DNA of 63,222 nucleotides, the filler included, from a bacterium (lineage in GTDB: Bacteria > JADJOY01): assembly GCA_046331705.1 (NCBI GenBank). It is 3 parts of 3 records of this genome, joined end to end, with 100 filler letters (N's around TTAATTAATTAA, not from the genome) between each part and the next. Parts side by side here need not be neighbours in the genome. Positions count along the whole stretch, not along the records: positions 49,094 to 63,222 come from JAXLQJ010000101.1; 2 more parts are not named here. One strand, 5' to 3'. Each line of letters starts with the position of its first letter. Positions within the stretch are counted from its first letter, which is position 1. This document shows positions 1 to 63,222 of the stretch, piece after piece. Below the pieces are notes generated by a model. That model made no database searches and was not told the DNA's origin. It saw nothing but the letters and a program-made list of their open reading frames with translations. The position numbers and the translations under genes were made by a program.

Positions 1-116
1 GTGCCCGTGAGGCCGAGCTCGTTTCGGAGCAGGTCCACGAGGGTCAGTCGCGGCTCCACGGTGGCTTCGTACTTGACGCCGTTGACCGTGAGCCGGATCG
101 AGCGTTTCGGGATCAT
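1..116 (-). CDS. (2Fe-2S) small subunit of a xanthine dehydrogenase/CoxS-family molybdoenzyme, 5' part only (runs off the window)
   Basis: Manual translation from ATG at 116: MIPKRSIRLTVNGVKYEATVEPRLTLVDLLRNELGLTG, a typical CoxS/XdhC N-terminus. Lies directly downstream of the FAD subunit. Not in the ORF track. Confidence 0.85.
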   Translation of the reverse strand, partial: MIPKRSIRLTVNGVKYEATVEPRLTLVDLLRNELGLTG

Positions 117-207
117 GGCTTGGCTCCGTTGCAGGCTGTGGCGGCGAGAGGCCGCCGCGCTCCATCCGGATGTGCGAGCGCAGGGACGCGGAGTGACGAC
201 TCCGCCT

Positions 208-1077
208 TCATCGCGCCGCTCGTGCGAACGCCTGGGGAAGGGCTCGGGCCGTGAGTGCCTGGGCCACGTGACGGCGGTACTCGGCGGTCGCGTGGACGTC
301 CGAGAGCGGCTCGTCGATGGCGTCGTCGACCCGGGCGGCCTCGGCGAAGAGCTTGTCGCTCGCCCTCGCACCGACGAGCGCGGCCTCCGCGGCGGAAGCG
401 CGAATGGGAGTCGAGCCGACGCCGAAGAGCACCACGCGCGCCGCGCTGCACGTGCCGCCGGGGTCGAGCGTGACGGTGGTGGTGACGCCGCACATGGCGA
501 AGTCGCCGTGGCGCCGCGCCACCTCTTCGAAGGCCCAGCCGGTACGCGCGGGCTGGGCCGGGAAGCGCACTTCGGCGAGCACCTCGGTCGTTTCCATCGA
601 GGTGGTCAGATACGTGACGAAGAAGTCGCGCGCCGCGATCTCGCGGGCGCCGTTCGGTCCCACCACGCGAAAGGTGGCGTCGAGCGCCAGTGCGACGGCG
701 GGGAGCTCGGCAGCGGGATCGGCGTGCGCGAGCGAGCCGCAGACCGTGCCCTGATTGCGGTTCTGCGGGTGGGCGATGTGGAGCATCGCCTCGTGGAGCA
801 GCGGCGTGGCGCGGGTGGCGAGGGGCGAGCGCTCGAGCGTGCGCTGTCGGGTCATCGCGCCGACCGCGATCGCTCCGTTCTCCTCGCGCACGTAGTCGAG
901 GGCCGGAACGCGGGCGATGTCCACCAGCAGCCGCGGCCGCGCGAGGCGCATGTTGAGCAGCGGCATGAGGCTCTGCCCGCCGGCCAGGATCTTGGCCTCG
1001 CCATCGGCGGCGGCGAGCAGGCTCGCGGCCTCGGCGAGCGACGCGGGGGCGGCGTAGTCGAACGGCGCTGGTTTCAT
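208..1077 (-). CDS. FAD-binding medium subunit of a xanthine dehydrogenase/CoxM-family molybdoenzyme
   Basis: MKPAPFDY start, AGGQSLMPLLNMR, RNQGTVCGSLAHADPAAELP, RRHGDFA and SDVHATAEYRR motifs of the CoxM family. Confidence 0.93.
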   Translation of the reverse strand: MKPAPFDYAAPASLAEAASLLAAADGEAKILAGGQSLMPLLNMRLARPRLLVDIARVPALDYVREENGAIAVGAMTRQRTLERSPLATRATPLLHEAMLHIAHPQNRNQGTVCGSLAHADPAAELPAVALALDATFRVVGPNGAREIAARDFFVTYLTTSMETTEVLAEVRFPAQPARTGWAFEEVARRHGDFAMCGVTTTVTLDPGGTCSAARVVLFGVGSTPIRASAAEAALVGARASDKLFAEAARVDDAIDEPLSDVHATAEYRRHVAQALTARALPQAFARAAR

Positions 1078-1132
1078 GCGAGCGGCCTCTCGTCGTGCGG
1101 CTCTCCCGGCGCGCGGGAAGAGCCTGGCACGT

Positions 1133-2026
1133 TCACTCCTTGGGCTTACCGAGCTCTTTCTCGTAGAGGTCGACGAGCGTCTCGCGGGCGCGCGCTTCGT
1201 CCTCGCGGATCTTCCAGAACTGCGGCGGACGCTTCTGCACGAAGGCGTTGCCGCCCTCCTTGCCTTCCGGCATGTCGAACCAATCGGGATAGAACTGGCT
1301 CGAGATCACGCCCATCTCGGCGTAACCGTCCATCTCCTGGTCGAACGCGGCCTTGAGGATCTCGAGGCAGCCGGGCGAGAGCGAGAGCATCTCCGCGCAC
1401 CACGCGAGGACCTCGGCGTCGAGGCGATCGGTCGGCACGACCTTGTTCACGAGCCCCATCGCGAGCGCCTCGTCCGCGGTGTAGCGGCGACACAGCATCC
1501 ACATCTCGCGCGCACGCTTCGCGCCGATCACCTTGGTGAGATACGGCACGAAGAAGCCGTCGGCGGGGCTCGACACCTTGGGGCCCGCTTGACCGAAGAT
1601 CGCGTCCTCGGCGGCGATGGTGAAGTCGCAGATGTAGGCCATGTGGTTGTGGCCGCCCAAGCAATAGCCCTGGACCGCGGCGATCACGGGCTTGCGCGAG
1701 AGGCGAACCAGGCGGTTGTGGGGATAGCGGTTGTAGAACGCCTCGCGCAGCCCCCACTTCTCCCATTCGACGTCGCCGCCGGCACCGAAATGCTTGCCGA
1801 CCCCGGCCACCACGATCACGCCGATCTTGGGGTCGTGGTTGGCGTCGTAGAACGCGCGGAACATCTGCTCCACCGTGCGCAACGTCATGGTGTTGAGCTT
1901 CTTGGGCTTGTTGCTCGACACCCGCGCCACGCCGCCTGCGAGGCCCGTGTGGAAGCACTTCTCGTAGAGGATCTCGTCGAAGTCGAGCCCGTCGCCTTCG
2001 ACCTTCGTCCAGGGTGTCCAGGTCAT
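1133..2026 (-). CDS. Crotonase-superfamily C-C hydrolase, BadI/MenB-like (beta-keto-acyl-CoA or beta-diketone ring hydrolase)
   Basis: FGAGGD oxyanion loop, KPVIAAVQGYCLGG, CDFTIAAEDAIFGQAGPKVSS, GAKRAREMWMLCRRYTA and EGKEGGNAFVQKRPPQF resemble the MenB/BadI subfamily. No men genes nearby. Confidence 0.8.
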   Translation of the reverse strand: MTWTPWTKVEGDGLDFDEILYEKCFHTGLAGGVARVSSNKPKKLNTMTLRTVEQMFRAFYDANHDPKIGVIVVAGVGKHFGAGGDVEWEKWGLREAFYNRYPHNRLVRLSRKPVIAAVQGYCLGGHNHMAYICDFTIAAEDAIFGQAGPKVSSPADGFFVPYLTKVIGAKRAREMWMLCRRYTADEALAMGLVNKVVPTDRLDAEVLAWCAEMLSLSPGCLEILKAAFDQEMDGYAEMGVISSQFYPDWFDMPEGKEGGNAFVQKRPPQFWKIREDEARARETLVDLYEKELGKPKE

Positions 2027-2204
2027 CGCGTTCCTCGATGTCTTTTCGGGGGGCTTTTCAAACCCCCCGCCCCGCGAAAGGCGTGACTTTCGTGGGGCCC
2101 CACCCCCGATGCGGCTCGCGTGGCTCGCCGCGGTGCCGCCGGCACCGGGCGGCAGGTGGAGCGCTCGGTTCCGAGGCTCGTCGATCTGCGCGCGTCCGGT
2201 CGAC

Positions 2205-2630
2205 TCATAGGGTGCCGATCACCCGTTTCGCGTTGGTCAGGAGCTTGGGCAAGTCCGCGCGGTCGATCGCCGTGAAACCGTCGGGCGGCGCGGCGAGCCC
2301 GAGGAGCGCCGACCAGAGCGGGCATGCGTAGAGCGCCACTCCCGCTTCGGAGGCCTGGCGCACGGTCGCGCGCGCGTCCAGGCGGCGGCCCTGGCCGCTT
2401 CCCGCCACGGGTACACCGAGCTGGGCGGCGCGGTCGCACATCGGGAAGCGAACCCCTTGCGGCGCCAGCTCGCGCGGCCACGCGAGCGTGCCGCCGGCGA
2501 GACCCGCGAGCGCCTCTTGCGTCACCAGCACGCCGACGCTGAGCCCGGATTGCTTGGCGTCGATCGCGGCCAGCATGCCGCCCATCACGGAGCTCGCCAG
2601 CGCGTCGCGCAGGATGATCAGGAGATCCAT
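2205..2630 (-). CDS. DsrE/DsrF-like (peroxiredoxin-family) small protein
   Basis: 141 aa. VGVLVTQEAL and ASEAGVALYACPLWS match the DsrE-fold pattern with its conserved Cys. Confidence 0.6.
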   Translation of the reverse strand: MDLLIILRDALASSVMGGMLAAIDAKQSGLSVGVLVTQEALAGLAGGTLAWPRELAPQGVRFPMCDRAAQLGVPVAGSGQGRRLDARATVRQASEAGVALYACPLWSALLGLAAPPDGFTAIDRADLPKLLTNAKRVIGTL

Positions 2631-2645
2631 GGATCGACCTCGGTT

Positions 2646-3860
2646 TCAGGCGGCTCGCGCCGCGGCGCGCGCGCCACGCACCGCCCCCTGACCCTCGAGC
2701 TCCGCGATCTCGGCGGCGCTGTAGCCGAGCTCCGCGAGCACCTCGTGGGTGTGCTGGCCGAGGACGGGCGGAGCGAGGCGCACGGAGCCCGGAGTGCCGT
2801 GGAGGTGGATCGGCACGCCGGTGACCTCGAGCGGCCCGACGGCCGCGTGGTCGACGGTGGCGACCATCTGGTTGTGGCGGACCTGGGGATCGCTCGCGAC
2901 CTCGGGCAGCGTCTGCACCGGCGCCACCAGCACGTCGGCGCCGATCAAGCGCTCCACCAGCTGCTGCCGCGTGAACGCACGGCAGCGCTCGGCGATGAGC
3001 GACTCGAGGACGTCCTGATTCGCCAGGCGTGCGTCGTTGCTGACGAAGCGCGGATCCTGGTGCCAGCTCACGTCGAGCGCCTTGCAGAGGTTGCGGAAGA
3101 ACTTGTCGGCGGGGCAGGTGAGGCAGATGCGCTGATCGTCGGCGGTGGCGAAGATGCCCGAGGGAGCGAAGTATTGGCTGCGGTTGCCGGTGCGGGGCAC
3201 GACCTCGCCGGCCAGGAAGTAGCTTCCCAGGAAGCTCGCCTGGCAGTGGACCGCGGCGTCGAGCAGCGAGATCTCGAGCCGTTGGCCTTCGCCCGTCCGG
3301 GTACGCGAGTGAAGCGCCGCCAAGACGCCCGACGAGACCAGCAGCGAGGTCATGACGTCGACGACGGGCACCGTCACGCGGATCGGCGCGCTGCCGGGAT
3401 CGCCCGTCTGCGCCACGATGCCGGCGTAGCCCTGCGCGAGGAAGTCGATGCCGGGACGACGCGCGTACGGCCCGTCGGGGCCGAAGGCGCTCACGCCCAC
3501 CCAGATCACGTCGGCGCGGTGCTGACGCACCTGCTCGTACGCGAGGCCCACCTTCGAGAGCGCCGGCTCGCGGATGTTGGTGATCAGGACGTCGGCGGTG
3601 GCCGCGAGCTTGGCGAACGCGGCGCGGCCGGCTTCCTTCGTGAGGTCGAGCACCACGCCGCGCTTGTTGCGATTCATGGACAGAAAGGGCGCGCGCTCGC
3701 CGTTCTTCTCCGGTCCGAGCAGCCGGCTGTCGTCGCCAACGGGCGATTCGACCTTGATGACGTCGGCGCCCAGATCTCCGAGGAGCGTCGCGCCGTAGGG
3801 CGCCGCGAGCATGGTGCCTGCATCGAGCACGCGGATGCCCGCGAGCGGCCCCGCGCTCAC
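2646..3860 (-). CDS. Class III CoA-transferase (CaiB/BaiF family)
   Basis: GTG start at 3860 overlaps the upstream TGA. GPLAGIRVLD, LGDLGADVIKVE, NRNKRGVVLDL, catalytic Asp in PVVDVMT, C-terminal APPVLGQHT. Confidence 0.92.
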   Translation of the reverse strand: MSAGPLAGIRVLDAGTMLAAPYGATLLGDLGADVIKVESPVGDDSRLLGPEKNGERAPFLSMNRNKRGVVLDLTKEAGRAAFAKLAATADVLITNIREPALSKVGLAYEQVRQHRADVIWVGVSAFGPDGPYARRPGIDFLAQGYAGIVAQTGDPGSAPIRVTVPVVDVMTSLLVSSGVLAALHSRTRTGEGQRLEISLLDAAVHCQASFLGSYFLAGEVVPRTGNRSQYFAPSGIFATADDQRICLTCPADKFFRNLCKALDVSWHQDPRFVSNDARLANQDVLESLIAERCRAFTRQQLVERLIGADVLVAPVQTLPEVASDPQVRHNQMVATVDHAAVGPLEVTGVPIHLHGTPGSVRLAPPVLGQHTHEVLAELGYSAAEIAELEGQGAVRGARAAARAA

Positions 3861-5071
3861 GGGATCACTCCCTGCTCCTTGAGCTCGCCGATCCGATCCC
3901 AGTCGTAGCCGAGGGTCTCGAACAGGATCATCTCGGTGTCCTGTCCGAGCTCGGGACCGAGCGTCTCGACGCGGCCGGGGGTCTTGCCGAGCGTCACCGG
4001 AAGGCCGCGCACCTTGACCTCGCGCTTGACTTCCTCGCAGTGGGCGGTGACGAAGTAGTCGTTCGCCCACGCCTGCGGATCTTGCGCGAGGTCGGCCAGG
4101 TTGGCGATGGGGCTGGAAGCGATCCCCGCGGCGCCGAGCCGTTGCGTCCACTCGGCGGCGGCTCCCTCGCGGAAGGTCGCGTCGAGGGCATCGACCAGCT
4201 CGGGGCCGTGGCGACGGCGCGTGGCGGCGCCCGTGAAGCGAGCGTCCGTTGCGAGCGCGTCGCTGCCGATCGCGCCGGCGAGCTTCGCGAAGGTCGCGTC
4301 GTCGTTCCTGGCGCACACGAAGATCCAGCGATCCTGCGCCGGGAACACGTTCCAGGTGGGGTTGTGCGCGTCGCGTCGCGAGACCTGACGCGAATGGCGC
4401 TCGGAGCGCCCCGCGAGGAAGCGCTGCAGGGTGGGCGCGGCGAGGAAGAGCTGCGAGCCGTAGAGCGAAGCGTCGAGGAACTGGCCCTTGCCGGTGCGCC
4501 GGCGCTGGTAGAGCGCCATCGCGATCGCGAACGCGGCCATCATCCCGCCGTAGGCGTCGCCCGAGCCCATGCCGAGATAGATCGGGGGCTCGCCGGGCTC
4601 GCCCAGCCGCGTCATGAGCCCGGTGAGCGCCTGCACCGTCATGTCGAACGACGGCTTGGTGTTGGTGCCGAAAGGGCCGTAGCCGGTGGTGGTGGCGTAG
4701 ACGAGCCTGGGATTGAGCGCGGCGAGCGCCTCGTAGCCGAGGCCGTAACGCTCCAGGTTGTCGTTGCCGACGTTCGACAGGAAGACGTCGGATTTCGCGA
4801 CGAGCTCGACGAGGAGCTCGCGCCCGGCGGGCTTCTTGAGATCGACGGCGAGGCTCTTCTTGTTGCGATTGATGACCAGGAAGTACTGATTCCAGTCGCC
4901 CACCGGCAGCGCCTTGATGCTGCGCACGCCGCGCCCTTGGTCGCCACCCTTGGGGTTCTCGACGTGGATGACCTCGGCGCCGAAGTCGGCGAGGTGCTGG
5001 GCCGCGACCGGCCCCTGGAACCAGACGGTGAGATCGACGACGCGGATCCCGTCGAGGGCGGACATGGTCAT
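3857..5071 (-). CDS. Class III CoA-transferase (CaiB/BaiF family)
   Basis: ATGA overlap with the upstream gene. ALDGIRVVDLTVWFQGP, NRNKKSLAVDLK, catalytic Asp in GSGDAYGG, GPELGQDT. Confidence 0.92.
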   Translation of the reverse strand: MTMSALDGIRVVDLTVWFQGPVAAQHLADFGAEVIHVENPKGGDQGRGVRSIKALPVGDWNQYFLVINRNKKSLAVDLKKPAGRELLVELVAKSDVFLSNVGNDNLERYGLGYEALAALNPRLVYATTTGYGPFGTNTKPSFDMTVQALTGLMTRLGEPGEPPIYLGMGSGDAYGGMMAAFAIAMALYQRRRTGKGQFLDASLYGSQLFLAAPTLQRFLAGRSERHSRQVSRRDAHNPTWNVFPAQDRWIFVCARNDDATFAKLAGAIGSDALATDARFTGAATRRRHGPELVDALDATFREGAAAEWTQRLGAAGIASSPIANLADLAQDPQAWANDYFVTAHCEEVKREVKVRGLPVTLGKTPGRVETLGPELGQDTEMILFETLGYDWDRIGELKEQGVIP

Positions 5072-6276
5072 GATCCGATGATGCCGCCGAGGCGTAGCTC
5101 GGCGATTCGCCGCTCGTCGAGGCCGAGGCGCTCGCGCAGCACTTGATCGGTGTGTTGGCCGGTGCACGGCGCGAGGGAACGCAGCCGCGCGGGGCTCTCG
5201 CTCGCGAAGATCGGGAAGCCGAGTGTCGCGACGCTGCCCACCCCGGGGCGGTCGAGGTCGAGCACGTAGCGGTTCTTGCGCGCGTCGGGATCGCTCGCCG
5301 GGAACGAGTAGTCCTCGATGATGTCGGCGGAGAGCTGCTTCGCGTCGAAGCCGCGCTTCCAGTGATCGGCATCGCGGGTGGCGAAGCGCTCTTCGAGAAC
5401 GCGCATCATCTCGAGCCGGCTGACGCCGCAGCGCTTCTCGTGGGTGTCGAAGCGTGGGTCGTGGCGATCGAGGCCCACCAGCTCCGAGAACGCCGGCCAC
5501 CAACGGTCGGTGTCGGGCATCGTGAGCGTGACCCAGCGGCCGTCCTTCGCGGGGTAGACGGTGCCGCTCATCGGGTTGCCTGCATCGAGGCGCGAGACCG
5601 GGTGGAGGAAGCGCTCGCCGCCCATCGCCAGAAACGCCTGCACGTCGAGGCTCGCGCCGTACATGTTGCCGGCGTAGAGCGAGGCGTCCACCGTCTGGCC
5701 TTCGCCGGACGCGTCGCGATGGATGAGCGCGGTCACGATGCCGAACCCCAGCATGGTGGCGGTGTACATGGCGCCGTGGCCGGCGTAGACGGGCGGTTTT
5801 CCGGGCTGTTGCAGGATGGGCATCATGCCGGTGCGCGCCGCCGCGAGCTCGTCGAGCGCAGGGAGCTCGGCATCCGGTCCCTTGGGCCCGAAGCCCGTGC
5901 CGCGGGCGTAGATCAGCTTGGGGTTGAGGGCGCCGAGCGACTCGGCGTCGAGGCCGTACGCGGCGAGCTCGCGCGCCGGCCAATCGGTGAGGAAGACGTC
6001 GGCGGTGCGCACCAGGTCGTGAAGCAGCGCTCGCCCCTCGGGACGAGCGAGATCGACGGCCAGCGCGCGCTTGTTGCGATGCACCAGCTCGGACTCGGGG
6101 TCCCAGCCGGGAAGGTCGCTGGGAGGCGCGTCGTCGGCGCGCCGCGGCACGGTGGCGGCGCGATCGTCGATGCGGATCACGTCGGCGCCGAAGTCCGCGA
6201 GAAAAACCGACGCGAGAGCGCTCCAGGGCTCGCTGGCGAGCTCGAGGATCACGACGTCGGCGAGCGCGGCGGTCAT
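5068..6276 (-). CDS. Class III CoA-transferase-like subunit (catalytic Asp apparently absent)
   Basis: LADFGADVIRID, HRNKRALAVDL and APCTGQHT. The segment equivalent to the Asp site reads YAGHGAMYTAT. Confidence 0.88.
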   Translation of the reverse strand: MTAALADVVILELASEPWSALASVFLADFGADVIRIDDRAATVPRRADDAPPSDLPGWDPESELVHRNKRALAVDLARPEGRALLHDLVRTADVFLTDWPARELAAYGLDAESLGALNPKLIYARGTGFGPKGPDAELPALDELAAARTGMMPILQQPGKPPVYAGHGAMYTATMLGFGIVTALIHRDASGEGQTVDASLYAGNMYGASLDVQAFLAMGGERFLHPVSRLDAGNPMSGTVYPAKDGRWVTLTMPDTDRWWPAFSELVGLDRHDPRFDTHEKRCGVSRLEMMRVLEERFATRDADHWKRGFDAKQLSADIIEDYSFPASDPDARKNRYVLDLDRPGVGSVATLGFPIFASESPARLRSLAPCTGQHTDQVLRERLGLDERRIAELRLGGIIGS

Positions 6277-6379
6277 GAGAGCTTCACTCGGTGGCCCGGC
6301 GAGGGGACGTGGCTCGGAGGCGTGCTCGATCGCTGCGGCAACGGCGCGCCACCCCTCCGAGGACCGGCGACCGCATCCG

Positions 6380-6922
6380 TCACTTCGACCAGGAACGGAC
6401 GGTATCGAGCGTCTTGTCCGCGAACTCGACCTCGTTCGGGAGCGGCTTGCCGAGCCAGTCGCGATAGAACGTGTCGAGATCGGGCAGGAACTCGAAGTCG
6501 GGCGGTGTGCCGCGCGGCACGGCTTCGACCTCGAGCTGGGTGCCGCAACCCGGGCAGTAGTACTCGCGGACCTGGGTCCACGCCGTGTCCGGCTGCTCGG
6601 TGCCGCGATAGACCTCGGCGAGCTTCTCCGGCGTGTCGCGCACGTGGATGAGCGCCGAGAGCTTCCAATTCACGCGGTAGTCGCCGAGCTCGTGGCCGCA
6701 GCGGCACTTCACGACGCGCGCGCGGCCCTTCTGCACGATGAAGAGGCTCGGCCCGAGCGGCAGCAAGATGCGATCGCTCCACGCGACCCGGCTCTGAAGG
6801 ATCTGGACCCACTTCTCGAAGCGGTCGGAGTCCTTCGAGTCCTTCATGATCTCCTGGACACGCGGCCAGGGGAGCTTGCCGTCGACCAGCTTCTCGATCT
6901 CGGTGATGTCGTAGGTCGGCAT
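6380..6922 (-). CDS. Acetone carboxylase gamma subunit-like protein (AcxC/ApcB family)
   Basis: IEKLVDGKLPW, KDSDRFEKWVQILQSRVAW, Zn ligands KCRCGH and REYYCPGCG, FLPDLDTFYRDWLG. Confidence 0.9.
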   Translation of the reverse strand: MPTYDITEIEKLVDGKLPWPRVQEIMKDSKDSDRFEKWVQILQSRVAWSDRILLPLGPSLFIVQKGRARVVKCRCGHELGDYRVNWKLSALIHVRDTPEKLAEVYRGTEQPDTAWTQVREYYCPGCGTQLEVEAVPRGTPPDFEFLPDLDTFYRDWLGKPLPNEVEFADKTLDTVRSWSK

Positions 6923-6965
6923 GGTTGGTTCCCGTCGAGCGCGCGGCGCGCGGCCGCGCGCGGAA

Positions 6966-9350
6966 TCAGAAGGAGAAGGTCTCCGGCAACTGCCAGAACG
7001 CCCGCAGCTCGGCGCCGAAATCCGGCGAGAGCTGCATCGACGTGCGCCACATCTCGGACACGGCGCTCGCCATGCCTTCCTTGGCCTCGACCTTCCGGCG
7101 CTCCTCTTTCCACCAATCCTTGAACGGCACGGCGCGCTTCTTCCGCGCCTCGCGGATCGCGGCGCGCTTGGCCTTGGTGGCGGCGGCGTCGATGGTCCAG
7201 GTCTTGGTGCTGGCGTCGAAGCTCGCCACCACGCCGTGGACGTCCTCGGCGATTCGCTGGCGTGTCCAGCCCTTGTCGAGGTCGGCGCGCACCATCTCGG
7301 GGTCGCGCTCCAGCGGATCGCCGAAGGCCTGCGCGCCGGAGATCGGGTGGATCACCAGGTCGTATTCGTGGAGCTGCTCCTTGGTGACGAACGGCGCCAC
7401 CTCGTTGGTGGCGACGAGCCGTGCCTCGATGTTCTTCTCGAGGTCGCCGTGCTCGGAGTCGCCACGCTCGTGGACCAGCGGACGCTGCTCGTCGATGAGC
7501 TGCTTGACGTTGGTGCCGGCGGCGTAGGCGGCGCGGTCCGGCCAGGTGGGGTAGGCGCCGAACATGCCGTGGTTGGGGAGCACCTTGCTGCGCATGCCCG
7601 CGCAGCCGCATTGGTACTCCACTCCCGGCGAGTTCTTGATCATCCACACGACGGTGTGGCCGAGCCCGCCGCGATAGGTCCCGTACCCACCCGAGTCCGG
7701 CTCCAGATTTCGACCGAGGTAGAGGATGGGGTAGTAGAGCTCGGTGATCTCGGCGTTACCGAAGTCGGCGTTGGCGGTGTAGATGCACCAGGCGCTGTTC
7801 TCGCCGTCGCCGATGGCCCGCGCCGGGGCGCCGTTCGAGGCCTGCTCCAGCGTGAGGCCGGCGCCGTACATGCCGTATTGATTGATGCCCGCGAACTCGG
7901 CGGTGAGCGTGGTGGCGGCGCCGGTCGCCACCTCCTCGACGAAGCCGCGCGAGTAGTAGAGCCGGCCGAACACCTCGTAGAGCGAGCTCAGCCACATCAC
8001 GGCCGGCGCCCAGGCAACGCCCGACGACGCGGCCCAGTTGACCGGGTAGGGGTTGGCCCACGAGCCGCCCGGCGGAGTATCGATGGTCCACGACGCCACC
8101 GACCCCCAGTTGAACATGTCGAAGCCGACGACGTGCGAATACGCCATGAGCACGCCCGAGAGAATCGCCGTGGGCGTGATGTTCTGACCGAAGGGCACCC
8201 ATCCCGAGGCGCCCGTGAGTGAGAACCGCACCCGTGCGTTGCCATCGATCTCGATGCGCATCGGCAGGTGGAAGAGGCAGTCCACGTTCTGCTGCGGCGT
8301 GAGCAGACGCTTGCCGGCCATCGCCAAGTCCTTGAACTGGGACTTGCGGATCAGACCAGGCACCGCCTGGCCGCGCACGCGGCCGGTGGCGTAGCGGCGA
8401 CTGTCCTCGATGTACTCGCGGGCCGCGTCCTCGAAGAAGTCGAGCCCGTATTTCTCGATGACCGCCGTGAGCCGTTCCTTGATCGTGAGGCAGCCCGCGA
8501 GCCGTCCGCGAGCGTCGCCCATGACCCAATCGGGCACGCGCGTGCGCGAGCGCATCCGCATCTCGTACCAGGGATAGAACGCGTTGTTCTCGCCGATGCG
8601 CTCCATCGTGACGGGGACGCCGTCCGAGTAGCAATCGGGATTGATGAAGCCGATCGAGCCGGGCAGCACGTAACCCGCGTCCATGGCGTGGGTGACCGCC
8701 GTGGCCCACGCGATGAGCCTGCCCTTGTAGAAGATCGGCATGGCCGTGTCGAAGTCGGCCGAGTGGATACCGCCGTAGTGCGGATCGTTGTTCTCGTAGA
8801 TGTCCCCGTCCTTGAAGCCGGGGTTCTCCTCGAAGCCGCTCTCGATCAGCGAGCGGATGAAGAGCGACAAGAGGCCGGGGTGCGCGGTGATGCCCCGCGA
8901 GGTGCAGATCGCCTCGCCGGTGGGCAGGTGCAAGCCCCACAGCGCGTCGCCGCCTTCCGCGGCGATGGGCGAGGCCGAGACCTTGCAGCCCACCGTCCAC
9001 GCCGCGTCGCAGAGGTTGAGCAGGATCTGCCACACCGCCTCGTACTGGCCGGGATCGGCCTCCTTGCGCGGCATGCGCTTCAAGCCGAAGAGGTGCCCGG
9101 TCTTCGCGAGCAGCCGATCGTTCTCGGCGAGCTCTTGGCGCAGCGTGCGGCGCGGTGCCGGCTTCGCGGAAGGCGCGCGCGCGGGTGTCTTGCGGGCCAC
9201 CGCCCTGCGCGTCTGCGCCTTGGGCGCCGGGGCCTTGCCGCGTGCCGCTGCAACCTTCTTGGCGCCCGCGGCCTTGGCGCCCTTCGCCAGTGGGCGCTTC
9301 GCCACCGCCTTCGCGGCGTTCTTCTTCGCCGACGCGGTCTTGGTGCTCAT
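6966..9350 (-). CDS. Acetone carboxylase alpha subunit-like protein (hydantoinase B/oxoprolinase family, AcxB-like)
   Basis: SASPIAAEGGD, GFEENPGFKDGDIYENNDPHYGGIHSAD, VTHAMDAG (metal-ligand His/Asp/His region), DSGGYGTYRGG and FGDPLERDP. Carries a Lys/Ala-rich N-terminal extension. Confidence 0.9.
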   Translation of the reverse strand: MSTKTASAKKNAAKAVAKRPLAKGAKAAGAKKVAAARGKAPAPKAQTRRAVARKTPARAPSAKPAPRRTLRQELAENDRLLAKTGHLFGLKRMPRKEADPGQYEAVWQILLNLCDAAWTVGCKVSASPIAAEGGDALWGLHLPTGEAICTSRGITAHPGLLSLFIRSLIESGFEENPGFKDGDIYENNDPHYGGIHSADFDTAMPIFYKGRLIAWATAVTHAMDAGYVLPGSIGFINPDCYSDGVPVTMERIGENNAFYPWYEMRMRSRTRVPDWVMGDARGRLAGCLTIKERLTAVIEKYGLDFFEDAAREYIEDSRRYATGRVRGQAVPGLIRKSQFKDLAMAGKRLLTPQQNVDCLFHLPMRIEIDGNARVRFSLTGASGWVPFGQNITPTAILSGVLMAYSHVVGFDMFNWGSVASWTIDTPPGGSWANPYPVNWAASSGVAWAPAVMWLSSLYEVFGRLYYSRGFVEEVATGAATTLTAEFAGINQYGMYGAGLTLEQASNGAPARAIGDGENSAWCIYTANADFGNAEITELYYPILYLGRNLEPDSGGYGTYRGGLGHTVVWMIKNSPGVEYQCGCAGMRSKVLPNHGMFGAYPTWPDRAAYAAGTNVKQLIDEQRPLVHERGDSEHGDLEKNIEARLVATNEVAPFVTKEQLHEYDLVIHPISGAQAFGDPLERDPEMVRADLDKGWTRQRIAEDVHGVVASFDASTKTWTIDAAATKAKRAAIREARKKRAVPFKDWWKEERRKVEAKEGMASAVSEMWRTSMQLSPDFGAELRAFWQLPETFSF

Positions 9351-11518
9351 TTGCGGTTACCGCCCTTCTTCTGGTTCTTGTTGGTGAGCCAGTAGATCTC
9401 GTGTGCGTCGATCTTCACGTGCCAGTCCTCGGGCACGAAGAGCGTCGTGTTGGGGGCCTCGATGATGGCGAGCCCGTCGATCTCGTTGCCGGGGCGCAGC
9501 TCGCTCATCTCGTAGGTGCGAGCGTCGATCCAGCGACCCTTCTGGAAGCAGCGGCGGATGCCCTTGAACGATTGCTTCGAGGGCTTCTTCCCTTGGAGCG
9601 GCTGCTTCACGATCTTGGGCTTCACCGTGTTCACCCGCGCCACCACGCTCACCTCGGTGACGTTGAAGGTGGGGAAGGTGGGCTTGGCCGCGAGCGTGAA
9701 CATCTTGGTGAAGAGCTCTTCGTGGCGCGCCAGCAGCTTGTCCACGTCCTTGGGGGTCTCGAGGCGCGCGACCGGCGAGTCCACCTCGACGTCCTCGAGC
9801 TGCCCGTAGTAGCGGATGTAGGCGATCTGCTGAAGCTGGATCTGATCGCGGCTGAAGCCCTCGCCGATGAGCTCGGTCAGGAGCTCGTTCTCCAGGTGCG
9901 CCCAGGTGGCGCTGACGTGTGCCAGCGCCTGCACCTTCGCGGCGCCGTCCATGCCCGGGAAGATCAGCGCGGTCACGCTCTTGTGGCGCCGGTGCGCGTA
10001 ATCCATGCACGCGCCGCCCCAGGCCGAGAAGGCGCCGGCGTGCGCGACGGTCGCGATCGACTTCCAGGGGTAATCGCCCGCGTACGGGATGAGGTGCATC
10101 GGGCCGCCGCCGCCGTAGCCGAGCAGCATGTAATCGCGCAGGTCGTGACCCACCATGAGGCTGCGCACCAGGTGCTCGCGCATCACCACGTTCACCAGGT
10201 CGAAGCACTGCTCGGCCGCGACGTAAGGGTCCAGCCCGAGCGGCCGCGCGATCTTCTCGGTGACGATGTCGAGCGAGGCCTTGGGATTCACCTTCACCCG
10301 GCCGCCCAGGTAGTACTCGGGGTTGATGATCCCGAGCAGCATGTTGCAGTCGTTGATCGTGGGGATGTCCGGGTTGCCGGTCTCCTGAAAGACCGGTCCA
10401 GGCGTTCCGCCGGCACTGTCGGGCCCGAGCTTGATGCGCTTGGTCTGCGGATCGAGGCGGATGTAGGTGCCGGTGCCGGCGCCGATCGACTTGATGTCGA
10501 TCATCGGCACGTTGACCTTCATCTTCTGGAAGGGCGGCTCGCGGTTGATCGGCAGCACCCCCGCCGTGATGGCGCCGGCGTCGAAGCTGGTGCCGCCCAC
10601 GTCGGAGCACACGATGTTCTTCTCGCCGATGACCTTGCCCAGGTAATCGGCGCCCATGATCCCGCCCACCGGGCCGGACATGACGGTCTCGAAGAGCCGG
10701 TTGTAACGGATGTTGGTGACGCCGCCGTAGCAGAGCACCGTCTTGAGCGACTTCGCGTAACCCTTCTCGGCGAGCTTTTCCTCGACCTGGAAGAGCTGCT
10801 TGCGCGCCGGCTGCGACGCATACGCTTGGATCACGGTGGCGTTGGCGCGCGAGACCTCGCGCACGGTGGGCGCCACGTCGCTCGAGATGGAGATGGGCAC
10901 CTCGCGGCCCACCTCCTTCATCACTCGCCGCGCGATCTCGGCGGCCTTCTGCTCGTGGGCCGGGTTGTTGAAGGACTGGAGGAACACGATCGCCAGCGAC
11001 TGGATGCCCTCCTCGACCAGGAGCTCCCGCACGCCGCGCTCGACGTCGCCCTCGTAGATCGGGATCACCGGCTGACCGAACATGTCGATGCGCTCGGTCA
11101 CGCCCCGGGTGAGCCGCCGCGGCACCAGCGGCTCGCGGTGCTTGCGGTACTGCATGTGGGTGATCTCGGACCATTGCTCGTCGGTGAAGGTCTGCGAGCC
11201 GCGCCCCTGGACCACGATGTCCTCGAAGCCGCGCGTGGCGAGCAGGCCGGTCTTGAGCCCGTCCAGGTTGATGAGCGAGTTGAGCATCGAGGTGCCGGTG
11301 TAGATCGCGGTCTCGATGGACTCGCAGAACCGCCGGCCGTCCTTCTCCATGTCGAGGCCCATGTACTTGAGGGCCTCCTCCAGCGATTCCATGTAGCCGA
11401 TCGACTCGTCGTGACGCGTGGTGCGCGCCTTGCCGATGACCGAACGGCCGCGTTCGTCCACCACGATCACGTCCGTCATGGTGCCGCCCGCGTCACACGC
11501 AACCAGATAACGCGCCAT
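9347..11518 (-). CDS. Acetone carboxylase beta subunit-like protein (hydantoinase A/oxoprolinase family, ATP-binding, AcxA-like)
   Basis: DAGGTMTD, YTGTSMLN, SGPVGG, DVGGTSFD, SIGAGTG, GPDSAG and YGGGGPMH motifs. ATGA-type overlap with the next gene. Confidence 0.92.
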   Translation of the reverse strand: MARYLVACDAGGTMTDVIVVDERGRSVIGKARTTRHDESIGYMESLEEALKYMGLDMEKDGRRFCESIETAIYTGTSMLNSLINLDGLKTGLLATRGFEDIVVQGRGSQTFTDEQWSEITHMQYRKHREPLVPRRLTRGVTERIDMFGQPVIPIYEGDVERGVRELLVEEGIQSLAIVFLQSFNNPAHEQKAAEIARRVMKEVGREVPISISSDVAPTVREVSRANATVIQAYASQPARKQLFQVEEKLAEKGYAKSLKTVLCYGGVTNIRYNRLFETVMSGPVGGIMGADYLGKVIGEKNIVCSDVGGTSFDAGAITAGVLPINREPPFQKMKVNVPMIDIKSIGAGTGTYIRLDPQTKRIKLGPDSAGGTPGPVFQETGNPDIPTINDCNMLLGIINPEYYLGGRVKVNPKASLDIVTEKIARPLGLDPYVAAEQCFDLVNVVMREHLVRSLMVGHDLRDYMLLGYGGGGPMHLIPYAGDYPWKSIATVAHAGAFSAWGGACMDYAHRRHKSVTALIFPGMDGAAKVQALAHVSATWAHLENELLTELIGEGFSRDQIQLQQIAYIRYYGQLEDVEVDSPVARLETPKDVDKLLARHEELFTKMFTLAAKPTFPTFNVTEVSVVARVNTVKPKIVKQPLQGKKPSKQSFKGIRRCFQKGRWIDARTYEMSELRPGNEIDGLAIIEAPNTTLFVPEDWHVKIDAHEIYWLTNKNQKKGGNRK

Positions 11519-11613
11519 CGCCTTACCCCTCGTCGGTCAGGAGAAACGTGGTGAGCGGGGCTCGTCGTCCCCGTGAAACCGAAGCGCCGACGCTGCGCGG
11601 CGGCCGTGCCTCG

Positions 11614-12306
11614 TCATGCCGCACTTCCGAACAAGCGCCGCAAGAAGCCCCGGATGGCCTCCCAGAGCGCGCGGAGCAAGATCGGCAGAATCCGGATCGA
11701 ATCCTCGGACTTCGCAGGCGCGGGGGCCGGGCCGCCCGGCACGGCCGCGGCCTGGCTCGCCGCAGCGGTGGGGGTCGACTCGTCCGCGCTCGACGTGGCC
11801 GTCGCGGAAGCCTGGGCATCCGCGGTGGTCGGTGCCGGCGCAGGCACCAGCTCCGGAACCTCCAGCCGCTGCTTGGTCGCGGCCACGAACTGCAAGAAGA
11901 TCTGGTGCGCGACGCCCTGGATCATGCCGCGGCCCACCTGCATGAGCCGTCCGGTGAGATCCACCGTGGCCTCGGCGACGATCTCCGTGCCGCCGCCCGG
12001 CAGCGCCGTGAGGTGGCTGCGCATGGTGCCCTTGGCCGTGCCGCCGCTCGTCTCCTTGCCCTCGGCCGCCATGTTCACGCGATGGCTGGCCTCGTCCACC
12101 TCGGTGAGGTGGATCTTGCCCTTGTAGCTGGCGCTCACGGCGCCGACCTTCACCTTCACCTGGCCCACGAAGGTGCGGTCGTCCACGACCTCGAGCAGCG
12201 TGGCGCCGGGCAGGCACGTGACGACCTGGTGCGGGTCCATCACGAAGCGCCACACCCGTTCGATGGGCGCCGATACTTGGAACCGCTCCTGGATTTCGAT
12301 CGCCAT
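11614..12306 (-). CDS. CoxG/SRPBCC-family protein
   Basis: Start re-set to MAIEIQERFQVSAPIERVW. CLPGA, VKVKVGAVSASYKG and GRLMQVGRGMI are CoxG motifs, followed by a Pro/Ala linker and a C-terminal amphipathic helix. Confidence 0.88.
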   Translation of the reverse strand: MAIEIQERFQVSAPIERVWRFVMDPHQVVTCLPGATLLEVVDDRTFVGQVKVKVGAVSASYKGKIHLTEVDEASHRVNMAAEGKETSGGTAKGTMRSHLTALPGGGTEIVAEATVDLTGRLMQVGRGMIQGVAHQIFLQFVAATKQRLEVPELVPAPAPTTADAQASATATSSADESTPTAAASQAAAVPGGPAPAPAKSEDSIRILPILLRALWEAIRGFLRRLFGSAA

Positions 12307-12383
12307 CGGGATGCGCGGGTTTCCCGTGTTTCGCGGGGAATTCGAGGGTGGTGGAGAGGGGCGACGAACGGCGCGAAGCGCCA

Positions 12384-12403
12384 AAGTGAAACGTGTTCTA
12401 CTT
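12384..12403. promoter_or_regulatory. KstR-like palindromic operator upstream of the coxG-acx operon
   Basis: AAGTGAAACGTGTTCTACTT. The core TGAAACGTGTTCTA fits TnnAACnnGTTnnA. About 80 bp upstream of the coxG-like start, in an AT-rich patch. Confidence 0.75.
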
Positions 12404-12642
12404 CTAGCAGCGCGCGTCGAGACCGTCAACGCAAACGATCCCGCGAGCGGTCGCGGGGCACGCAGCGGTGGATGACGAAGCGGACGCGCGGCCCCGCGCG
12501 GAACCTCGAGACGTGCAGCTGGCGCGGGGACATCCGTCACGCGCCGTGCGGTCGTCCGGGAGCCGCTCGCCAGCCGATGCGATCGCGCGAACGGAGCCAC
12601 GGGCGCGCGTCCGCTCGCCAGGTGGCCGGGCGGGCGCGGCGG

Positions 12643-15558
12643 TCAGGCTGCGGACGGGGCGGATCGAGCGATCCGCTCGGCAGCCAGGGCGGAGCGCACG
12701 ATCTGGTACTCGGCGAGGATTTGCGGCACGAGCCGCTGGGCGTCGTCGGCGGCGCCGGCGCGGGCGCTGGCCATGGTCTGCATGCAGAGCTCGGCGAGGC
12801 GCTTGGCGCCCAGCATCCCGCTCGACGATTTGAGCGTGTGCGCGGCGCGCCCGATGGCCGCGAGATCTCCGCGCTCGTGCGCCTCGGCGAGCGAGGTGAG
12901 CAGCTGCGCCGAGGAGTCGAGGTAGGAATCGATGGCGCGCACCAGCAGGCTCGGCGCGCCGGCGCGGGTGAGCTGATGAAGCTCCTCGAGCGCTTGCGCG
13001 TCGAGGACGGCGCTCGGTGGTGCCGGGGGTGTCGCGCCAGCCGCAGCGCTCGCGGCCCGCGGCTCGCGCGGAGCAGGCGGTCGCGCAGCCGCCGCGGGCA
13101 CCCAGCGCAGCACCAGCGCGCGGAGCTGGTCGGCGCGAAACGGCTTGCTCAAGTGATCGTCCATCCCCGCAGCGAGGCATTCCTGGCGGTCTTCGTCGAG
13201 GGCGTGCGCGGTGAGCGCGATGATCGGGATGCGCCGCGCGTGCGCGGGGTCGGCGCCCGCGAGCGCGGACTCGCGCTCGCGGATGCGCCGGCTCGCGGCG
13301 AAGCCGTCGAGGATGGGCATCTGGCAATCCATGAGCACCAGGTCGTAGTGTTCGCGGGCCACGGCGTCGACGGCTTGCTGGCCGTGCTCGACGATCGCGA
13401 CGGTGCAGCCGAGCTTCTCGAGCATGGCTCGCGCGACGTCTTGATTGACCGGGTTGTCCTCGGCCAGCAGCACGCGCGCCGCGAGCTCGCGGTGGTGTGC
13501 CCCGACGTCCCGAATGCGGGTGGTCTCGACGAGGCTCTGAGGCCGCGCGCTCACGGCGCTGAGCAGGGCGCGCAAGAGATCCGACTGGCGGGTCGGCTTG
13601 GTGAGCCACGCCACCACGTTGCCGAGATCGCGGCGCACCTCGGCGTCGGGCGCCACCGACGTGAGGAGGACGAGGGGCGTGCGGCGCAGCTCGGGGTCGC
13701 GTTGGATGGCGCGCGCCAAGGTGAGCCCGTCCATGCCCGGCATGTGCACGTCGAGCACCGCGATCTCGAACGGATTGCCCTGGCTACGCGCCGCGCGCAG
13801 TCGCTCGAGCGCCGCCTCGCCGCCGTCCACGAGCTCGTCGACGACGCCCCACTTGGCGAGCTGGAGGTGCAGGATCTCGCGATTGGTGGCGTTGTCGTCG
13901 ACGGCGAGCACGCGCCTGCCGGCGAGGATGCGGGCATCCGCGACATCGCTGCGGGAGGCGCCGTCGCAGGCGGGCAGCGGCACCGCGAACGTGAACGTCG
14001 AGCCGCGTCCCGGCTCGCTGGTGGCGCGGATGGTGCCCCCCATGAGATCGGCGAGCTGGCGGCAGATCGCGAGCCCGAGGCCGGTGCCGCCGAAGCGGCG
14101 GGTGGTCGAGGCGTCGGCCTGAACGAACGGATCGAAGAGGTGCTCGAGCGAGACAGGGGCGATGCCGATGCCGGTGTCGCGCACCGAGAACGTGAGCGTG
14201 GTCGCGTTCGGCGCCGGGCCGGACACGCGCACGACCACCTCGCCGCGCTCGGTGAACTTGATCGCGTTGCCGACCAGGTTCGTCATCACCTGACGTAGAC
14301 GCACGGGGTCGCCCTGAACCAGCGCGGGCACCGAGTCCTCCACCACGTAGAGCAGCTCGAGGCCCTTGCGATGCGCGCGGTCGGCGAGCAGCTCGACCAC
14401 GTCGCCGACGAGCTGGCGCAGATCGCATTCGGTGGTCTCGAGCTTGAGCTTGCCGGCCTCGCTCTTCGAGAAGTCGAGGATGTCGTTGATGACCTGCAGC
14501 AACGCCTCGGCAGAGCGGTGCACGGTCTTCGTGTAGCGGCGTTGCTGATCGTCGAGGCCGGTGCCGAGCAGGAGCTCGGTCATGCCGAGGACGCCGTTCA
14601 TGGGTGTGCGGATCTCGTGGCTCATGTTGGCGAGGAAGCGCGACTTCGCTCGGCTCGCCTCCTGTGCCGACTCGGCCAGCTGATTCGCTTGCTGGGTGGC
14701 GGCGGCGAGCGCCGCGGTCCGGGCGGCGACCTTCTCTTCCAGCGTGCGCTGCTGCTGCTCGACCTGCTGGCGGTACGCGCGCAGCCGCTCCAGCATGCGC
14801 TGGAATGCGTGGCCCAGGTCGCCGACCTCGTCGTTGCTGGTGACGTCGACCGATTGCTCGAAATCGCCCTCGGCGATCTCGCCCGTCACCCGCGCCAGGG
14901 CGCTGATCGGCCGCACCAGATAGCGCGTGAAGTAGAGCGTCGCCAGCACGCCCACGAGGACCAGCGAGCCGGTGGCGACGAGGGTCGCGGCGACGAACCC
15001 GCGCACCCGCTCGGTCATACCCTTCTGACTCAGCCCCACCTGGACGAATCCGAGCGGGCCGGTCGCCATCTCGTCGGGGTCACGGGCGAACATCAGGTCC
15101 GCGGGTGCGATGGGAGCGCTGCGCGTGACTGCCGCCACCACCTCCACGTAGGTCTGGCCATCGCGGCTGCCGGTGATGCGTCGCGCGACGAGGCCCTTGC
15201 CGTCGCTCGGCAGCGTCGCCGTGTCGAGCGCTGGAGGGGGCATCGACCCGGCGACGGTCTTCTCGGCGAGCGGCTGCTGCCGCGCGTCCAGGATCCGCAC
15301 GAACGCGACGTCCGCCGAGTCGGCGACGGATCCCACGATCCGCGCCAGCTCGTCGGGCGCGCGGGTGTAGATCGCGTACTGGCTCTCGCTCGACATGCCG
15401 CGCGCCAGCTCTCGGCCGCGCAGCTCGAGCGCCGTGCGCGCCTCCGACCACGTGCGATAGCCGGCGAACGCGGCGATGCCGGCCGACGACACGAGGACCA
15501 GGGAAGCGCTCAGCAGGCTGAACTGGCTGGCGAGGCTGCGGCGACGACGTGGCGACAT
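12643..15558 (-). CDS. Hybrid sensor histidine kinase (TM-periplasmic sensor-TM, HAMP, HisKA, HATPase, two REC, HPt; BarA/GacS-like)
   Basis: [38 protein letters not shown], two receiver domains ([20 protein letters not shown]) and HPt AAHTLKSSS. Confidence 0.95.
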
Positions 15559-15571
15559 GGTCCGAGGGACC

Positions 15572-16546
15572 TCATTCGTAGCGCGAGGCGGCGGCCTCGA
15601 CGAGCGCCGCGGGGATCTCGATCTTCATCGAGCGCATGGTCTGGAGATTGATCGATTGGAGCACCTTGCGCGGCGTGCTGGGTGCGGGAGCGCGCGACGC
15701 GGCGAACGATCCTGCGGCGAGCGCTTGCTCGCCGCACTGACGTCCCAGGTCGACGTAGTCGCGCTCCAGCGCGTAGAGCGCGCCGGCCTTCACCCACGAC
15801 TCGGAGGGCCCGACGAGGGGGATGCGACTCTGCAGGGAGAAGAGCAGCAACGTCTTGGCCGCTTCGGGCGAGAGCACCACGCCGTCGGGGATGCCGAGCA
15901 GCAGCTGCGCGCGCTGATCGAAGTTCTTGAGGGCCACCGGCAGCTCCTCGGGGGTCGGCACCTCGCGCGTCACGAGCTCCAGGCCGAGCTTGGCGGCGGC
16001 CGTGCGGGCGGAGGCGACGCGCTCGCCGTTCTCTTTCGGGTTGAAGAGCACGCCCACGATGGTGCGATCGGGCAACATGCGGCGGACCCAGTCGAGCTGT
16101 TGCTCGATCGGGAACTCGAGCGTCACGGCGGTGGCGTTGGGGCGATCGCGCACCACCTCGGGAGAGAGCACCAGGCACGCCACCAGCGGCGGCGCCGCCA
16201 GCTCGGCGGTCACCAGCCGCGTCGCGACGGCGCCCAGCGTCACCACCGCTGACGGACCCTCTCGCAGCCACTCGCCGAGCGCCGCGCGAGCCTGCCGCGG
16301 GTCGGCGGACGCGCGCTCGACCCGCAGCTCACGGCCCGCCGGGTCGCCGGCGAACGCCTCGCGAAGCCCCTGAATGGCCTCGCGATAGGGCCTGGCGTCG
16401 TCGCTCGAGATCACCAGCACGCGCGCCGCGAGCGTGCGGGTCGCGCCCGACGCGCAGAGCGGACCCGCCGCGAGACACGCGGCCACCAGCCAGCGCGAGC
16501 CGCGCTTCGCGAGGCTCGCGATCCGAGCGAGGAGGTGCGTGCCCAT
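15572..16546 (-). CDS. Periplasmic ABC-type substrate-binding protein (ABC_sub_bind-like) with no cognate transporter
   Basis: ATG at 16546 overlaps the receptor's TGA. Signal-like N-terminus, [42 protein letters not shown] and SINLQT. Confidence 0.8.
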
Positions 16547-18681
16547 CACGGCCACGGCAGCTCGTAGCTCAGGTTCAGCCAGAACGTGCGCCCATCCTGA
16601 GGAATGCGGTCTTGGCGGAGCTCGTCCGTGACGGGATCGGCGTAGTGCTGATCCAGCACGTTGCGGACGGTGGCGGCGACGGCGAGGCCGCCCAGCCAGC
16701 GGCGCGAGGTGAGGGTGACGTCGATCGGGTAGGCGGCGGCGACGCTGGCGCCGGCGCGGGTCTTGCGCGGCGACAGGTAGCGCGCTTGGACCGCGGCGCC
16801 GAGGGCGTCGCCCACGATCGGGAACGCCGCTGCAGCGACCAGGGTGTTCTCCGGCGAGTCGGCAAGCGAGACGTCGGTCTCGTCGGTGGCTCGCTGCAGC
16901 CCGTAGCCGAGCTCCACCTGCGCCCCTCCGTCGAAGCGGCCGATCAGACGCAGCTCGGCGCCCAGCGCGGAGACGCTGGCGGCATTGCGATAGACGAGCA
17001 GGCCGTCGCTCTCGTCGCTGGTGAGGGTGACCAGATCGTCGATCGAGTAGTGGTAGATCGAACCCGAGAGCTCGAGGTGTTCGGACAGCGATTGCTCGGC
17101 GACCAGCTCCACTTGGCGGATCGTCTCGGGCGAGAGATGGCCTGGCGGCTTCTGCGTGATGCCGTCGGCGTAATGGAGCTCGTACGCGTTGGCGGCGCGG
17201 AATGCTTCGCCGTAGATCAGCTTGACGGTGGTCGGGTCGAACGGTCGCGCGATGACCGCGACCCGTGGGCTGAGGCGGCTGGTTCCCGGTACCTCGGCAT
17301 CGAAGCGCAGGCCCGCGTTCAGGATGAGCCATGGAGTGACGTGGAACTCGTCCTGTGCGAAGAGCCCCCAGTCGACGGTCTCGCGCCGATCGTCGAGGGT
17401 GAGCGGCTCGCCCTCGTCGCCGTCGTGCTGGCGAATGCGGAAGTTGGTGCGGTTCTCGGCGCCGACGACCACCCGGTGGGCATCGAACAGCATCTTGCTG
17501 AGCTGGATCTCGGCGCCGACGCGCTGCGAGTCGGCGTCGTCGAGCCACAGCGAGGTGTCGCTGGGGTCCTCCTCGGGCCCGGCGTAGAGATAGCGGCCGT
17601 TGTAGCGGAACCAGTCGTAGACCACCCGCAGCTCGGGGGTGAAGCCGGCGATCTCGGTGGGGCGGTAGTCGAGGTCCATCCACGCGTATTGATCGCGGGT
17701 GCGGTTGCGATCGGTGGGGAAGACGGTGTCGAACGGGGATGTGGGCAACGTCTTGTCGCTCGATCCGTGTCCCGCGCTGAGCGTGAAGTCGTGGTACGAG
17801 CCCTTGCCGTAGAGGTGGTAGATGAAACCACCATCGGCGTCGCGTACGGTGCCGTTCGCGGTGGAGGGATCGTCGAACGCCGAATACTCGAGGCTCGCAC
17901 GGCCCTCGCTGCTCGCCACCGAGCCGGCGACCAACGCCTCGAGGCCGCTCGACGATTGCGCGCCGGCGGCGAGCCGTCCCGCATAGCTCGCGTGGCTCCC
18001 CCATTCGAACCGGGGCTCGGCGCCGGCGAGGTCGCGACCGCGGCGGGTGATCACGTTCACCACGCCGAAGAAGGCGCTCGTGCCGTAAAGCGAAGAGGCG
18101 GGTCCGCGCACCACCTCGATCCGGTCGATGAGGCTCAGGTCCACCGGAAAGTCCGCGCTCAGCGGCGCTTGATCGTAGATCGGGTTGTTGAGGCGGTGGC
18201 CGTCGACCAGGAGCAGGATGCGACAGTTGTAGTCACCCGCGCCGCTGAACCCACGCACTCCGAGGTACACGTAGTTGCGGTCGTAGGTCGTGTAGAAGCC
18301 GGGCAGGCGGGCCAGCACCTCGGCGAGGTTTCGATAGCCGAAGCGCCAGATCTCGTCGCTGGTGATCACGCTCACGGCGGACGGCGCGTCGCCGACTCGC
18401 TGGGCGTAACGCGAGGCGGTCTGGACCGAGGGGATCTCGCCGAAGAGGACCGATTCGTCCGCGCCGCCGGATCCACCGAGGGGGTCGTCCTGGGCGCGGG
18501 ACGTCGCCGCCAGCGCCGCGAGGAGCAGCACGCCGATCAGCCGCGACGGCGCGCCGGTGGCGGCCGCGCGGCGAGGGCGCGCGGGAGCGCGCGGTCGCAC
18601 CACGGGCGGGGCGGCGAGTTCGCGAAACATGGCGCACACCCACGATGCGAAGGCGAGGTTCGATTCATGGGAGTCGAGCAT
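16546..18681 (-). CDS. TonB-dependent outer-membrane receptor (start may be 18631)
   Basis: Plug motifs APSAVSVITSDEI, RILLLVDG and IDRIEVVRGPASSLYG. Barrel C-terminus NVLDQHY...GRTFWLNLSYEL. Confidence 0.92.
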   Translation of the reverse strand: MLDSHESNLAFASWVCAMFRELAAPPVVRPRAPARPRRAAATGAPSRLIGVLLLAALAATSRAQDDPLGGSGGADESVLFGEIPSVQTASRYAQRVGDAPSAVSVITSDEIWRFGYRNLAEVLARLPGFYTTYDRNYVYLGVRGFSGAGDYNCRILLLVDGHRLNNPIYDQAPLSADFPVDLSLIDRIEVVRGPASSLYGTSAFFGVVNVITRRGRDLAGAEPRFEWGSHASYAGRLAAGAQSSSGLEALVAGSVASSEGRASLEYSAFDDPSTANGTVRDADGGFIYHLYGKGSYHDFTLSAGHGSSDKTLPTSPFDTVFPTDRNRTRDQYAWMDLDYRPTEIAGFTPELRVVYDWFRYNGRYLYAGPEEDPSDTSLWLDDADSQRVGAEIQLSKMLFDAHRVVVGAENRTNFRIRQHDGDEGEPLTLDDRRETVDWGLFAQDEFHVTPWLILNAGLRFDAEVPGTSRLSPRVAVIARPFDPTTVKLIYGEAFRAANAYELHYADGITQKPPGHLSPETIRQVELVAEQSLSEHLELSGSIYHYSIDDLVTLTSDESDGLLVYRNAASVSALGAELRLIGRFDGGAQVELGYGLQRATDETDVSLADSPENTLVAAAAFPIVGDALGAAVQARYLSPRKTRAGASVAAAYPIDVTLTSRRWLGGLAVAATVRNVLDQHYADPVTDELRQDRIPQDGRTFWLNLSYELPWP

Positions 18682-18887
18682 TCGAGTGCAGTGTGCAAGC
18701 CACGCGCCGCCTGTCGTGGTGTGCTGGCGGAGTGCGAACTGCTGGAAATCATGACGGTATCTTCTGCGTAGCCGTGGTGCCCGTCGGGGTGGGGCGGTCC
18801 GAAATGGGCGGATCGCCCGATGGGCTCGCGATCGTGCACACCCGCTGGTCTCGCGGCGGCTCGCGCCGCGCGACGGCTTGCGGCACC

Positions 18888-18907
18888 AAGTAGAACATGT
18901 TCTACTT
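18888..18907. promoter_or_regulatory. KstR-like palindromic operator in the divergent TonB receptor/fadD3 intergenic region
   Basis: Perfect 20-bp palindrome AAGTAGAACATGTTCTACTT, about 170 bp upstream of the CoA ligase. Confidence 0.8.
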
Positions 18908-19076
18908 CGTGCCGCGCGGTACGCGGCACGCTCACCGGCGCGGTGGATCGGCGGCTCGCTGCTGCTCCAGCCCCGGTTGCCCCTGGGGTGTTCTCAGCCG
19001 ATCGGTCGGGAAGATCGCAATCTCGCGGAGGAGGCCTGAACCGCTGCGCGCGGACAGGACCTAGGAAGCGCCGTCG

Positions 19077-20696
19077 ATGGACTTGACCGATTGGACGATC
19101 CCGCGCCTGGTGCGGCGAGCCGCAGAGCGCTTTCCCAGCGCCCATGCCCTCGAGGACGGCGCCGCCGTCCTCACCTTCCCGGAGCTCCTCGCCGCGTCGC
19201 GGCGCGCCTCCGCGGCCCTCCTCGCCGCAGGCGTGACGCCCGGCGATCGCGTGGCGATCTGGGCGCCCAACGTCCACGAGTGGGTCGTGGCCGCGCTCGG
19301 CATCCATGGCGTCGGCGGCGTGCTGGTGCCGCTCAACACGCGGATGAAGGGCGCCGAGGCCGGCTACGTGCTGGAGAAGAGTCGGGCGCGTTTGCTCTTC
19401 GTGGTCGCGTCCTTCCTCGACAACGACTACGTCGCGATGCTGCGCAACGCGCTGGGAGGGCCGGACGGAGCGCGCCCGGTCGGCGGGCTGCCGGCGCTCG
19501 AGCGAATCGTGGTGCTGCGCGGCGGCGCCGCCCCGGGTTGTGTCGAGTGGGAAGCGTTCCTGCGCGGCGGAGAGCGGCTCGATCCCGCGGTGGTGGAGGA
19601 GCGGGCGCACGCGGTCGAGCCCGACGATCTCTCGGACATCCTCTTCACCTCGGGCACCACCGGGAAGCCCAAGGGCGTCATGACCACCCACGCGCAGAAC
19701 CTGCGGGCCTACGCGGCGTGGAGCGAGGTCGTCGGCTTGCGCGCCGGTGACCGCTACCTGGTGGTCAACCCGTTCTTCCATGCCTTCGGCTACAAGGCCG
19801 GCTGGCTGGCCTCGCTCCTGCGCGGAGCCACCGTGTTGCCGCACCTGGTTTTCGACGTGCCGCAGGTGCTCGAGCGGATCGGGCGCGATCGGATCACGAT
19901 GCTCCCCGGCCCACCCACGCTCTATCAGATGATCCTGGCCCACCCGGATCGCGACCGGTTCGACCTGCGTTCGCTGCGGCTCGCCGTCACCGGCGCGGCG
20001 TCGATTCCCGTCGAGCTCATCGTGCGCATGCGTCGCGAGCTCACCTTCGAGACGATCATCACGGGCTACGGGCTCACCGAGGCGTGCGGCATCGCCACGA
20101 TGTGCCGTTACGACGACGATCCCGAGACCATCGCCACCACCTCCGGCCGCGCGATTCCCGACGTGGAGGTGCGTTGCGTCGATCCCGAGGGCGTGGAGGT
20201 CGCGCGGGGCACGCCGGGCGAGATCGTGGTGCGCGGCTACAACGTCATGCGCGGCTATTTCGAGGACCCGCGTGCGACGGCCGACGCCATCGACGCCGAG
20301 GGATGGCTGCACACGGGCGACATCGGCGTCATGGACGCGCGTGGCTACCTGCGCATCACCGATCGCATCAAGGACATGTTCATCGTGGGCGGCTTCAACG
20401 TGTATCCCGCGGAGGTCGAGGCAGGGCTCGTCGCGCACGACGGAATCGCACAGGCCGCCGTGATCGGTGTCCCCGACGAGCGCTTGGGCGAGGTGGGCAT
20501 GGCGTGGGTGGTGCCGCGCCCCGGAGCCGCGCTCGACGCCGACGCCCTCGTCGGCTGGTGTCGAGAGCGCATGGCCAACTACAAGGTGCCGCGCTACGTC
20601 GAGATCGTGGACGCGCTGCCGCTCAACGCCTCGGGCAAAGTCACCAAGTTCGTGCTGCGCGACCGCGCCCGCGAACGCCTCGCCGTCGCCGGCTGA
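19077..20696 (+). CDS. fadD3: FadD3-family acyl-CoA ligase (HIP-CoA ligase-like)
   Basis: DILFTSGTTGKPKG, YLVVNPFFHAFGYKAG, AVTGAASIP, YGLTE, ATTSGRAIP, KDMFIVGGFNVYPAE and MANYKVPR are characteristic of the FadD3 subfamily. The subfamily call is less certain than the ligase call. Confidence 0.8.
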   Translation: MDLTDWTIPRLVRRAAERFPSAHALEDGAAVLTFPELLAASRRASAALLAAGVTPGDRVAIWAPNVHEWVVAALGIHGVGGVLVPLNTRMKGAEAGYVLEKSRARLLFVVASFLDNDYVAMLRNALGGPDGARPVGGLPALERIVVLRGGAAPGCVEWEAFLRGGERLDPAVVEERAHAVEPDDLSDILFTSGTTGKPKGVMTTHAQNLRAYAAWSEVVGLRAGDRYLVVNPFFHAFGYKAGWLASLLRGATVLPHLVFDVPQVLERIGRDRITMLPGPPTLYQMILAHPDRDRFDLRSLRLAVTGAASIPVELIVRMRRELTFETIITGYGLTEACGIATMCRYDDDPETIATTSGRAIPDVEVRCVDPEGVEVARGTPGEIVVRGYNVMRGYFEDPRATADAIDAEGWLHTGDIGVMDARGYLRITDRIKDMFIVGGFNVYPAEVEAGLVAHDGIAQAAVIGVPDERLGEVGMAWVVPRPGAALDADALVGWCRERMANYKVPRYVEIVDALPLNASGKVTKFVLRDRARERLAVAG

Positions 20697-20827
20697 ACCG
20701 GCGCGCCGGCGCGCCCGGCGTCGAGCCACTTCCCTCGAGGTGCACGCGGCGCTCGAGATCGGTACGATCCGCGTACTGGTTTCCCCCGACGCGTCCGCTC
20801 GGTCGCGTCGCGGGACCGAGAGCGCCC

Positions 20828-22291
20828 GTGCGGATCGTCGTCGCCAACTCGCCGCTGACCCTCGGGCCGCAGTTCCCGATCCCCACGATCATCCTCGACA
20901 AGGGCAAGGACATGCCCTTGGGACCGCTCTACCTGGCGGCGGCGCTCGGACAGGCCGGCTACGACGACGTGCACGTGCTCGACATCCACTCGCTGGGGTT
21001 GAGCCCGGCGGCGGCGGCGCAGCGGATCGTGGCGCTCGCCCCCGACCTGCTGGCGGTCAAGGTCTACAGTTTTTCCTGGTACGACGCCGTGCTCCTCGCC
21101 CGCGAGGTGCGGCGCGGCCTGCCGCGCTGCCACATCGCGTTCGGCGGTCCGCACGCCGATCACTACGCGGCGGCCATGGCCTCGGTGGGCGCGTGCGACA
21201 GCGTGTGCGCCGGTTACGGGGAGGCGGCGATCGTGGCGCTCGCGCGCGCGGTCGAGCGCGGCGCGTCGCCGGCGGGTATCCCGGGGATCGCGTACCACGA
21301 CGGCGCGAGCGTCGTGAGCACGCCGCCGGCGCCGCTACCGGACGACCTCGACACGATCCCCTTTCCCGACCGCGGGCGGGTGCGCCTCGAGGACTACACC
21401 TCGTGGATGATCGATCGTCCGCTCGCCACCACGGCGGTGATGACGAGCCGCGGTTGTCCGTTCGCCTGTGCGTTCTGCTCGGAGGCGCGCACCCGATTCC
21501 GCCAGCGCAGCGTGGCGAACGTGGTCGCCGAGCTGCGCGACTGCCACGAGCGCGGCTACCGGATGGTGAACTTCGAGGACGACATCATGAACCTCGACCG
21601 CCGCTGGATGCTGGCGTTCGCCGACTCGATGGCGTCGCTCGCCGCGCGGCCGCAGTGGGGATTTCGCGGTCGCGTCGGCGGCTTCGATCGCACGCTGGCC
21701 CGCGCGTGCGCCCGCGCCGGTTGTACCCGCATCAACTTCGGCGTCGAGTCGGGAACGGACGCGATCCAGGCCTGGATGGGGAAGGGGATCACGCTCGCCG
21801 ACGTCCGCCAGGCGGTGGCGGCCGCGAGGGAGGAAGGCATCACGACGGTCTGCTACTTCATCCTCGGGTTCCCGAGCGAGACCCCCGAGATGATGCGCGC
21901 GACCTACCGCTTCGCCCGCGAGATCTCGCCGGACTACGCCCAGTTCACACCGCTGGTGGTGCTGCCCGGAACCCAGCTCTACGAGCGGGAGCGCAAGCTC
22001 AACGGTCCCGACTACGACCCCTTCCTCGACTACACCCTCGCACCGCGTCCCGGGTTCGCGATCCCGCCGCCCACGGGTACGGCGCCGCGCGCGACGGTGT
22101 TCCGCCACGTGCGCGCCGCGTATCTGGGCTACTACTTCCGTCCGCGATTCCTGTTTTCCGGCAAGGCCACCCGCGGCGGGTGGCGGCGCGGGTTGCGCGC
22201 CGGCTTGTCCTTGGTCGCGTACGTGTTGCGTGGGAACCGCGGCTATCGCGAGCGGGCGCCGCTCGCCATGCCGGCGCTCGCCGCGTCCTGA
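20828..22291 (+). CDS. Cobalamin-binding radical SAM protein (class B methylase/BchE-like)
   Basis: PLGPLYLAA, FGGPHA, TSRGCPFACAFC (CxxxCxxC), FGVESG and FILGFPSET. GTG start at 20828 is inferred. Confidence 0.88.
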   Translation: MRIVVANSPLTLGPQFPIPTIILDKGKDMPLGPLYLAAALGQAGYDDVHVLDIHSLGLSPAAAAQRIVALAPDLLAVKVYSFSWYDAVLLAREVRRGLPRCHIAFGGPHADHYAAAMASVGACDSVCAGYGEAAIVALARAVERGASPAGIPGIAYHDGASVVSTPPAPLPDDLDTIPFPDRGRVRLEDYTSWMIDRPLATTAVMTSRGCPFACAFCSEARTRFRQRSVANVVAELRDCHERGYRMVNFEDDIMNLDRRWMLAFADSMASLAARPQWGFRGRVGGFDRTLARACARAGCTRINFGVESGTDAIQAWMGKGITLADVRQAVAAAREEGITTVCYFILGFPSETPEMMRATYRFAREISPDYAQFTPLVVLPGTQLYERERKLNGPDYDPFLDYTLAPRPGFAIPPPTGTAPRATVFRHVRAAYLGYYFRPRFLFSGKATRGGWRRGLRAGLSLVAYVLRGNRGYRERAPLAMPALAAS

Positions 22292-22337
22292 GCCGTTCCA
22301 GGCGCGCGCGAGGCGGGCGGGGCGCGGGCCAGCGCGC

Positions 22338-24095
22338 TCACGAGCGCGCTCCCGCCGCCGCCAGAGGGCGAGGCTCGACGGCGCGCGGCGACGGATCGCG
22401 CTCACCGTCGCGATCTCGCGTCGGCACGGGTGGCGTGCGGCGCTCGCGCCCGGGCTCGGCGGCCCGCGCCGCATCGGCAGCCGGCGTGGGTCCCGTCGCG
22501 GGCACGGGTGCCGCTCGCAGCCATTCGAGCAGGCGCCGTATCTCGGGCACCCCAAACAGGCGCGCCAGCCCGAGGTCGACGAGCACGCCCAGGACGCCGA
22601 GCGCCACGAGCTCGGCGAGGCGCAGCACGCTCGCGGACTCGGCGCTCAGGGCGGTCGCCGCCGCGTGGCTCGTGATCCAGGCGCTCGCGTGCTCCTCGAT
22701 CGGCACCAGCGCCGCGCCCATCGCGGTCGCCGCGAGCCACGGCCGGGCGCTCGCGCGGACGAGGCGCGCGAGACCCAGCCTGCCGAGACGCCGCCTGAGC
22801 AGCATCACGAGCAGCGGAAACGAGATCCACGCGTTGACGCTGAACGCGAACGCGATCCCGCCCACGTCCCAGCGTTCGGCGAGGCCGTAGCCGAGCAGCG
22901 TCATCGGCGGCAGCAGCGCGAACGCGAGAGCCGCCAGCCGCCGCGCCTCGCCCATCGACATCGCCAGATAGGTCGGCACCTGGTTGAGGACGATCGCCGC
23001 GATCCACGGCGCGAAGCCGAGCACCACGTCGCCCGTGAGGCGCGTGCTCTCCGCGGAGAAGCGGCCCCGCTCGAAGAGCGCTCCGACCAGCGGTGCGCGC
23101 AACACGATGACCAGCACGATCAGCGGCGCCAGCGCGACGCTCGCGATGCGCACGAAGCTCACCACCAGCAGGCGCAGCCGGGCGAGGTCGCCGGCTGCGA
23201 CCAGCGCCGCCATCCGCGGGTAGAGCGGCGAGACCAGCGAGCCCTGCACCAGCGTCGGGATCACCGCCAGCACCGAGGTGCCGTAGCGGAACGCCGCGAC
23301 CCGGCCCGCGCCCAGGTGCGACGCGAGCGCGGAGGCGATGCCGAAGCCCGTCACCACCGCCAGCGAGAACGCGGTGGTGGGCGCGATCTGACGCAGCACC
23401 GCCTGGAAGGAATCGTCGCGCCAGTCCACACCGATGCGCAGATCGCGGCGATGGGGGAGCAGCCGGGGCAGCACGGCGAGCGCTTGGAGCGCGTAGCCTC
23501 CCACCACGCCCCACGCCGCCCCTTCGATCCCGATCCTCGGGCCGAGCAGCAGCACGCCGGCGATGAGGCCGAGGCTGGGGAAGAGCGTCGCGATGGCCGT
23601 CGAGGTGTAGCGGCCATGCGAGTAGAGGACGGCCTCGGCGATGGCGAAGGCAGGGAAGAGCACCAGCACCGGCGCTGCGATGCGGCTCATGCGCACGAAG
23701 TGGCTGCCCGCTTCGCCGGCGAGGGAGGGGACCCAAGCGCGAGCGAACGGCACCGCCAGCGCGTAGCCGATGGCCACCACGCCGAGCACGCCGAGCGCGA
23801 AGCTCGCGACACTCGACGCCAGCCGCCACGCCTCCGGCTGACCCTCGTTGTCGCGCGTGGCGACGAAGCGGGGAACCAGGCAGAGGTGCAGGATCGAGCG
23901 GCTGTGGAAGCCGAGCAGCACCGGCAGGAGCTGAGCGAGAAAGAAGGCGTCGGTTTCCGGGCCGGCGCCGAAGCGGGCGGCGACCACCGCCACCGACACG
24001 AACCGCAGCCCCAGCGAGACGATGCCGATCGCGAGCAGCGCGACCGAGGCGGAGCGAAGGTGCTCCGGTTTGCCGAGGGACGGAGGGACGTCCAT
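22338..24095 (-). CDS. MurJ/MviN-like lipid-linked precursor flippase
   Basis: AARFGAGPETDAFFLA, many TM helices and LFERGRFSAEST. Start re-set to MDVPP. Confidence 0.82.
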   Translation of the reverse strand: MDVPPSLGKPEHLRSASVALLAIGIVSLGLRFVSVAVVAARFGAGPETDAFFLAQLLPVLLGFHSRSILHLCLVPRFVATRDNEGQPEAWRLASSVASFALGVLGVVAIGYALAVPFARAWVPSLAGEAGSHFVRMSRIAAPVLVLFPAFAIAEAVLYSHGRYTSTAIATLFPSLGLIAGVLLLGPRIGIEGAAWGVVGGYALQALAVLPRLLPHRRDLRIGVDWRDDSFQAVLRQIAPTTAFSLAVVTGFGIASALASHLGAGRVAAFRYGTSVLAVIPTLVQGSLVSPLYPRMAALVAAGDLARLRLLVVSFVRIASVALAPLIVLVIVLRAPLVGALFERGRFSAESTRLTGDVVLGFAPWIAAIVLNQVPTYLAMSMGEARRLAALAFALLPPMTLLGYGLAERWDVGGIAFAFSVNAWISFPLLVMLLRRRLGRLGLARLVRASARPWLAATAMGAALVPIEEHASAWITSHAAATALSAESASVLRLAELVALGVLGVLVDLGLARLFGVPEIRRLLEWLRAAPVPATGPTPAADAARAAEPGRERRTPPVPTRDRDGERDPSPRAVEPRPLAAAGARS

Positions 24096-24338
24096 GCGAC
24101 GTTGCGTACGCGAGCGAGCACCGCATCCACGGGGCGTGGGTGGTCGTGCTCGTCGCCGTGCTGGGATAGCCGAGCATCCGGCATGCCAGCGTTCGCCAGC
24201 GCTGGGCGGCGATTTCGTCTCGCTGCGCTGACAATGCGCCTGGCCGTCAGGCGCAACGCCCGGGCAAAGGTCCGCAATCGTCGCGACGAGAGCACAGCGG
24301 TCGACCGATTGACGCCCTCGCGGCGCGGTTGGCGGTCG

Positions 24339-24358
24339 AAATAGAACGTGTTCTACTT
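24339..24358. promoter_or_regulatory. KstR-like palindromic operator upstream of the thiolase
   Basis: AAATAGAACGTGTTCTACTT with core TAGAACGTGTTCTA, 45 bp before the thiolase ATG. Confidence 0.8.
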
Positions 24359-24402
24359 GCGACCCCGATCCCACGACGTCGCCGTTTCGAGGAGAGCAAG
24401 CG

Positions 24403-24490
24403 ATGCCCGAGGCCTACATCGTCGACGCCGTCCGTACACCCGTGGGCAAGCGCAAGGGCGGGCTCAGCCAGGTCCATCCGGCGGACCTGG
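24403..24490 (+). CDS. Acetyl-CoA C-acyltransferase (thiolase), FadA6-like, truncated by the assembly gap
   Basis: GAGGAG RBS, then MPEAYIVDAVRTPVGKRKGGLSQVHPADL, a classic thiolase N-terminus. Not in the ORF track. Confidence 0.85.
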
Positions 24491-24590
24491 NNNNNNNNNN
24501 NNNNNNNNNNNNNNNNNNNNNNNNNNNNNNNNNNTTAATTAATTAANNNNNNNNNNNNNNNNNNNNNNNNNNNNNNNNNNNNNNNNNNNN
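24491..24590. other. Artificial contig linker
   Basis: Ns flanking TTAATTAATTAA (stops in all six frames). Genes on both sides are truncated. Confidence 0.97.
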
Positions 24591-27158
24591 ATTCGGACCT
24601 TCGGTGGTGACCAGCGACGCGAGCTCGGAGAGCGGCAGGAAATCCGGGCGTCCGCCGCCATCGGAGGCGTCGGTGCCGCGGGCGCCACCCTCCGCCAGGT
24701 CGACGTGGCCGAGCGGGATCGGCAGGTTGGCGAGCGCCGTGAGGTCGCGCCGGAACGGCTCCGGCAGTCGGACGATCAGGTCGAAGCGTCGGTCGCCTTC
24801 GAAGACTTGGCCGGCCTCGCGGCCCCCGACGGCGATCGATGCCACTTCCTGGACGTCGGCGACCGAGAGGCCGTACCGCGCCAGCGCGCCGCGATCGACG
24901 TCGATGCTGAGCAGCGGCAGCCCTTCCACCTGCTCGACGCGCACCCCGGTCGCGCCGCGCGTGGCACGCAGCTCGGCGGCGATCCGGTTGGCGGGTGCGA
25001 GCAGCTGATCGAGCTCGTCGCCGAAGACCTTGACCGCGACGTCGCCGCGCACGCCGGCGATGAGCTCGTTGAAGCGCATCTCGATGGGCTGCGTGAACTC
25101 GTAGTTGTTGCCGATCAGCGTCGCGAGCGCGGCTTCGATTCGCTCGCCCACCTCGGCCTTGGTCGCCGCGGGATCCGGCCACTCGCGGCGCGGCTTCAGC
25201 ACCGCGAACGAGTCCGACACGTTGGGAGGCATGGGGTCGGATGCCATCTCGGCGGTACCGGTCTTCGAGAACACGAACGCCACCTCCGGCACCCGTTGAA
25301 TCGCCCGCTCGACCTCGCGCTGCATCTCGGTGGCTTGGGTGAGGCTGGTGCTGGGAATGCGGATGGCGTGGATGGCGAAGTCGAGCTCGCCGAGGGTCGG
25401 CACGAACTCCTGGCCCAGGCGCGTGAAGAGCGCGACCGATCCCGCGAGGACCAGCACGGTGACCGCGAGCACCGCCCCACGAAAGCGCAGCGCGAGCGCC
25501 AGGCTGGGCTCGTACGCGCGCCGCGCGACGCGCACGAACGCGTTCTCGTGCTCGCGAATCCGTCCGGAGAGCACGGTCGCCGCCATCGCCGGCACGAACG
25601 TCAGCGCGATCGCGAACGCGGCGGCCAGCGCGAAGATCACGGTCAACGCCATCGGCCGGAACGTCTTTCCCTCCACTCCGGTGAGGAAGAGGATGGGCAC
25701 GTAGACGGTGATGATGATCGCGCCCCCGAAGACCGCCGGTCCGAGCACCTGCTTGCTCGCGTGCAGCGTGACCTCGAGTCGCTCGCCGGCGCTGAGCGGG
25801 CGCCCCAGGTGCCGTTGGCGCTCCGCGAGCAGACGCAGGCAGTTCTCGACGATGATCACCGAGCCATCGACGATGAGCCCGAAATCGATGGCGCCCAGGC
25901 TCATGAGATTGCCGCTGATCCGGCTCTCGACCATGCCGATCGCCGTGAGCAGCATCGAGAGCGGGATCGCCAGCGCGGTGAGCAAGGCCGCGCGGAAGTT
26001 GCCGAGCAACGCGAAGAGCACCACCACCACGAGGAGCGCGCCCTCGGCGAGGTTCTTCGCCACGGTCTGGATGGTCGCGTCCACCAAGTCGGTGCGATCG
26101 AGGACGGTCCTGACCTCCACGTCGGCGGGCAGGGTCCTCGACACCTCGGCGAGCGCCTCGGCCACGGCACGCGCGACGGCACGGCTGTTCTCGCCGATGC
26201 GCATCAACGCGGTCCCCACCACCACCTCTTCGCCGCCCGCGGTGGCGCTGCCGGTACGCATCTCGGGCCCGATGCCCACCCACGCCAGATCGCGCACGTA
26301 GATCGGCACACCGTCGCGCTCCTTCACGAGGATCGTCTCGATCTCGTCCACGCGCTGGATGCGCCCGGTCGCGCGCACCCCCCACGATTCGCCGTTGTTC
26401 TCGATGTAGCCGGCGCCGGCGCTCACGTTGTTCGCCTGAAGCGCCTCCACCAGATCGTGGAACGTGAGACCGTGTGCCACGAGCAGCGTGGGGTCGGGCT
26501 GAACGTGGAACTGCTTCACGAAGCCGCCGATGGCGTCGATTCCCGCCACGCCCGGGACGTTCTTGAGCTGCGGGCGCACGATCCAGTCCTGCACGGTGCG
26601 CAGGTACGCAGCGCGTTCCAGCTCGGTCGCGAGCCGCTCGCCTTCCGGCGTCAGGTAGGCACCGTCCGGTTGCCACCCCCCGCTGCCCGATGCGGCCGCG
26701 CCGTCGCCGCGCGGATGGGCGTAGCGGACCACCCACATCGCGACCTCGCCCAAGCCGGTGGCGATCGGGCCCATCGTGGGCTCGGTGCCCGCGGGAAGGC
26801 TCTCGCGGATCTCGGTCAACCGCTCCAGGATCTGCTGCCGCGCGAAGTAGATGTCGACGTCGTCGGCGAAGACCGCCGTCACCTGCGAGAAGGCGTTCCG
26901 CGACAGCGAGCGCGTGTGCGCGAGTCCGGGAACTCCCGCGAGCGCCGTCTCGATGGGGAAGGTGACCTGCTTCTCGATCTCCGTTGGCGAGAGCGAGGCG
27001 TTCTCGGCGTTGATCTGGACCTGGTTGTTGGTGATGTCCGGCACGGCGTCGATGGGCAGCACCGTCAGCGCGTGGAGGCCGAAGGCTGCCGCCACGGTGG
27101 TGAGGAGAAACACGAACCCCCGCCGGGCGAGGGAGAAGCGCAGCACACGCTCGAGCAT
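24591..27158 (-). CDS. czcA: CzcA/CnrA-type heavy-metal RND efflux permease (3' end lost in the gap)
   Basis: LPIDAVPDITNNQVQIN, GNLMSLGAIDFGLIVDG, GVEGKTFRPMA, GTAEMASDPMPPN and FTQPIEMRFNELIAG. Confidence 0.93.
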
Positions 27159-27170
27159 GACCGGCCCCCC

Positions 27171-28184
27171 TCAGTGGTGATGCTCGGCTTCGGACTTGCC
27201 GAGCTCGGCTTTGAGCAGGAACGTCTGGGTGGTCGCCACGCGCTCGCCTTCGCTCAGGCCCGCGAGGATCTCGACCCGCGTGCGGCCTCGTCGCCCGAGC
27301 ACCACCGCGCGCGCCTGGACTGCGTCGCCGACCACGAATACCGACGGTCGACCGTCGATCGTCTGCAGCGCGGAGATGGGCACGGCGATCGCGGCGTCGT
27401 GGGGATCGAGCACCGCCGCCGACACGAACATGCCGGGCCGCCACTCTCCGCTCGCGTTCTCGAGCTCGACCCGCGCCGTCGCCGTGCGCGTGTTGGGGTC
27501 GAGAATGGGCGTGACGTAGTCGACGCGGCCGTCGACGCTCGGTCCGTCCGCTCCGGCGCGGATTCGCACCTCCTGTCCGGCGCGCAATCGGTGCAGATCG
27601 CGTTGATACACGCGCAGCCGCACCCACACGGTGCTCAGGTCCGCGACCACGAACGCCTCGTGGTCGCGATCCACCGCCTCGCCGCGGGTGACGTGCTTGG
27701 CGACGATGGTGCCGTCGATCCGCGTGCTCAGCTCGTACGGCGCCAGGCTCTCGCTGCTCTCGACGACGGCGAGCACGTCGCCCTTGCGCACCCGGTCGCC
27801 GACGTTGCGCCTCACCTCGCGGACGATTCCCGCAAAGCGAGGCGTGATGTGGGCGAGCCGGTCCTCGTTCGCCGTCACCTCGCCGACCAGATCGATACCG
27901 GTGTCGATCGATCCAGCGCGCGCCGGCTCGACGCGGATGGCGTGACGGGCAAGCTCGTCGGGGCCGAGCCGCGGCGGCTCGTCGTGATGGCCGGCCGCCC
28001 CGGAGTCGTGCTCGGCGCCGTGCTCGTCCGTGTGCCTGGCGGCGCGCTCGACGTTCGGCGCGGCCTCGTGGCCGTGATCGGCGTGCGATTCCGTCGCGTG
28101 CGCGTCCGCCGGGGCGACGAGGGCGGCCACGACGAGCGCGCTGGCAGCGGTGACGGTGCGGGTCAGCATTCGGAGCGAGGTCAT
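27171..28184 (-). CDS. czcB: CzcB-type periplasmic adaptor (MFP) with a His-rich N-terminus
   Basis: His-rich leader, GDRVRKGDVLA, VADLSTVWV, WRPGMFV and LLKAELGKSEAEHHH. Confidence 0.9.
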   Translation of the reverse strand: MTSLRMLTRTVTAASALVVAALVAPADAHATESHADHGHEAAPNVERAARHTDEHGAEHDSGAAGHHDEPPRLGPDELARHAIRVEPARAGSIDTGIDLVGEVTANEDRLAHITPRFAGIVREVRRNVGDRVRKGDVLAVVESSESLAPYELSTRIDGTIVAKHVTRGEAVDRDHEAFVVADLSTVWVRLRVYQRDLHRLRAGQEVRIRAGADGPSVDGRVDYVTPILDPNTRTATARVELENASGEWRPGMFVSAAVLDPHDAAIAVPISALQTIDGRPSVFVVGDAVQARAVVLGRRGRTRVEILAGLSEGERVATTQTFLLKAELGKSEAEHHH

Positions 28185-29560
28185 GGGCGGTCTCCCATCG
28201 CGGTCGTGCCCGCGCGTGGTCCGGCGAGGTCGAGGAGCGCGGGCAGCGCCAGCGCGGCGAGGTGGTACGACTCGCGAACGTCGATCGCTTCGAGGTGAAG
28301 CTCGGAGAGCGCGCGCTCGGCCTCCAGCACGTCGCTCAGTCGCGAGAGGCCGCGGTGGTAGGCGTCGCGGATGTCCCGGTGGAGGGCTTCCGCCTCGGGG
28401 ATGAGCGACGTGCGCAGGGTGGCGTCGCGCGCGTGCGCGGCGACCAGACGCTGGTGTGCGGCGCGGATCTCCGACGCGCGGGCAGCGCGTGCGGCGTGCG
28501 CCTGTGCGATCGCTCGCTCGCGCTGGTGGTGGGCGGCGTCGATCGCTCCTCGATTGCGATCGAAGAGGGGCAGCGGAACGCCGATCGATGCGACCATCGC
28601 CACGTCGTCGCCATCGGCCAGGAAGCGCGCGCCGGCGCCCACGCTCAGGTCGGGGATGGCGCGCGCGGCTTCGAGAGCGAGCGCGGCTTCGCGCTCGGCG
28701 ATCTCGGTCTCCCAGCGTGCCACCTCCGGGGTCTCACCCATCCGCTCCAGTGCGTCGTCCAGGCTGGGCGGCGCCGCCGGAATCGCGAGATCGCCGCGAA
28801 TCGACGTCGATCCGAGCTCCCGCTCGCCCCAGGTGGCCGCCAGCGCGCGGCGTGCGGCTTCGTGGTCGCGCACCCGGTCGTCGAGCTCGCCGCGCGAGCG
28901 GATCAGCGCGAACGCGGCGCGCCGTTCGTCGACGGTCGAGACCGCGCCGCTGCGCACTCCACGGCTCAACGCGTCGCGTAGCGCGGACTCGATCTCGACG
29001 CGTTCCCGTGCGCGCGTGACGCGCTCTCCCGCGGCGAGCGCGCGCACGAACGCCTCGGCCGTGTCGCGCACGACTTCCGCGCGCGTCGCGGCGTGGTCCC
29101 AACTCGTGACTTCGCGCGCGAGCTCCGCCACGCGCACGCGTCGTGCGCGCTTCCCGCCCAGCTCCAGCACTTGCTCGAGCGCCAGCGTGGTCTCGGAGGA
29201 GCGCCAGGCACGCGTCGCTCCCGTGCCCGCGAAGTTCTCCTGCTCGAGCGTCAACGTTGGATTGGGCGAGAGCGCCGCGGTGTGCCGTTCGGCGCCGCGC
29301 ACCGCGAGCTCGGCGGCGAGCGGCTCGAGCTGTGGCGAGCGAGCGAGCGCCGCGGTGATCGCGTCCGCCAGCGAGAGCGCGCCGTCTGGTGGCGAAGCCG
29401 GCGGGGTCGCGGCGGACGACGACGAGCACGAGGACGAGGAGAGCCCGCCCTCCGGCAGCGTCTGTGCGAGCGCGAGCGGCGCCGGCGCCGCGATCGCCAG
29501 CACGGCGAGGACGAGCGGCGCCGCTCCTGCGCTGCGGGTGGAGATGGGGATGACCGACAT
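28181..29560 (-). CDS. czcC: CzcC/TolC-family outer-membrane efflux protein
   Basis: PNPTL, LEQVLELGGKRARR, IPDLSVG and PLPLFDRNRG. Overlaps the czcB start. Confidence 0.9.
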   Translation of the reverse strand: MSVIPISTRSAGAAPLVLAVLAIAAPAPLALAQTLPEGGLSSSSCSSSSAATPPASPPDGALSLADAITAALARSPQLEPLAAELAVRGAERHTAALSPNPTLTLEQENFAGTGATRAWRSSETTLALEQVLELGGKRARRVRVAELAREVTSWDHAATRAEVVRDTAEAFVRALAAGERVTRARERVEIESALRDALSRGVRSGAVSTVDERRAAFALIRSRGELDDRVRDHEAARRALAATWGERELGSTSIRGDLAIPAAPPSLDDALERMGETPEVARWETEIAEREAALALEAARAIPDLSVGAGARFLADGDDVAMVASIGVPLPLFDRNRGAIDAAHHQRERAIAQAHAARAARASEIRAAHQRLVAAHARDATLRTSLIPEAEALHRDIRDAYHRGLSRLSDVLEAERALSELHLEAIDVRESYHLAALALPALLDLAGPRAGTTAMGDRP

Positions 29561-29723
29561 GGAAGCTGCTCCGCGTGGAGTGGTGGATCGCGGACAGCAC
29601 GGCCCCGATGGGCCGCGCGGAGCGCGGTGCGGACGGCGCGCGGCTCACGCGCGCCGAATCGGCCACGCGGGGACGCGAACGAAGAGCGCGCCTGCGCGGG
29701 GTGACCGCGTCAGGCCGCTGGCA

Positions 29724-30140
29724 TCAAATGCGGAAGACGCGAAGGACTACCCGCAGCTCACGGGGGGTGAGGCGCGGGTCAGCGTCGTGCGAACGAGGAA
29801 TCGGGGCCGCGGGGTGGAAGAGTGCGGCCGAAGCGAGCCCGACGGGCGCCGCGAGCGGCGCGGTGGCGCTGCTGCGCTCGTCGCCGTGCTTGGCGGGGTC
29901 GGAATCGGGGATCGTCAGATCGACACAGTCGTCGCTGGCGCGTGCGTCGAGATCGGATCGGGCGCTCGTGGCGTTCTCGAGGCAAGCGGAAGACCCGTGG
30001 CGGAGCTCGATCGCCACGTGTGAATCGGCGACGCAGATCACCACCGCTCCCGCGGCACGCAAGGGGATGAAGCTCCCGAGCAGCGCGAGCGCGGTGGCCA
30101 GCGTTGCGCCGACGCGACGGAGTCGATTCGTGGGAGACAT
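29724..30140 (-). CDS. Small exported Cys/His-containing protein upstream of czcCBA
   Basis: Signal/TM helix, then VICVADSHVAIELRH...C...DDCVD. Co-oriented with the pump. Start uncertain. Confidence 0.55.
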   Translation of the reverse strand: MSPTNRLRRVGATLATALALLGSFIPLRAAGAVVICVADSHVAIELRHGSSACLENATSARSDLDARASDDCVDLTIPDSDPAKHGDERSSATAPLAAPVGLASAALFHPAAPIPRSHDADPRLTPRELRVVLRVFRI

Positions 30141-30262
30141 GGCAACGAGCCCAGCGAGAGCGCGGATTCGCGCGAATGTGTGCGTCGCGCCGCGCAAGCG
30201 TCAAGCGCAGGGAAGGGCGCGCCGCCGATGCCCGGCCCGCGACGCGCGCGTCTCGGGGGTCG

Positions 30263-30649
30263 CTACCGGAGTGATTCGGTCCAATACGTCTCGTCGTCGG
30301 GCAGCTCACGTGACGAGAAATCGTCGCGGGTACCGGTGACGCCGTCCGGGCCGATCGAGACGAGCTCGCACGCGTGCTTCCAGCGTGCGTCGCAACCGCG
30401 GAGTCGGAACGGGTGACCCCAGGGGTCCGCGATCTTGCGCCCGACGCGCGGCAAAACGCGGCCCGGGTAGCGGCTGGCGAAGCGGCTGGCGGCGATCTCG
30501 CTCAGCAAGACCATGTCGCCGCGCTCGGGCGCTCGTGCGTAGGCGTTGTGAAAGATCGGCACACTTTCGCTGAGCTCATCGACGGCCATCACGCACGCGA
30601 GCGTCGCGACGCGGATGGGGCGTGCCAGGCGCTCGCTCACGTGCTTCAC
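30263..30649 (-). CDS. Hypothetical protein with a GspG/T2SS-pseudopilin-like C-terminal motif
   Basis: DPWGHPF...ELVSIGPDGVTGTRDDF. No prepilin cleavage site seen. GTG start inferred 7 nt after the upstream stop. Confidence 0.55.
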   Translation of the reverse strand: MKHVSERLARPIRVATLACVMAVDELSESVPIFHNAYARAPERGDMVLLSEIAASRFASRYPGRVLPRVGRKIADPWGHPFRLRGCDARWKHACELVSIGPDGVTGTRDDFSSRELPDDETYWTESLR

Positions 30650-30656
30650 GAGAGCA

Positions 30657-31367
30657 TCAGCCGTTCGCCGCCAGCTGGGCAGCCCAGGAGGCGAGGCCCA
30701 ACAGATTGAACGTCGCATGGCACAGGATGCAGGCATCGAGCGAGCGCATCCGCGCACGGAGCCAGCCGTTGGCGAGGCCCACGGCGAATACCGGGATCAC
30801 GGCGAGCGGGGCTTTCGCGTAGGTGAACAGGTGGACGACGCCGAAGATCGAAGCGCTCAGGCCGACGGCGGCGAGGGCCCCGTGTCGCTCGAACGCGCCG
30901 TAGAAGAAGCCGCGAAAGAGCAACTCTTCGAAGAGCGGCGCCAGCACCACGACCGGAAGCGCGAGGACGAGCAGGTCGGCGTAGCCTCCGACGGCGTGGT
31001 AGAGCTCGGTGTTCTCGATGCCCAGATCGACGAGGCTCGCGAACGCGAGATTGAAGCCGTAGAGCGCCACTCCCGCCGCCACGCCGAGCCAGCGCGTTCG
31101 GCTGGCCGCGGCTCCGAAACCCGGCAGCCGGCGAAGCGGCATGCCGAATCGAACCCGCGACATGGCGCTCATGAACGCGAGCAGCAGCAGGTAGCTGAGC
31201 GAGATCGGCACCGCGAGGCGCCAGCCCGCGAGCGTGCCGCCACCCGGTGCCAGCGCCTGGGCCGCGAGCACCTGCGCCAAGAGCGCGAACAGCAAGAGCT
31301 GCAGCGGCAGCTTGACGGTCCAGCGCGGCGATGGACGCGGCGGAAGCTCGTCCCACGCAGGCGTCAT
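30657..31367 (-). CDS. CPBP/Abi (CAAX protease-like) intramembrane metalloprotease
   Basis: PLFEELLFRG, FGVVH and ILCHATFN motifs. ATGA overlap with the phosphatase. Confidence 0.88.
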   Translation of the reverse strand: MTPAWDELPPRPSPRWTVKLPLQLLLFALLAQVLAAQALAPGGGTLAGWRLAVPISLSYLLLLAFMSAMSRVRFGMPLRRLPGFGAAASRTRWLGVAAGVALYGFNLAFASLVDLGIENTELYHAVGGYADLLVLALPVVVLAPLFEELLFRGFFYGAFERHGALAAVGLSASIFGVVHLFTYAKAPLAVIPVFAVGLANGWLRARMRSLDACILCHATFNLLGLASWAAQLAANG

Positions 31368-31867
31368 GGGGCTTGGGCGGCGAGTGCGGCGAAGTCGTAG
31401 ACGAAGGTCTCCTGGTCCCAGTTCTCGAGGGAGCCGGGACGATGGGCACGCACGGTGTGGATGGCTTGGCGCGCGGAAAGCCCGTGGCGCACCAGCAAGC
31501 ACGCGGTGACCGTGCCCGTGCGTCCGATGCCCGCCGCGCAATGGACGAGCGCGGTGCCGCCGCTGCTCAACGACGCGTCGAGCTCGTCGATGGCGCGCGT
31601 CATCGCATCCAGCGTGGGCACGCCGAAGTCGCGGATCGGATGGCGATGCACCCGGAAGCGTGCGCGGGCGTAGGCGTCGAGGAGCTTCGGCACTCCCCAT
31701 GCCCGGAAGTCGCGATCTTCGAGGAGGCAGAAGATCGATTGGATGCCCGATTCCTCGAGGCTCGCGAGGTCGGCCTCGATGCCGCGGTACGTGCCCGGGC
31801 AGCCCGAGGTCCCGAGCCGACCCGGCGTGAGGCTCGCGATGTCGTCGTACCAGGTGATCGGCACCAT
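31364..31867 (-). CDS. Dual-specificity/tyrosine protein phosphatase (CDKN3-like)
   Basis: HPIRDFGVP, VHCAAGIGRTG (HCx5R) and VRAHRPGSLE. Confidence 0.9.
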   Translation of the reverse strand: MVPITWYDDIASLTPGRLGTSGCPGTYRGIEADLASLEESGIQSIFCLLEDRDFRAWGVPKLLDAYARARFRVHRHPIRDFGVPTLDAMTRAIDELDASLSSGGTALVHCAAGIGRTGTVTACLLVRHGLSARQAIHTVRAHRPGSLENWDQETFVYDFAALAAQAP

Positions 31868-31962
31868 GCGGGAATCGTAGCAGGGCAGCGCGCGTGGTGA
31901 TCCGTCGCGGGACGCGGGTGCGCCGTCGCGGGAGGCGGCAGGGCCTGTGGCATCTTGTGCGG

Positions 31963-32949
31963 ATGACTGAGCCCGTGACCGACGAGCCAGTGGAGCGAGC
32001 GGAGATCGCCGCGGCGATCGACCGAGCCATCGACGCCTACGTCGCCGAGCGCCGTCGCAAGCTGCCGGAGTTCGTGGAGCGCTCGTTCTCGTTCTCGGCG
32101 GCGCTCGCGCTTCACCGGCGGACCTTCGGCCGCGACCTCTACAAGTACCCGCTCAACCTCGTGCTCGCGCCACCGGCGGTGGTGGCGCACGGCTTGGGTG
32201 CGTTGGCCGCTCGCGCGGGAGCGAAGCGCATCGGAGCGCGCTTGCGCGGCGTGCCGCTCGGGATCCCGACGGCGCTCGAGCGCGAGATTCGCTGGCGCGT
32301 CCACACCGAGCTCCTCGAGCTGCCCTATGCCGAGGGGGATCGCGCGTCCGAGCGCGACGCGCTCCTCGATGCGATCCTCGCGCAGCCGGAGATCACGGAG
32401 CGCTGCGAGCGCTACCTCGACGAGATCGGTCGTCACGCGGCGCGCGCCGATCTCCGACCGACGCTCGAACGTAACCTCGCCGAGTACGCGAAGACGCGGG
32501 TCGGCGTCGCCGATCTCGCCGGCAGCGTGATCAGCCTCGGCCTGGGAGCGGCGATCTTCGACAAGGCCACGCCCGGCGCCGTCTCCGCGGGCGGCGCGGC
32601 GGCCGCGGCGATCGCGCAGCAGGTGGCCATCGCGAATTTCGCGCTCGGTCCAGCGCTCGGGTCGATCTACTACGGCATCTTCCCGGCCACGGCGTCGGCG
32701 GGGTTGCTGGTCGCCACCACCGGCGCGTTGATGGCGGGAGTGGGCGTGCTCACGGCGTTGTCGTGGATCGTGATCGACCCGGTGCTCGCGCGAACCGGGT
32801 TCCACCAGCGGAGGTTGGATCGGTTCCTGACCGCGCTCGCCACCGAGTTGCACGGCGAGCGCGGGAATTACCGCGTTCGCGAGCACTATCTGGCGCGGGT
32901 CTTCGACGTGCTCGACGTGCTCCGCGGCGCGGCGCTCGCGCTGCGCTGA
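31963..32949 (+). CDS. Conserved hypothetical membrane-associated protein (DUF6635-like)
   Basis: YVAERRRKLPEFVERSFS...ALHRRTFGRDL and DPVLARTGFHQRRL. Family name is from memory. Confidence 0.65.
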   Translation: MTEPVTDEPVERAEIAAAIDRAIDAYVAERRRKLPEFVERSFSFSAALALHRRTFGRDLYKYPLNLVLAPPAVVAHGLGALAARAGAKRIGARLRGVPLGIPTALEREIRWRVHTELLELPYAEGDRASERDALLDAILAQPEITERCERYLDEIGRHAARADLRPTLERNLAEYAKTRVGVADLAGSVISLGLGAAIFDKATPGAVSAGGAAAAAIAQQVAIANFALGPALGSIYYGIFPATASAGLLVATTGALMAGVGVLTALSWIVIDPVLARTGFHQRRLDRFLTALATELHGERGNYRVREHYLARVFDVLDVLRGAALALR

Positions 32950-32983
32950 CCGCGCTCGTCGCGACGCCGGGGTGCTCGCACGC

Positions 32984-33400
32984 TCAGTCGGTCTTGGGGC
33001 CTTCGAGGAACGCGCGCAGCCGCGTCTGGCTCTCGGCGTCGAGGTACGAGAACACCACGCCGATGGTGAAGCGCCGCCGCGCGCCCGCCGCCGACCGCCG
33101 CACCCACACGACGCGTCCGGTCGCGGCGATGGCACCCTTCGCGCCGTCGAGCGCGAGCTCGATGTCGAGGCGCGTGAGCGGCTCGGGCTCCATCGGCGGA
33201 AGCAGCGAGATGCCGTCGGTCTCGAGCTGATCGGTCGTGAGCATCGCGCCGAGCAGCGAGACGTTCATCGCTTCGGCGTCGACGTGCGCGGTGGCGCGGC
33301 CATCGTCGTGCACCAGCCGGTAGACGGCGGGCACGCACAGCGGCGCGCGAACCGCACGCCGTTGCTCGGCACCGCTCGAGGTCGCGCGCGATCCGCCCAT
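32984..33400 (-). CDS. Single-domain PilZ protein
   Basis: EQRRAVR (RxxxR), NVSLLG (D/NxSxxG), GRVVWVR and IGVVF. Confidence 0.82.
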   Translation of the reverse strand: MGGSRATSSGAEQRRAVRAPLCVPAVYRLVHDDGRATAHVDAEAMNVSLLGAMLTTDQLETDGISLLPPMEPEPLTRLDIELALDGAKGAIAATGRVVWVRRSAAGARRRFTIGVVFSYLDAESQTRLRAFLEGPKTD

Positions 33401-33428
33401 GGGGACCTCCGTTCGCTGGTGTCGGATC

Positions 33429-34241
33429 CTACGCTCGTGGCGCCAAGAGCTCCAACGTCGCCTTCGCCATGATGCGCACCGCGCGCGGCCGCGGCAGCAG
33501 CCGCGTCATGAGGAACGCCGCCGCCTTGTTGGCCAAGCCGGGGATCACGGAGGGGCGATGGCCGAGCGCCGCGAGCGCGGTGCGCACCACGTCCTCGGGC
33601 TCGCCGACCGGCGCCGCCGTGCTTCGCCCCGCGGTGTTCGAGAGGTAGCCGGGCGTGCGGGTGGCGCCCGCGAGACAGCTCAGCACGTCGACGCCGCGAG
33701 GGCCGAGCTCGCCCCACAGGCTCTCGCCCAGGATCAGGTTCCACGCCTTGGTGGCTGCGTAGTTGCCGATGTAGGGCGTGCCCTGGATGCCGCTCAGCGA
33801 CGTCATCAGGATCAGCCCGCCATGGCCGCGCGCGAGCATCTTCGGCACCAGCGCGTCGATCAGCACCAGCGGTCCGCGGCAATTGAGATCGAGCTCGTTG
33901 AGCCGGCTCTCGAGCGGATGATCGAAGTAATGACCGATGAGCGAGAGCGCCGCGTTGTAGACGAGCATCCCGATCTCGAGCTCGGCGCCGATTCGTCCCA
34001 GCTCGCGCACCGCATCGGCGTTGGCGAGGTCGACCGAGAGGGCACGCACCTCGGTGCCGTGTCGCGAGCGCAGCTCGTTGGCGAAGGCTTCGAGCGGCTC
34101 GAGCCGGCGCGCGGCGAGCACCAGGTGGAGGCCGCGGCGCGCCAGCTCGCGCGCGAACTCGGCGCCGATTCCCTCGGACGCGCCGGCGACGAGCGCCCAA
34201 GGGCCGTACTTGGCGCGAAACGCTTCGCTGCTCTCGCTCAC
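33429..34241 (-). CDS. Short-chain dehydrogenase/reductase (17beta-HSD/KAR-like subgroup)
   Basis: KYGPWALVAGASEGIG, LVYNAA and YAATK. GTG start overlaps the upstream stop. Confidence 0.9.
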   Translation of the reverse strand: MSESSEAFRAKYGPWALVAGASEGIGAEFARELARRGLHLVLAARRLEPLEAFANELRSRHGTEVRALSVDLANADAVRELGRIGAELEIGMLVYNAALSLIGHYFDHPLESRLNELDLNCRGPLVLIDALVPKMLARGHGGLILMTSLSGIQGTPYIGNYAATKAWNLILGESLWGELGPRGVDVLSCLAGATRTPGYLSNTAGRSTAAPVGEPEDVVRTALAALGHRPSVIPGLANKAAAFLMTRLLPRPRAVRIMAKATLELLAPRA

Positions 34242-34873
34242 GGCGTTGCCGCGGATGCCGGCGAGCCACCGCCCGGAGCGCTCGCTGCTGGCGCGGAAGC
34301 GGCAGGCGCGGGCGTGGCGGGTGCGGCGGGTGCGGCGGGTGCGACGGCGAGCGGCGAGACCGGACGCGTGAACGGGTGCGGTCGTAGGTTGCGAAGCAGG
34401 ATCAGCACCGGAAAGACCGCCCACGGCAGGTTCGCCATGGTCATCACGAACAGGTTCTTGGTCGGCCACTGCCCCCAATACTCCTCGGACATGATGCAGC
34501 AGATGATCACGATCAAGAAGCTGCCGTAGATGATGCTGGGGATGCGGATCCACTCGCGTCCGCGGGCGTAGGCGTAGATGGCGAACGCGTAGAACGGCCC
34601 GAAGTAGAGCGCGTCCACCCAGATCGTGACCTTCCAGAAGGGCGGGCGGGCGAGCAGCAGCGGATCGAACTTCTCGCCCCACCAATGCACCATGTTCACC
34701 GCCCACGCGGGCGGCCAGGGCGGATAGATCTTGTTCGCCAGGAACGCCTGGTAATCGGGGATCGCGATCTGCTCGAAATCCACGAAGTACACGATGAACG
34801 GCAGATTGATGAGGAAGAAGACCAGGAACGCGATGTCCAGACGACGTTCGCGCAGCGGGATGACTTCTCGCAT
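34238..34873 (-). CDS. EXPERA-domain (emopamil-binding protein/TMEM97-like) membrane protein
   Basis: Four TM helices, WWGEKFDPLLLARPPFWKVTIWVDALYFGPFY and ANLPWAVFP. Confidence 0.75.
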   Translation of the reverse strand: MREVIPLRERRLDIAFLVFFLINLPFIVYFVDFEQIAIPDYQAFLANKIYPPWPPAWAVNMVHWWGEKFDPLLLARPPFWKVTIWVDALYFGPFYAFAIYAYARGREWIRIPSIIYGSFLIVIICCIMSEEYWGQWPTKNLFVMTMANLPWAVFPVLILLRNLRPHPFTRPVSPLAVAPAAPAAPATPAPAASAPAASAPGGGSPASAATP

Positions 34874-35070
34874 GGGGCCGGCTCCGTGACGGTGAACGAG
34901 GAAGAGGCGGAGTTCCCTACCGCACCCCGGCCCCCGAGCACAAGCATCATCGGGTGGCGGGGTGGCGGCGTCGAACGCTCGTGGCACGTCGATCAGCGGA
35001 TCGAGTCGAACGGATGCTGGATCGACACGGCTCGCCCGCGAGGCGAGAGTGCATGCGTGGAGGTCTCGTC

Positions 35071-35592
35071 ATGAGCGGCGCTCACGTGCACCTGCTGGTC
35101 AATCACATCCCGATCGTCGGCGCGATCCTGACCGTGCCGATCCTCCTGATCGCGCTCGTCGCCCGCGCTCAACGCGGGCTCGCGGTCGCGGCGGCCGTGC
35201 TGCTGACGTTCGGCGCGCTGGGCGCCGGCGCCGCGCTCTATTCCGGCGAAGGCGCGGAGAAAGCCGTCGAGCATCTCGCGGGAGTCCGCCAGGGCGACAT
35301 CGAGATCCACGAGGAGCGCGCCGAGGTCGCCGCGGGGCTGGCCTTGGTGGCGGCGCTCGCGGCGATCGGGCTCGCGCTGGTCGAGCTGGAACGCGCCGCG
35401 CCCGCGCCGCGCGCATTCGTTGCCGCGGTCCTGGCGCTCTCGCTCGCGAATGCTGGCGTGATGGCGTGGACGGGTGCCTCGGGCGGCGTGATCCGTCACA
35501 CCGAGATTCGCAGCGGCGCGGACGCGGCGGGGCAAACGCCCGCTGCCGAGCGGGCGCGCGCCGAGCGCGAAGAGGAACGCGAACACGACTGA
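35071..35592 (+). CDS. DUF2231-like membrane protein (His-containing TM helices)
   Basis: HVHLLVNHIPIVG, SGEGAE, IEIHEERA and GGVIRHTEIR. GGAGG RBS. Confidence 0.7.
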   Translation: MSGAHVHLLVNHIPIVGAILTVPILLIALVARAQRGLAVAAAVLLTFGALGAGAALYSGEGAEKAVEHLAGVRQGDIEIHEERAEVAAGLALVAALAAIGLALVELERAAPAPRAFVAAVLALSLANAGVMAWTGASGGVIRHTEIRSGADAAGQTPAAERARAEREEEREHD

Positions 35593-35652
35593 TCGTGTTC
35601 GAATCGCGTTCGCGAGGGTGGCGGCCGCGAGCTCGGCCTGGAAAGCGCGGGC

Positions 35653-37305
35653 TCAGCTCGAGGGCTCGTCCGCGCGCTGCTGTGCGGTCAGCCACGCGCG
35701 CCCTTCGCGAAGCACCTCGTGGAGCGCCGGATCGCGCTCACGGGCGAACGGCGCGTCGCCGAGCAGGATCTGCCTGGCGATCTGCTCGCAGGTGTCGATC
35801 CATCCGTCCGCGCGCGTTCGCGCACGGTCCCGCTCGCGCTCGTAGGATTCGCGATCGGGATGCCGCTTGCCCGGGCCCCACGGGGCGTCGGGACCGTCGG
35901 ATGCGGTCGTGTCTTGCGCCACGAGCGCGTCGCGACGCCGTAGCGTCGCGAGGCCGAGCTCGAGCGCCGCGTGTGACGCGTAGCGCGCCGACTCGGCGCC
36001 GAGCGCCGCGCTCGCTGCGCTCAAGCGATCGTCGAGCCGCATCGCGTTGCGGGCGCCGAGCGCGCCGAGCGCTTCGCGGGCGGTCGGCAAGTAGCGAACG
36101 TACGTTTCCGGTGGACGCGAGCGCGTGACGAACGCCACCAGTGCCGCGACGAGCAGCACCGCGATCGCCGCGGGCATGGTCGCGGATCGGGAGCGCCATC
36201 GAGCGCGCGCCGCCGGGCGCGCGGGCGATGCCGCCGGGGCCGCGGGCGCCGGCGTTCCGGTGCGCGGCGTCGCGGGCGTTGCGTCGGCCGCCCCGCCGCG
36301 CAGATACGCATCGGTGCGCGGCTCCGTCACCCCCGCGCTGCCGGGATCGAGCAGCGGCAGACCCTGCAGGTTGTAGCGGAGGACCTCGAGGAACTCGCGG
36401 GCTTCCTCGAACGCGATCAGCACCTCGTGCCAGTGTCCGATGGCCTCCGATTCCGCGCCGCTCGTGGTGCCGCCGTCGTCCAAGGACGGATTCGCATCCA
36501 CCGCGATCTCGTGCGCGGGCACGCTGGCGAGCGCCTCGCGAGCCGCGTTCAGCACGCGGCCCGCCGCTCCGAGCGCGGCGGCTTGCTCACGGCTCACGTC
36601 GATCAGGCGCCATTCCACGGCATCCAGGATCTCGATCGCCCACATCTGCGCCGCGAGCGCTCGTTGCACCGCCTCGCGCCCCAACCACGCGCGGCGCAGG
36701 CCCATGCTCGGCGCCAGCGGCTTTCCCGCGAAATGGAACGCGACGCGTCCGTCGGGCCCGGCCGCGATGTCCTCGGGAGTGGCCGCGAGCCAGCGCAGCA
36801 GCCGGTCGAGCGTCGGCTCGGGACGGCTGGCCGAGGCTTCGATCTCGGCGGTCTCGGGGTCGAGGCTCCACCACGCGATCGCGTGCCAGCCGGGATCGAT
36901 CGTGGGCACTTCCACCGGCCACGCGATGGTCCCGAGCCCGTCGGTCGGAACCAGCGCGGGCTCGCGGTCGAGCAGCCGTTCGATCCGGTCGCGCAGCGCA
37001 TCCGACGCATCGGTGAACTGCAGCCCGAAGCCGCTCACCGCGCCGGCGATGCCGCGCCGATTGTGATAGAGCACCGTCGCCTGGACGCGCAGCGGCTCGC
37101 GGCCCTCGTCGGGCAGCGGCGCGACGATCCGGATCGTCGCGCGGATCGGCACCAGGTGCGCGGTCTCGAGGAACATCCCCTCCGCGCTCAGCGAGCGCAC
37201 CACCGCGCGGTGGATGGTGCGTGCATCGCCGGTGAAGCGCGCGGGGAGCGAAACATCGCGCCGGCGATTCCTACGCCGTTCGCGACCGGGATCGGAAGAG
37301 GTCAT
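35653..37305 (-). CDS. N-terminal PilZ domain protein with an unknown central region and one TM helix
   Basis: RRRNRR, SLSAEGMFL and GFGLQF, then a Pro/Ala linker and TM AAIAVLLVAALVAFV. Confidence 0.65.
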   Translation of the reverse strand: MTSSDPGRERRRNRRRDVSLPARFTGDARTIHRAVVRSLSAEGMFLETAHLVPIRATIRIVAPLPDEGREPLRVQATVLYHNRRGIAGAVSGFGLQFTDASDALRDRIERLLDREPALVPTDGLGTIAWPVEVPTIDPGWHAIAWWSLDPETAEIEASASRPEPTLDRLLRWLAATPEDIAAGPDGRVAFHFAGKPLAPSMGLRRAWLGREAVQRALAAQMWAIEILDAVEWRLIDVSREQAAALGAAGRVLNAAREALASVPAHEIAVDANPSLDDGGTTSGAESEAIGHWHEVLIAFEEAREFLEVLRYNLQGLPLLDPGSAGVTEPRTDAYLRGGAADATPATPRTGTPAPAAPAASPARPAARARWRSRSATMPAAIAVLLVAALVAFVTRSRPPETYVRYLPTAREALGALGARNAMRLDDRLSAASAALGAESARYASHAALELGLATLRRRDALVAQDTTASDGPDAPWGPGKRHPDRESYERERDRARTRADGWIDTCEQIARQILLGDAPFARERDPALHEVLREGRAWLTAQQRADEPSS

Positions 37306-37430
37306 CGCAATGTCGGCGGCTCATCCGAGGGGGCGGGGACTCGCCGGGCGCTGGCGCCCGCATTGTCGGGAAGATCGGAGGTCGAGACAAGAACTTTAGC
37401 GACGATCGGCGCGCGTTCGCGCCGCCGCCG

Positions 37431-38783
37431 TCACCGGGCGGCGAATTCCGTCACGTCGATCATTCGCGTGAGCGCCGCGCGCGCGTGGCGCACGATGTCG
37501 GCGCGATCGTCGTCGTCGAGGCGCTCGCGCCAACCGGTGCGCTCGTTCACCACGTCGCCCGCGAGCACGCGATTGAGATCGGGCGGCGAGCCCTTGCGCA
37601 ACAGGTCGAGCATCGCCACCAGGTGCGGCGGATCGTTGCGGCTCATGGTCGCGCAGCCGCAGCCGGTGGTGCCGCGATCCACCTCGGGAACGTCGGCGAG
37701 ATTCACGACCTCGACGCCGCGCAGCCGCGCTTGCTCGCGAGCGTTGCGCACGAAATGCGCCTCGGTCCCCACCGCGAGCTTGGCCCCCGCGCCCGCGTTC
37801 ATCACCTCGCTCCAGAGGTAGTTGGTGGAGCCGTTGCCATCGGCGGCGGCGACGACCTCGCGCGTGCACTCGGGATGGACGAGGACGCGGTAGCCGCGGC
37901 TTCGCCAGTACTCGATCTGCCGGGTCGAGAACACCGTGTGCACGCCGCAGAACGAGCCCCACGAGATCATCTCGGCGCGATCGAGGCGCGCCTCGTCCGC
38001 GCCCGTGGGCACGTAGTGCATGCCGTCGAGGCCGCCGGGCCAGTGGAAGATGCGCTCCGGATCGATGCCCACTTGGTGGGCGACGTTGTCGCCCAGGTGC
38101 CGGTCGGGAAGGAAGAAGATCCGCTTGCCCGCCTTGCGTGCCCAGCGCACGATCTTCTCGGCGTTCGAGCTGGTGCAGCAGGCGCCGCCGGTGCGACCTG
38201 CGAGCGCCTTCAAGCGCCCCGAGGTGTTCATGTAGGCGATGCCGAGCAGGTCGTCGCCGAAACGTTCCACCAGGTAGTCGAAGGCCGGCAGCACCATGTG
38301 CTCCTTGGCCAGCATCTCCATCGTGCAGCCCGCCTTCGGGTTGGTGATGTAGACCGCCTGATCGGGCGCCGCGAGGATGGCGATCGCCTCCGCCATGAAG
38401 TGCACCGCCGACTCCACGAAGATCTGGGTGCCGGGGTGGAGCACCGCCTGGCGCGCGAGCAAGTAGCTGTCGGCGACGCTGCCGCCGTAACGCTCGACCA
38501 GCTTCACGATCTCGCCGCCCATGTAGAAGTGCGCGAGCAGCATCAACTTCGGGCCGAAATGGTCGAGCGCGGGCCGGATGTACGAGTCCATCCAGGGCAG
38601 CACGACGTCGGGCGCGCGGCTCGGAAGCGCCAGGTATTCCTCGGCGTAGGGCTTGAACTCCGCTTGGTACCAGTCGAGCGGAAGATCCATCTGGCAGATC
38701 GGCATCCCAGGCTCGAGCACGATGCCGCTCGAGCGGATCGAACGATCTTCGGTGACGTGCCGGGCTGCGGCGGACTGCGCCAC
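37431..38783 (-). CDS. nadA: Quinolinate synthase
   Basis: LLAHFY, ADSYLLA, VHFMAE, AGCTM, AYMNTS, CTSSNA, FLPDRHLG, CGVH, VHPEC, VGTE and CATM. GAGGAGG RBS before GTG at 38783. Confidence 0.92.
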   Translation of the reverse strand: MAQSAAARHVTEDRSIRSSGIVLEPGMPICQMDLPLDWYQAEFKPYAEEYLALPSRAPDVVLPWMDSYIRPALDHFGPKLMLLAHFYMGGEIVKLVERYGGSVADSYLLARQAVLHPGTQIFVESAVHFMAEAIAILAAPDQAVYITNPKAGCTMEMLAKEHMVLPAFDYLVERFGDDLLGIAYMNTSGRLKALAGRTGGACCTSSNAEKIVRWARKAGKRIFFLPDRHLGDNVAHQVGIDPERIFHWPGGLDGMHYVPTGADEARLDRAEMISWGSFCGVHTVFSTRQIEYWRSRGYRVLVHPECTREVVAAADGNGSTNYLWSEVMNAGAGAKLAVGTEAHFVRNAREQARLRGVEVVNLADVPEVDRGTTGCGCATMSRNDPPHLVAMLDLLRKGSPPDLNRVLAGDVVNERTGWRERLDDDDRADIVRHARAALTRMIDVTEFAAR

Positions 38784-38885
38784 GGGCGATTCCTCCTCGG
38801 TTGAGCTCGGAGTGTGTCCGAGCGCCGAGGATGCTGTCGCGGGGGGCGCCGCCCCGTGCGCCCGCCCGGCCACGGTGCCCGTGGC

Positions 38886-39758
38886 TCAATCCCAGCGAAA
38901 CGACCAGACGTCGCTGGCGAGCAGGCACGCGGCGAGCGCGGGAAGGCTTCCGTGCTCCGTGAGCACCAGCTCGTCGCAATACAGGAATTGCTCGCGCGCG
39001 AGGGCCAGCGCCTCGCCGCGGCCGCGCGGGCGGCGCGCCACCTCGACCTCGAGGCGATCGCGCGAGAGCCCCACCAGGCAGGCACCGAAGCGCTCGTGCC
39101 AGCGCTTCAGCATGGCGACGTGGACGTGCGTCGGCGGGCACGAGTTCCAGCCGCCGAAGCGCACGATCGCCGGCACGTCCCAACCGTGCGGCGTCTCGAC
39201 CCAGAGCAACGTGGCGTTGCCGGCGCGGCGCAGGCGCCAGAACGGGACGTCGCCGAGGTGGTGGGTGATCGGCGCGGCGGGCGTGTTCGGCCAGCCGCCG
39301 TCGAGCTCGTGAAGCAGGTCCGGGTCCGTCGAGGCCTCCTCGGCGAGCCAGAGGTCGACGTCGAGCGCCAGCCCTTCGCGCAGGATCGCGTCCGTGCTGT
39401 CGAGCGATTCGCGCAGCGAGGCGCGGTGCGCGGCCTCGTCGTCCGGGCCACCGATCACGGTCGGCCAACAGCCCGCCTCGCTGTCCAGAGCTCGGAGCGC
39501 GCGCCACACGGAGAGGGCCGAGCGCTCCGGTACCAGCGAGCGCCAGCAGGCCGGGGCCACCTCGCCGGCGGCCCACTCCTCGAAGTCCCAGAGCACGCCG
39601 TTCTGGTCGAGCAACGCGCGCAGCTCCGGACGCAGCTCGCGGGCGCCGTTCGCGCCGATACCCACGAAGTCCGTCGTGGGATCGTCGTTGCCGAGCGCTC
39701 GCTCGCCGGCGTGCGGTGGCTCGGTGTCCCGCTTGGGATGCCGTTCGTTCGACGCCAT
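38886..39758 (-). CDS. DUF4253-domain protein
   Basis: DVPAIVRFGGWNSCP, LKRWHERFGA, LAREQFLYC and terminal WSFRWD. Confidence 0.8.
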   Translation of the reverse strand: MASNERHPKRDTEPPHAGERALGNDDPTTDFVGIGANGARELRPELRALLDQNGVLWDFEEWAAGEVAPACWRSLVPERSALSVWRALRALDSEAGCWPTVIGGPDDEAAHRASLRESLDSTDAILREGLALDVDLWLAEEASTDPDLLHELDGGWPNTPAAPITHHLGDVPFWRLRRAGNATLLWVETPHGWDVPAIVRFGGWNSCPPTHVHVAMLKRWHERFGACLVGLSRDRLEVEVARRPRGRGEALALAREQFLYCDELVLTEHGSLPALAACLLASDVWSFRWD

Positions 39759-39969
39759 GAACCCGATCCGTCGTCCTCGGCGAACGCGTGCCGCACCGTA
39801 TCCCCGTTCGCGCGAGACGGCCAAGCGAGTGGATCGAGCGAGCGGGTCGAGCGGGTCGACGCGCAAGGGCGAGTTTTCCGCGGGCCTGCTAGGCTCAATG
39901 CGGCCGTCGTCCCTCAGGCCGTGTCCTGGCTGCCGGCGGACGGCGCTCGGCAGGCCCGCTCGAGCACCG

Positions 39970-40593
39970 GTGAGCACGACCTCGACCTCCGACCGGATCG
40001 TGACCGTGCCCAACGCGTTGAGCGCGTTGCGGCTGCTGCTCGTGCCGTTGCTCGCGGTCCTGGTGGTGCGCGGCGCGATGACGCAGGCGCTGACCGTGTT
40101 CCTGGTCGCCGCCGTCACCGATCTCCTCGATGGTCTCGCGGCGCGCGTGCTGGACCAGCGCACCCGCCTCGGCAGTTACCTCGATCCGCTCGCCGACAAG
40201 TCGCTGGCGCTGACCTCGCTCGTGCTGCTCGCGTGGCGGGGTGCCTTGCCGTGGTGGATCGCCATCCTGGCGTTCGGGCGCGACGCGTCCTTCGTCGCCT
40301 ATTACGGGCTGCTGCGCCTGCGGCAGCGAGCGCTCTCGCGCGTGCGGCCCTCGTTGCTGGGCAAGGCCGCGACCAGCTTCGAGCTGGCGACGATCGGCAT
40401 GGCGTTGATCGCGGCGCTCTCCGCTCATCCGGCGTGGGCCCTCGCGCTGCGCGATGCGCTCTGCGTGGGCGCGGCGCTCTTGATCGCGGGCTCCGCCGTG
40501 CAATACGTGCACCACGAGCGACGTTTGATTCGCGATCTCGTCGCTCCGCGACGTGCGCTCGCCGCGAACGGCGCGCGGGCCGACGATGGCTGA
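39970..40593 (+). CDS. CDP-alcohol phosphatidyltransferase (PgsA/cardiolipin synthase-like)
   Basis: TVPNALSALR and TDLLDGLAARVLDQRTRLGSYLDPLADK signature. Confidence 0.92.
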   Translation: MSTTSTSDRIVTVPNALSALRLLLVPLLAVLVVRGAMTQALTVFLVAAVTDLLDGLAARVLDQRTRLGSYLDPLADKSLALTSLVLLAWRGALPWWIAILAFGRDASFVAYYGLLRLRQRALSRVRPSLLGKAATSFELATIGMALIAALSAHPAWALALRDALCVGAALLIAGSAVQYVHHERRLIRDLVAPRRALAANGARADDG

Positions 40594-42712
40594 GGGGCTC
40601 GAGACCGCCATCCGGCGGCGCGACGCAGCGGCGGTGCTCGACGAGCTGGGCCGCGTTCCGGGATTCCGGGCCGGTACGCGAACGGAGACGGAGGCCGTCG
40701 AGGCGGAGCGCGGCCTCGCGCTCGCGGCGCGGCTCGGCGCCGTCGAGATCGTGCGCCTGCTGCTGGACGCGGGAGTGCCCGCCGAGCCGAAGTCGAGGAG
40801 CGAGCGCGCGCCCCTCGCATGGGCGGTGCTGGGCGAAGAGCGCGGCGGCGAGGCGTCGCGCGCGCAGGGGGTCGAGGCCGATGCGCAAGACGCCGCCTGC
40901 GTCGAGGTGCTGCGCGCGCTTCACGCCGCCGGCGCCGAGCTCGATCGCGCGGACGCCACCACCGCGACGGCGCTTCACCACGCCGCAGCCGCCAATCGCC
41001 TGGCGGCGATCCGCTGCCTCGCCGAGCTGGGCGCCAAGCTCGACGTGCCCGACGACGAAGGAGTGACACCCATCGGGTACGCGGCGGCGAGCCAGCACCT
41101 CGACGCGGTGCGCCTGCTCCTCGATCTGGGCGCCAGCGCGCGAGTCCCCGCGCGCCACGGTCGGACGCTGCTCACCGCGATCGCAGCGGCGGGCGACACG
41201 GAGGTGGTGCTGCGGCTGCTCGGATCGGGGATCGGCGTGAACCTGCCGGACCGTCTCGGGCGCACCGCGCTCCTCGAGGCCGCGGCGGGCGATCACGTCG
41301 AGCTCACGCGGGCGCTGCTCGCGCACCGCGCCGACCCCAATGCGCCGGACGCGGATGGCACGACGGCGCTGATGGCCGCTGGCGCGTGGGGATCGGTGGA
41401 GCTCGTGCAGGTGCTGCTCGATCATCGCGCCCGGCTCGACGCGCGCGATTCGAGCGGTCGATCGCCGCTTCACCACGCCGTCACCAACCGCGCGGTGGTG
41501 GAGTTGCTGCTCGAGCGCGGTGCCGACCCGTGCGCCGTCGACGGCGCCGGACGGACGGCACTGCACGACGTGGTGGGCGGCCCCGCGGAGGATCCCACGG
41601 TGATCGAGCTGCTCGTCACGCGCGGCGCCGATCCCGATGCCACGGATCAGCGCGGCGAGACTCCGCTGCACGTCGCGTCACGCTGGGGGCGGGCTGGGAG
41701 CGCGGCGCAGCTGCTGCGGCTGGGCGCCTCGCCGGATTCCCTCGACGTGCTGGGTCGCACGCCGCTCTTCGGCGTGACGCGTGTGGGGCCGGTGCTCGAG
41801 GTGCTGGCCGCGGCGCGCGCGCGGATCGATGCCCGCGACCTCGACGGCTTCACGCCGCTCATGGTCGCGTCGCGCGAGGGACGCGCGAGCCTGGTCGAGT
41901 GGCTGGTGGCCCAGGGGGCCGAGGTGCGCGCGACGAGCGATGCCGGCGAGACCGCGTTGACGCAGGCGTTGCGCACCGGGCACGCCGACGTCGCGCTCGC
42001 GCTGCTCGGCCACGGAGCCGACGCGAGCACGCTCACCGCGGACCAGCGCACGCCGCTCACGCTCGCGGCCGCCCACGGGTTGCTCGACGAGCTTCCTCGC
42101 CGTCCACGCTCGTGGCGCGACGACGCGATGGCGCCGGTGATCGCGTCGCTGATCGAGCGCGGCGCCGATCCCAACGCGGGCCGCGTCGAGGGGCCGCGCG
42201 CCGGAACCGTCTTGCACGCCGCGTGCGAGACGCGTTGCCCCGAGGTGGTCGAGATGCTGCTCGCGCGCGGAGCCGACCCAGCCGCCATCGATCGGCGCGG
42301 CGAGACGCCGCTCATGCGGGCGCTCGCCTCGAGCGAGGTGGTCCGCGCGCTGCTGGCGGGTGGCGCGCGGGTGGACGCGCGCGACCACAAGCAGCGCACC
42401 GTGCTGCACGTCCTGACCCAGAGTTGTGGCACCTCCGACCGCGGCTCGATCCAGGTGGCGATGGACGCCCTCGATCAGCTGGTGGACGCAGGGGCGGAGG
42501 TCGACGCGCGTGACGCCGAGGGCGCTACACCGCTCTTTCGCGTGGTCGGCAGGCGGGGCGCGGTGGCGCTCGCGGATCGCTTGCTCGCCTGCGGCGCCGA
42601 CCCATTGGCGCGGAACGCGCGCCGCGACTCGGTGTTGGATGCCGCCATCCGTCGCGGCGATCCCGCGATCGTGGCGCTGGTTCGCGATGCCGTTCGGCGC
42701 GCGGGTGGCTGA
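40586..42712 (+). CDS. Long ankyrin-repeat protein
   Basis: More than 15 G-x-T-P/A-L-H/M...LL..GAD repeats spanning almost the whole protein. Overlaps the upstream stop. Confidence 0.92.
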   Translation: MAEGLETAIRRRDAAAVLDELGRVPGFRAGTRTETEAVEAERGLALAARLGAVEIVRLLLDAGVPAEPKSRSERAPLAWAVLGEERGGEASRAQGVEADAQDAACVEVLRALHAAGAELDRADATTATALHHAAAANRLAAIRCLAELGAKLDVPDDEGVTPIGYAAASQHLDAVRLLLDLGASARVPARHGRTLLTAIAAAGDTEVVLRLLGSGIGVNLPDRLGRTALLEAAAGDHVELTRALLAHRADPNAPDADGTTALMAAGAWGSVELVQVLLDHRARLDARDSSGRSPLHHAVTNRAVVELLLERGADPCAVDGAGRTALHDVVGGPAEDPTVIELLVTRGADPDATDQRGETPLHVASRWGRAGSAAQLLRLGASPDSLDVLGRTPLFGVTRVGPVLEVLAAARARIDARDLDGFTPLMVASREGRASLVEWLVAQGAEVRATSDAGETALTQALRTGHADVALALLGHGADASTLTADQRTPLTLAAAHGLLDELPRRPRSWRDDAMAPVIASLIERGADPNAGRVEGPRAGTVLHAACETRCPEVVEMLLARGADPAAIDRRGETPLMRALASSEVVRALLAGGARVDARDHKQRTVLHVLTQSCGTSDRGSIQVAMDALDQLVDAGAEVDARDAEGATPLFRVVGRRGAVALADRLLACGADPLARNARRDSVLDAAIRRGDPAIVALVRDAVRRAGG

Positions 42713-43082
42713 ACCTCGCTGGGCAGACTGACGGGAAGTGGCCGCACGCGGGCCCGGGATGGGCGCGCGAGCTCGATTGGCGAACGCTGCCAGCGGGCGT
42801 CGTTCGAGTGTTGGACACCGCGCGGGCCACGCCGCTCGCCGCGCCGCGGCATCACGGATGCCACGAAGAAAGGCCATGCGCGAGACACCATCGCGCGGTG
42901 AGCCGCATCGTCGCCGCGCACGAGGCGCATAGGCAGCAACCTCTAACCATGGGCGCCTTTCTTGCGTTGCGCGGCCCGGCCGGTGCATCGTCGTCGTCGC
43001 GCCGGCCCCGGGTGCAGCGACGAGCGGCGTCGCCCCCGGTCGATCACGCAGGCCCCAGCGTCGAACAGGGAGGAACGCACGG

Positions 43083-44594
43083 ATGGCAACGGCACGAGTG
43101 GGAGCGCACTACTACCTCTGGTATCGCAAGGACCAGTGGGACCGGCAGGCCTGCCGACAGCAGCCTCGGATTGGCTTCTACCACTCGGTCGAGCGCGAGG
43201 TCGTCGAGTACCACATCGCGCTCGCGCACGGCTGGGGCATTCGTACCTTCGTGCTCGAATGCGTCGATCCGCGCCATACCCCGATCGACGAGGTGTTCTT
43301 CGCGGGCGACGCGCAGCGTCCGAGAAACGTAGGCGACCTCGACTACGCCGTGCTCTACGACATCGACATCCGGCTCAAGACGCGCGCCGGCTTCGGCGAC
43401 GGAAGCTGCCATCCGACGGGTCGGTGGTTCTACGACTTCACCGCCCGCTGCGGCGAGTTCCAAGAGCTCAGCGTCGGTCAGATCTGGGAGGAAGACCTGC
43501 GGGCGATCATCGACAAGTACGCGATGAACGTCACCTGGCCCTACCTGCACGTCCGCGATCGGCCGCTGATCTGGCTCTACAACGCGCTGTGGTACGGGGA
43601 CGGATGGCGCGAGCGCATGGCCGCCGTCCGGCAGTACGCGCGCGATCGGTATCATCGCGAGCCCTACTTCGTCGCCGATCTCGGCTGGGTGCGTTGGCCC
43701 GAGGACGCGCACGGCGTGGAGCTGGCGACGTTTCTGGCGCCGCTCGCGGACGGAACGGCGCCGTTCGACGCCGTGAGCGGCTATTCGGCGCCCTTCACCT
43801 CGCGCGACCCGCGCAGCCAGATCGACGTCAAGCGCGCGAACTTCGACCATGTGCGCGCGCAGGCCGCGGAGGCGGGAGTGACGATCGACATCCTGCCGTC
43901 GGCCGCTCCGCAGTTCCAGATGCACGAGCGATGCGGCGAGCCTTTCCCGGCGGGTCGCTACTCGTTCCTCGAGAGCCCGGACGAGTTCCGCGAGGTGCTG
44001 CGCGAGGTGCGCGCGCTGGTGCCCGACGTGGTCGACGGGCACTTCTTCGTCACCACCTTCAACGAATGGCACGAAGGCACCACCGTCGAGCCGACCCGGA
44101 AGGCCCCCTCGCTCGCCGCCAAGTTCCACCGCCGCGCCGATCCCGATCCCGACGGCACCAAGAACGGCCTCTACGAGTTCGAGCTGCTCGATGCGATCCG
44201 CGCCGAGCTCGGCGACGAGGACGCCCCGCCTCCGCTGGCGGCACGGATCGTGACGGACACGCTCGGCGCCGATGGCGTGAAGCTCACCGCCGGCCACAAG
44301 CACGAGTTCACGATCACCGTCGAGAACACCGGCGGCTTCGCGTGGAGCCCGCTCGCCCAGGTCCGGCTCGGGCGCAACGATCCGGACGATCACGAGAACC
44401 CCGCGCGGCTGAGCGGACGCGTCGAGCTGCCCGCGCGGAGCCTGACCCGGCGAGGCACCACGGCCACGTTCCGCGTCAGCGTGAGCCCGCCCGCCGAGCT
44501 CCGAGGCAAGACCCTCACGCTCGAGATGCAGATGCTCGTGGAGAACCACGTCCGCTTCGGCGACCTCTGGCGCAAGCGCGTCACGTTCGTCTGA
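43083..44594 (+). CDS. GH99/GH71-like glycoside hydrolase with a C-terminal Ig-like domain
   Basis: VGAHYYLWY, PRIGFYHS...EYHI..AHGWGI, catalytic-type TTFNEWHEGTTVEP and C-terminal TITVENTGGFAW. Confidence 0.75.
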   Translation: MATARVGAHYYLWYRKDQWDRQACRQQPRIGFYHSVEREVVEYHIALAHGWGIRTFVLECVDPRHTPIDEVFFAGDAQRPRNVGDLDYAVLYDIDIRLKTRAGFGDGSCHPTGRWFYDFTARCGEFQELSVGQIWEEDLRAIIDKYAMNVTWPYLHVRDRPLIWLYNALWYGDGWRERMAAVRQYARDRYHREPYFVADLGWVRWPEDAHGVELATFLAPLADGTAPFDAVSGYSAPFTSRDPRSQIDVKRANFDHVRAQAAEAGVTIDILPSAAPQFQMHERCGEPFPAGRYSFLESPDEFREVLREVRALVPDVVDGHFFVTTFNEWHEGTTVEPTRKAPSLAAKFHRRADPDPDGTKNGLYEFELLDAIRAELGDEDAPPPLAARIVTDTLGADGVKLTAGHKHEFTITVENTGGFAWSPLAQVRLGRNDPDDHENPARLSGRVELPARSLTRRGTTATFRVSVSPPAELRGKTLTLEMQMLVENHVRFGDLWRKRVTFV

Positions 44595-44712
44595 GCGACC
44601 CCTCTCGGCGCGCCGCTTCGCGATCTGCTCCGATCGCCGCGACAGTCGGCTATGTTGCGGGAAAGGCTCGGGTTCCCGGCGGGTCGGGAGTGCCCTGCCG
44701 AGAGTGGGTCCC

Positions 44713-46104
44713 ATGAAAGAGATTCTCGCGACCGTGGCGGCCGAGAGCGCGGCGTTCCTGGAGCTGCGCTACCACCGACGCGTGCACAATTCGTTCTCGG
44801 TGCAGAAGGGGCGAGTCGAGGAAGCCGCGCACCGTACGCGGGCCGGCGTGGGCGTTCGCGCGCTGGTCGACGGCGCGTGGGGATTCGCGTCGACCTCCGC
44901 GCTCGATGTCGCCGGGGTGCGCGCCGCCGCCGTGCAGGCCGTGTCCGCGGCGCGGGAGCTGGCGCGCGCCGGCGCACGGCAAGTCCCGGCGCTGCCCGCC
45001 GCGGAGCTAGCGCGCACCGACTACGTGGGCGAGGGCTTCGAGGAGCTCTCGCGCCTGGCGCTCGGCGACAAGCTGGCGCGCACCGTCGAGCTGGAACGCG
45101 CCACCGTCGCCGCCTCGAGCCGGGTCCACACGGCGGCCACGCGCTACTCGGAGATCTTCGAGGAGAAGGCGATCGTCACCACCGACGGCGCTGCCGCGTC
45201 GTATCGGCTGGTTCGCCCCGAGGTCTCGGTGCGGGCCTTCGCCGAGAAGGACGGCAGCCAGGTGGTGTGCGCGAACTCGGTGGGCGTCACCGGCGGTTGG
45301 CGCTGCCTCTTCGAGCATGCCAATGCCGCGAACATCACCGAGCGCACGGCGGCGCGGGCCGTCGAGCTGCTCGCGGCGCCGCACGTCCACGGCGGCGTCA
45401 GGACGGTGATTCTGGCGCCCTCGATCGTGGGCTTGCTCACCCACGAGGCCATCGGACACACGGTCGAGGCGGATCTGGTGCTCGCGGGGTCGGTGGCCAA
45501 CGGCAAGCTGGGGTCGCGCGTCGCGTCGGAGCTCGTGACGCTCTGCGATTCGGGCGCATCCGAGCACAGCGGTGGGGCCGGCGGGACGTTGCCCTTCGAC
45601 GACGAGGGCGTGCCTGCGCGGCGCGTCGAGATCATCCGCGACGGCACGCTCGTGTCGTATCTCCACAATCGCGAGAGCGCCGCTCATTTCGGAGTCGCGC
45701 CCACCGGCAACGGTCGGGCATGGGAATACTCCGACGAGCCGTTGATCCGGATGCGCAACACCTACATCGAACCGGGCGACACGAGCCTGGAAGCGATGAT
45801 CGCGTCCACCGAGGACGGCTTTCTGCTCGACAATCCCAACTCGGGTCAGGCCGACTCGACGGGCGAGTTCATGTTCGGCGCCGGCGAGGCGTGGGAGATC
45901 AAGAACGGCAAGCTCGGTCGCCTGCACCGCGAGGTCACGCTCTCCGGGTTGGCGTTCGAGGTGCTGCAGAGCGTCGATGCCGTGAGCTCCGAGTTCCGCT
46001 GGGATCTGGGTTCGGGCCATTGCGGCAAGGGGCAGCTCGCGAAGGTCGACGCGGGCGGTCCGTATCTGCGCTGCAAGCTCATGCTCGGTGGAGTCCAGGG
46101 ATGA
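44713..46104 (+). CDS. tldD: TldD metalloprotease subunit
   Basis: GVGVRALVDGAWGFAST, HEAIGH zinc motif, FDDEG, GNGRA, RMRNT and CGKGQ. Confidence 0.92.
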   Translation: MKEILATVAAESAAFLELRYHRRVHNSFSVQKGRVEEAAHRTRAGVGVRALVDGAWGFASTSALDVAGVRAAAVQAVSAARELARAGARQVPALPAAELARTDYVGEGFEELSRLALGDKLARTVELERATVAASSRVHTAATRYSEIFEEKAIVTTDGAAASYRLVRPEVSVRAFAEKDGSQVVCANSVGVTGGWRCLFEHANAANITERTAARAVELLAAPHVHGGVRTVILAPSIVGLLTHEAIGHTVEADLVLAGSVANGKLGSRVASELVTLCDSGASEHSGGAGGTLPFDDEGVPARRVEIIRDGTLVSYLHNRESAAHFGVAPTGNGRAWEYSDEPLIRMRNTYIEPGDTSLEAMIASTEDGFLLDNPNSGQADSTGEFMFGAGEAWEIKNGKLGRLHREVTLSGLAFEVLQSVDAVSSEFRWDLGSGHCGKGQLAKVDAGGPYLRCKLMLGGVQG

Positions 46105-47435
46105 CCATGAGCACCTCCGATCTCGGCGCGACGGCGGAGCGGCTCCTCGACCTCGCCCATCAGGCGGGTGCCGAGGAGGTGCAGGTTCGCGCCGAGCGCG
46201 AGACGGAGCGGCGCGTGAGCTTCGAGCGCGGCGCGCTGCACCTCGCGACCGCCGGCGCCGAGACGCGCTTCTCGATTCGCGTCCACAAGGACCAACGGCT
46301 GGGCGCGGTGCAGACCAACTCGGTGAGCGACGACGACCTTCGCGAGGCGGTGCGCGCGGCGCTCGATCTCGCGCGCTTCTCGCCGCCCGACCAGCACCTG
46401 ACGATGCCGGCGGCGCGTCCGTTCCGACCCACCACCCGCCGCTACGATCCCGCGCTGGCGGCGCTCGACGCCGGCGGTCTGCAGCGGCTCGCGTCGCGCT
46501 ACCTGGGTGCCCTGAAGCGCGACCCGCGCGTTTCCGTGGAGAGTGGCTCGGTCTCGTGGGAGGTGGGCGAGATCTGCATCGCCAACAGTTACGGCGTGCG
46601 TGCCTCGGACACCTGGACGCACGCAGCCTGGACCGCGCTCGTCGAAGGCATCGACGGCGACGAGGTCACGAGCTTCGACTACGAGAGCGGGGGCGCGTTC
46701 GCGCTCGCGGGCATCGACGAGCGCATCGTCGCCGACGGCGAGCAACTCGCGGGCAACGTGCTTGCCACGTTCGGCGCCGGGAAGGGCATCACCTACAAGG
46801 GGCCCGTGCTGCTCACGCCGCGGGCCGTGGGCGAGCTCTTGCTCGAGCCGCTCGAGTTCCACCTCTCGGGGCTGTCGGTGCTCTACGGGAAGTCGTCGCT
46901 CGGCGACGACCGTCGCGACACCGCGATCGCGAGCCCGCTGCTCACGGTGCGCGACGATCCCAGCGATCTCATGCTGGCCGGCGCCACCCCCTTCGACGAC
47001 GAGGGGGTTCCGACCCAGCCGCTCGATCTGGTGCGGGCGGGCCGCTTGGTCACGCACATCGAGAACGCGTACTCGGCGAAGCGGCGCGGCCGTCCGTTGA
47101 CCGGCCACGCGCGGTTGGGGCTGCACGCGGCGGTGGTGGAGCCGGGCTTCACGTCCGCGGCCGAGCTGGCGCGCGGCGCGACGCCCATCCTCGCGGTCCA
47201 CCGCTTCAGCGGCAACGTGACTCCGGCGAGCGGCGATTTCTCGGGGATCGCGAAATCGAGCCACCTGCTCATGCCCGACGGTGAGCGCCGCCCAGTGCGC
47301 GAAACGATGATCGCCGGCAACTTCTTCGATGCGCTACGCGGCATCGTGGCGGTGGGCGAAGCGAGCGCGATCGCCGACGGCTCCTTCCGCGCGCCCCACG
47401 TGCTGGTGGACGGGATCTCGGTCACCAGCGAGTAG
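46101..47435 (+). CDS. pmbA: TldE/PmbA subunit
   Basis: IANSYG, PFDDEG, SGDFSG and ETMIAGN. No HExxxH. ATGA overlap with tldD. Confidence 0.88.
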   Translation: MTMSTSDLGATAERLLDLAHQAGAEEVQVRAERETERRVSFERGALHLATAGAETRFSIRVHKDQRLGAVQTNSVSDDDLREAVRAALDLARFSPPDQHLTMPAARPFRPTTRRYDPALAALDAGGLQRLASRYLGALKRDPRVSVESGSVSWEVGEICIANSYGVRASDTWTHAAWTALVEGIDGDEVTSFDYESGGAFALAGIDERIVADGEQLAGNVLATFGAGKGITYKGPVLLTPRAVGELLLEPLEFHLSGLSVLYGKSSLGDDRRDTAIASPLLTVRDDPSDLMLAGATPFDDEGVPTQPLDLVRAGRLVTHIENAYSAKRRGRPLTGHARLGLHAAVVEPGFTSAAELARGATPILAVHRFSGNVTPASGDFSGIAKSSHLLMPDGERRPVRETMIAGNFFDALRGIVAVGEASAIADGSFRAPHVLVDGISVTSE

Positions 47436-47507
47436 GAAGTGCCGAGCGCGGCGCCACGCAGCCGTGTGGCGTCGTCTGCCGCCAGCCCGTTCCCTCGCGA
47501 CGACGAC

Positions 47508-48296
47508 ATGGCCGTCCACGATTCGCAGCGCACCCCGCACGACGGCGCGCCGGCGGGGCCGAGCCCGCTCGGAGAGCCGGCGCCTCGCGAGCGGTCGGAG
47601 GTCGGGCCCGACGCGCGAGCCGAGCGGAGCGCGGCGGCAACGTCCCGGCCGTTCGCGGTCAAGGAGATCTACTTCACCCACCAAGGGGAGGGCGCGCACA
47701 CCGGACGCGCGGCGGTGTTCTGTCGATTCTCGGGCTGCAATCTGTGGTCGGGGCGCGAGGACGACCGCGGCGCCGCGCGCTGCGATTTCTGCGACACGGA
47801 CTTCGTCGGTACCGACGGGCCAGGCGGTGGGACGTTCGCGAGCGCGGATGCGCTCGCGGACGCGATCCGCGAGGTGTGGAGCCGCGGCGCGGCAGCGGAT
47901 CGAGCGGCGACCGCGGCGCCGTTCGTGGTGTTCACGGGCGGCGAGCCCGGGCTCCAGCTTCGCGGCGAGCTCGTCGACGCTTGCCACCAGCGCGGCCTCG
48001 AGATCGCCGTCGAGACCAACGGCACGGTGCCGGTGCCGGCGGGCATCGACTGGGTCACCGTGAGCCCCAAGGCGGGAACGAGCCTCGCGATCACCCGTGG
48101 CCAAGAGCTGAAGCTCGTGTGGCCACAGCCGCTCGACCCCGCGTCCTTCGAGTCGCTGGCTTTCGACTGCTTCTTCCTGCAGCCGATGGACGGGCCGGAC
48201 TACGACCGGAACCTGGCGCTCACGTTCGACTACTGCCGCGCGCACCCGCGCTGGCAGCCGTCCATCCAGACCCACAAGTACCTGGGGATCCCGTGA
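47508..48296 (+). CDS. queE: 7-carboxy-7-deazaguanine synthase (radical SAM, CX14CX2C type)
   Basis: VKEIYFTHQGEG, RFSGCNLWSGREDDRGAARCDFCDTDF, TGGEP, ETNG, VSPK and QTHKYLGIP. Start uncertain (47439 or 47508). Confidence 0.93.
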   Translation: MAVHDSQRTPHDGAPAGPSPLGEPAPRERSEVGPDARAERSAAATSRPFAVKEIYFTHQGEGAHTGRAAVFCRFSGCNLWSGREDDRGAARCDFCDTDFVGTDGPGGGTFASADALADAIREVWSRGAAADRAATAAPFVVFTGGEPGLQLRGELVDACHQRGLEIAVETNGTVPVPAGIDWVTVSPKAGTSLAITRGQELKLVWPQPLDPASFESLAFDCFFLQPMDGPDYDRNLALTFDYCRAHPRWQPSIQTHKYLGIP

Positions 48297-48993
48297 CCGA
48301 CGCGCCCGTCACGCGGCCGCTCCGGCGCATCGACGCGGACGAGGTGATCGCCACGGCGGAGCGCTTGGCGCAGCGCATCCGCGAGCGCTTCCCGGACTCG
48401 GGGCTCGCGCGCGTGGCGCGCGAGCTGCACGCGATCTCGGTGGAGGCGAAGGAGCGCGCCGTCTGGCTGCGCGCGCCGAATTGGCTGATGCGCGGCGTGG
48501 CGACGTTGCTGGTGACCCTGTTGCTCGTGATCGTGATCGCGACACTCGCGCGCATCGGGCTGCCGCGCCGCATCGAGACCTTCCAGGAGCTGGTGCAGGT
48601 GCTCGAGTCGGGGATCAACGACGTGGTGTTCGTCGGCATCGCGGTGTTCTTCGTCACCAGCCTGGAAACCCGACGCAAGCGCAAGCGCGCGCTCGACTGG
48701 ATCGACGAGCTGCGCAGCCTCGCCCACATCGTCGACATGCACCAGCTCACCAAGGACCCGGACCAGTTCCGGCGCGATCGCGTCGCCACGCCGTCCTCGC
48801 CCACGCGCTCGCTCACGCGCGCCGAGCTCACCCGCTACCTCGACTATTCGAGCGAGCTCTTGGCGGTGACCAGCAAGGTGGCGGCGCTCTATGCCCAGGA
48901 CTTCGGCGACGCGGGTTTGCTCGCGGCCGTGAACGAGATCGAGAACCTCACCTCCGGGTTGGCGCGGAAGATCTGGCAGAAGCTCATGGTCCT
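48293..48993 (+). CDS. Conserved hypothetical membrane protein, truncated at the gap
   Basis: GTGA overlap with queE, two TM helices, ELRSLAHIVDMHQLTKDP and RYLDYSSELL. Confidence 0.75.
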
Positions 48994-49093
48994 NNNNNNN
49001 NNNNNNNNNNNNNNNNNNNNNNNNNNNNNNNNNNNNNTTAATTAATTAANNNNNNNNNNNNNNNNNNNNNNNNNNNNNNNNNNNNNNNNNNNN
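48994..49093. other. Artificial contig linker
   Basis: Ns flanking TTAATTAATTAA, identical in design to the first gap. Confidence 0.97.
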
Positions 49094-49415
49094 CCGATGC
49101 GCATGCCGAAGTAGTGGTGCGGCGCCGCCACGCACCACAGTCCGCTCGCGAGCTGCTCGAGTGCCATCTTCCCCTCGGAAGCGATTCGCCTTCAGCGAGT
49201 TGCGCCGTTCGCCGCGATCTTGCTCAAGGAATACGCGCGTTCACAACGTCTACTCGATTCCGCCGATGCGATCCACTACCCGTCCGTAGCTGGATCTCGC
49301 CAGCGCCGAGTCCAACACCGTCACGGGTTCGCGCCGCTCGAGGCGACCGGAACCATCCCCGTTCGGGGTGGTCCGCGAGCGGTGCGCAAGAGGTCGCGAT
49401 ACGGAGGCCTACGCG

Positions 49416-51215
49416 ATGGCTTCATCGCTTCGGGAGTACTTCACCAAGCTGGACACCTCGGGAGACGGCAAGATCTCGCAAGACGAGATCCGCGCGGCGT
49501 TGATCGCCGGGGACCTCGATGTCTCCGACGAGTTCGTGGCGGAGTTGATCAAGGAGTGCGATCAGGACGGCGACGGCCACATCGACTTTCAAGAGTTCGT
49601 CGACGCCTACGCCCGCCAGACCACGCTCGCGGGCCTCGATCTGGCGCAGGCGAAGGCCAACGCCGACTTCGGACCGCGCCTGCACGCGGCGATGGCGCGC
49701 ACGCGCGCCGCAGCGATCAAGTTCGGCGCGCCGGCGCTCGCGGTGCTGGCGCTGGTGGCACTCGTTCGCCCGAGCGCCACCGCGCACTTCTTCGCCAGCA
49801 TCCCGACGGCGGTGTGGGTGCTCTTGGGGCTCGTCGTGGCCGCGCTGGCGGCGGCGATCGTGCTCATGCCGGGCCTCCGGATGGCGGCGGTGTTGCTGGT
49901 TCGTGGCCTCGACGGCTTCCACGCCGCGCACAAGATCGCCCTCGGCCTCGACGCGCCGTTCACCGACCTCGGCACCGGCCGGCTCGGCAAGCCGGCGATG
50001 TACGTCCAGGACGAGCAGCTCGTGGCGCAGGTGCTACGCGCGCCGCAGAAGTACGCGCGGCTTCCGATGGCGAACTACCCGCCGTTCGAGGCGCTCTCCG
50101 AGCTCGGCGCCGGCAGCGGCGAGGAGTGGCTCAAGTACCGCATCGCGTTCAAGGACTACTTCGCGACCGAGTACAAGGAGGACCTCCCCGAGCTGCGCGC
50201 GATCGTCGAGGAGCGCATGCCGGCATGGATCGCCGCCGGCGAGGTGAACCTGCTCGGCGAGCTCTACCGCATCTTGGTCGAGATCCGCGGCCGTCTCTTC
50301 TTCCAGTCGAGCTTCGACTGCTTCGATCCCAATGCGAAGCCCAACTTCGCCGACGAGGTCGACGAGGTGCTGAGCCCGCCGGTGCTGCTCTTCGGCGCCA
50401 ACGACGGCACCGTCGACCTCTTCCACGCGCGCATCCTGAAGGCCATCCGCGCCAGCACCAAGCCGGGATCGGTGGGCCACGTCTGCCGCACGATGCTCGA
50501 GTCGGGCGAGTGGAGTGAGGAGGAAGCGATCCAGAACGGCTCGCTCTTCATGCTCGCGCACGCGCCCACCATGGTGCTCTTCTGGGCCATGTACCGGATC
50601 GCACGCGACGGCACCGGGTCGGCCATGCGGGCGAGCCGCAAGAAGATCCTGCAGGCCCTCAAGGAGGAGATGCGCATCCATCCGGGCGTCCCCACGATGC
50701 TGCCGCGGCTCTCGAAGGAAGAGAACGTGATCGGTCCGATGCGGATCGCGAAGGGCACCACGCTGCTGGTCTCGCCGTACCTGATCCACAACAGCCGCCG
50801 CCACTGGGCGAATCCCGAGAAGTTCGATCCCGAGTGCTGGGAGATCGACGAGAACGACGATCCCCGGGTGCTGGTCGATGGCCGCACCGATCCAGCGGAC
50901 CAGAACCGCCGCCCGTCGGCGTGTCCGTTCCACAAGCTCTTGCCCGACGGCGACGCCAAGCGCGGCGGGCGAGTGCGGTTCCTGCCGTTCGGCGGCGGCC
51001 AGCACCAGTGCCAGGGACGGTGGTTCGCGGCAGACGAGATGTTCGCCGTGGTGCAGTCGATCCTGAAGCACGTGGATCTGGAGGTTGCACCGGGTCAGCG
51101 AGACCTGCTCGGCCGCTCGGTGTGGGACCGGGTGACCCTGCACGTGTACTCGCGGCCGATGAAGGACATCCGGGTGCGCGTCCGGCCGGTCACCAAGGCT
51201 GCGGCCTCGGCATGA
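49416..51215 (+). CDS. EF-hand pair / two TM helices / cytochrome P450 fusion protein
   Basis: GGAGG RBS. EF loops DTSGDGKISQDE and DQDGDGHIDFQE, a hydrophobic hairpin, K-helix EEMR, FDPECW and heme motif FGGGQHQCQG. Confidence 0.88.
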   Translation: MASSLREYFTKLDTSGDGKISQDEIRAALIAGDLDVSDEFVAELIKECDQDGDGHIDFQEFVDAYARQTTLAGLDLAQAKANADFGPRLHAAMARTRAAAIKFGAPALAVLALVALVRPSATAHFFASIPTAVWVLLGLVVAALAAAIVLMPGLRMAAVLLVRGLDGFHAAHKIALGLDAPFTDLGTGRLGKPAMYVQDEQLVAQVLRAPQKYARLPMANYPPFEALSELGAGSGEEWLKYRIAFKDYFATEYKEDLPELRAIVEERMPAWIAAGEVNLLGELYRILVEIRGRLFFQSSFDCFDPNAKPNFADEVDEVLSPPVLLFGANDGTVDLFHARILKAIRASTKPGSVGHVCRTMLESGEWSEEEAIQNGSLFMLAHAPTMVLFWAMYRIARDGTGSAMRASRKKILQALKEEMRIHPGVPTMLPRLSKEENVIGPMRIAKGTTLLVSPYLIHNSRRHWANPEKFDPECWEIDENDDPRVLVDGRTDPADQNRRPSACPFHKLLPDGDAKRGGRVRFLPFGGGQHQCQGRWFAADEMFAVVQSILKHVDLEVAPGQRDLLGRSVWDRVTLHVYSRPMKDIRVRVRPVTKAAASA

Positions 51216-52438
51216 GCACGGGGCTCTCGACGGAAGCGCTGGGGGCGGTCGGCGGCGGCGCTGGAGTGCCACTCGATCGGACGGTCGGCGGCGTCGGCGG
51301 CACGCTCGGCGGGTGGTGGCGCTGGCTCAATCGCGAGCTGCTCTTCGACCGCAACTCGATCATCCACATCGGGATCCTGGCCGCCACCGCGCTCGCGGTC
51401 GCGCGTCTCGGGTGGATCGGGATCCTGCTCTACCCGGTGGTGATGATCACGATCGAGATCCTCCACTACGCGTTCAAGATCTCGCTGTTCGACACCGAGA
51501 CCGTGATCCAGCACGGCTACAACCTGAGCCGGCACATCAGCGACAACCTGCACTCGGGCGGCCTCGACTACGGCTTCAACTTCTACGACGGCGACTTCAC
51601 GAAGACGCGTCAGCAAGCGCAGGAAGACAAGTTTCGCTACGCGTTCGCGCGGCTCGGCCTGCGCCCCGGGATGTCACTGATCGACGTCGGCTGTGGGTGC
51701 GGCGATTGGCTCGATTGGCTGCGTCGCCAGGGCGTGCGCGTGGCGGGGATCAACATCACCGCCGGACAGGCGCACGAGTGCCGTGAGCGCGGGCTGGAGG
51801 TGCATTGCGCGAACTGGAAGGACGTCGCGGCCGATCCCGAGCTCGCGAAGCAGCTCTTCGGACGATTCGACGTGGTCACGTTCTGGGACACCGTCGAGCA
51901 TTACGTGCCGTCCCGCTATCTGAACCGGGTGGGAGAGCGCGATCGCATCTACGGCGCGATGTTCGAGCTCGCCAAGAAGCTCATGCGCGACCCGAACAGC
52001 GGGCGGATCTGGATCTCCTGTCTCCACCGCAAGGATCCGGGGAAGGAGACGCTCCCCGAGTTCCTGCGGCGCCGGACGTATTGCTACCTGCTCGACAAGT
52101 ACCACTCCGGCCTCTACCCGCAGGCGAGCCGAGACGAGCTGGTGCTCAACGCGCGCCGCGCCGGCCTTTCCCTCGTTCACCGTCGCGACACCACCCTCGA
52201 CTACCTGATGACGAGCAGGCTCGAGGCGGCACACTTCGGACGCCACCACTTCGAGCTCACGGCGCGGCGAGCGCTGGTGCTGCTGTGGGAATTGATCGTG
52301 GACCCTTCGTGGTTCCAGGCGCTGCTCTGGTTCAAGCTCGAGATCTGGATGTGGCAGTTCCAGTCCGACGACGTCGAGAAGTCCGACGTCGTGAACTGGT
52401 GGTTGGTGTTCGACGGTGCGCCGGCCGTGCGTGCCTGA
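51212..52438 (+). CDS. SAM-dependent methyltransferase, cyclopropane-fatty-acid synthase (CMAS) family, with N-terminal TM helices
   Basis: ATGA overlap with the P450. QAQEDKF...LGLRPGMSLIDVGCGCG, GINIT..Q and FDVVTFWDTVEH. Confidence 0.85.
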   Translation: MSTGLSTEALGAVGGGAGVPLDRTVGGVGGTLGGWWRWLNRELLFDRNSIIHIGILAATALAVARLGWIGILLYPVVMITIEILHYAFKISLFDTETVIQHGYNLSRHISDNLHSGGLDYGFNFYDGDFTKTRQQAQEDKFRYAFARLGLRPGMSLIDVGCGCGDWLDWLRRQGVRVAGINITAGQAHECRERGLEVHCANWKDVAADPELAKQLFGRFDVVTFWDTVEHYVPSRYLNRVGERDRIYGAMFELAKKLMRDPNSGRIWISCLHRKDPGKETLPEFLRRRTYCYLLDKYHSGLYPQASRDELVLNARRAGLSLVHRRDTTLDYLMTSRLEAAHFGRHHFELTARRALVLLWELIVDPSWFQALLWFKLEIWMWQFQSDDVEKSDVVNWWLVFDGAPAVRA

Positions 52439-52504
52439 TGCAGCGCCATCGGGCCGCCACTCGGTCGCGGAAGCCCGCGCGCGCGGCGTGCCAACGGAGA
52501 GGAC

Positions 52505-53530
52505 ATGCGTAAACGGGTGTCGTGGATGTTCGCCGCCGTGCTGCTGGGCGCGATCGGCGTGCTGGTCGTCTATCACCGCGAGCTTCATCCCCCGCACGTC
52601 TTCGCCGGGACGGGTTCGCGCGATGGCGGGTGGGTCGAGGCGCACGTCACGGTGCTCGCGGTGGAGCCCGAGAAGGAAGACCTGCGCATGCGCATCGCGC
52701 TGACGCCCCACGGACGGCTCGACGCCGGCGCCGGCGTGCCGAGCGAGACGATTCGCATTCACGCCGACGCGGTCGGGTGGGAGGAGGTGGACCTGGCGGC
52801 GCGTAGACGCATCGTGCCACGCGATCTGACCCTCGATCTCACCGAGGGCGAGCCCACCGACTACCCGTTCGACCGCTACCGCGCCCAGCTCGATTTCCTC
52901 GCCGAGGTCGGGGAAGGGGATGCGGCGTACCCGATCCCCGTGGACGTGCGCTTCGACGATTCGCACCACGGCTTTCGCTTCGAGACCGCGGCGCGACCGG
53001 CCGACGGCGCGGGCTACGGCGGCTTCGCTCTCGAGCTGCGCCGCTCGCCGCTGGTGCTCGGCATGGCGCTCTTCCTCATGGGGATCACGTGGGGCGTGAC
53101 GTTCGTGGCGCTGCGGCTGCTCGCGATCGTCATCGAGGGCCGCATCCGCGTCGACGTGGACGTCTTCGTCGCCTTCAGCGGTCTGGTCGTCGCGATGTAC
53201 TTCTTCCGCTCGGTGCTTCCGGAGCTGCCACCGATCTCGGGCACGCTCGCCGATTTCCTGGCGTTCCTGTGGGCCGAGGCGGCGTCGGCGCTCGGCGTGG
53301 TGGTGGTCGGGATCCTCTGGCTGGTCCACGCTCGGCCAGGTCAACCGTCCCCCGAGACGGTGGACGACGGCGCCGACGAGCCCGCGGCAGAGCGGCGCGC
53401 GCCGCGATCGCATGCGCTCACCGCTCCCGCCGCGTGCCCTCCGGCGCTCCGGGATCGGCTGCGTGCCTGGCGGCCGCTGCGCGGTCGGAACGTCGGGCGC
53501 CCGCGGCCGAGCGCGGCGCACGACGCCTGA
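52505..53530 (+). CDS. DUF4436-like membrane protein, paralog 1
   Basis: GGAGAGG RBS, N-terminal TM, GEPTDYPFDRY and three C-terminal TMs with FRSVLPELPPISGTLADFLAFLW. Confidence 0.75.
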   Translation: MRKRVSWMFAAVLLGAIGVLVVYHRELHPPHVFAGTGSRDGGWVEAHVTVLAVEPEKEDLRMRIALTPHGRLDAGAGVPSETIRIHADAVGWEEVDLAARRRIVPRDLTLDLTEGEPTDYPFDRYRAQLDFLAEVGEGDAAYPIPVDVRFDDSHHGFRFETAARPADGAGYGGFALELRRSPLVLGMALFLMGITWGVTFVALRLLAIVIEGRIRVDVDVFVAFSGLVVAMYFFRSVLPELPPISGTLADFLAFLWAEAASALGVVVVGILWLVHARPGQPSPETVDDGADEPAAERRAPRSHALTAPAACPPALRDRLRAWRPLRGRNVGRPRPSAAHDA

Positions 53531-53536
53531 GGAACC

Positions 53537-54406
53537 GTGGCTACGTCTGACGCGCAGGTGCGACGACCACGGACGGGCTTCGGGTGGCTCCTCGCGGCTC
53601 CCGTGCTGGGTTGCCTGGTGGTGGTCGCCTCGTACCATCGCGAGCTTCGACCTCCCACACGGCTCACGGCGGCTGGCTCGCGCGACGCCGGCTGGCTCGA
53701 TGCCCACGTGTCCGTGCTCGCCGTGACTCCCGAGCACGAGGAGCTCAGGCTGCGGATCTCGATCACGCCGCACGGACGGCTCGATCGGGGCGCGGGAGTG
53801 CTGAGCCGGGTCGTCCGCTTGCACGCGGACGCCGTCGGGTGGGACGAGGTGGAGCTCGCTGCCGGCCGGCGCATCTTCCCGCGGGATCTCACGCTCGATC
53901 TCACGGACGGCGAGCCGGTCGACTATCCGTTCGACCGCTACCGCGCGGAGCTCGATCTGCTCGCCGAGGTCGACGTCGAGGGCGGCACGGTGGCGGTGCC
54001 CGTCGACATCACGTTCGACGACAGCCACCACGGCTTTCGCTTCACGACCTCGTCGCTGGCGGTCGACGACGACGGCTACGGCGGCTTCGACGTCGAGCTG
54101 CGTCGGTCCGGCGTGGTTCTCGGGCTGGCGATCTTCCTGATGATGCTCGCGTGGGGCGTGAGCTACGTGTCGCTGCGGCTCTTGAGCTTGGTTCTGGAAG
54201 GCACGATCGAAGTCAATCTCGACATGTTCGTGGCGTTCACGGGGCTCTTGGTGGGGATGTATTTCTTCCGCTCGGTGCTGCCCGAGGTGCCGCCCATCTC
54301 CGGGACGCTCGCCGATTTCCTCGCCTTCCTGTGGGCGGAGATCACCGCCGCGCTCGGTACGGTGGCCGTCGGAGTCATCTGGACGCGGCGCGCGGAGAAG
54401 CCGTAG
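53537..54406 (+). CDS. DUF4436-like membrane protein, paralog 2
   Basis: Colinear and highly similar to paralog 1 (GEPVDYPFDRY, FRSVLPEVPPISGTLADFLAFLW). Starts 6 nt after its stop. Confidence 0.75.
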   Translation: MATSDAQVRRPRTGFGWLLAAPVLGCLVVVASYHRELRPPTRLTAAGSRDAGWLDAHVSVLAVTPEHEELRLRISITPHGRLDRGAGVLSRVVRLHADAVGWDEVELAAGRRIFPRDLTLDLTDGEPVDYPFDRYRAELDLLAEVDVEGGTVAVPVDITFDDSHHGFRFTTSSLAVDDDGYGGFDVELRRSGVVLGLAIFLMMLAWGVSYVSLRLLSLVLEGTIEVNLDMFVAFTGLLVGMYFFRSVLPEVPPISGTLADFLAFLWAEITAALGTVAVGVIWTRRAEKP

Positions 54407-54467
54407 CGAGCTTGTCGCCCGCGACCCGCGGCGCCGGGAATCGTGCCGGCCGCCACCGCGTCGCGGC

Positions 54468-55232
54468 TCATCGCGCGCCGTGCGCTCGGGCGACGAGCGA
54501 TACCGCGACTTCCAGGAAGCGCTCGGGCGGCAGCCGCTCACTCAGGACCTGGAGCTGCCCCCCGCGCGTGGCGAGCTGGTCGTCGAACGCGGCATGGCCG
54601 GCACGTCGGCCCAGCTCGGCGAGCAACGCCGCGAAGTTGCCCGCGCGCGTTTGCTGCATCGCCGCGCCCAGGCCGCGATAGCGAAGCTCGTCCGCCGGCA
54701 GATCCACCGGCGGGCGCCCGAACGAGAAGAGCCGGGCAAAGAGGGCACGGTCCTCCTCGGTGCGCGTGGTGGTCGCCTGAACCTTCTTGGTGAACGCCAG
54801 GCCGCCGGTGACCAACGCCTTGCCGACGCTGAGCACGCGCTCGTTGCTGGTGTCGGTGCGGGTGCTTTGCACGATTCGGAGACCGCGCACCACGAGGCGG
54901 ACGGCTTCGTAGGGAATTCCGATTCCGCCGCTGCCACTCGTTTGGACCTCGAACGACGCCTCGTGGAGCTCGAACGCGACCGCGGCCACCGTCTCGGCCT
55001 GGTCACGTTGGACCTCGTCCATGCCGAGCACGAACGCGGCGAATCCCCGCGCGCTCAAGGCTGCTCGCGCACGCTCCGCCTGGTCGCGATCGGCATGAAT
55101 CGCGAGCACCCGCGGACCCGCTCCGTGAAGGCGGCCGCGCGCCTCCGTGACCGAGATGCCGAGCACGCCGGCGAGTGCCGCCGCGGGGTCGGCGGTGTGC
55201 GTCGACGCGTCGCGCAGGGCGAGGACGTTCAT
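54468..55232 (-). CDS. Hypothetical protein
   Basis: Protein-like composition from MNVLALRD. LSVGKALVTGGL and LRYRGLG motifs. No family recognised. Confidence 0.65.
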   Translation of the reverse strand: MNVLALRDASTHTADPAAALAGVLGISVTEARGRLHGAGPRVLAIHADRDQAERARAALSARGFAAFVLGMDEVQRDQAETVAAVAFELHEASFEVQTSGSGGIGIPYEAVRLVVRGLRIVQSTRTDTSNERVLSVGKALVTGGLAFTKKVQATTTRTEEDRALFARLFSFGRPPVDLPADELRYRGLGAAMQQTRAGNFAALLAELGRRAGHAAFDDQLATRGGQLQVLSERLPPERFLEVAVSLVARAHGAR

Positions 55233-55332
55233 CCGAAGACCTTCGTCGGCGCGATTCGAGCAACGCAGCGTGAGCGGCGTTCCCGGCGGAGCCGGCCTGG
55301 AGCGGCTGGCACGCGCCGGGCGGGGCCAGCGT

Positions 55333-55821
55333 TCAGGGAATCGTGTAGCGGCCCTTCCAGTCGGACCAGCCGGCGCCGGTGGTACCGATGAAGTTGCCCT
55401 GGAACTTCTGATCGCCGGTGATTCCTGCGTATTTCCCGGTCCCGCCGACGAACTTCTCGTCGCCGGGACAGGCCGGCATCGTGCCCGTGCACTTCCACTC
55501 GACGAAGACCTTGTCGCCGTCTCCATCCGTGACCACGCACGTGCCGTTGGCCGTCGCCTGTCCTTGCTTGACGTCGTTCATCAGTGCGCAATCCACGCGC
55601 GCCTTGTGCAGGAAACCCTTGCCGGCGTCGTTGAACATGACGCCGGACACCATGCCCGTGGAGATCGACCGATCGGGCCCCAGATCCTGGACGTCCCCCT
55701 TGAACACCCAGCCGAAGTGTCCGGAGTAGTTGCCCGTCTTCGGCAGCTCGGCCGCGGCAGCCGACGACACGGCGGCGAGCGCGGAAAGCAGCAGAGCGAC
55801 CATGCGGGTTCCTGGGCTCAT
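55333..55821 (-). CDS. Secreted beta-barrel protein (dirigent/allene-oxide-cyclase-like motif)
   Basis: Signal peptide, GTCVVTDGDGDKVF and FVGGTGKYAGITG. GGAG RBS. Confidence 0.7.
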   Translation of the reverse strand: MSPGTRMVALLLSALAAVSSAAAAELPKTGNYSGHFGWVFKGDVQDLGPDRSISTGMVSGVMFNDAGKGFLHKARVDCALMNDVKQGQATANGTCVVTDGDGDKVFVEWKCTGTMPACPGDEKFVGGTGKYAGITGDQKFQGNFIGTTGAGWSDWKGRYTIP

Positions 55822-56262
55822 CGGTGTTCTCCGTGCGATCGGATGTGGGAACCCGTCGTCGAGCCCGGGACCCGAGTTGGAGCCGACTCTACCCGTTCTC
55901 GGGAGCGAGCGGTGCGGTCCCGTGCGGCTTCGTCGGTGCGCGGTGCGCGAAGGCGCTACGCGGCTGGCGGACTGCGCGCCGTTGCGATCGAGCGTCGGTC
56001 GAGTCTGCAGCCGGCGGGGCACCGCCTCGAGGAGGACGAGGCGGCGGGGCTGACATACTGGGTCGTGCGTGGTCGCAAGCCCCGCGACCGACGCGAGGAT
56101 GGAATGGGGCGGTGCGAGCTCGGTCGCCCAGGATTGCGGCCACCGCGCCGGCAGTCGTCCCGCTAGCCCAAGAGAGTCCGGCAACGACGCGGAATTCCGC
56201 GCGCCTCATCGTCCTGCGCAGAACGTGCGCCGCCACCGAGCGCTCCCCGAGAAACCGCCGAC

Positions 56263-57276
56263 ATGCAAACGCCCACCAGCAGTCCCGTTCCCATGACGAT
56301 CCTCACTGGTTTTCTGGGGGCGGGGAAGACGACGCTCTTGAACCGCATCCTGAACGGCGACCACGGTCTGCGGGTGGCGGTGCTGGTGAACGACTTCGGC
56401 GCCATCAACATCGACGCGGAGCTGGTCATCGGCGTCCAGGACGACGTCGTCAGCCTGGCGAACGGCTGTGTCTGCTGCACGATCCGCGACGATCTGGTCG
56501 AGACGGTCGAAGCGGTCCTGAAGCGTCCCGAAGCCCCCGAGTACATCCTGCTCGAAGCGAGCGGCGTCTCGGACCCGGCGGGCCTGGTCACGACGTTTCT
56601 CGATCCCAAGCTCGAGAGTCGGATCCGGTTGGACAGCGTCACGTGCGTGCTGGATGCGGATCAGCTGTTCGCTCACCGCAAGCGGCGCGAGCTGATGATG
56701 CTCAAGCTCAATCAGATCGGTTTCTCGGATCTGTTGATCCTCAACAAGGTCGATCTCGCAGGGCCGGACGAGACCGCGAACGTGAGGGAGTGGCTCGAGC
56801 GGAGCTTCCCCCGGATTCGGATCGTCGAGGCCAACCATTGCGACGTGCCGCTCGAGATCTTGCTGGCGGTGGGGCGCTTCGACCCGGCTCGCGGCGGCCT
56901 CGAGAAACCACCCGCCCACGATGGCGCCTGCGCGGATTCGAGCTGTCACGACGAGCACCACGGCCACGATCACGCAAACGCGTTCGGCACCTGGAGCTAC
57001 GAGACCAACCAACCAATGTCGCTCGAGGCCGTGCGTGAGGCCGTCCGAACGCTCCCTGGCAACATCTACCGTGCCAAGGGGGTGATCTACACCTCCGACG
57101 ATCCCGAGCGTCCGTTGGTGCTCCAGGTCGTCGGCAGGCGCGTCAACCTGTCGACGCAGGCCGAATGGGGGCCGCGCGCGCCGCGCTCCCAGATCGTCGT
57201 CATCGGTGCCGCCGGAAGCCTCGATGAGCGCTCGCTGGCTCTGACGTTCGATTCGTGCCGCACCGCCGTCGCGTGA
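56263..57276 (+). CDS. COG0523/CobW-family metallochaperone GTPase
   Basis: GFLGAGKTT, NDFG, NGCVCC, EASG, NKVD, a His-rich insert and YRAKG. Confidence 0.93.
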   Translation: MQTPTSSPVPMTILTGFLGAGKTTLLNRILNGDHGLRVAVLVNDFGAINIDAELVIGVQDDVVSLANGCVCCTIRDDLVETVEAVLKRPEAPEYILLEASGVSDPAGLVTTFLDPKLESRIRLDSVTCVLDADQLFAHRKRRELMMLKLNQIGFSDLLILNKVDLAGPDETANVREWLERSFPRIRIVEANHCDVPLEILLAVGRFDPARGGLEKPPAHDGACADSSCHDEHHGHDHANAFGTWSYETNQPMSLEAVREAVRTLPGNIYRAKGVIYTSDDPERPLVLQVVGRRVNLSTQAEWGPRAPRSQIVVIGAAGSLDERSLALTFDSCRTAVA

Positions 57277-57682
57277 TCGCGATGCGCCTCGCGGCGAGGC
57301 GTGCATGGGCACGGCGCGCGCGTGTCCTGGCAGGCGCCCGACGGCTTCGTGGTGAACGGACGCGCTGGGCTCGGCTGGAAGCCGCGGAGCGGCACCGCCG
57401 GGCCCGGCGACGAGCGCGCGCGCACGATCCCCGGCACCGACCCGTTCGGGGATGGCTTGCTCGCGACCACGCTCACGGGGACCGCCGTGGGAGCGATCGC
57501 GTACGAGCCGACGAGTGTCGTTCCTCCCGGGGGCGGGACCGATCGGGTCATCGAGGGCGAGTGGACCGAGAGAGGCCGTATCGGGATCTGGGCGTGCTCC
57601 GATCCAGCGCTCGATTCGCTCTCCGTGCGGTCGCGTCGCGCACGGCAAGAACGGCCTGGGTGGCTGCCGCGCGCGACTCGGT

Positions 57683-58159
57683 TCAGCCCGCGCGTGTCCT
57701 GCGCGCGCGCCGTCGGGCCGGCTGGGCTGGTGGCGCGCTCTCGGTTCGCGCCGCGGCTGCGGTGCGCGCGCGGAACCACGCGGCAATTCCGGGCATGTGC
57801 GGCTCGAAGTCGCCGGGCACCGAGACGTTGAGCGCACCTGCGGGCTCTGCGGTGCGGTTCTCGAAGTCGTGGGGCGTCCCGCCGGGCGCGATCACCACCG
57901 ATCCCGCGGGCGCGTCGAGCCACGCGCCGTCCACATGGAAGCTCATCGTCCCCGCGATGACGAAGAAAACGTCGTCTTCGTCGTGGGTGTGCGCGCCGGG
58001 GCCACGTGTGTAGGGCTCGAGCCACCACTCGGAGATCGAGTACCGCTTGTGGGTCTCGTCGCCGTTGGCCTTGAAGACCGCGCGCACCGGGCCCATCGCA
58101 TACGCGCGCCCAGCGCCAGGCGGCAACACGATCGCAGCGCGCTTTCCGCGGGGTGCCAT
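57683..58159 (-). CDS. Cupin-domain protein
   Basis: GPGAHTHDEDDVFFVIAG and APGGTPHDFEN. Start re-set to MAPRGKR. Confidence 0.82.
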   Translation of the reverse strand: MAPRGKRAAIVLPPGAGRAYAMGPVRAVFKANGDETHKRYSISEWWLEPYTRGPGAHTHDEDDVFFVIAGTMSFHVDGAWLDAPAGSVVIAPGGTPHDFENRTAEPAGALNVSVPGDFEPHMPGIAAWFRARTAAAARTESAPPAQPARRRARRTRAG

Positions 58160-58401
58160 GGCACACGAAAGCTGGCCACTTCGCGGAATCGTCGCCAGCG
58201 CAGCGGCCATTTCCTGGGTGCAGCGTCCCCGCGCAACTCGTGGCGAGGCGAGCGGCGCGGAAGAGGTGAGTGGAGGGGGTGCGGAAGAGGGCGGAGGTTC
58301 AGCGTGGACTGCGGCTCGACTGGTGCGCACTTCGAGCGATGGTCTCGCTCTGCGCGACACGTTTCGTCCCGCCCGAGGCTCTCGAGCGGCGGCGCGCAGG
58401 C

Positions 58402-58554
58402 TCATTGCACGAGGCCGACGAGCAGCCCGCCAGCAGCGCCAGCGACAACGAACAGAAAGATGACGCCGGACGCGGCGATCGCGGCGATCGTGGCGAGCGC
58501 GATCAGCAGCACCGTCGCGTGCTCATGCGCTGACGTGCGACGAAGACGACTCAC
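58402..58554 (-). CDS. Small (50 aa) hydrophobic membrane peptide
   Basis: Manual translation MSRLRRTSAHEHATVLLIALATIAAIAASGVIFLFVVAGAAGGLLVGLVQ. Starts 5 nt after the Sel1 gene stop. Confidence 0.45.
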   Translation of the reverse strand: MSRLRRTSAHEHATVLLIALATIAAIAASGVIFLFVVAGAAGGLLVGLVQ

Positions 58555-58559
58555 ACGTT

Positions 58560-58940
58560 CTACCGCGAGCTGAGAATGGCCCGATAGTCGCTAGTCGCCC
58601 AAGACTCTGGGATCTGCCCTGCGGTGACCATCTCGAGGAGTCGTGCGCAGGCGTCGCGTGTTCCATCCGTGCACGCGAGGTTGTAATACGAGACGGCTCG
58701 GTGAAGATCCGGTGCGGCGTCGACGCCGCGCTCGAAGACTTGTCCGACAGCGAAGCAACTGGAGTTGTCGACGTGCTCGCAGCGATGGATCCGTGCGGCG
58801 AGCGATGGCGACGTCAGATACCACCCGAGGGTCATCAGCGCGATCGTGAAGCTGAGCGCGAGGCCGATGCCGACGAGCAGCCCGACACGCGCCGCAACCT
58901 TCAGCGCTCGATTCGGTGAAGCCCGTACCTGCGTGCTCAC
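58560..58940 (-). CDS. Membrane-anchored Sel1-like repeat protein
   Basis: TM helix, then SCFAVGQVFERGVDAAPDLHRAVSYYNLACTDG..DAC. Confidence 0.75.
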   Translation of the reverse strand: MSTQVRASPNRALKVAARVGLLVGIGLALSFTIALMTLGWYLTSPSLAARIHRCEHVDNSSCFAVGQVFERGVDAAPDLHRAVSYYNLACTDGTRDACARLLEMVTAGQIPESWATSDYRAILSSR

Positions 58941-59009
58941 GGAGAGGTCGCCGTGGTTACGCCTTCGGTGGCCGCGCCGAGGGACGCGGCGCGAGCGCGG
59001 TACGTGGCC

Positions 59010-59927
59010 TCACGGCCCGTTGGTGACTCGATACGACCAGCGAGCCGGTGCGCTCTGCCGCCCCGTCGAGTCTTCGAGGTAGATGTCGCGCGAAAGCACC
59101 TGATCCGAACACTCGGTGCCGGGTGTGGGATCGCACGGTTTGAAGTTCTTGCAGAACTCGTAGGTGCCGCTCGTCTCTCCACGCAGGCCTGGATCGAAGT
59201 CCGTCGGGCTGATCGGACACGACTGGCCCGTCCGCGTGTTCACGCACGTTTCGTTGCGCGTGAACAAGCGATCGATGTCTCCGTTCGGGTCCGCGTAGCG
59301 AACGTCGACGCACGTGGGGTGATAACCGCTCCCGTCGGGGAACGTGAACACGGACTGCGAATGAAGAGAGAGGATGGCGGGCGCTTCGGCAGGTGGCGGC
59401 GGCGGAGGAGGCGGTGGCTCGGGGGTTGGGGGTTGCTCTGGCGTGGGTGTGATGCCGTCGGAGACTTGGAACGCCCAGTGGAAGGAGGGGCTGGTCAGGC
59501 CCGCTCCATCGCGCACTCGAACGTCCATCTCGTATCGCACCTCGGCACAGGGACCGGGCGCCGAACACTGCTTGTACGACACGCAGAATGAGAACCCGCC
59601 GCTGGGCTGTCCGTCGATGCCAGGATTGAAGTTCGCCTTCAGCGCATTGCAGCTCGGCGTCGACTCGACCGGCACGCACGACTCGTTCTCCGAGAACGCG
59701 GCCTCGATATCCCCGTCAGGATCGACGAACGAGACCGCTGCGCAAAGCGGAACGGTGGTCCCGGGCGTGACCGTGAACGTGCTCGGCCCTTGAAAGCCGA
59801 CGATGAGGGGAGGCGACGGTGCCGGCGGTTCGGGGGGCGCGGCGTCCGAGCCACCGCTGCCGCCGCACGCAGCTCCGAGCCCGAACAGGATCGCGACCAT
59901 CCATTTCTTCGATCCGCTCGCCGTCAT
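59010..59927 (-). CDS. Lipoprotein with two tandem Cys-rich beta-sandwich-like domains
   Basis: Lipobox-like LGAAC, Pro-rich linkers and an internal duplication (DPDGDI/DPNGDI). Confidence 0.75.
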   Translation of the reverse strand: MTASGSKKWMVAILFGLGAACGGSGGSDAAPPEPPAPSPPLIVGFQGPSTFTVTPGTTVPLCAAVSFVDPDGDIEAAFSENESCVPVESTPSCNALKANFNPGIDGQPSGGFSFCVSYKQCSAPGPCAEVRYEMDVRVRDGAGLTSPSFHWAFQVSDGITPTPEQPPTPEPPPPPPPPPAEAPAILSLHSQSVFTFPDGSGYHPTCVDVRYADPNGDIDRLFTRNETCVNTRTGQSCPISPTDFDPGLRGETSGTYEFCKNFKPCDPTPGTECSDQVLSRDIYLEDSTGRQSAPARWSYRVTNGP

Positions 59928-60339
59928 CGCGTGTCTCCGTGAATGAGCGGCCGCGGAACGACCGCACGGAAAGCCGAATCTGTCGTAAGTGCTGTCATCC
60001 AGGCCGGGCGTGCGCGCGTTTCACAACCCCCCGCAACGGCAGCGCAGGCGCTCGCATCGCGCATGGTGCCAGAGATCGCGAGCTCGCGACAAGGTAGATA
60101 CTATTGCCAGTGCGACTAGGTCGCGTCCGGTCGCGGATCGTCGCCGGACCTGGCCGCCGCTTCTCGCCGGATCGGCGAGCTGGGTGCGACGTTCTGCGTC
60201 GAACGTGCATCGCGGTGCTCCCCAGACCTGACGCAACCGCGACTCTCGCGAGCTCGATCTCGACGACGTCACCACGGGGCCAGGCGAGCACGGCGATGCT
60301 GGTCCGCGAGCAGCTCGATCGGGGGGAGGAGGCTCGATC

Positions 60340-61026
60340 TCACAACCACGCGTAAGCGCGGCGCAGCACGTTGCATCCGTCGTGTTCGACGAGGGCCCCG
60401 TGGGCGAGCGCGATCCGCTCGGGACGCCACGCAATCATCCGGTCCACCTGGGCGCGCGCCGCGAGCCGGTCGCGCATGATCACGTGCTCGAGCCACGTGG
60501 CACCCGGTTGGCGATTGGCGAGCAGGAGCGCCGCGAGTCGCGTCGCACGCGACGGATGTTCGGCCAAGTTGAAGATCAGGTCGGCGCAGATCAGCGTGCT
60601 GCTCGAACGATAGAAGAACACCACCTCGTTCTCGAGCCAGCGCGCCCCGAAGAACACCTGCTCGATCTCGCCGCGCCACGGCTCCTCCGGCTCGTCGCCG
60701 AGAACCCCGCGCCACGGAAGATCGCGCCGCTTGTGCTCGAGCCCGGGACACGCCCACGCCTTCGCCTCGGGATAGGCACGGATCCACTCACCCACGAAGA
60801 GATGGTGAAAGCGGCTCGGCGCCACGACCGCCTTCACCGGACCAAGGGCTTCGATCGCCGCCTTCGTGCTGGGGTCGAGCGCCACCGGCGAGTGCACGAA
60901 GAGGCCGCCGTGTCCGAGCCGCACGACCGTCATCCGCGTGCCGGTGTCGACGCCCCAGAAACGGAGCGGTCGATGGGCCAACCAGACGTTCTCCGCGAAT
61001 GGATGAAGCACGACTGCTGCCGTCAT
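60340..61026 (-). CDS. DUF4336-family protein (metallo-beta-lactamase-like fold)
   Basis: TRMTVVRL..GGLFVHSP, VAPSRFHHLF, EVVFF, TLICADL and AHG. Confidence 0.85.
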   Translation of the reverse strand: MTAAVVLHPFAENVWLAHRPLRFWGVDTGTRMTVVRLGHGGLFVHSPVALDPSTKAAIEALGPVKAVVAPSRFHHLFVGEWIRAYPEAKAWACPGLEHKRRDLPWRGVLGDEPEEPWRGEIEQVFFGARWLENEVVFFYRSSSTLICADLIFNLAEHPSRATRLAALLLANRQPGATWLEHVIMRDRLAARAQVDRMIAWRPERIALAHGALVEHDGCNVLRRAYAWL

Positions 61027-61487
61027 GGCGCCATTGTCCGCCGACCCAACGGGGTGCGTCCAACGTCGGTGGTTGGTCCCGCGACCCGCGCGGGAGCTCA
61101 AGAGCTTTGCGCGTGAGAGAGTCGCGTGCGGCGCGCGGTGCCCCGCAGCGCATGGCATCCGTGACGATCCCCTGACGCCGCCGCCCGAGGCGGCGCAACA
61201 CCACCTCGCACATGCGCGCCGGGTCGAAGGGGCCGAGCTTCGGCGCCTCGACGATCGACGACGAGAATCCCGAGTGGTGCGTCCGCGAGCGATGGATGCT
61301 GGCCGAAGCGGCGCAAGTCCTGTCGTCGTTCATCGACCTCGGGCTCGAACGGGTCGTGGCGGTGTCCGCGGCATCGTCATGCCCTTGCGCGGCGATTCGA
61401 GTGCCGTAGGATGCAAACAAGCACACGGACGCAGGGTTCGGTGCAGGGCCTACTGCCCCTTCGGAATCCTCATCGGACGCCATCATC

Positions 61488-62531
61488 GTGAATCAGACCA
61501 CGGGGCACGAGGCGCTGCACCAGCCGTCCGTGCATCGCGACACGATTCGTCGGTGGGCGAGGGCTGTCGTGTTGGTGGGCGACGTGCTGCTGGTCGTTGG
61601 TTCGGTGGCAATGCTCGCGCAGAGCCTGGGCTGGGTAGCCGACGCGCTCTCGCCAGCCACGTTCGTGGCCGCTCTGGTGGCCTTCCCTTGCGTCCTCACC
61701 GGCCTCTTCGTGCTGGGTCTGCTTCGCATCACGATTCGCTCACGACTGGCCCTTGTGATCTCAGCCATCGCATACATCGCAGTCACGCTCGGGCTCTGGG
61801 CGGTCGCCACGGCGTTGCTGTTGCCGGTTGCGTATCCAGGAGTCGCGATCGCGGCTGCAGCGTTGCTCGTGCTCGAAGCACGCACCGCGCAGCGTTCGAT
61901 CCCAGCAGTGAGCGGAGCGAAGCGACGTTGGTCGGCTGTCTCGATCGCGCTGATCTCGGTCGCGCCTCTGCTTGCGTTTGCGATCGTCGCGCTGTTCCTC
62001 AACAGCCGAGCGGAAAGGGAGATCCACCTGATCCCCGATGGCTACGTCGGTCCCGTGCTGATCGTCTTCGGTGTGAAGGACGCTGGTCTGCCCGAGTACG
62101 AGCGAGGCGCGCGGGTGTATCGCATCGGTGCGGATGGCACGGCGCGCACTCGGCTGCCGTCCAACCCTGGAATTCAGCGTGATCGGTTCTTCTACGCAGA
62201 CGTAGCGACCGGCACGGTCCGATCCGAGATCAAAGGACGCTCTTACAGCACGATTCACGATGATCCGCGGACGATGGCGGATCCGGAAGTCGTCGTCCAC
62301 GGGGGTGGACTCGGTGTGACCACTGTCCCGGGTGTGCATTTCTACGAAAACGGACGCGAGGTGTCGAGCAGCGACCTACCGTGCGCGGTTCGGTTTCAGC
62401 AGTACTTCGTGGGTCGACGGTCGGACATCATTCACATGAGCCGGCACGACGTGAGCGCTTACCTCGCGGAGCACCGAGTCGGGTGCGGCGCAACTGCCGT
62501 ATCGGAATTGCAGGCTGTATACAGCGATTGA
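61488..62531 (+). CDS. Multi-TM membrane protein with a C-terminal DUF6843-like domain
   Basis: About five TM helices, then EIHLIPDGYVGPVLIVF...GLPEYERGARVYRI. Confidence 0.6.
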   Translation: MNQTTGHEALHQPSVHRDTIRRWARAVVLVGDVLLVVGSVAMLAQSLGWVADALSPATFVAALVAFPCVLTGLFVLGLLRITIRSRLALVISAIAYIAVTLGLWAVATALLLPVAYPGVAIAAAALLVLEARTAQRSIPAVSGAKRRWSAVSIALISVAPLLAFAIVALFLNSRAEREIHLIPDGYVGPVLIVFGVKDAGLPEYERGARVYRIGADGTARTRLPSNPGIQRDRFFYADVATGTVRSEIKGRSYSTIHDDPRTMADPEVVVHGGGLGVTTVPGVHFYENGREVSSSDLPCAVRFQQYFVGRRSDIIHMSRHDVSAYLAEHRVGCGATAVSELQAVYSD

Positions 62532-62630
62532 CCGCCGCACGGGCGGAACGCCGCTCAAGAATTGGAGTCTCCGGAAAACCCGGGGCGGTTCACTTTTCGA
62601 ATTCTACCATAGTACCATCAAGGAACTTCC

Positions 62631-63222
62631 ATGAAGCTGGAAACTCGATGTTGCGATCTTTTCGCCGTTTCTGCGCTTCTACTCGCTGGCTGCGGCCTGT
62701 CCGTCAGCTCAATCAGCCCGGGGTCCGCACCGGTGGGGATGACGGTGACAATCGCTGGCTTAGGATTTGGCAGCGCTCAGGGATCGAGCAGGGTTCTCTT
62801 TGACGGTATCGATGCCGGATCCGCTCTCGCGTGGTCGGGCGCGTCCATCCAGATCGCCGTGCCGCCCGGTGCGAAGACCGGACCCGTGACCGTAAAGGTT
62901 GGGTCCGCGACGAGCTCTGCCTATCCATTCGTCGTGTCAGATCCGCGCCTCGCGCAGGTTCGCGTGGCAACGGAGATTCAGTGCTCACAGTCGCTTTCGA
63001 GCGTGGGAGCGAGTGTCGCCAGCCAGCGATCGCTCGCCCTCGGCGATCTCAATCGCGACGGCTATCCGGACATCGTCTACAACGGTGGGGGCACCGGGGA
63101 GTCGGTCTGCCGGTATCTGGGTGATGCAAGTGCCTTGTTTCTGGACTTCGCCTGTTTTCCCAGTGGATCCGACGCTCAGGCGGGCATGGCGGTTGGGCAG
63201 TTCAATGGAGATCCCTTTCCGG
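62631..63222 (+). CDS. Lipoprotein with an IPT/TIG domain and FG-GAP/VCBS repeats (runs off the window)
   Basis: Manual translation: AAGGA RBS, lipobox LAGC, ISPGSAPVGMTVTIAGLGFG...WSGASIQIAVPPGAKTGPVTV, LALGDLNRDGYPDIV and MAVGQFNGDPFP. Absent from the ORF track. Confidence 0.82.
   Translation, partial: MKLETRCCDLFAVSALLLAGCGLSVSSISPGSAPVGMTVTIAGLGFGSAQGSSRVLFDGIDAGSALAWSGASIQIAVPPGAKTGPVTVKVGSATSSAYPFVVSDPRLAQVRVATEIQCSQSLSSVGASVASQRSLALGDLNRDGYPDIVYNGGGTGESVCRYLGDASALFLDFACFPSGSDAQAGMAVGQFNGDPFP

What the first reader, a model, noticed from the sequence alone, without database searches (positions are those of the whole stretch)
1..12306. Acetone-carboxylase-like enzyme inside a Mo-hydroxylase / ring-hydrolase / CoA-transferase operon: candidate O2-independent ring-opening pathway
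Seen: a co-directional run of coxG - acxA/B/C-like - 3 CoA-transferases - DsrE-like - BadI/MenB-like hydrolase - coxM - coxS with several start/stop overlaps, no oxygenase, and a KstR-like box upstream. The Zn-binding gamma subunit favours a carboxylase over a hydantoinase, and the alpha subunit looks divergent from canonical AcxB. Known: in the anaerobic 2,3-seco steroid pathway the xanthine-oxidase-family AtcABC makes a 1,3-diketone that is hydrolysed to a seco-acid bearing a methyl ketone; later steps to HIP are poorly resolved. BadI cleaves 2-oxocyclohexanecarboxyl-CoA. Inference, two options: (a) this operon supplies the missing steps (diketone hydrolysis, ATP-dependent carboxylation of the seco-steroid methyl ketone, CoA activation); or (b) it carboxylates a cyclic ketone to a beta-keto acid, activates it and opens the ring BadI-style. 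Related clusters may already exist in denitrifying steroid degraders; I cannot check this.
Basis: partly seen in the sequence, partly recalled or inferred. Interest (0 to 1): 0.8.

Follow-up and report, generated by a model that had tools for sequence, protein, structure and literature searches.

The report
Ketone carboxylase operon in steroid regulon
An operon from a sewage-sludge bacterium joins an unusual acetone-carboxylase-like enzyme to CoA-transferases, a ring-opening type hydrolase and a molybdenum enzyme, and probably opens steroid-like carbon rings without oxygen, a step whose enzymes are still unknown.

Summary
On the minus strand, 12306 down to 1 and running off the window, lie coxG-like, AcxA/B/C-like, three family III CoA-transferases, a DsrE-fold protein, a MenB/BadI-clade crotonase, coxM and coxS. 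A KstR-type box sits about 80 nt upstream.

The enzyme is an Acx-type carboxylase. It has the carboxylase-specific gamma subunit, four invariant Cys, and the Mn ligands (H, D, H kept; Glu replaced by Asp). It is not an AcxABC orthologue: alpha scores only 363 bits against solved AcxB, while the family is 62-90% identical across MAGs labelled Myxococcota, Binatia and Chloroflexota.

The beta-alpha-gamma-CoAT1-CoAT2 order holds in every locus long enough to show it. CoAT1 always lacks the Asp kept in its two paralogues.

In sister genomes the operon continues with coxL, an Amidohydrolase_2, an Ltp-type thiolase, DUF35 and an enoyl-CoA hydratase. A FadD3-family ligase lies beside it.

The same box is enriched genome-wide in this lineage. 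In one sister genome it flanks KshA-like, igr-like and IpdAB/EchA20-like genes.

Best reading (about 0.5): an oxygen-independent module that carboxylates an alicyclic, probably steroid-derived, ketone, thioesterifies it and cleaves it. Substrate and steps are inferred. Orthology to AtcABC and SRAH could not be tested.

The parts
12387..12400 (-). KstR-type operator (TAGAACACGTTTCA on the minus strand), about 80 nt upstream of the coxG-like start. It follows directly on a possible TTGACG-N17-TAGAAG promoter.
   Evidence: 3 matches in the window against 0.06 expected; sequence read; the same box lies upstream of coxG or beta in L001 (2 boxes), L014, L019, L033 and L037. The promoter scan found no consensus promoter.
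11614..12306 (-). CoxG-like SRPBCC protein, 230 aa, with an Ala/Pro/Thr-rich linker and a C-terminal amphipathic helix.
   Evidence: PF06240, 2.1e-19. The start is set by alignment to 18 orthologues. It lies upstream of beta in 19 of 28 loci with enough upstream sequence.
9347..11518 (-). Carboxylase beta subunit (AcxA-like; Hydantoinase_A N, core and C domains), 723 aa.
   Evidence: PDB 5m45_B acetone carboxylase beta: 5.3e-156, 524 bits. ApcC-type 5l9w_B: 354 bits. Caprolactamase 6yra_A: 254 bits.
6966..9350 (-). Carboxylase alpha subunit (AcxB-like, Hydantoinase_B), 794 aa. It has a Lys/Ala/Pro-rich N-terminal tail of about 75 aa. The Mn-ligand equivalents are D135, H196, D199 and H221.
   Evidence: PDB 5m45_A: 2.7e-107, 363 bits. 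The ligand columns are invariant in 38 of 38 family members.
6380..6922 (-). Carboxylase gamma subunit, 180 aa, with Cys73, Cys75, Cys123 and Cys126.
   Evidence: PF08882, 2.4e-40. PDB 5svb_C: 9.5e-48. All four Cys are invariant in 33 of 33.
5068..6276 (-). CoAT1, a family III CoA-transferase paralogue that lacks the conserved loop Asp. Probably a non-catalytic or altered partner.
   Evidence: PF02515, 9e-72. The best PDB hit is only 110 bits. The Asp column is missing in 25 of 25 orthologues.
3857..5071 (-). CoAT2, a family III CoA-transferase of the dicarboxylate/succinyl-CoA type.
   Evidence: PDB SUGCT 9br6: 187 bits. The GSGD (once GAGD) motif, with its Asp, is kept in 22 of 22.
2646..3860 (-). 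CoAT3, a family III CoA-transferase.
   Evidence: PDB 4ed9: 205 bits; SUGCT: 200 bits. The Asp is kept in 19 of 19. Present in 25 of 28 loci.
2205..2630 (-). 141-aa DsrE-fold protein of unknown role.
   Evidence: No Pfam or NCBIfam hit. Atlas structure TM 0.82 and 0.73 to DsrE/DrsE_2 clusters. Orthologues in L004 and L024; an unannotated 142-aa ORF at the same place in L017 (58% identical by tblastn; no Pfam hit).
1133..2026 (-). MenB/BadI-clade crotonase, 297 aa, that is neither MenB nor BadI. Candidate retro-Claisen (ring or acyl) hydrolase.
   Evidence: PF00378, 7e-52. MenB NF005637: 231 bits, under the 380 cut-off. BadI TIGR03210: 214 bits, under 468. Aligned to E. coli MenB 4els: G86, G133, G156 and S161 are kept; Y97 is L, D163 is A, Y258 is F (the roles of these residues are recalled). 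Found at 60% identity or more in 16 of 26 long loci.
208..1077 (-). FAD subunit (coxM type) of a xanthine-oxidase-family Mo enzyme.
   Evidence: PF00941, 1e-45, and PF03450, 4e-24.
3..116 (-). First 38 residues of the 2Fe-2S subunit (coxS type); the gene runs off the window. In sister genomes it is followed by coxL (805 aa), Amidohydro_2 (328 aa), an Ltp-type thiolase (400 aa), DUF35 (139 aa) and an ECH (261 aa).
   Evidence: Continuation seen in L056, L055, L057 and L017.
18891..18904 (.). Second, palindromic KstR-type box (TAGAACATGTTCTA), between the TonB-receptor operon and the FadD3-family ligase gene.
19077..20696 (+). FadD3-family acyl-CoA ligase (the HIP-CoA ligase type). In L001 and G006 it lies directly beside the coxG-like gene, divergently transcribed.
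   Evidence: NF005801: 780 bits against a cut-off of 657. Over the cut-off in G006, G007 and G008 and in 0 of 14 control genomes, with a box just upstream. L001 layout.
12643..18681 (-). TonB-dependent receptor (16546-18681), PF04392 binding protein (15572-16555) and hybrid histidine kinase (12643-15558). This block lies between the ligase and the operon in this window only.
   Evidence: Absent at this place in L001.

Best explanation
The operon encodes an oxygen-independent module for breaking down an alicyclic, most likely steroid-derived, ketone.

Its core is a three-subunit, Mn- and Zn-containing, ATP-dependent ketone carboxylase of the acetone-carboxylase type. It belongs to a separate, widely spread clade. 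The carboxylase would add CO2 next to a keto group to give a beta-keto acid (inferred). A family III CoA-transferase set then makes the CoA thioester, probably from succinyl-CoA (inferred); CoAT2 and CoAT3 would be catalytic and the Asp-less CoAT1 a likely partner. The MenB/BadI-clade crotonase then cleaves the beta-keto-acyl-CoA by a retro-Claisen reaction, opening the ring as BadI does (inferred).

In this lineage the module is fused with a coxMSL-type Mo enzyme and an Amidohydrolase_2. These could make and hydrolyse a cyclic 1,3-diketone, as 1-TDH/AtcABC and SRAH do in ring A cleavage. It is also fused with an Ltp-type thiolase/aldolase, DUF35 and an enoyl-CoA hydratase that would trim the opened chain.

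The product would be handed to the neighbouring FadD3-family ligase, that is, it would be HIP-like. The whole set is repressed through a KstR-type operator. The CoxG-like SRPBCC protein may deliver the hydrophobic substrate.

Shown: gene content, metal ligands, a clade distinct from Acx, conserved synteny, the operator and its regulon in sister genomes. Inferred: every substrate and reaction.
For: Carboxylase type:
- PF08882 gamma subunit.
- Best solved relatives of all three subunits are acetone carboxylase.
- Mn-ligand equivalents are invariant in 38 of 38 and the gamma Cys4 in 33 of 33. The ligands are named in PMC5543143 (passages).
- The small subunit is specific to carboxylases (PMC13677872, passages).

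Distinct clade:
- The best 120 listed homologues are 64-90% identical.
- Acx-like alphas from two other genomes of G005's phylum are only 31-33% identical and have no coxG or CoAT genes within about 7 kb.
- They are separated from the family by a branch with 100% SH-aLRT support.

CoA-transferases:
- The nearest solved relatives are dicarboxylate/succinyl-CoA enzymes. The solved benzylsuccinate CoA-transferase entry (9fn0), with two different subunit chains, is a heteromeric precedent.
- CoAT1 lacks the Asp in 25 of 25 orthologues.

Regulation and neighbours:
- The box lies upstream of the operon in the window and in L001, L014, L019, L033 and L037.
- Strand-summed counts, box against reversed control: G001 30 v 5, G004 24 v 3, G006 24 v 5, G007 27 v 10.
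- In G001 the box flanks two KshA_C Rieske genes, an ACAD-ChsH2-ACAD-Ltp operon, a thiolase-SDR-SDR-ECH-CoA_trans operon, P450s and ETF/EMO-type genes.
- Four of these proteins pass NCBIfam cut-offs.
- The FadD3-family ligase passes its cut-off.

Operon continuation in sister genomes with coxL, Amidohydro_2, Ltp, DUF35 and ECH.

Literature:
- SRAH is an Amidohydrolase_2 clustered with the Mo enzyme 1-TDH, and ring B degradation from the des-A ketone to HIP is unknown (PMC11780191, Results and Discussion; PMC7264893, passages).

Habitat: the stretch is held (half of its sampled words or more) in 16 runs of 10 studies, all sludge, wastewater or digester.
Against: - No sequence of AtcA, MhyADH or SRAH could be reached, so those links rest on Pfam family, subunit order and subunit size only.
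- The ten nearest full-length 50%-identity clusters of the amidohydrolase (31-43% identical) carry only MAG or unnamed records. None is from a known steroid degrader.
- In acetone carboxylase the phosphorylated substrate travels a 40-angstrom internal channel (PMC5543143). That suits small ketones, and the beta subunit here is well conserved with AcxA. A steroid-sized substrate is therefore not obviously accommodated.
- The core module often stands without a Mo enzyme nearby: coxM is present in 5 of 26 long loci. It also occurs in genomes where the box is not enriched: G002 2 v 1, G003 4 v 2, G005 4 v 0.
- KshA_C genes are not clearly enriched among carriers: 3 of 6 carriers against 48 of 145 other genomes.
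- The sister genome's regulon holds oxygenases, so the organism is not shown to be anaerobic.
- There is no acyl-CoA dehydrogenase in the operon.
- The crotonase fails both the MenB and the BadI cut-offs, and its aligned catalytic positions differ.
- Transcription is hinted at only by short metatranscriptome contigs.
Confidence: 0.5

Rival explanations
1. First reader's option (a). The carboxylase acts on the methyl ketone of an opened-ring keto acid, such as a 2,3-seco steroid acid like DSAO or a 5-oxohexanoate-type product of 1,3-diketone hydrolysis. This gives a 3-oxo-dicarboxylate, which is CoA-activated and cleaved thiolytically by the Ltp-type thiolase with DUF35.
For: - Known Acx enzymes act on methyl or ethyl ketones.
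- The CoATs resemble dicarboxylate CoA-transferases.
- In sister genomes a Mo enzyme and an Amidohydro_2 that could produce such a keto acid lie in the same operon, with a thiolase and DUF35 downstream. The neighbourhood thiolase and DUF35 families seen in other related loci gave weak BbsB (134 bits) and BbsA (40 bits) hits.
Against: - In Sterolibacterium the acetyl group of DSA-CoA leaves as acetate by hydrolysis, without carboxylation (PMC11780191, Results).
- This leaves the strongly conserved MenB/BadI-clade crotonase without a clear role.
- The core module occurs in most loci without the Mo enzyme and amidohydrolase: coxM is present in 5 of 26.
Confidence: 0.15
2. The substrate is a non-steroid alicyclic or isoprenoid ketone, for example a cyclohexanone-type, terpenoid, hopanoid-derived or long-chain methyl ketone. 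The steroid flavour of the regulon is specific to this one lineage.
For: - The family is spread over Myxococcota, Binatia, Chloroflexota and other MAGs, including marine ones.
- The box is not enriched in G002, G003 and G005.
- Chloroflexota loci carry a flavoprotein that hits KstD (410 bits) and 4-oxocyclohexanecarboxylate 2-dehydrogenase (401 bits) about equally.
- MhyADH of the cyclohexanol pathway has the same M-S-L order and subunit sizes (PMC3044224, passages).
Against: - In the window's own lineage the operon sits with a FadD3-family ligase under a shared operator. That operator marks igr-like, KshA-like and IpdAB-like operons.
- Other loci also carry ChsH-type MaoC pairs, Ltp with DUF35, and SnoaL genes.
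Confidence: 0.2
3. It is an ordinary acetone/butanone carboxylase. The CoA-transferases only activate acetoacetate, and the neighbours are unrelated catabolic genes.
For: - The best solved relatives are acetone carboxylases, and the metal sites are kept.
- Some MAG records name the alpha homologues 'acetone carboxylase alpha subunit'.
- Deeper AcxB-like clades of unknown substrate are reported from marine MAGs (PMC13714315, passages).
Against: - Alpha scores only 363 bits against AcxB, while the family is 62-90% identical across phyla.
- Canonical-like Acx loci from G005's phylum lack coxG and CoAT genes.
- Three conserved family III paralogues, translationally coupled, one without the Asp, together with a MenB/BadI-clade crotonase, are more than acetoacetate activation needs.
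- The operator is shared with lipid- or steroid-type operons.
Confidence: 0.1
4. It is an ATP-dependent lactam or hydantoin hydrolase acting on an N-heterocycle first hydroxylated by the Mo enzyme. This would resemble the anaerobic indoleacetate (iaa) cluster, which combines a Mo enzyme, hydantoinase-like proteins and a family III CoA-transferase (recalled, not checked here).
For: - Hydantoinase_A and Hydantoinase_B domains.
- A Mo hydroxylase and an amidohydrolase in the same operon in sister genomes.
- Caprolactamase is a detectable relative.
Against: - The gamma subunit is reported as specific to carboxylases (PMC13677872).
- The Acx Mn ligands are kept.
- Scores to caprolactamase and N-methylhydantoinase are far lower than to Acx: alpha 59 and 76 bits against 363.
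- No nitrogen-handling genes were seen in the operon.
Confidence: 0.05

Closest known systems
Acetone carboxylase AcxABC (Xanthobacter autotrophicus, Aromatoleum aromaticum; PDB 5svb, 5m45)
   Same: Three subunits with the same gene order, beta-alpha-gamma. The best solved relatives score 524 bits (beta), 363 bits (alpha) and 165 bits (gamma). The Mn ligands H, D, H are kept and the gamma Cys4 is kept.
   Different: - It is a separate clade. Canonical-like Acx alphas from another phylum in this data set are only 31-33% identical.
- The Glu89 ligand is Asp here.
- Alpha carries a Lys/Ala/Pro-rich tail in this lineage.
- It is always joined to family III CoA-transferases, and usually to a CoxG-like protein and a MenB/BadI-clade crotonase.
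- The substrate is unknown.
Acetophenone carboxylase Apc and the Apc-like acetone carboxylase of Rhodococcus (PDB 5l9w; PMC13677872)
   Same: An ATP-dependent carboxylase of a larger ketone, with a small Zn subunit homologous to Acx gamma. It shows that the enzyme type can accept bulkier substrates.
   Different: - Scores are far lower: alpha 147, beta 354, gamma 37 bits.
- All NCBIfam Apc models are far under their cut-offs.
- There is no second Hydantoinase_A-type subunit and no epsilon subunit here.
2,3-seco ring A module of anaerobic steroid degraders: 1-TDH/AtcABC with the Amidohydrolase_2 ring A hydrolase SRAH (PMC11780191; PMC7264893)
   Same: In sister genomes a three-subunit xanthine-oxidase-family Mo enzyme is followed directly by an Amidohydro_2 gene, with CoA-transferase, enoyl-CoA hydratase and aldolase/thiolase-type genes around it. 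A HIP-CoA-ligase-type gene lies next to the operon.
   Different: - Orthology is not shown.
- The described cluster is reported only from beta- and gammaproteobacteria and is not reported to use a carboxylase.
- The nearest relatives of this amidohydrolase are unnamed MAG proteins.
BadI (2-ketocyclohexanecarboxyl-CoA hydrolase) and MenB
   Same: Same crotonase sub-clade: these are the top NCBIfam and PDB hits. The oxyanion-hole glycines are kept.
   Different: - It scores below both equivalog cut-offs.
- MenB Y97, D163 and Y258 align with L, A and F (residue roles recalled).
- It sits in a catabolic operon, not a menaquinone or benzoate one.
MhyADH of Alicycliphilus denitrificans (cyclohexanol pathway; PMC3044224)
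   Same: M-S-L gene order and similar subunit sizes: 292, 165 and 824 aa there, against 289-293, 160-176 and 805 aa here. A KstD-like flavoprotein lies nearby in the Chloroflexota loci.
   Different: No sequence comparison was possible. The best solved relatives of coxL here are CO dehydrogenase (470 bits) and quinoline 2-oxidoreductase (446 bits).
Benzylsuccinate CoA-transferase BbsEF and thiolase BbsAB
   Same: A heteromeric family III CoA-transferase (two different chains in PDB 9fn0) and a thiolase-plus-DUF35 pair acting on a bulky beta-keto-acyl-CoA.
   Different: Similarity is low: 46-147 bits for the CoATs, 134 bits (thiolase) and 40 bits (DUF35) for the neighbourhood thiolase/DUF35 pair of related loci. 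There are three paralogues here, one lacking the conserved Asp.

Membership tests
Acetone carboxylase AcxABC (as an enzyme type) | Three subunits: Hydantoinase_A type, Hydantoinase_B type and the small PF08882 subunit | tested here: met
   the PDB best hits of all three subunits are Acx.
Acetone carboxylase AcxABC (as an enzyme type) | Mn ligands alpha-His150, Asp153, His175 and Glu89 (PMC5543143) | tested here: met
   H196, D199 and H221 are identical; the Glu89 position is Asp135. All are invariant in 38 of 38 (alignment read by eye).
Acetone carboxylase AcxABC (as an enzyme type) | Cysteine set of the gamma subunit (Zn site) | tested here: met
   C73, C75, C123 and C126 are invariant in 33 of 33. 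Their role as Zn ligands is inferred from the family.
Acetone carboxylase AcxABC (orthologue that uses acetone or butanone) | Orthologue-level similarity to characterised AcxB, and a simple acx operon context | tested here: not met
   Alpha scores 363 bits against AcxB. The family is 62-90% identical internally. It forms a separate clade. The context with CoATs, coxG and the crotonase is absent from canonical-like loci.
Acetone carboxylase AcxABC (orthologue that uses acetone or butanone) | ATP- and bicarbonate-dependent carboxylation of acetone, giving AMP and 2 Pi | not testable with these tools
   Needs an enzyme assay.
Acetophenone carboxylase Apc | NCBIfam equivalog cut-offs for ApcB, ApcC and ApcD; four core subunits plus epsilon | tested here: not met
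   41 bits against 250, 366 against 1500 and 162 against 1500. Only three subunit genes are present.
Caprolactamase / hydantoinase / oxoprolinase (lactam hydrolases) | Two-subunit enzyme without the small Zn subunit; NCBIfam CapA and CapB cut-offs | tested here: not met
   The gamma subunit is present. CapA scores 364 bits against 1000 and CapB 67 against 1000.
BadI, 2-ketocyclohexanecarboxyl-CoA hydrolase | TIGR03210 equivalog cut-off | tested here: not met
   213.6 bits against a cut-off of 467.6.
MenB, DHNA-CoA synthase | Equivalog cut-off and catalytic Tyr97, Asp163 and Tyr258 (E. coli numbering; roles recalled) | tested here: not met
   231.5 bits against 380. The aligned residues are L, A (with a D one position later) and F.
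Family III CoA-transferases | PF02515 domain and the conserved loop Asp (taken from recall to be the catalytic Asp; not verified by a call) | tested here: met
   This holds for CoAT2 (Asp in 22 of 22) and CoAT3 (19 of 19). It is NOT met for CoAT1, which has the domain but lacks the Asp in 25 of 25.
1-TDH/AtcABC or MhyADH (Mo hydratase/dehydrogenase of cyclic enones) | Three subunits (FAD, 2Fe-2S, Moco) of the xanthine oxidase family, in M-S-L order | tested here: met
   coxM and the start of coxS lie in the window. A full coxS and a coxL with Ald_Xan_dh_C and two MoCoBD domains are present in L017 and L056.
1-TDH/AtcABC or MhyADH (Mo hydratase/dehydrogenase of cyclic enones) | Sequence orthology to AtcA or MhyADH-L | not testable with these tools
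   No reference sequence was reachable. The best solved relatives are CoxL and quinoline oxidoreductase. My regex for a CO-dehydrogenase-type loop (AY..R form, recalled motif) found nothing in coxL.
SRAH, steroid ring A hydrolase | Amidohydrolase_2 family member clustered with the Mo enzyme | tested here: met
   PF04909 genes lie directly after coxL in L017, L056 and L055; L024's contig breaks inside coxL, with the PF04909 gene downstream. This holds in sister genomes; the window ends before that point.
SRAH, steroid ring A hydrolase | Orthology to the characterised SRAH | tested here: inconclusive
   The best 120 homologues and the ten nearest full-length 50%-identity clusters are MAG or unnamed records. 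No known steroid degrader is among them. SRAH itself could not be aligned.
KstR-type regulon | Operator TnnAACnnGTTnnA (consensus recalled) upstream of catabolic operons | tested here: met
KstR-type regulon | A TetR-family repressor that binds it | tested here: inconclusive
   No TetR gene was found among the window genes scanned. TetR genes lie in L014 and L044; the same gene family (f35) sits next to coxG in L020. Binding was not tested.
FadD3 family (HIP-CoA ligase type) | NCBIfam NF005801 equivalog cut-off | tested here: met
   780 bits against 657 for window 19077-20696. Over the cut-off in 3 of 5 sister genomes and 0 of 14 controls.

The most novel reading that the evidence does not exclude
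The enzyme is a steroid (des-A) ring B ketone carboxylase. It would carboxylate the tricyclic 5-ketone left after ring A removal, at the carbon next to the keto group, using ATP. The CoA-transferases make the thioester, and the MenB/BadI-clade crotonase opens ring B. Dehydrogenation, hydration and an Ltp/DUF35 retro-aldol step then release propionyl-CoA and yield HIP for the adjacent FadD3-type ligase.

This would supply the unknown oxygen-independent route from the des-A ketone to HIP. It would also show that the route exists in uncultured Myxococcota-like, Binatia and Chloroflexota bacteria, outside the beta- and gammaproteobacteria in which the 2,3-seco pathway is known.
Probability: 0.2. 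Interest if true: 0.9.

Novelty: new variant of a known kind. Interest (0 to 1): 0.75.

Why it matters
How bacteria open steroid ring B without oxygen is stated to be unknown (PMC7264893 and PMC11780191). The latter also suggests that anaerobes outside the beta- and gammaproteobacteria use a pathway not yet found.

This operon offers a concrete, testable candidate chemistry: ATP-dependent carboxylation of an unactivated alicyclic ketone, thioesterification, and retro-Claisen ring opening. It lies in a regulon that otherwise looks like steroid catabolism, in a bacterium recurrent in sewage sludge.

Independently of the substrate, it defines a large and strongly conserved clade of acetone-carboxylase-like enzymes. 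Metagenome annotation currently names some of them 'acetone carboxylase'; others carry only the generic hydantoinase/oxoprolinase family name. That would mislead estimates of acetone turnover.

The Asp-less CoA-transferase paralogue and the CoxG-like companion are new features for this enzyme type.

Tried and rejected
- The whole genome of the window is not held.
- An all-against-all BLAST of all ORFs timed out. Two crude gene callers were replaced by the one used from then on.
- Literature searches gave nothing on such a cluster.
- The search for SRAH among homologues of the amidohydrolase returned only MAG or unnamed records. This is neither for nor against orthology.
- The solved-structure search for the amidohydrolase gave only weak hits: 3irs at 42 bits and LigY at 24 bits.
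- Co-occurrence with KshA_C in a sample of 151 genomes of G005's phylum was uninformative. 3 of 6 carriers have it against 48 of 145 others, though the two top-scoring KshA_C genes are in carriers.
- The promoter and terminator scan of 1-12700 found 0 promoters and 8 terminator-like sites against 5.0 +/- 2.3 in shuffles. Nothing usable.
- Complex prediction of the beta subunit with the CoxG-like domain (residues 1-150) gave no answer: score 0.00 against a mark of 0.32, and the controls were not run. This says nothing on binding.
- The Apc-like row L097 in the tree was a mis-extracted 205-aa fragment. Its placement is meaningless.
- RNA contigs of three metatranscriptome runs cover short parts of the operon and bridge the gamma/alpha and alpha/beta junctions. 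DNA carry-over cannot be excluded, so this is only a hint. Parts without cover mean nothing.
- The idea that the crotonase is the organism's MenB was rejected on score and aligned residues.
- The idea that coxMSL here is a CO dehydrogenase was rejected on the NCBIfam score (518 bits, under the 991 cut-off) and because my regex for the AY..R loop form (recalled motif) found nothing.

Full report
**1. What is there**

The window has about 70% G+C, and coding frames show a GC3 near 0.9. By that criterion and by Pfam/NCBIfam, all genes of the finding lie on the minus strand and form one co-directional run from 12306 down to 1:
- CoxG-like SRPBCC protein, 11614-12306
- Hydantoinase_A-type beta, 9347-11518
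- Hydantoinase_B-type alpha, 6966-9350
- Acetone_carb_G gamma, 6380-6922
- three family III CoA-transferases, 5068-6276, 3857-5071 and 2646-3860
- a 141-aa protein, 2205-2630
- a crotonase, 1133-2026
- coxM, 208-1077
- the first 38 residues of coxS, 3-116

Three junctions are 4-nt start/stop overlaps. The other gaps are 15-178 nt. The simple scan found no consensus promoter and no excess of terminators inside the run.

The 141-aa protein has no family hit. The ESM Atlas puts both its features (0.89) and its own model (TM 0.82 and 0.73) with DsrE/DrsE_2 clusters. No oxygenase domain occurs in 1-12306.

**2. The carboxylase**

All three subunits have acetone carboxylase as their best solved relative:
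- beta: 5.3e-156, 524 bits
- alpha: 2.7e-107, 363 bits
- gamma: 9.5e-48, 165 bits

Acetophenone carboxylase scores lower (354, 147 and 37 bits). The lactam hydrolases score far lower for alpha: caprolactamase 59 bits and N-methylhydantoinase 76 bits.

PMC13677872 (passages) states that the small Acx-gamma/Apc-beta subunit is specific to the carboxylases. PMC5543143 (passages) names the Mn ligands as alpha-His150, Asp153, His175 and Glu89. In the alignment these correspond to H196, D199, H221 and D135 of the window protein. The four columns are invariant in 38 of 38 family alphas of 700 aa or more, taken from 46 called alpha ORFs. The four gamma cysteines are invariant in 33 of 33. So the carboxylase reading is well supported.

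It is not an Acx orthologue, however:
- The homologue search found 257 proteins with E of 0.001 or less among 8000 scored candidates. The best 120 listed are 64-90% identical, and those with names come from MAGs (Dehalococcoidia, Binatia, Myxococcales, Acidimicrobiia, Deltaproteobacteria).
- In a sample of 151 genomes of one phylum, 6 carry an orthologue (62-69% identical). Two carry a 32-34% identical Acx-like alpha.
- Those two loci have beta at 34% and gamma at 42-44% identity, and no CoxG or CoA-transferase match within about 7 kb.
- In a quick ML tree they are separated from the family by a long branch with 100% SH-aLRT support. The tree had 35 family rows after I dropped 3 over-long mis-called ORFs, plus 2 Acx-like rows and 1 faulty fragment to be ignored.
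- Within the family the tree does not follow the phylum labels, which suggests lateral transfer.
- PMC13714315 (passages) reports deeper AcxB-like clades of unknown substrate in Arctic Ocean MAGs. Whether they are this clade I could not check.

**3. Conserved company**

The search for related loci returned 44 loci, all MAG records. I left out L043, a 46% paralogue, and counted only loci with enough flanking DNA. The window's genes recur as follows:

| Gene | Loci with it / loci long enough |
|---|---|
| beta | 31 / 31 |
| gamma | 35 / 35 |
| CoAT1 | 31 / 31 |
| CoAT2 | 29 / 29 |
| CoAT3 | 25 / 28 |
| coxG | 19 / 28 |
| crotonase (60% identity or more) | 16 / 26 |
| coxM | 5 / 26 |

The core is therefore carboxylase plus CoA-transferases, usually with the SRPBCC protein and the crotonase.

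The nearest solved relatives of the CoA-transferases are succinate-hydroxymethylglutarate CoA-transferase, a CaiB/BaiF protein, YfdE and a benzylsuccinate CoA-transferase subunit. The racemases score lower. CoAT1 is the most divergent, with a best hit of 110 bits.

In alignments, CoAT2 keeps an Asp (GSGD, once GAGD) in 22 of 22 orthologues and CoAT3 keeps a V/I-D motif in 19 of 19. All 25 CoAT1 orthologues have a loop two residues shorter, without an acidic residue. The rows were chosen from 74 called CoAT ORFs as those of 330-480 aa and 50% or more identical to a window paralogue. I take this Asp to be the catalytic one of the family. That is from recall and was not verified.

A heteromer, as in the solved two-subunit benzylsuccinate enzyme, is a reasonable guess for CoAT1.

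The crotonase is closest to MenB and BadI but fails both cut-offs: 231.5 bits against 380 and 213.6 against 467.6. Aligned to E. coli MenB, the oxyanion glycines and S161 are kept. Y97, D163 and Y258 align with L, A and F (residue roles recalled).

**4. The rest of the operon**

The window ends in coxS. In sister genomes coxS is followed by:
- coxL, 805 aa, with Ald_Xan_dh_C and two MoCoBD domains
- an Amidohydrolase_2, about 328 aa
- an Ltp-type thiolase, 400 aa
- a DUF35/ChsH2-OB protein, 139 aa
- a canonical enoyl-CoA hydratase, 261 aa

The sister genomes are G004 (L001 plus L056, alpha 88-90% identical), G001 (L004 plus L055) and the Binatia genome G002 (L017, L057). XdhC and MobA-like Moco maturation genes precede coxG in the Binatia-type loci.

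The best relatives of coxL are CO dehydrogenase (470 bits) and quinoline oxidoreductase (446 bits). It is far under the CO-dehydrogenase cut-off, and my regex for the AY..R loop form (recalled motif) found nothing.

Two papers bear on this arrangement:
- PMC11780191 (Results and Discussion read) shows that the steroid ring A hydrolase SRAH is an Amidohydrolase_2 encoded next to the Mo enzyme 1-TDH/AtcABC. It also shows that trimming of ring A needs a CoA ligase or transferase, a dehydrogenase, an acetate-releasing hydrolase, a hydratase and an aldolase.
- PMC3044224 (passages) gives the same M-S-L order and sizes for MhyADH of the cyclohexanol pathway.

The gene set here matches that logic. 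I could not align any AtcA, MhyADH or SRAH sequence. The amidohydrolase's best 120 homologues and its ten nearest full-length 50%-identity clusters (31-43% identical) are MAG or unnamed records.

**5. Regulation and regulon**

The pattern TnnAACnnGTTnnA is the KstR operator consensus as I recall it. It occurs 3 times in the window against 0.06 expected:
- at 12387-12400, about 80 nt before the coxG start
- at 18891-18904, between the TonB-receptor operon and a divergent acyl-CoA ligase gene
- at 24342-24355, at the 5' end of a MurJ-like gene

The ligase (19077-20696) passes the NCBIfam FadD3-family equivalog: 780 bits against 657. FadD3 is the HIP-CoA ligase (PMC7264893, passages).

In L001 the ligase and coxG are direct divergent neighbours with two boxes between them. 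Boxes also precede coxG or beta in L014, L019, L033 and L037.

Genome-wide, TAGAACNNGTTNNA is enriched in four genomes of the window's lineage and not in three other carriers (strand-summed hits against the reversed control):

| Genome | Box | Control |
|---|---|---|
| G001 | 30 | 5 |
| G004 | 24 | 3 |
| G006 | 24 | 5 |
| G007 | 27 | 10 |
| G002 | 2 | 1 |
| G003 | 4 | 2 |
| G005 | 4 | 0 |

Around the boxes of G001 (eight regions, 79 proteins scanned) lie:
- two Rieske oxygenases with the KshA C-terminal domain
- P450s
- an ACAD / ChsH2-like (FAS1_DH plus OB) / ACAD / Ltp operon, which resembles the mycobacterial igr operon
- a MaoC/FAS1_DH pair with ACADs
- NMO-ETF-DUF35-Ltp, opposite P450-CMD-EMO-type-SnoaL
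- a thiolase-SDR-SDR-ECH-CoA_trans operon of the IpdAB/EchA20 kind

Four of these proteins pass NCBIfam cut-offs. The mapping of those PRK models to named mycobacterial genes is my recollection only.

The held collection places G001 in a phylum of 5 genomes, and all 5 carry the alpha gene at 86-89% identity. The FadD3-family gene is over the cut-off in 3 of these 5 genomes. It is truncated by a contig end in a fourth, and it is over the cut-off in 0 of 14 control genomes.

**6. Habitat and expression**

The stretch 6300-12450 is held (half of its sampled words or more) in 16 runs of 10 studies. All are activated sludge, sludge, wastewater or digester.

Short contigs from three metatranscriptome runs lie on coxM, alpha, beta and gamma. 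They bridge the gamma/alpha and alpha/beta junctions. This is a weak hint of transcription.

**7. Interpretation**

Taken together, the module most likely works like this, and all of it is inferred:
1. The carboxylase carboxylates a hydrophobic alicyclic ketone.
2. The CoA-transferases turn the beta-keto acid into a thioester.
3. A BadI-like retro-Claisen step cleaves it.

In the window's lineage this is built into a steroid-type regulon. There it is combined with genes that could open a first ring through a 1,3-diketone, and it sits next to the HIP-CoA-ligase-type gene.

The boldest version is carboxylation of the des-A ring B ketone on the way to HIP. That step is described as 'completely unclear' (PMC7264893) and 'unknown' (PMC11780191). 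PMC7264893 also notes a proposed BadI-like hydrolytic opening of ring B followed by aldol cleavage to HIP in the 4,5-seco estrogen pathway, so the chemistry has a precedent as a proposal.

Against the reading:
- The Acx mechanism uses a long internal channel suited to small molecules.
- The core module occurs widely without the Mo enzyme nearby and without the box.
- Carriers are not clearly enriched in KshA_C genes (3 of 6 against 48 of 145).
- The regulon of the sister genome includes oxygenases.
- Nothing biochemical is known.

**8. Is it in print?**

My seven accepted searches found no paper that links an acetone-carboxylase-like enzyme to steroid or alicyclic ring cleavage:
- In one search, every listed paper on the seco pathways had zero mentions of 'acetone carboxylase' and 'hydantoinase'.
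- One search listed 8 papers, none of which describes such a step.
- One search listed 15 of 66 papers, none of which mentions Myxococcota.

The library lacks most subscription journals, and supplements were closed.

Noticed in passing
window 9126-9350 (minus strand; N-terminus of alpha): The alpha subunit starts with a Lys/Ala/Pro/Arg-rich, histone-H1-like tail of about 75 aa. The ATGA overlap with the beta stop supports this start. Tails of 61-75 aa occur in the window's lineage and in two Binatia loci; other family members have 8-46 aa. Its role is unknown.
   Followed up: partly
window 5068-6276 (CoAT1): The first of the three CoA-transferase paralogues lacks the loop Asp kept in the other two. 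This holds in all 25 orthologues examined. It may be a non-catalytic partner in a heteromer.
   Followed up: partly
window 12643-18681 (minus strand): A TonB-dependent receptor, a PF04392 periplasmic binding protein and a hybrid histidine kinase (HAMP, HisKA, HATPase, two receiver domains, Hpt) lie between the FadD3-type ligase and the operon. A KstR-type box lies upstream of the receptor gene. In L001 this block is absent and the ligase abuts coxG. It may be an uptake and sensing module for the substrate.
   Followed up: partly
window 20828-22291 (+): A B12-binding radical SAM protein lies directly downstream of the FadD3-type ligase. It has only weak matches to BchE, HpnJ and HpnR-type enzymes, all far under their cut-offs.
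   Followed up: no
window 24342-24355 and 22338-24374 (minus strand); L084:13999-15957: A third KstR-type box sits at the 5' end of a MurJ-like (MOP flippase family) gene. In the sister genome G001 a box also lies at the start of a MurJ-like gene, opposite the IpdAB/EchA20-like operon.
   Followed up: partly
window 34238-34987 and 49368-52438: An EXPERA/EBP-family membrane protein; a cytochrome P450 with an N-terminal EF-hand pair, followed by a CMAS-type methyltransferase; and then two DUF4436 genes. These may concern sterol or lipid modification. Not examined further.
   Followed up: no
window 40553-42712 (+): A 719-aa protein made almost wholly of ankyrin repeats.
   Followed up: no
L097 (G003:C4:9000-26000): One carrier genome also holds a second, Apc-like cluster with two Hydantoinase_A-type genes, a small gamma-like gene and a Hydantoinase_B-type gene, at 22-37% identity to the window's subunits.
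   Followed up: partly
L019:514-4054; L020 and L044 upstream regions: Other carriers have, next to the module, ChsH-type FAS1_DH/MaoC hydratase pairs, Ltp-type thiolases with one or two DUF35 genes, acyl-CoA dehydrogenases and, in L044 (same gene family f35 in L020), a TetR gene next to coxG. In L019 the same box precedes that operon.
   Followed up: partly
tree: The alpha-subunit tree mixes rows labelled Myxococcota, Binatia, Chloroflexota and Thermodesulfobacteriota. This suggests lateral transfer of the module, although MAG labels are unreliable (L024 is labelled Enterobacteriaceae).
   Followed up: no

Follow-up and report, generated by a model that had tools for sequence, protein, structure and literature searches.

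KstR-type operators in a diderm bacterium: a predicted steroid regulon that joins FadD3 and the HIP operon to a carboxylase operon

Gene content and palindromes of the locus

The window is the whole stretch of DNA that was analysed, 63,222 nucleotides in which three contigs, C82 (1-24490), C83 (24591-48993) and C101 (49094-63222), are joined via N runs. It comes from the genome (G000; 95.67% complete, 70% G+C) of an uncultured diderm bacterium in a GTDB phylum of six uncultured species. All three operators and all features listed below are located on C82, where operons are cut at both contig ends. Gene calls are GC3-based, which is a crude method.

1..114, minus strand: N-terminus of a 2Fe-2S small subunit, cut at the contig end; translation matches the FeS subunit of genome G003
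208..1077, minus strand: FAD-binding subunit of a xanthine-oxidase-family molybdenum hydroxylase (PF00941, PF03450)
1133..2026, minus strand: MenB/BadI-like crotonase (PF00378; MenB 231 bits, BadI 214 bits, both below cut-offs; best PDB matches MenB)
2205..2630, minus strand: protein of 141 aa, no family; position conserved in G003
2646..6276, minus strand: three tandem family III CoA-transferases (5068-6276, 3857-5071, 2646-3860; PF02515, E = 9e-72 to 5e-117)
6380..6922, minus strand: acetone carboxylase gamma-like subunit (PF08882, E = 2e-40)
6966..9350, minus strand: acetone-carboxylase alpha-like subunit, Hydantoinase_B type (PF02538)
9347..11518, minus strand: acetone-carboxylase-like subunit, Hydantoinase_A type (PF01968, PF19278, PF05378)
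11614..12306, minus strand: SRPBCC protein of CoxG-like type, heading the carboxylase operon (PF06240, E = 2e-19)
12384..12403, no strand: predicted operator 1, AAGTGAAACGTGTTCTACTT, PWM score 37.4
12643-15558, minus strand: hybrid histidine kinase, 3' of the receptor (HAMP, HisKA, HATPase, two REC and Hpt domains)
15572-16555, minus strand: substrate-binding protein, 3' of the receptor (PF04392)
16546..18681, minus strand: TonB-dependent receptor, divergent from FadD3 (PF07715, PF00593)
18888..18907, no strand: predicted operator 2, AAGTAGAACATGTTCTACTT, PWM score 42.4, the genome maximum
19077..20696, plus strand: FadD3-family acyl-CoA ligase, HIP-CoA ligase type (NF005801, 780 bits, cut-off 657)
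20828..22291, plus strand: B12-binding radical SAM enzyme, 3' of FadD3 (PF02310, PF04055); gene order the same in genome G002
22338..24095, minus strand: MurJ-like flippase-family gene, divergent from the thiolase (PF03023)
24339..24358, no strand: predicted operator 3, AAATAGAACGTGTTCTACTT, PWM score 38.2
24403..24490, plus strand: first 29 codons of a thiolase, continuing on contig C7 (reverse complement)

The original prediction placed three copies of a KstR-type operator in intergenic, AT-rich DNA upstream of the coxG-led operon, the FadD3-like ligase and the thiolase. All three 20-mers are present and intergenic, the copy at 18888 being a perfect palindrome, and their G+C content is 30-35% in a genome of 70%. 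Their chance expectation is 0.00 over 100 dinucleotide-preserving shuffles. The CoxG-like gene begins 77 bp downstream of operator 1, and the thiolase, with its ATG at 24403, 44 bp downstream of operator 3. Operator 2 occupies a divergent region, 169 bp from FadD3 and 206 bp from the TonB-receptor gene. The MurJ-like gene, 243 bp from operator 3, is probably a bystander. The core of the 20-mers, TAGAAC-N2-GTTCTA, is identical to the best form of the 14-bp palindrome TnnAACnnGTTnnA published for KstR (Kendall 2007, PMC1995591), which supports the assignment to the KstR type. The half-site variant TGAAAC also occurs here, and the same source describes it for the Mtb cyp125/fadA5 sites.

In alignments across genera, no invariant block is longer than the 20-mers. 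Operator 1 is identical in sequence in G005 and G002 with diverged flanks, operator 2 is the longest invariant block of a three-genome alignment, and in G002:C105 the thiolase again has an orthologous site in front of it. A scan for sigma-70 promoters and terminators at all three sites returned nothing. By eye, the alignment at operator 1 contains a conserved TTGACG, followed after 17 nt by a TAGAAG that shares bases with the operator arm, and TTGACG-N17-TAGAAG could be taken as a visual lead to a promoter.

Sites across the genome and a candidate repressor

A PWM scan of the genome yields 27 sites scoring at least 20, and the next best match scores 17.8. At the same threshold, a Markov-3 random genome gives 0 sites, and the mean over 20 column-permuted matrices is 0.025. 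With a coding fraction as high as 0.851, 23 of the 27 sites are still intergenic (binomial P = 9e-16), and 20 of these 23 are at most 150 bp upstream of a start with the correct orientation. Four strong sites fall inside called genes, one of which is probably a miscalled start. Pattern matches number 26-27 per genome in all four genomes scanned, compared with 2-5 for the reversed control.

The genes at these sites agree with the expectation that a genome scan would show enrichment for steroid genes. They include ChsE/ChsH-like acyl-CoA dehydrogenase (ACAD) and hydratase genes, Ltp-type and FadA5-type thiolases, five KshA_C Rieske genes with a KshB-like reductase, a KstD-like flavoprotein, three P450s, a 3beta-HSD/5alpha-reductase pair, an Rv3520c-family oxidoreductase, ChsH2-domain proteins, and Steroid_dh, 3Beta_HSD and ERG2-like genes. 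Scores above curated cut-offs are reached by the steroid 3-ketoacyl-CoA thiolase (NF005889), the lipid-transfer proteins (NF005892 and NF004715), FadD3 (NF005801), F420_Rv3520c (TIGR03559) and an SDR (NF005861). In at least 12 of about 21 site regions, one gene or more bears a family signature specific to steroids. Steroid side-chain genes and KshA/KstD-like genes are among those found under sites. What follows downstream of the site C7:52896 is limited to fragments of NMO, ETF and OB-fold genes, and this region is a decayed paralogue or a poor assembly.

The original prediction also called for a KstR-like TetR regulator encoded elsewhere in the genome, and such a gene is found:

G000:C2:305294-305968 (L004:13294-13971): KstR-like TetR gene (PF00440, PF17925)

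The best PDB matches of its product are the Mtb KstR structures 5aqc, 3mnl, 5cw8 and 5ua2 (E = 5e-21 along the full length, residues 28-216), followed by the Rhodococcus TetR 3bjb (3e-16) and the next TetR at 4e-8. Identity to Mtb KstR is about 30%, estimated by eye from the PDB alignment. The kstR-like gene occurs in six of six genomes of the phylum. Among the matches listed, PF00440 is present in all 120 homologues and PF17925 in nearly all, and two JGI homologues bear the name 'cholesterol catabolism regulator'. In G000 the gene belongs to a tight operon whose promoter site, C2:300516, is 4.7 kb upstream. Among 14 distant loci with homologues of 44-57% identity, 10 carry a palindrome of the type TG(G/A)AAC-RT-GTTTCAA at most 100 bp directly upstream of the kstR-like gene, as the best or second-best position in the locus; the other four of the 14 have no site upstream of it.

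We conclude that the three 20-mers are very probably operators of this KstR-type repressor, and that about 20 units of steroid breakdown together with the carboxylase operon appear, as judged from sequence comparison, to be under its control. The repressor dimer would bind the 20-bp palindrome AAGT(AG/GA)AAC-RY-GTT(CT/TC)ACTT at or beside promoters, and about 20 transcription units would stay silent until a steroid-derived ligand releases it. The ligand of Mtb KstR is a steroid CoA thioester, and by analogy the inducer here may likewise be a steroid CoA thioester. The predicted regulon would comprise sterol side-chain beta-oxidation, KshA/KshB- and KstD-like ring enzymes, FadD3 and the whole HIP operon, and in addition the TonB-dependent receptor and the acetone-carboxylase-like/CoA-transferase/MenB-like/molybdenum-hydroxylase operon.

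Two other readings of the sites have to be weighed against this regulon. The 20-mers are short AT-rich palindromes, and the LexA box of Gram-positive bacteria has the form GAAC...GTTC, which they resemble; they could have arisen by chance, belong to a dispersed repeat (REP/MITE-like) or serve as SOS (LexA) boxes. We give these readings a negligible chance and reject them, as shuffle and matrix controls are at about zero. Information content is limited to the 20 bp and mean flank identity is 0.31, so the sites are not a dispersed repeat. The spacing is N2 and not the N4 of a LexA box, neither DNA-repair nor metal genes flank any of the 27 strong sites, an outcome that would have spoken against a steroid regulon, and sites are conserved at orthologous promoters across genera. 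The operator might also be bound by another regulator, the C2 protein having a different site of its own, and the distance between the kstR-like gene and its putative site in G000, where the two do not adjoin, would fit such a division. We consider this very improbable, since the gene is single with no closer paralogue in the genome, the sites directly upstream of its distant homologues are of an autoregulatory type, and its closest characterised relative has this very operator.

That relative is KstR (Rv3574 / MSMEG_6042; Kendall 2007, PMC1995591; PDB 3mnl, 5cw8), a TetR-family repressor. Its regulon has dozens of sites that are often at divergent promoters and sometimes doubled, as is the case here. 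The repressor gene lies inside its own regulon in both systems, and the kinds of target are the same: ACAD pairs, ChsH-type hydratases, Ltp/FadA5 thiolases, KshA/KshB-like and KstD-like proteins, P450 and Rv3520c-like proteins. In contrast to KstR of Mycobacterium and Rhodococcus, the host here is a diderm, the conserved operator extends to 20 bp (AAGT...ACTT), and the TonB receptor and the carboxylase/Mo-hydroxylase operon are added to the regulon. In the papers retrieved by a search of about 8.4 million papers and preprints, KstR and its regulon were described only in Actinobacteria; no paper pairing KstR with Myxococcota and none on a KstR-type steroid regulon in this phylum was found. Repressor type, exact operator and target genes recur in this diderm, with relatives labelled Myxococcota and Binatia, and the range of bacteria that probably degrade steroids in soils and sediments is thereby enlarged.

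FadD3 and the HIP operon under KstR-type sites

The thiolase that begins at the end of C82 continues on C7. The contig ends overlap over 57/58 nt, and the C7 part of the thiolase scores 688 bits on NF005865 (cut-off 591). It heads an 11-gene operon for rings C/D (HIP; ipdABC), which consists of the thiolase, two SDRs, a crotonase, two CoA_trans genes (adjacent, PF01144), a FabK-like NMO gene and four ACADs. The crotonase belongs to the MenB clade (NF005925, 432 bits against 260). The FabK-like gene is a candidate IpdC with PF03060 and with 243 bits on TIGR03151, below the cut-off. Together with FadD3, the genome thus holds the gene set of the HIP pathway, in which ipdAB, a FabK-like protein, a MenB-clade crotonase and a thiolase take part (Crowe 2017, PMC5380842).

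In mycobacteria, the regulon of KstR2 (Rv3557c) consists of fadD3, fadA6, ipdABC, echA20 and fadE30-33 (Kendall 2010, PMC3068626; Crowe 2017, PMC5380842), and its operator motif is AnCAAGnnCTTGnT (PMC3068626). The gene content is the same here, with a FadD3 equivalog and the HIP operon, whereas at the level of the motif it is KstR-type sites that precede FadD3 and the thiolase. AnCAAGnnCTTGnT matches at nine places in the genome, of which eight are in coding sequence; fadD3, the ipd genes and fadA6 have no match. KstR2-type motifs are likewise absent from the intergenic regions of C82 and from locus L045, and 13 FadD3/IpdA loci of other genomes give no signal for this motif. The predicted rewiring, in which C/D-ring genes would come under a KstR-like regulator, agrees with the sites in this genome. 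It does not extend to most of five more distant kstR-like-bearing genomes, where KstR-type sites within +/-1.5 kb were found at 0/8 FadD3 loci and 1/5 IpdA loci. Either the FadD3/HIP rewiring is not general, or the promoters lie farther away. In the bacterium studied here, one predicted repressor would cover what mycobacteria divide between KstR and KstR2.

Substrate of the regulon and the carboxylase operon

Five proteins with Rieske and KshA_C domains and one FNR-type reductase are the candidates for KshA/KshB in the genome, and the KstD-like protein reaches 576 bits, where the cut-off is 789. For an HsaC-type extradiol dioxygenase, the best score is 27 bits on TIGR03213 (a BphC proxy model), and for an HsaD-type meta-cleavage-product hydrolase it is 35 bits on TIGR03343 (a BphD proxy model); the missing 4% of the genome could hold either gene. 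With no HsaC/HsaD-type gene detected, the classical 9,10-seco route seems to have gaps, and the regulon may in truth act on a different substrate. A KstR-like regulator with a real operator could serve some other isoprenoid, polycyclic or branched, for example a diterpenoid, a fragment of a hopanoid or a compound resembling a bile acid. We regard a non-steroid substrate as unlikely, though it has several points in its favour. The KshA_C proteins (313-344 aa; 4 of 5 submitted) have no NCBIfam match at E <= 1e-40. A site-linked Amidohydro_2 protein has PtmU3 and DitZ as its best PDB relatives, enzymes that act on diterpenoid CoA esters. It was further argued for the mycobacterial regulon that it serves diverse lipids (Kendall 2007, PMC1995591). 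Against these stand FadD3 and the FadA5-type steroid thiolase, both above the cut-offs of their models (an equivalog model for FadD3), the fit of the ipdAB/FabK-like/MenB-clade crotonase/thiolase set to the HIP pathway (PMC5380842), and the Steroid_dh, 3Beta_HSD and ERG2-like genes under sites. No squalene or oxidosqualene cyclase domain is found in the genome, so a polycyclic triterpenoid of the organism's own is unlikely. Steroid breakdown remains the reading that we prefer.

The carboxylase operon contains alpha-, beta- and gamma-type subunits of an acetone carboxylase (hydantoinase-B, hydantoinase-A and gamma types), as do acetone carboxylase AcxABC (5m45, 5svb) and acetophenone carboxylase. 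The closest solved relatives of the alpha-like subunit are the acetone carboxylase alpha chains 5m45/5svb (E = 3e-107), and the Hydantoinase_A-type subunit scores far below the cut-offs of the NCBIfam acetophenone-carboxylase and caprolactamase models. Unlike AcxABC, the subunits are embedded with CoxG, three family III CoA-transferases, the MenB/BadI-like crotonase and the xanthine-oxidase-family enzyme, and the operon sits under a KstR-type operator. This context would argue for a ketone other than acetone as substrate. The 141-aa protein has no Pfam or NCBIfam match. In G003:C48, genes for the 2Fe-2S and Mo subunits come after that for the FAD-binding subunit. Contigs C82, at its start, and C2, at its end, share no exact overlap and about 85% DNA identity, and their FeS N-termini differ at 2/36 residues; by synteny with G003:C48, a join of C82 to C2 is plausible. 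The operon retains its KstR-type site in a second genus as well as in a genome labelled Binatia, in keeping with the claim that the operon is part of the regulon. Among the five more distant kstR-like-bearing genomes, only G043 has an acetone-carboxylase-like gene, and a literature search found no paper linking acetone carboxylase to cholesterol catabolism.

The operon could, tentatively and with more doubt than confidence, be an oxygen-independent ring-opening module for steroid-derived ketones that replaces the HsaC/HsaD meta-cleavage, so that one KstR-type repressor would govern a hybrid aerobic/anaerobic pathway. An ATP-dependent carboxylation adjacent to a ring ketone would be followed by CoA activation through a family III transferase, and the resulting 2-oxo-cycloalkane-carboxyl-CoA would undergo BadI-like retro-Claisen hydrolysis, for which the MenB/BadI-like crotonase is a candidate ring hydrolase. 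A family-level likeness exists to the oxygen-independent 2,3-seco steroid pathway of Sterolibacterium and Steroidobacter, in which 1-testosterone dehydrogenase is of the xanthine oxidase family and SRAH, which hydrolyses ring A, belongs to the amidohydrolase 2 family; this pathway is found only in beta- and gamma-proteobacteria (PMC11780191). A xanthine-oxidase-family Mo enzyme and Amidohydro_2 proteins also belong to the predicted regulon, the site-linked Amidohydro_2 protein being closest to PtmU3/DitZ.

The operator can be used as a guilt-by-association probe. It marks the carboxylase/Mo-hydroxylase operon, the TonB receptor and the B12 radical-SAM genes as candidates for unassigned steps, among them outer-membrane uptake and oxygen-independent ring opening. 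The position of the TonB-dependent receptor next to operator 2 suggests that it belongs to the regulon, where it would be the candidate for the uptake step. In G005, a beta-helix protein takes the place of the substrate-binding protein and the histidine kinase.

Three putative operators and their neighbours on contig C82

As the original prediction held, the degenerate KstR-type 20-mer matches the window only at 12384, 18888 and 24339, with 0.00 matches expected from 100 shuffles. The operator at 18888 is a perfect palindrome. The window consists of three contigs, C82 (1-24490), C83 and the start of C101, with runs of N between them at 24491-24590 and 48994-49093. All three sites lie on C82 alone; C83 and C101 contain no operator scoring at least 10. 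The source genome G000 is assembled to 8.17 Mb in 118 contigs (70% G+C, completeness 95.67%, contamination 2.57%). Genes were called by a GC3-based script and annotated with Pfam and NCBIfam, which gives the following order.

Minus strand, operon start: CoxG-like gene, then acetone-carboxylase-like Hydantoinase_A, Hydantoinase_B and gamma subunits
Minus strand, same operon, next: three family III CoA-transferases and a 141-aa protein without assigned family
Minus strand, same operon, end: MenB/BadI-like crotonase and FAD subunit of a molybdenum hydroxylase
12384: site 1, 77 bp before coxG
Minus strand, between sites 1 and 2: hybrid histidine kinase, substrate-binding protein, TonB-dependent receptor
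18888: site 2, between the TonB-dependent receptor (minus) and FadD3 (plus)
Plus strand: FadD3 (NF005801, 780 bits against a cut-off of 657)
20828-22291, plus strand: B12-binding radical-SAM gene after FadD3, in identical order in the same-genus genome G002
Minus strand, before site 3: MurJ-like gene
24339: site 3, before the thiolase start
After site 3: first 29 codons of the thiolase, cut by the C82 end

The TonB receptor, FadL-type proteins and flagellar genes indicate that the host is a diderm.

A genome-wide set of putative operators with steroid-type neighbours

Starting from the seed AAC-N2-GTT and counting mismatches against the 18 specified positions of the palindromic consensus, we find 16 places in G000 with at most three mismatches. 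A symmetrised matrix scores 27 sites at 20 or above, the next best reaching 17.8, with GTAGAAC or GTGAAAC as half-site. No site scores this high in a Markov-3 random genome, and the mean over 20 column-permuted matrices is 0.025 sites. Coding sequence, as called, makes up 85.1% of the genome, yet 23 of the 27 sites are intergenic (binomial P = 9e-16); in 20 of these a correctly oriented start follows within 150 bp, and in the remaining three at 169-535 bp. A mobile repeat as source of the operators is rejected, because the information is limited to 20 columns and the flanks have a mean pairwise identity of 31%. Two of the four sites within called genes are in B12 radical-SAM genes other than the one after FadD3 (C7:171860-173533 and C47:20859-23504) and one is in an acyl-CoA ligase; the fourth probably reflects a miscalled start.

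In the accessible text of Kendall 2007 (PMC1995591), the operator in the M. tuberculosis kstR promoter is TAGAAC(N2)GTTCTA, the consensus is TnnAACnnGTTnnA, and 16 and 31 genomic instances are listed, often in divergent promoters. The cyp125/fadA5 site given there, AATGAAACGTGTTCTAGCCT, carries a TGAAAC variant that is also present among the G000 sites.

The 23 intergenic sites fall into 20 regions, whose flanks (loci L001-L021) hold steroid side-chain and ring gene families, as expected if the operators define a steroid-type regulon. Repair or metal genes were not found beside the G000 operators.

Gene families in the operator flanks of G000
Acyl-CoA dehydrogenase (ACAD) pairs with ChsH2-type and MaoC hydratases
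Ltp2-type protein (NF005892, 633 bits against 469)
Steroid 3-ketoacyl-CoA thiolase, by model name (NF005889, 648 bits against 515)
Ltp protein (NF004715, 698 bits against 424)
Five Rieske proteins with a KshA_C domain, and a KshB-like reductase
KstD-like flavoprotein (576 bits, under the 789 cut-off)
Three P450s
Rv3520c-family F420 oxidoreductase (TIGR03559, 434 bits against 335)
3beta-HSD/5alpha-reductase pair
ETF, aldehyde dehydrogenases and several acyl-CoA ligases

A family 1 glycoside hydrolase gene (L014:9127-10998; C34:11127-12998) ends beside the operator preceding two KshA-like genes, a hint that steroid glycosides may be used. At L009:8800-13400 (C7:52800-57400), an operator scoring 40.4, among the best, has only NMO, ETF-alpha and ChsH2-OB fragments behind it; they resemble either a decayed copy of the intact C63 cluster or a badly assembled stretch.

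HsaC and HsaD are apparently lacking in G000, where the best scores of the proxy models TIGR03213 and TIGR03343 are 27 and 35 bits. A search for squalene or oxidosqualene cyclase domains gave no hit. According to the accessible text of Jacoby 2025 (PMC11780191), the oxygen-independent 2,3-seco route relies on a dehydrogenase of the xanthine oxidase family and a ring A hydrolase of the amidohydrolase-2 family, and both enzyme families occur in the G000 regulon. Because the operator-linked amidohydrolase is nearest to PtmU3 and DitZ, we regard this route as a lead and not as a result.

The predicted KstR-like repressor and its clade

The KstR-like TetR regulator predicted to be encoded elsewhere in the genome is found on C2 (C2:305294-305968; L004:13294-13971; PF00440 and PF17925). 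Its best solved relatives are the M. tuberculosis KstR structures 5aqc, 3mnl, 5cw8 and 5ua2 (E = 5e-21, residues 28-216), followed by a Rhodococcus TetR (3bjb) and then an entry at 4e-8. It is the one TetR gene within 8 kb of any site, and no second copy was found in G000. The gene is fifth in a tight operon behind the site at C2:300516, in the order ACAD, ACAD, ligase, ERG2-like, TetR, KshA-like. The ERG2/sigma-1-receptor-like gene directly before it (PF04622, E = 8e-68; L004:12733-13290, C2:304733-305290) encodes a sterol-isomerase-type protein within a catabolic context.

Metagenomes hold 1458 homologues of the protein at E <= 1e-10, two of them with the JGI name "cholesterol catabolism regulator"; NCBI names, among the matches listed, are Deltaproteobacteria or Myxococcales. 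A scan with one genome per species gives 18 loci from MAGs whose labels are Myxococcota, Deltaproteobacteria, Binatia, Gammaproteobacteria, "Spirochaetales" or just uncultured. The two closest have a site at the operon start, like G000. At 10 of 14 loci with 44-57% identity, the kstR-like gene is preceded, at no more than 100 bp, by a TG(G/A)AAC-RT-GTTTCAA-type palindrome that ranks first or second among the positions of the locus, two of the ten palindromes being identical and hence not independent; a comparable palindrome is absent upstream of the gene at the other four. This autoregulatory pattern, read from sequence, links the predicted repressor clade to the palindrome. The kstR-like gene is present in each of the six species, split between two genera, that make up the GTDB phylum of G000; the 16-mer pattern has 26-27 matches in each of four genomes against 2-5 for the reversed control.

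We found no literature pairing KstR with Myxococcota, nor any on steroid degradation in myxobacteria or Deltaproteobacteria that describes such a regulon. Neither "KstR" nor "Myxo" appears in the main text of Holert 2018. In the accessible text of Bergstrand 2016, KstR mentions are of KstR2 in actinobacteria, with no Myxo- or Deltaproteobacteria, and in that of Lee 2026 uncultured Myxococcota appear only for a sterol reductase. The operator observation is confirmed and its reading as a KstR-type regulon is supported, while operator binding, induction and substrate are what we infer.

Proposed extension to the HIP and carboxylase operons

C82 and C7 overlap at their ends, where 57 of the final 58 nt of C82 agree with C7 in reverse complement, and the thiolase carries on into C7 (NF005865, 688 bits against 591), where the rings C/D (HIP) operon follows.

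C7, behind the thiolase: SDR NF005861, SDR NF005893, crotonase NF005925
C7, behind the crotonase: two CoA_trans genes, a FabK-like NMO gene, four ACADs

Given the C82-C7 join, site 3 is predicted to govern the whole operon. In G002, a single contig runs from an IpdB-like gene to the thiolase, a site, MurJ-like, radical-SAM and FadD3 genes and a second site, its genes being matched to C7 by size. According to the accessible text of Crowe 2017 (PMC5380842), the HIP enzymes are FadD3, IpdAB, FabK-like IpdC, IpdF, MenB-clade EchA20 and FadA6, and that of Kendall 2010 (PMC3068626) gives the KstR2 motif AnCAAGnnCTTGnT at Rv3549c/3550, kstR2 and fadE30/fadD3. The KstR2-type motif has nine matches in G000, eight in coding sequence and none at FadD3 or the HIP operon genes. 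Since site 3 precedes the HIP operon and the KstR2 motif is absent there, the KstR-type operator in this lineage is predicted to cover genes that mycobacteria assign to KstR2, and the proposed rewiring would apply to this lineage. It does not extend to all relatives: when five more distant genomes bearing the kstR-like gene are compared, a KstR-type site lies within 1.5 kb on either side of none of the 8 FadD3 loci and of one of the 5 IpdA loci, the latter in the Binatia-labelled G043, and the KstR2 motif occurs at none of these loci.

For the Hydantoinase_B subunit of the carboxylase operon, the match to acetone carboxylase alpha (5m45, 5svb) has E = 3e-107 and that to acetophenone carboxylase delta only 4e-42; we found no literature tying acetone carboxylase to cholesterol catabolism. 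Of the solved structures, MenB is nearest to the crotonase, which the BadI model matches as well. At its start, C82 carries the N-terminal part of a gene for a 2Fe-2S subunit. In the same-genus genome G003 (C48), the operon extends to FAD, 2Fe-2S and Mo subunits of a xanthine-oxidase-family enzyme, with thiolase-like, OB-fold and crotonase genes behind. Its Hydantoinase_A, one CoA-transferase and the Mo subunit appear split in two (L046:740-2912, 8312-9521, 12416-14880), probably by assembly frameshift errors. A syntenic set at the end of G000 C2 (343978-352021) comprises a 2Fe-2S subunit, an 805-aa Mo subunit and genes of 328, 401, 142 and 261 aa. This set is either the continuation of the window operon or a paralogue; the proteins of the two contig ends are nearly identical, and the C82-C2 join is putative because their DNA is only ~85% identical.

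The site before coxG is identical in G002 and in G005, from another genus, and forms the longest invariant block of the alignment. G043 keeps the G000 order of Hydantoinase_A, Hydantoinase_B, gamma and three CoA-transferases, with a 71% identical alpha-like subunit and a KstR-type palindrome, CTAGAACGTGTTGCAA, ~108 bp upstream. Because a KstR-type site precedes the same operon in G043, its predicted co-regulation with steroid genes appears conserved in two lineages. On G043 C5, the carboxylase operon is separated from an ACAD/CoA-transferase operon, itself putatively site-controlled, by an XdhC-type molybdenum-cofactor chaperone gene (L057:8317-9399).

Follow-up and report, generated by a model that had tools for sequence, protein, structure and literature searches.

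Can a bacterial cytochrome P450 be switched by a second messenger that is sensed within its own polypeptide chain? This question is raised by a gene in the window (here, the whole 63,222-nucleotide stretch of DNA that was analysed), which translates without a stop into a protein joining an EF-hand pair, a membrane hairpin and a P450 domain (P0001; coordinates of all features are compiled in Table 1). Our preferred reading, to which we assign a probability of about 0.5, is that the product would be a membrane P450 gated by a second messenger and acting on a lipid-like substrate. The contig carrying the gene begins at 49094, so that the upstream genes of the joined stretch are not neighbours of the P450 gene (a second N-run spacer with TTAATTAATTAA occurs at 24535; the other N-run spacer is at 49038). 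The gene starts 322 nt behind the contig start, and the same start methionine is used by the homologues L001 and L028. Scanning of 49094–54700 detected no promoter-like sites and a single terminator-like site, located within the P450 gene, as compared to 1.5 expected by chance.

Table 1. Features of the P450 locus, with positions counted along the window.
Feature	Position	Strand	Basis or remark
Contig-join spacer (N-run, TTAATTAATTAA, N-run)	48994..49093	.	N-runs in stretch; own contig from 49094
GGAGG Shine-Dalgarno-like site	49403..49407	+	8 nt 5' of ATG 49416
EF-hand pair + TM hairpin + P450 gene (P0001, 599 aa)	49416..51215	+
EF-hand pair domain, residues 4-65	49425..49610	+	Pfam EF-hand_7
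EF loop 1, residues 13-24	49452-49487	+	canonical pattern
EF loop 2, residues 49-60	49560-49595	+	canonical pattern
Hydrophobic helix 1, residues 99-117	49710..49766	+	hydropathy; AF2 helix 85-117
Hydrophobic helix 2, residues 133-151	49812..49868	+	hydropathy; AF2 helix 131-150
P450 catalytic domain, residues ~165-599	49908..51212	+	hhalign, VIA-align, ESM Atlas
I-helix motif LFMLAHAPTMVLFW, residues 377-390	50544..50585	+	A381, A383, P384 invariant
K-helix ExxR, E417-E-M-R420	50664..50675	+	E417, R420 invariant
Meander insert, residues ~479-518	50850..50969	+	CPFH 50922-50933 (503-506)
Cys pocket F525-G-G-G-Q-H-Q-C532-Q-G534	50988..51017	+	putative heme thiolate ligand C532
CMAS-type SAM methyltransferase, 408 aa	51212..52438	+	Pfam CMAS E 6e-15
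DUF4436 protein a, 341 aa	52505..53530	+	Pfam E 1.4e-30; kept in L001, L002
DUF4436 protein b, 289 aa	53537..54406	+	Pfam E 1.7e-28; kept in L001

A gene located this close to a contig start, in a stretch of joined contigs, might be a chimera produced by the assembly or a pseudogene in decay, which we consider next to negligible as a possibility. The first-pass annotation had asked for sequence crossing the junctions, and contigs assembled independently in other studies and runs indeed cross every junction, leading us to reject the chimera. L028, which extends over the entire gene, matches the stretch at 98.98% DNA identity (24 mismatches in 2362 nt), a contig of 4192 nt from run X6 covers 49203–52500 unbroken, and the junctions between EF-hand, transmembrane and P450 modules are bridged by contigs of runs X9 (49544–50166) and X4 (49190–49839). 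In 17 runs, half or more of the sampled words were present, and 20 rows from 13 studies contained some part of the stretch. Moreover, contigs as long as 150 kb and 284 kb carry full-length homologues, and homologues at only 39–42% identity are likewise full length and keep the architecture. Arguing against decay, the frame is open and comparison with L001 yielded dN/dS ratios of 0.089 for the EF-hand module, 0.105 for linker plus transmembrane segments and 0.073 for the P450 domain (~0.08 overall), i.e. all three modules of the fusion are under purifying selection. A metatranscriptome run provided three contigs of 151–261 nt matching the P450 and CMAS genes, which is a hint only, as carry-over of DNA is possible. 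The source organism recurs in activated-sludge metagenomes, which makes material for cloning accessible.

The N-terminal module was described by the first-pass annotation as two canonical EF loops spaced 36 residues apart, and this was confirmed by pattern check and by Pfam. Residues 4–65 of P0001 match EF-hand_7 (PF13499) with an E-value of 1.6e-15 and 57.6 bits (cut-off 30), and both loops, DTSGDGKISQDE and DQDGDGHIDFQE, comply with the pattern of 12 residues with ligands at positions 1, 3, 5, 9 and 12, glycine at position 6 and a hydrophobic residue at position 8. The best solved-structure match of residues 4–64 is the C-lobe of calmodulin (residues 84–145; E ~1e-17), with which P0001 shares the canonical pair, although unlike calmodulin it possesses one lobe only. 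Homologues carry the EF-hands as well: both loops were canonical in all seven EF-form proteins checked, down to 39–42% identity. Judged from the loop sequences and by analogy with known systems, the P450 may depend on Ca2+.

The EF-hand pair is followed by two hydrophobic helices with Kyte–Doolittle means, over 19 residues, of 2.2 (residues 99–117) and 2.85 (residues 133–151). Two such segments are present in 12 of the 13 family proteins checked, the exception being P0008 (430 aa). The flanks of the hairpin carry four and three Lys/Arg residues, whereas the 12-residue loop between the helices has none. These positively charged flanks would place the EF-hand pair and the P450 domain on the same side of the membrane, as had been suggested at the outset, and by the positive-inside rule this side is probably the cytoplasm.

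Assignment of the C-terminal portion to the P450 superfamily is based on profile and structure together. Pfam p450 (PF00067) aligns with residues 413–562 (E 6.6e-25, 88.2 bits; cut-off 22.8) and thereby covers the portion from the K-helix to the Cys only, while the complete domain emerges as a P450 from hhalign against canonical P450s (probability 99.9, E 2.7e-32, 332 columns, residues 188–565) and from structure comparison. An AlphaFold2 model of P0001 (pLDDT 84.5, pTM 0.87) superimposed on solved P450s with VIA-align Z scores of 33–37 and rmsd values of 2.3–2.9 Å over 348–392 residues (range 151–598); the ESM Atlas match of the P450 domain had a TM score of 0.79, and Foldseek against solved P450s returned TM scores of 0.61–0.70 by target. 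The sequence profile from K-helix to Cys matches E-class P450s (E ~1e-19), a solved-structure sequence search with residues 165–420 alone was empty at E up to 10, and neither the P450 nor the CMAS-like and DUF4436 proteins reached the cut-off of any NCBIfam family. Both hallmark motifs, ExxR and FxxGxxxCxG, are intact as the first-pass annotation had it, and F525, G526, G528 and C532 are invariant in the 14 sequences aligned. Membership in PF00067 is accordingly indicated by the Pfam threshold, the Cys pocket, ExxR and the complete fold. The pocket has the canonical spacing FxxGxHxCxG without insertion, and the extra residues precede it, in the meander. The CPFH motif reported there does exist at residues 503–506; however, it is not conserved in the family and is deleted in the cNMP clade described below, for which reason it was rejected as a family motif. 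Model confidence is low at residues 501–518 of this insert. Predicting a complex of the EF-hand pair (residues 1–80), the P450 domain (165–599), heme and two Ca gave scores of 0.00 and 0.01 as compared to a mark of 0.32, from which no verdict on binding follows in either direction. The pTM of the model exceeds 0.73, which is the P450 domain's share of residues, and this is the sole hint on the placement of the EF-hand pair relative to the P450.

The closest structures to the model were CYP175A1, CYP46A1, CYP102A1, CYP97 and CYP120A1. Like the E-class (class II-like) P450s CYP46A1, CYP102A1 (heme domain), CYP97A3/C1, CYP120A1, CYP175A1, CYP3A4/5 and CYP17A1, P0001 has the complete fold, ExxR and an FxxGxHxCxG pocket. 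It differs from them in sequence (14–21% identity), in a meander insert of ~25–40 residues, in a two-helix hairpin behind an EF-hand pair instead of a single signal-anchor helix, and in an acid-free I-helix with an invariant proline. The missing acid had been noticed before and turned out to hold for all family members aligned: none of these 14 has Asp or Glu in the motif, which deviates from (A/G)Gx(D/E)T(T/S) and reads L-A-[H/Q/L]-A-P-[T/S], the invariant proline occupying the place where threonine usually stands or the one beside it. According to hhalign, A383 and P384 correspond to the acid and the threonine, respectively, and in the model the helix is broken at residues 381–382, inside the motif. 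MAFFT and hhalign disagree on the register of the I-helix. The acid–alcohol pair is a typical and not a universal feature of P450s; the acid-free I-helix with its invariant proline is the mark of a catalytic clade that has diverged and to which P450s of marine protists also belong.

The family of P0001 proved to be rare: 1.84 billion proteins contained 15 clusters of it when grouped at 50% identity. In the tree, EF forms are basal, and forms with cyclic-nucleotide-binding domains constitute a single clade (support 99/97) nested among them. These cNMP forms begin with cNMP-binding and BFD-type [2Fe-2S] domains, followed by a degenerate EF-hand pair and then by hairpin and P450. One to three cNMP_binding stretches together with p450 were found in nine proteins, eight of which also contain Fer2_BFD; CxC...CxxC was present in all five cNMP forms checked. 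In their EF-hand pair, loop 1 fits the canonical pattern in one of five cases and loop 2 in none. EF loops are absent from the short forms P0009 and P0010, so a recognisable sensor is no prerequisite for the existence of this P450. Neighbouring genes offer a further clue: a gene for an FHA-GAF-cyclase (class III cyclase) adjoins the cNMP form in two of five distinct loci (L024 and L025), which are not independent because the two cyclases are 85% identical. The family as a whole has no conserved neighbourhood, the neighbours at L003, L004, L026, L030 and L031 being unrelated. Second-messenger control of the P450 is thus indirectly supported, at the level of sequence, by the cNMP domains of the derived clade and by the cyclase at two of five loci.

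The absence of the acid–alcohol pair may reflect a chemistry that does not activate O2, and the idea that electron delivery is gated would then lose force. We regard it as possible, though doubtful, that the enzyme uses peroxide or lipid hydroperoxides like CYP74, CYP8A1, CYP5A1 or CYP152, i.e. that it is a peroxygenase, isomerase or lyase requiring no redox partner; such a catalyst would be compatible with Ca2+ control. Besides the acid-free motif of all 14 members, the genomic context speaks for it. As reported initially, no ferredoxin or reductase is adjacent, which holds among the ten larger ORFs scanned on 49094–63222 and in the genome of a homologue at 93% identity, where three Fer4_15 and five Fer2 matches all lie on contigs other than that of the gene (C29), while another P450 of the same genome has a ferredoxin ~120 nt away. 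CYP152 enzymes are soluble and have no sensor domain. Their acid–alcohol pair is replaced by Arg-Pro, according to PMC5818669, and the invariant A383-P384 resembles this arrangement in having lost the pair and in carrying proline where hhalign aligns the threonine. However, no Arg precedes the proline in P0001, and the NCBIfam CypC (CYP152) model NF053744 reaches 22.7 bits where its cut-off is 600, over residues 404–495 only. CYP74-type P450s carry an insertion inside the Cys-ligand loop, whereas the pocket of P0001 has none. CYP74, CYP8A and CYP152 were not among the Foldseek and VIA-align matches listed, but a relationship with them may still exist. Monooxygenases with a non-canonical acid–alcohol pair exist, namely CYP51 and EryF. 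In the sister clade, the P450 is fused to a BFD-type [2Fe-2S] domain with four Cys, which suggests electron transfer to the heme, and this argues against the earlier proposal of a peroxide-shunt enzyme or isomerase; as stated, that proposal is not supported.

It is conceivable as well, if rather improbable, that the EF-hand pair is no switch and the P450 is constitutively active, the module serving for structure, membrane association or docking, e.g. as a Ca2+-stabilised fold or as a clamp for a redox partner or neighbour protein. The cNMP clade retains the EF scaffold despite decayed Ca2+ ligands, from which a Ca2+-independent role of the module follows, and the short forms dispense with the pair altogether. 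On the other hand, all canonical ligand positions are kept in the seven EF forms across 39–42% identity under a dN/dS of 0.089, and the clade with decayed loops has gained a different second-messenger sensor, which is the pattern expected of a regulatory EF-hand pair.

Hints to the substrate come in part from neighbouring genes. The ATG of the CMAS-type methyltransferase gene overlaps the stop codon of the P450 gene (ATGA). This methyltransferase is kept in L001 and L002 and is distant from the solved CFA and mycolic-acid synthases (E 1e-7); by eye, a hydrophobic stretch is apparent near its N-terminus. DUF4436 protein b is a paralogue of DUF4436 protein a. Linkage with CMAS and DUF4436 genes is confined to one lineage (the contig of this gene, L001 and L002, all at least 92% identical), and tblastn found neither at L003 and L004. 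An SCP2 gene lies near the L003 homologue, and a FadL-like gene, under the Pfam cut-off, near L001. The structural neighbours of the model act on sterols, carotenoids, retinoids and fatty acids. Together, the ATGA-coupled CMAS-type gene of this one lineage, the membrane anchor and the structural neighbours weakly suggest that the P450 may modify lipids, and the original claim to this effect is retained in this attenuated form.

Known systems offer points of comparison for the preferred reading of a second-messenger-gated membrane P450. Ca2+/calmodulin gates nitric-oxide synthase and an EF domain gates NOX5. Caleosin, which as a heme enzyme acts on lipids, combines an EF-hand with a hydrophobic hairpin behind it. 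With these proteins, DUOX and plant Rboh, P0001 has in common the combination of an EF module with a membrane-bound heme oxygenase, and Ca2+ control is proposed by this analogy; in contrast to NOX5/DUOX, nitric-oxide synthase and caleosin, its catalytic domain is a P450. Pfam found no ferric-reductase transmembrane or caleosin domain in P0001 at E up to 1, nor did it detect an NOS-oxygenase domain, and the resemblance to NOX5/DUOX and caleosin is functional only. Known P450 fusions comprise CYP102A1 (BM3), CYP116B, XplA and PpoA-type dioxygenase–P450s, and to our knowledge the fused partners are reductases or a second enzyme only. A CYP51–ferredoxin fusion, CYP51fx, is also known (PMC7947880). 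P0001 resembles these proteins in uniting an accessory domain with the P450 in one chain, and the [2Fe-2S] domain of the cNMP clade is reminiscent of a fused redox partner. The partner here is a signalling sensor rather than a reductase or second enzyme: Pfam detected no FMN-, FAD- or NAD(P)H-binding domain in P0001 or the cNMP forms, no reductase family of the CYP102/CYP116B type in P0001, and the BFD-type [2Fe-2S] domain as the sole redox domain of the cNMP forms. A full-text search, with subscription journals and supplements outside its reach, found no paper on a P450 fused to EF-hands or cNMP-binding domains, in line with the first-pass annotation, which knew of no P450 controlled by Ca2+ through EF-hands.

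In the mechanism that we propose, the P450 would itself sense a second messenger, in cis, and its activity would be adjusted accordingly. Modelled on nitric-oxide synthase with calmodulin and on the EF domain of NOX5, Ca2+ may change the EF-hand pair and thereby gate access of the substrate or delivery of electrons to the heme. In the EF form, a ferredoxin separate from the P450 would supply the electrons, and the cNMP form would use its own built-in [2Fe-2S] domain for this purpose. A membrane lipid or another hydrophobic molecule would serve as substrate, and in the lineage of this gene the P450 might form a lipid-tailoring operon with both DUF4436 membrane proteins and with the CMAS-type methyltransferase, whose translation is probably coupled to that of the P450.

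What is new here is the rarity of the family, the basal EF form, the derived cNMP clade, the cyclase neighbours and the ATGA-overlapping CMAS-type gene. We tentatively propose, at somewhat worse than even odds, that these proteins may found a family of P450s gated in cis by Ca2+ (ancestral EF forms) or by cAMP/cGMP (derived clade with built-in [2Fe-2S] domain), which would make or destroy a membrane-lipid signal or modify lipids on demand. P450s are normally controlled via gene expression, supply of redox partners or supply of substrate. If true, this would be the first case known to us in which a P450 is directly controlled by a second messenger. Little is known about the targets of Ca2+ signalling in bacteria, for which it would moreover provide a concrete output, and it would represent a bacterial counterpart of the Ca2+-triggered synthesis of lipid mediators in eukaryotes.

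Translation of the gene at 49416–51215 of the window (plus strand) gave a frame that is open throughout its 599 codons, and the product, P0001, combines an EF-hand pair, two hydrophobic segments and a cytochrome P450 domain. The EF-hand pair claimed by the first-pass annotation was confirmed, as both loops are canonical, are spaced by 36 residues and yield a strong Pfam match; the nearest solved sequence is the C-lobe of calmodulin (residues 84–145, E ~1e-17). On reading the sequence, the ExxR motif, the Cys pocket, the I-helix string and the CPFH motif were likewise all found where that annotation had placed them. Four Lys/Arg residues precede hydrophobic segment 1 and three follow segment 2, and the 12-residue loop joining the segments is devoid of charge; on the basis of these flanks, the positive-inside rule predicts that the EF-hand pair and the P450 domain both reside in the cytoplasm.

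Features of P0001, its relatives and the window
Feature	Location	Strand	Remarks
GGAGG	8 nt upstream of P0001 ATG	+	Read from window sequence
EF-hand pair	P0001 residues 4–65		Pfam E 1.6e-15, far above gathering score
EF loop 1, DTSGDGKISQDE	P0001 residues 13–24		Canonical pattern fit
EF loop 2, DQDGDGHIDFQE	P0001 residues 49–60		Canonical pattern fit
Hydrophobic segments (n=2)	P0001 residues 99–117 and 133–151		
I-helix string, LFMLAHAPTMVLFW	P0001 residues 377–390		
p450	P0001 residues 413–562		Pfam E 6.6e-25, far above gathering score
ExxR	P0001 E417–R420		
CPFH	P0001 residues 503–506		
Cys pocket	P0001 F525...C532.G534		
C-P motif sites	P0001 503; P0009 25, 470; P0010 14; P0011 488, 510, 521; P0012 478		Residue numbers
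DUF4436 paralogues, tandem	Window 52505–53530 and 53537–54406		Membrane proteins; downstream of methyltransferase
cNMP form	L024:6404–10255	-	
cNMP form	L025:8387–11344	+	
cNMP form	L026:5998–9246	+	
cNMP form	L030:4102–7296	+	BFD-type [2Fe-2S] not detected
cNMP form	L031:3955–7515	+	
Contig-join spacers	Window 24535–24546 and 49038–49049		N-run, TTAATTAATTAA, N-run
X18 contig matches	Window 50463–50723, 51428–51659, 51971–52121		

The Pfam p450 alignment is limited to the C-terminal third of the domain, and residues 165–420 returned zero sequence matches to solved structures at E values up to 10. Despite this partial alignment, profiles and models indicate that the catalytic domain is a P450 throughout. 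A profile-profile alignment against eight canonical P450s spans residues 188–565 (probability 99.9, E 2.7e-32). The AlphaFold2 model (mean pLDDT 84.5, pTM 0.87; pLDDT below 50 at residues 69–73 and 501–518 only) has E-class P450s as its Foldseek and VIA-align neighbours, namely CYP175A1, CYP46A1, CYP102A1, CYP97, CYP120A1, CYP3A and CYP17A1 (Z 33–37, rmsd 2.3–2.9 Å over 348–392 residues, 14–21% identity), and the ESM Atlas model agrees with it (TM 0.79).

The I-helix motif reads L-A-[H/Q/L]-A-P-[T/S], with A381, A383 and P384 invariant and a helix break at residues 381–382 of the AlphaFold2 model. By hhalign, A383 occupies the position of the acid and P384 that of the conserved Thr; the MAFFT register is off by one or two residues relative to hhalign, and the acid is missing in every register. 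The absence of this acid, noted earlier for P0001, was borne out in all 14 members, none of which has Asp or Glu in the motif. The nearest P450s outside the family (P0118, P0029, P0050, P0051 and P0178), at 19–26% identity, have an x-[T/A]-P motif and long meander inserts in common; the recorded source of P0118 is the protist Mucochytrium quahogii. A short [S/A/G]-C-P-[F/V/A/Y/M]-[H/A/Q/N] motif also recurs in the family at varying positions: within the meander insert, N-terminally in short forms and, in three copies, in the linker of P0011. It resembles Cys-Pro heme-regulatory motifs.

Full-length homologues carrying the EF-hands do exist: a word-indexed search retrieved EF+P450 proteins at 93%, 41% and 39% identity. 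When 1.84 billion representatives were searched exhaustively, 24 proteins reached E ≤ 1e-30; 15 of them are members of this P450 family, and nine are long EF-repeat proteins aligned through their EF part alone. The family is sparse in genomes, with close members at four of 20 genome-contig loci (L001–L004) and matches at E ≤ 1e-40 in two of 401 sampled genomes from the phylum of one homologue; within the small phylum containing the 93% homologue, matches occur in three of five genomes. In all seven EF-form proteins (P0001, P0002, P0003, P0157, P0004, P0007 and P0182) both loops conform to the canonical pattern; among these, P0003 and P0157 form one 90% cluster and carry Arg rather than Gly as the sixth residue of loop 1. 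Every module of P0001 is under purifying selection, as dN/dS against L001 (Nei-Gojobori) amounts to 0.089 for residues 1–70, 0.105 for residues 71–165 and 0.073 for residues 166–599.

The key new result is a sensor swap in front of the same hairpin and P450 domain. Nine relatives of 985–1283 aa (P0011–P0015 and genes in L024, L025, L030 and L031), whose hairpin and P450 domain are 31–42% identical to P0001, carry a different N-terminus with one to three cNMP_binding stretches in each case and a Fer2_BFD match in eight of nine, L030 being the exception; CxC...CxxC cysteines are present in all five checked. The region that follows the BFD domain and precedes the hairpin can be aligned to the EF pair, yet a canonical fit was found for loop 1 in one of five and for loop 2 in none of five. 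A gene for an FHA-GAF-adenylate/guanylate cyclase adjoins the cNMP form at two of five distinct loci (L024 and L025), which count as non-independent because their cyclases are 85% identical; the flanks examined of L026 (identical to L032), L030 and L031 contain no cyclase.

In a maximum-likelihood tree of the final 440 residues (22 rows, omitting the long-branch P0051 and the fragments P0016–P0018 and P0022), the family separates from the outgroup with support of 100/99. All nine cNMP forms fall into one clade (99/97) together with P0008, a protein of 430 aa that has no N-terminal sensor part. EF forms are basal, and the first branch, P0182, has both loops canonical. The simplest history would have EF pair, hairpin and P450 as the ancestral set, a single gain of the cNMP and BFD domains, and decay of the Ca2+ ligands afterwards.

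The stop codon (TGA) of the P450 gene shares bases with the start codon (ATG) of the gene that follows (ATGA, 51212–51215). The latter encodes a CMAS-type methyltransferase of 408 aa (Pfam E 6e-15), only distantly similar to the cyclopropane and mycolic-acid synthases of solved structure (E 1e-7); by eye, a hydrophobic stretch lies near the N-terminus of the methyltransferase. The P450 and methyltransferase genes and the DUF4436 pair that follows, kept in L001 at 76–79% identity, also occur together in L001 (83% DNA identity over 5.3 kb) and L002, but the set is absent from L003 and L004 (tblastn of L001–L004, four of 20 loci). On the upstream side, a divergent DUF4336 gene is present in both L001 and L028, and L001 has in addition a FadL-like gene that scores under the Pfam cut-off. 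The genome encoding the 93% homologue has three Fer4_15 and five Fer2 matches, all of them off the P450-bearing contig C29; one of these sits ~120 nt away from a different P450, on contig C9. Three contigs of 151–261 nt from the wastewater metatranscriptome X18 match the P450 and CMAS-type genes with 0–2 differing letters, which may hint at expression but may also stem from DNA carry-over.

As the window consists of three concatenated contigs, gene order across the joins has no meaning. The contig of P0001 begins only at 49094, 322 nt upstream of the start codon, so that genes upstream of the join are not its neighbours; a radical-SAM-like ORF, by eye of QueE type (47439–48296, plus strand, preceding contig), is hence unrelated to it. 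For the same reasons, it was worth testing whether the EF-P450 fusion is an assembly chimera. This explanation is highly improbable and was rejected: metagenome contig L028 is 98.98% identical over 49094–51455 (24 mismatches in 2362 nt; 10 synonymous and two non-synonymous differences within the gene) and reaches 1375 nt beyond the upstream end of the window contig. Of the 24 public runs listed, 17 contain half or more of the words sampled from 49100–52500; their labels are activated sludge, sludge, wastewater, anaerobic digester and, in one case, just 'metagenome'. Any part of this interval occurs in 20 rows, which come from 13 studies. Contig mapping for four of the 24 runs yielded a 4192-nt X6 contig that is gapless over 49203–52500 as well as contigs from X9 (49544–50166) and X4 (49190–49839), so that every junction, including that between P450 and next gene, is bridged in other data sets.

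With regard to chemistry, the enzyme could use peroxides or hydroperoxides, which concerns the chemistry alone and would be compatible with Ca2+ control. We regard this as possible but less likely. According to PMC5818669, CYP152 peroxygenases carry Arg-Pro in place of the acid-alcohol pair, whereas the P0001 family has no Arg at that site and P0001 scores far below the CYP152 model cut-off. Moreover, a four-Cys [2Fe-2S] domain is fused in the sister clade, which tips the balance slightly towards electron-dependent catalysis over a pure peroxide shunt. It is also conceivable, if rather unlikely, that the EF pair merely acts as a structural or docking module.

Automatic database labels read 'cytochrome P450' or 'CRP-like cAMP-binding protein/cytochrome P450/bacterioferritin-associated ferredoxin', and the full-text literature searched, with subscription journals and supplementary files outside its scope, contains no account of a P450 carrying EF-hands or a cNMP-binding domain. 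The P0001 family is a P450 family with sensor domains. The data establish the architecture, the conservation of and selection on it, and the sensor swap, and from there we infer for P0001 its topology, Ca2+ binding, coupling to catalysis, substrate and electron source: with a probability of roughly 0.5, it would be a membrane P450 set by cytoplasmic Ca2+, as the first-pass annotation had proposed. The EF pair would bind Ca2+ and most likely act by gating either the access of substrate or the delivery of electrons, thereby controlling turnover of a probably lipid-like substrate.
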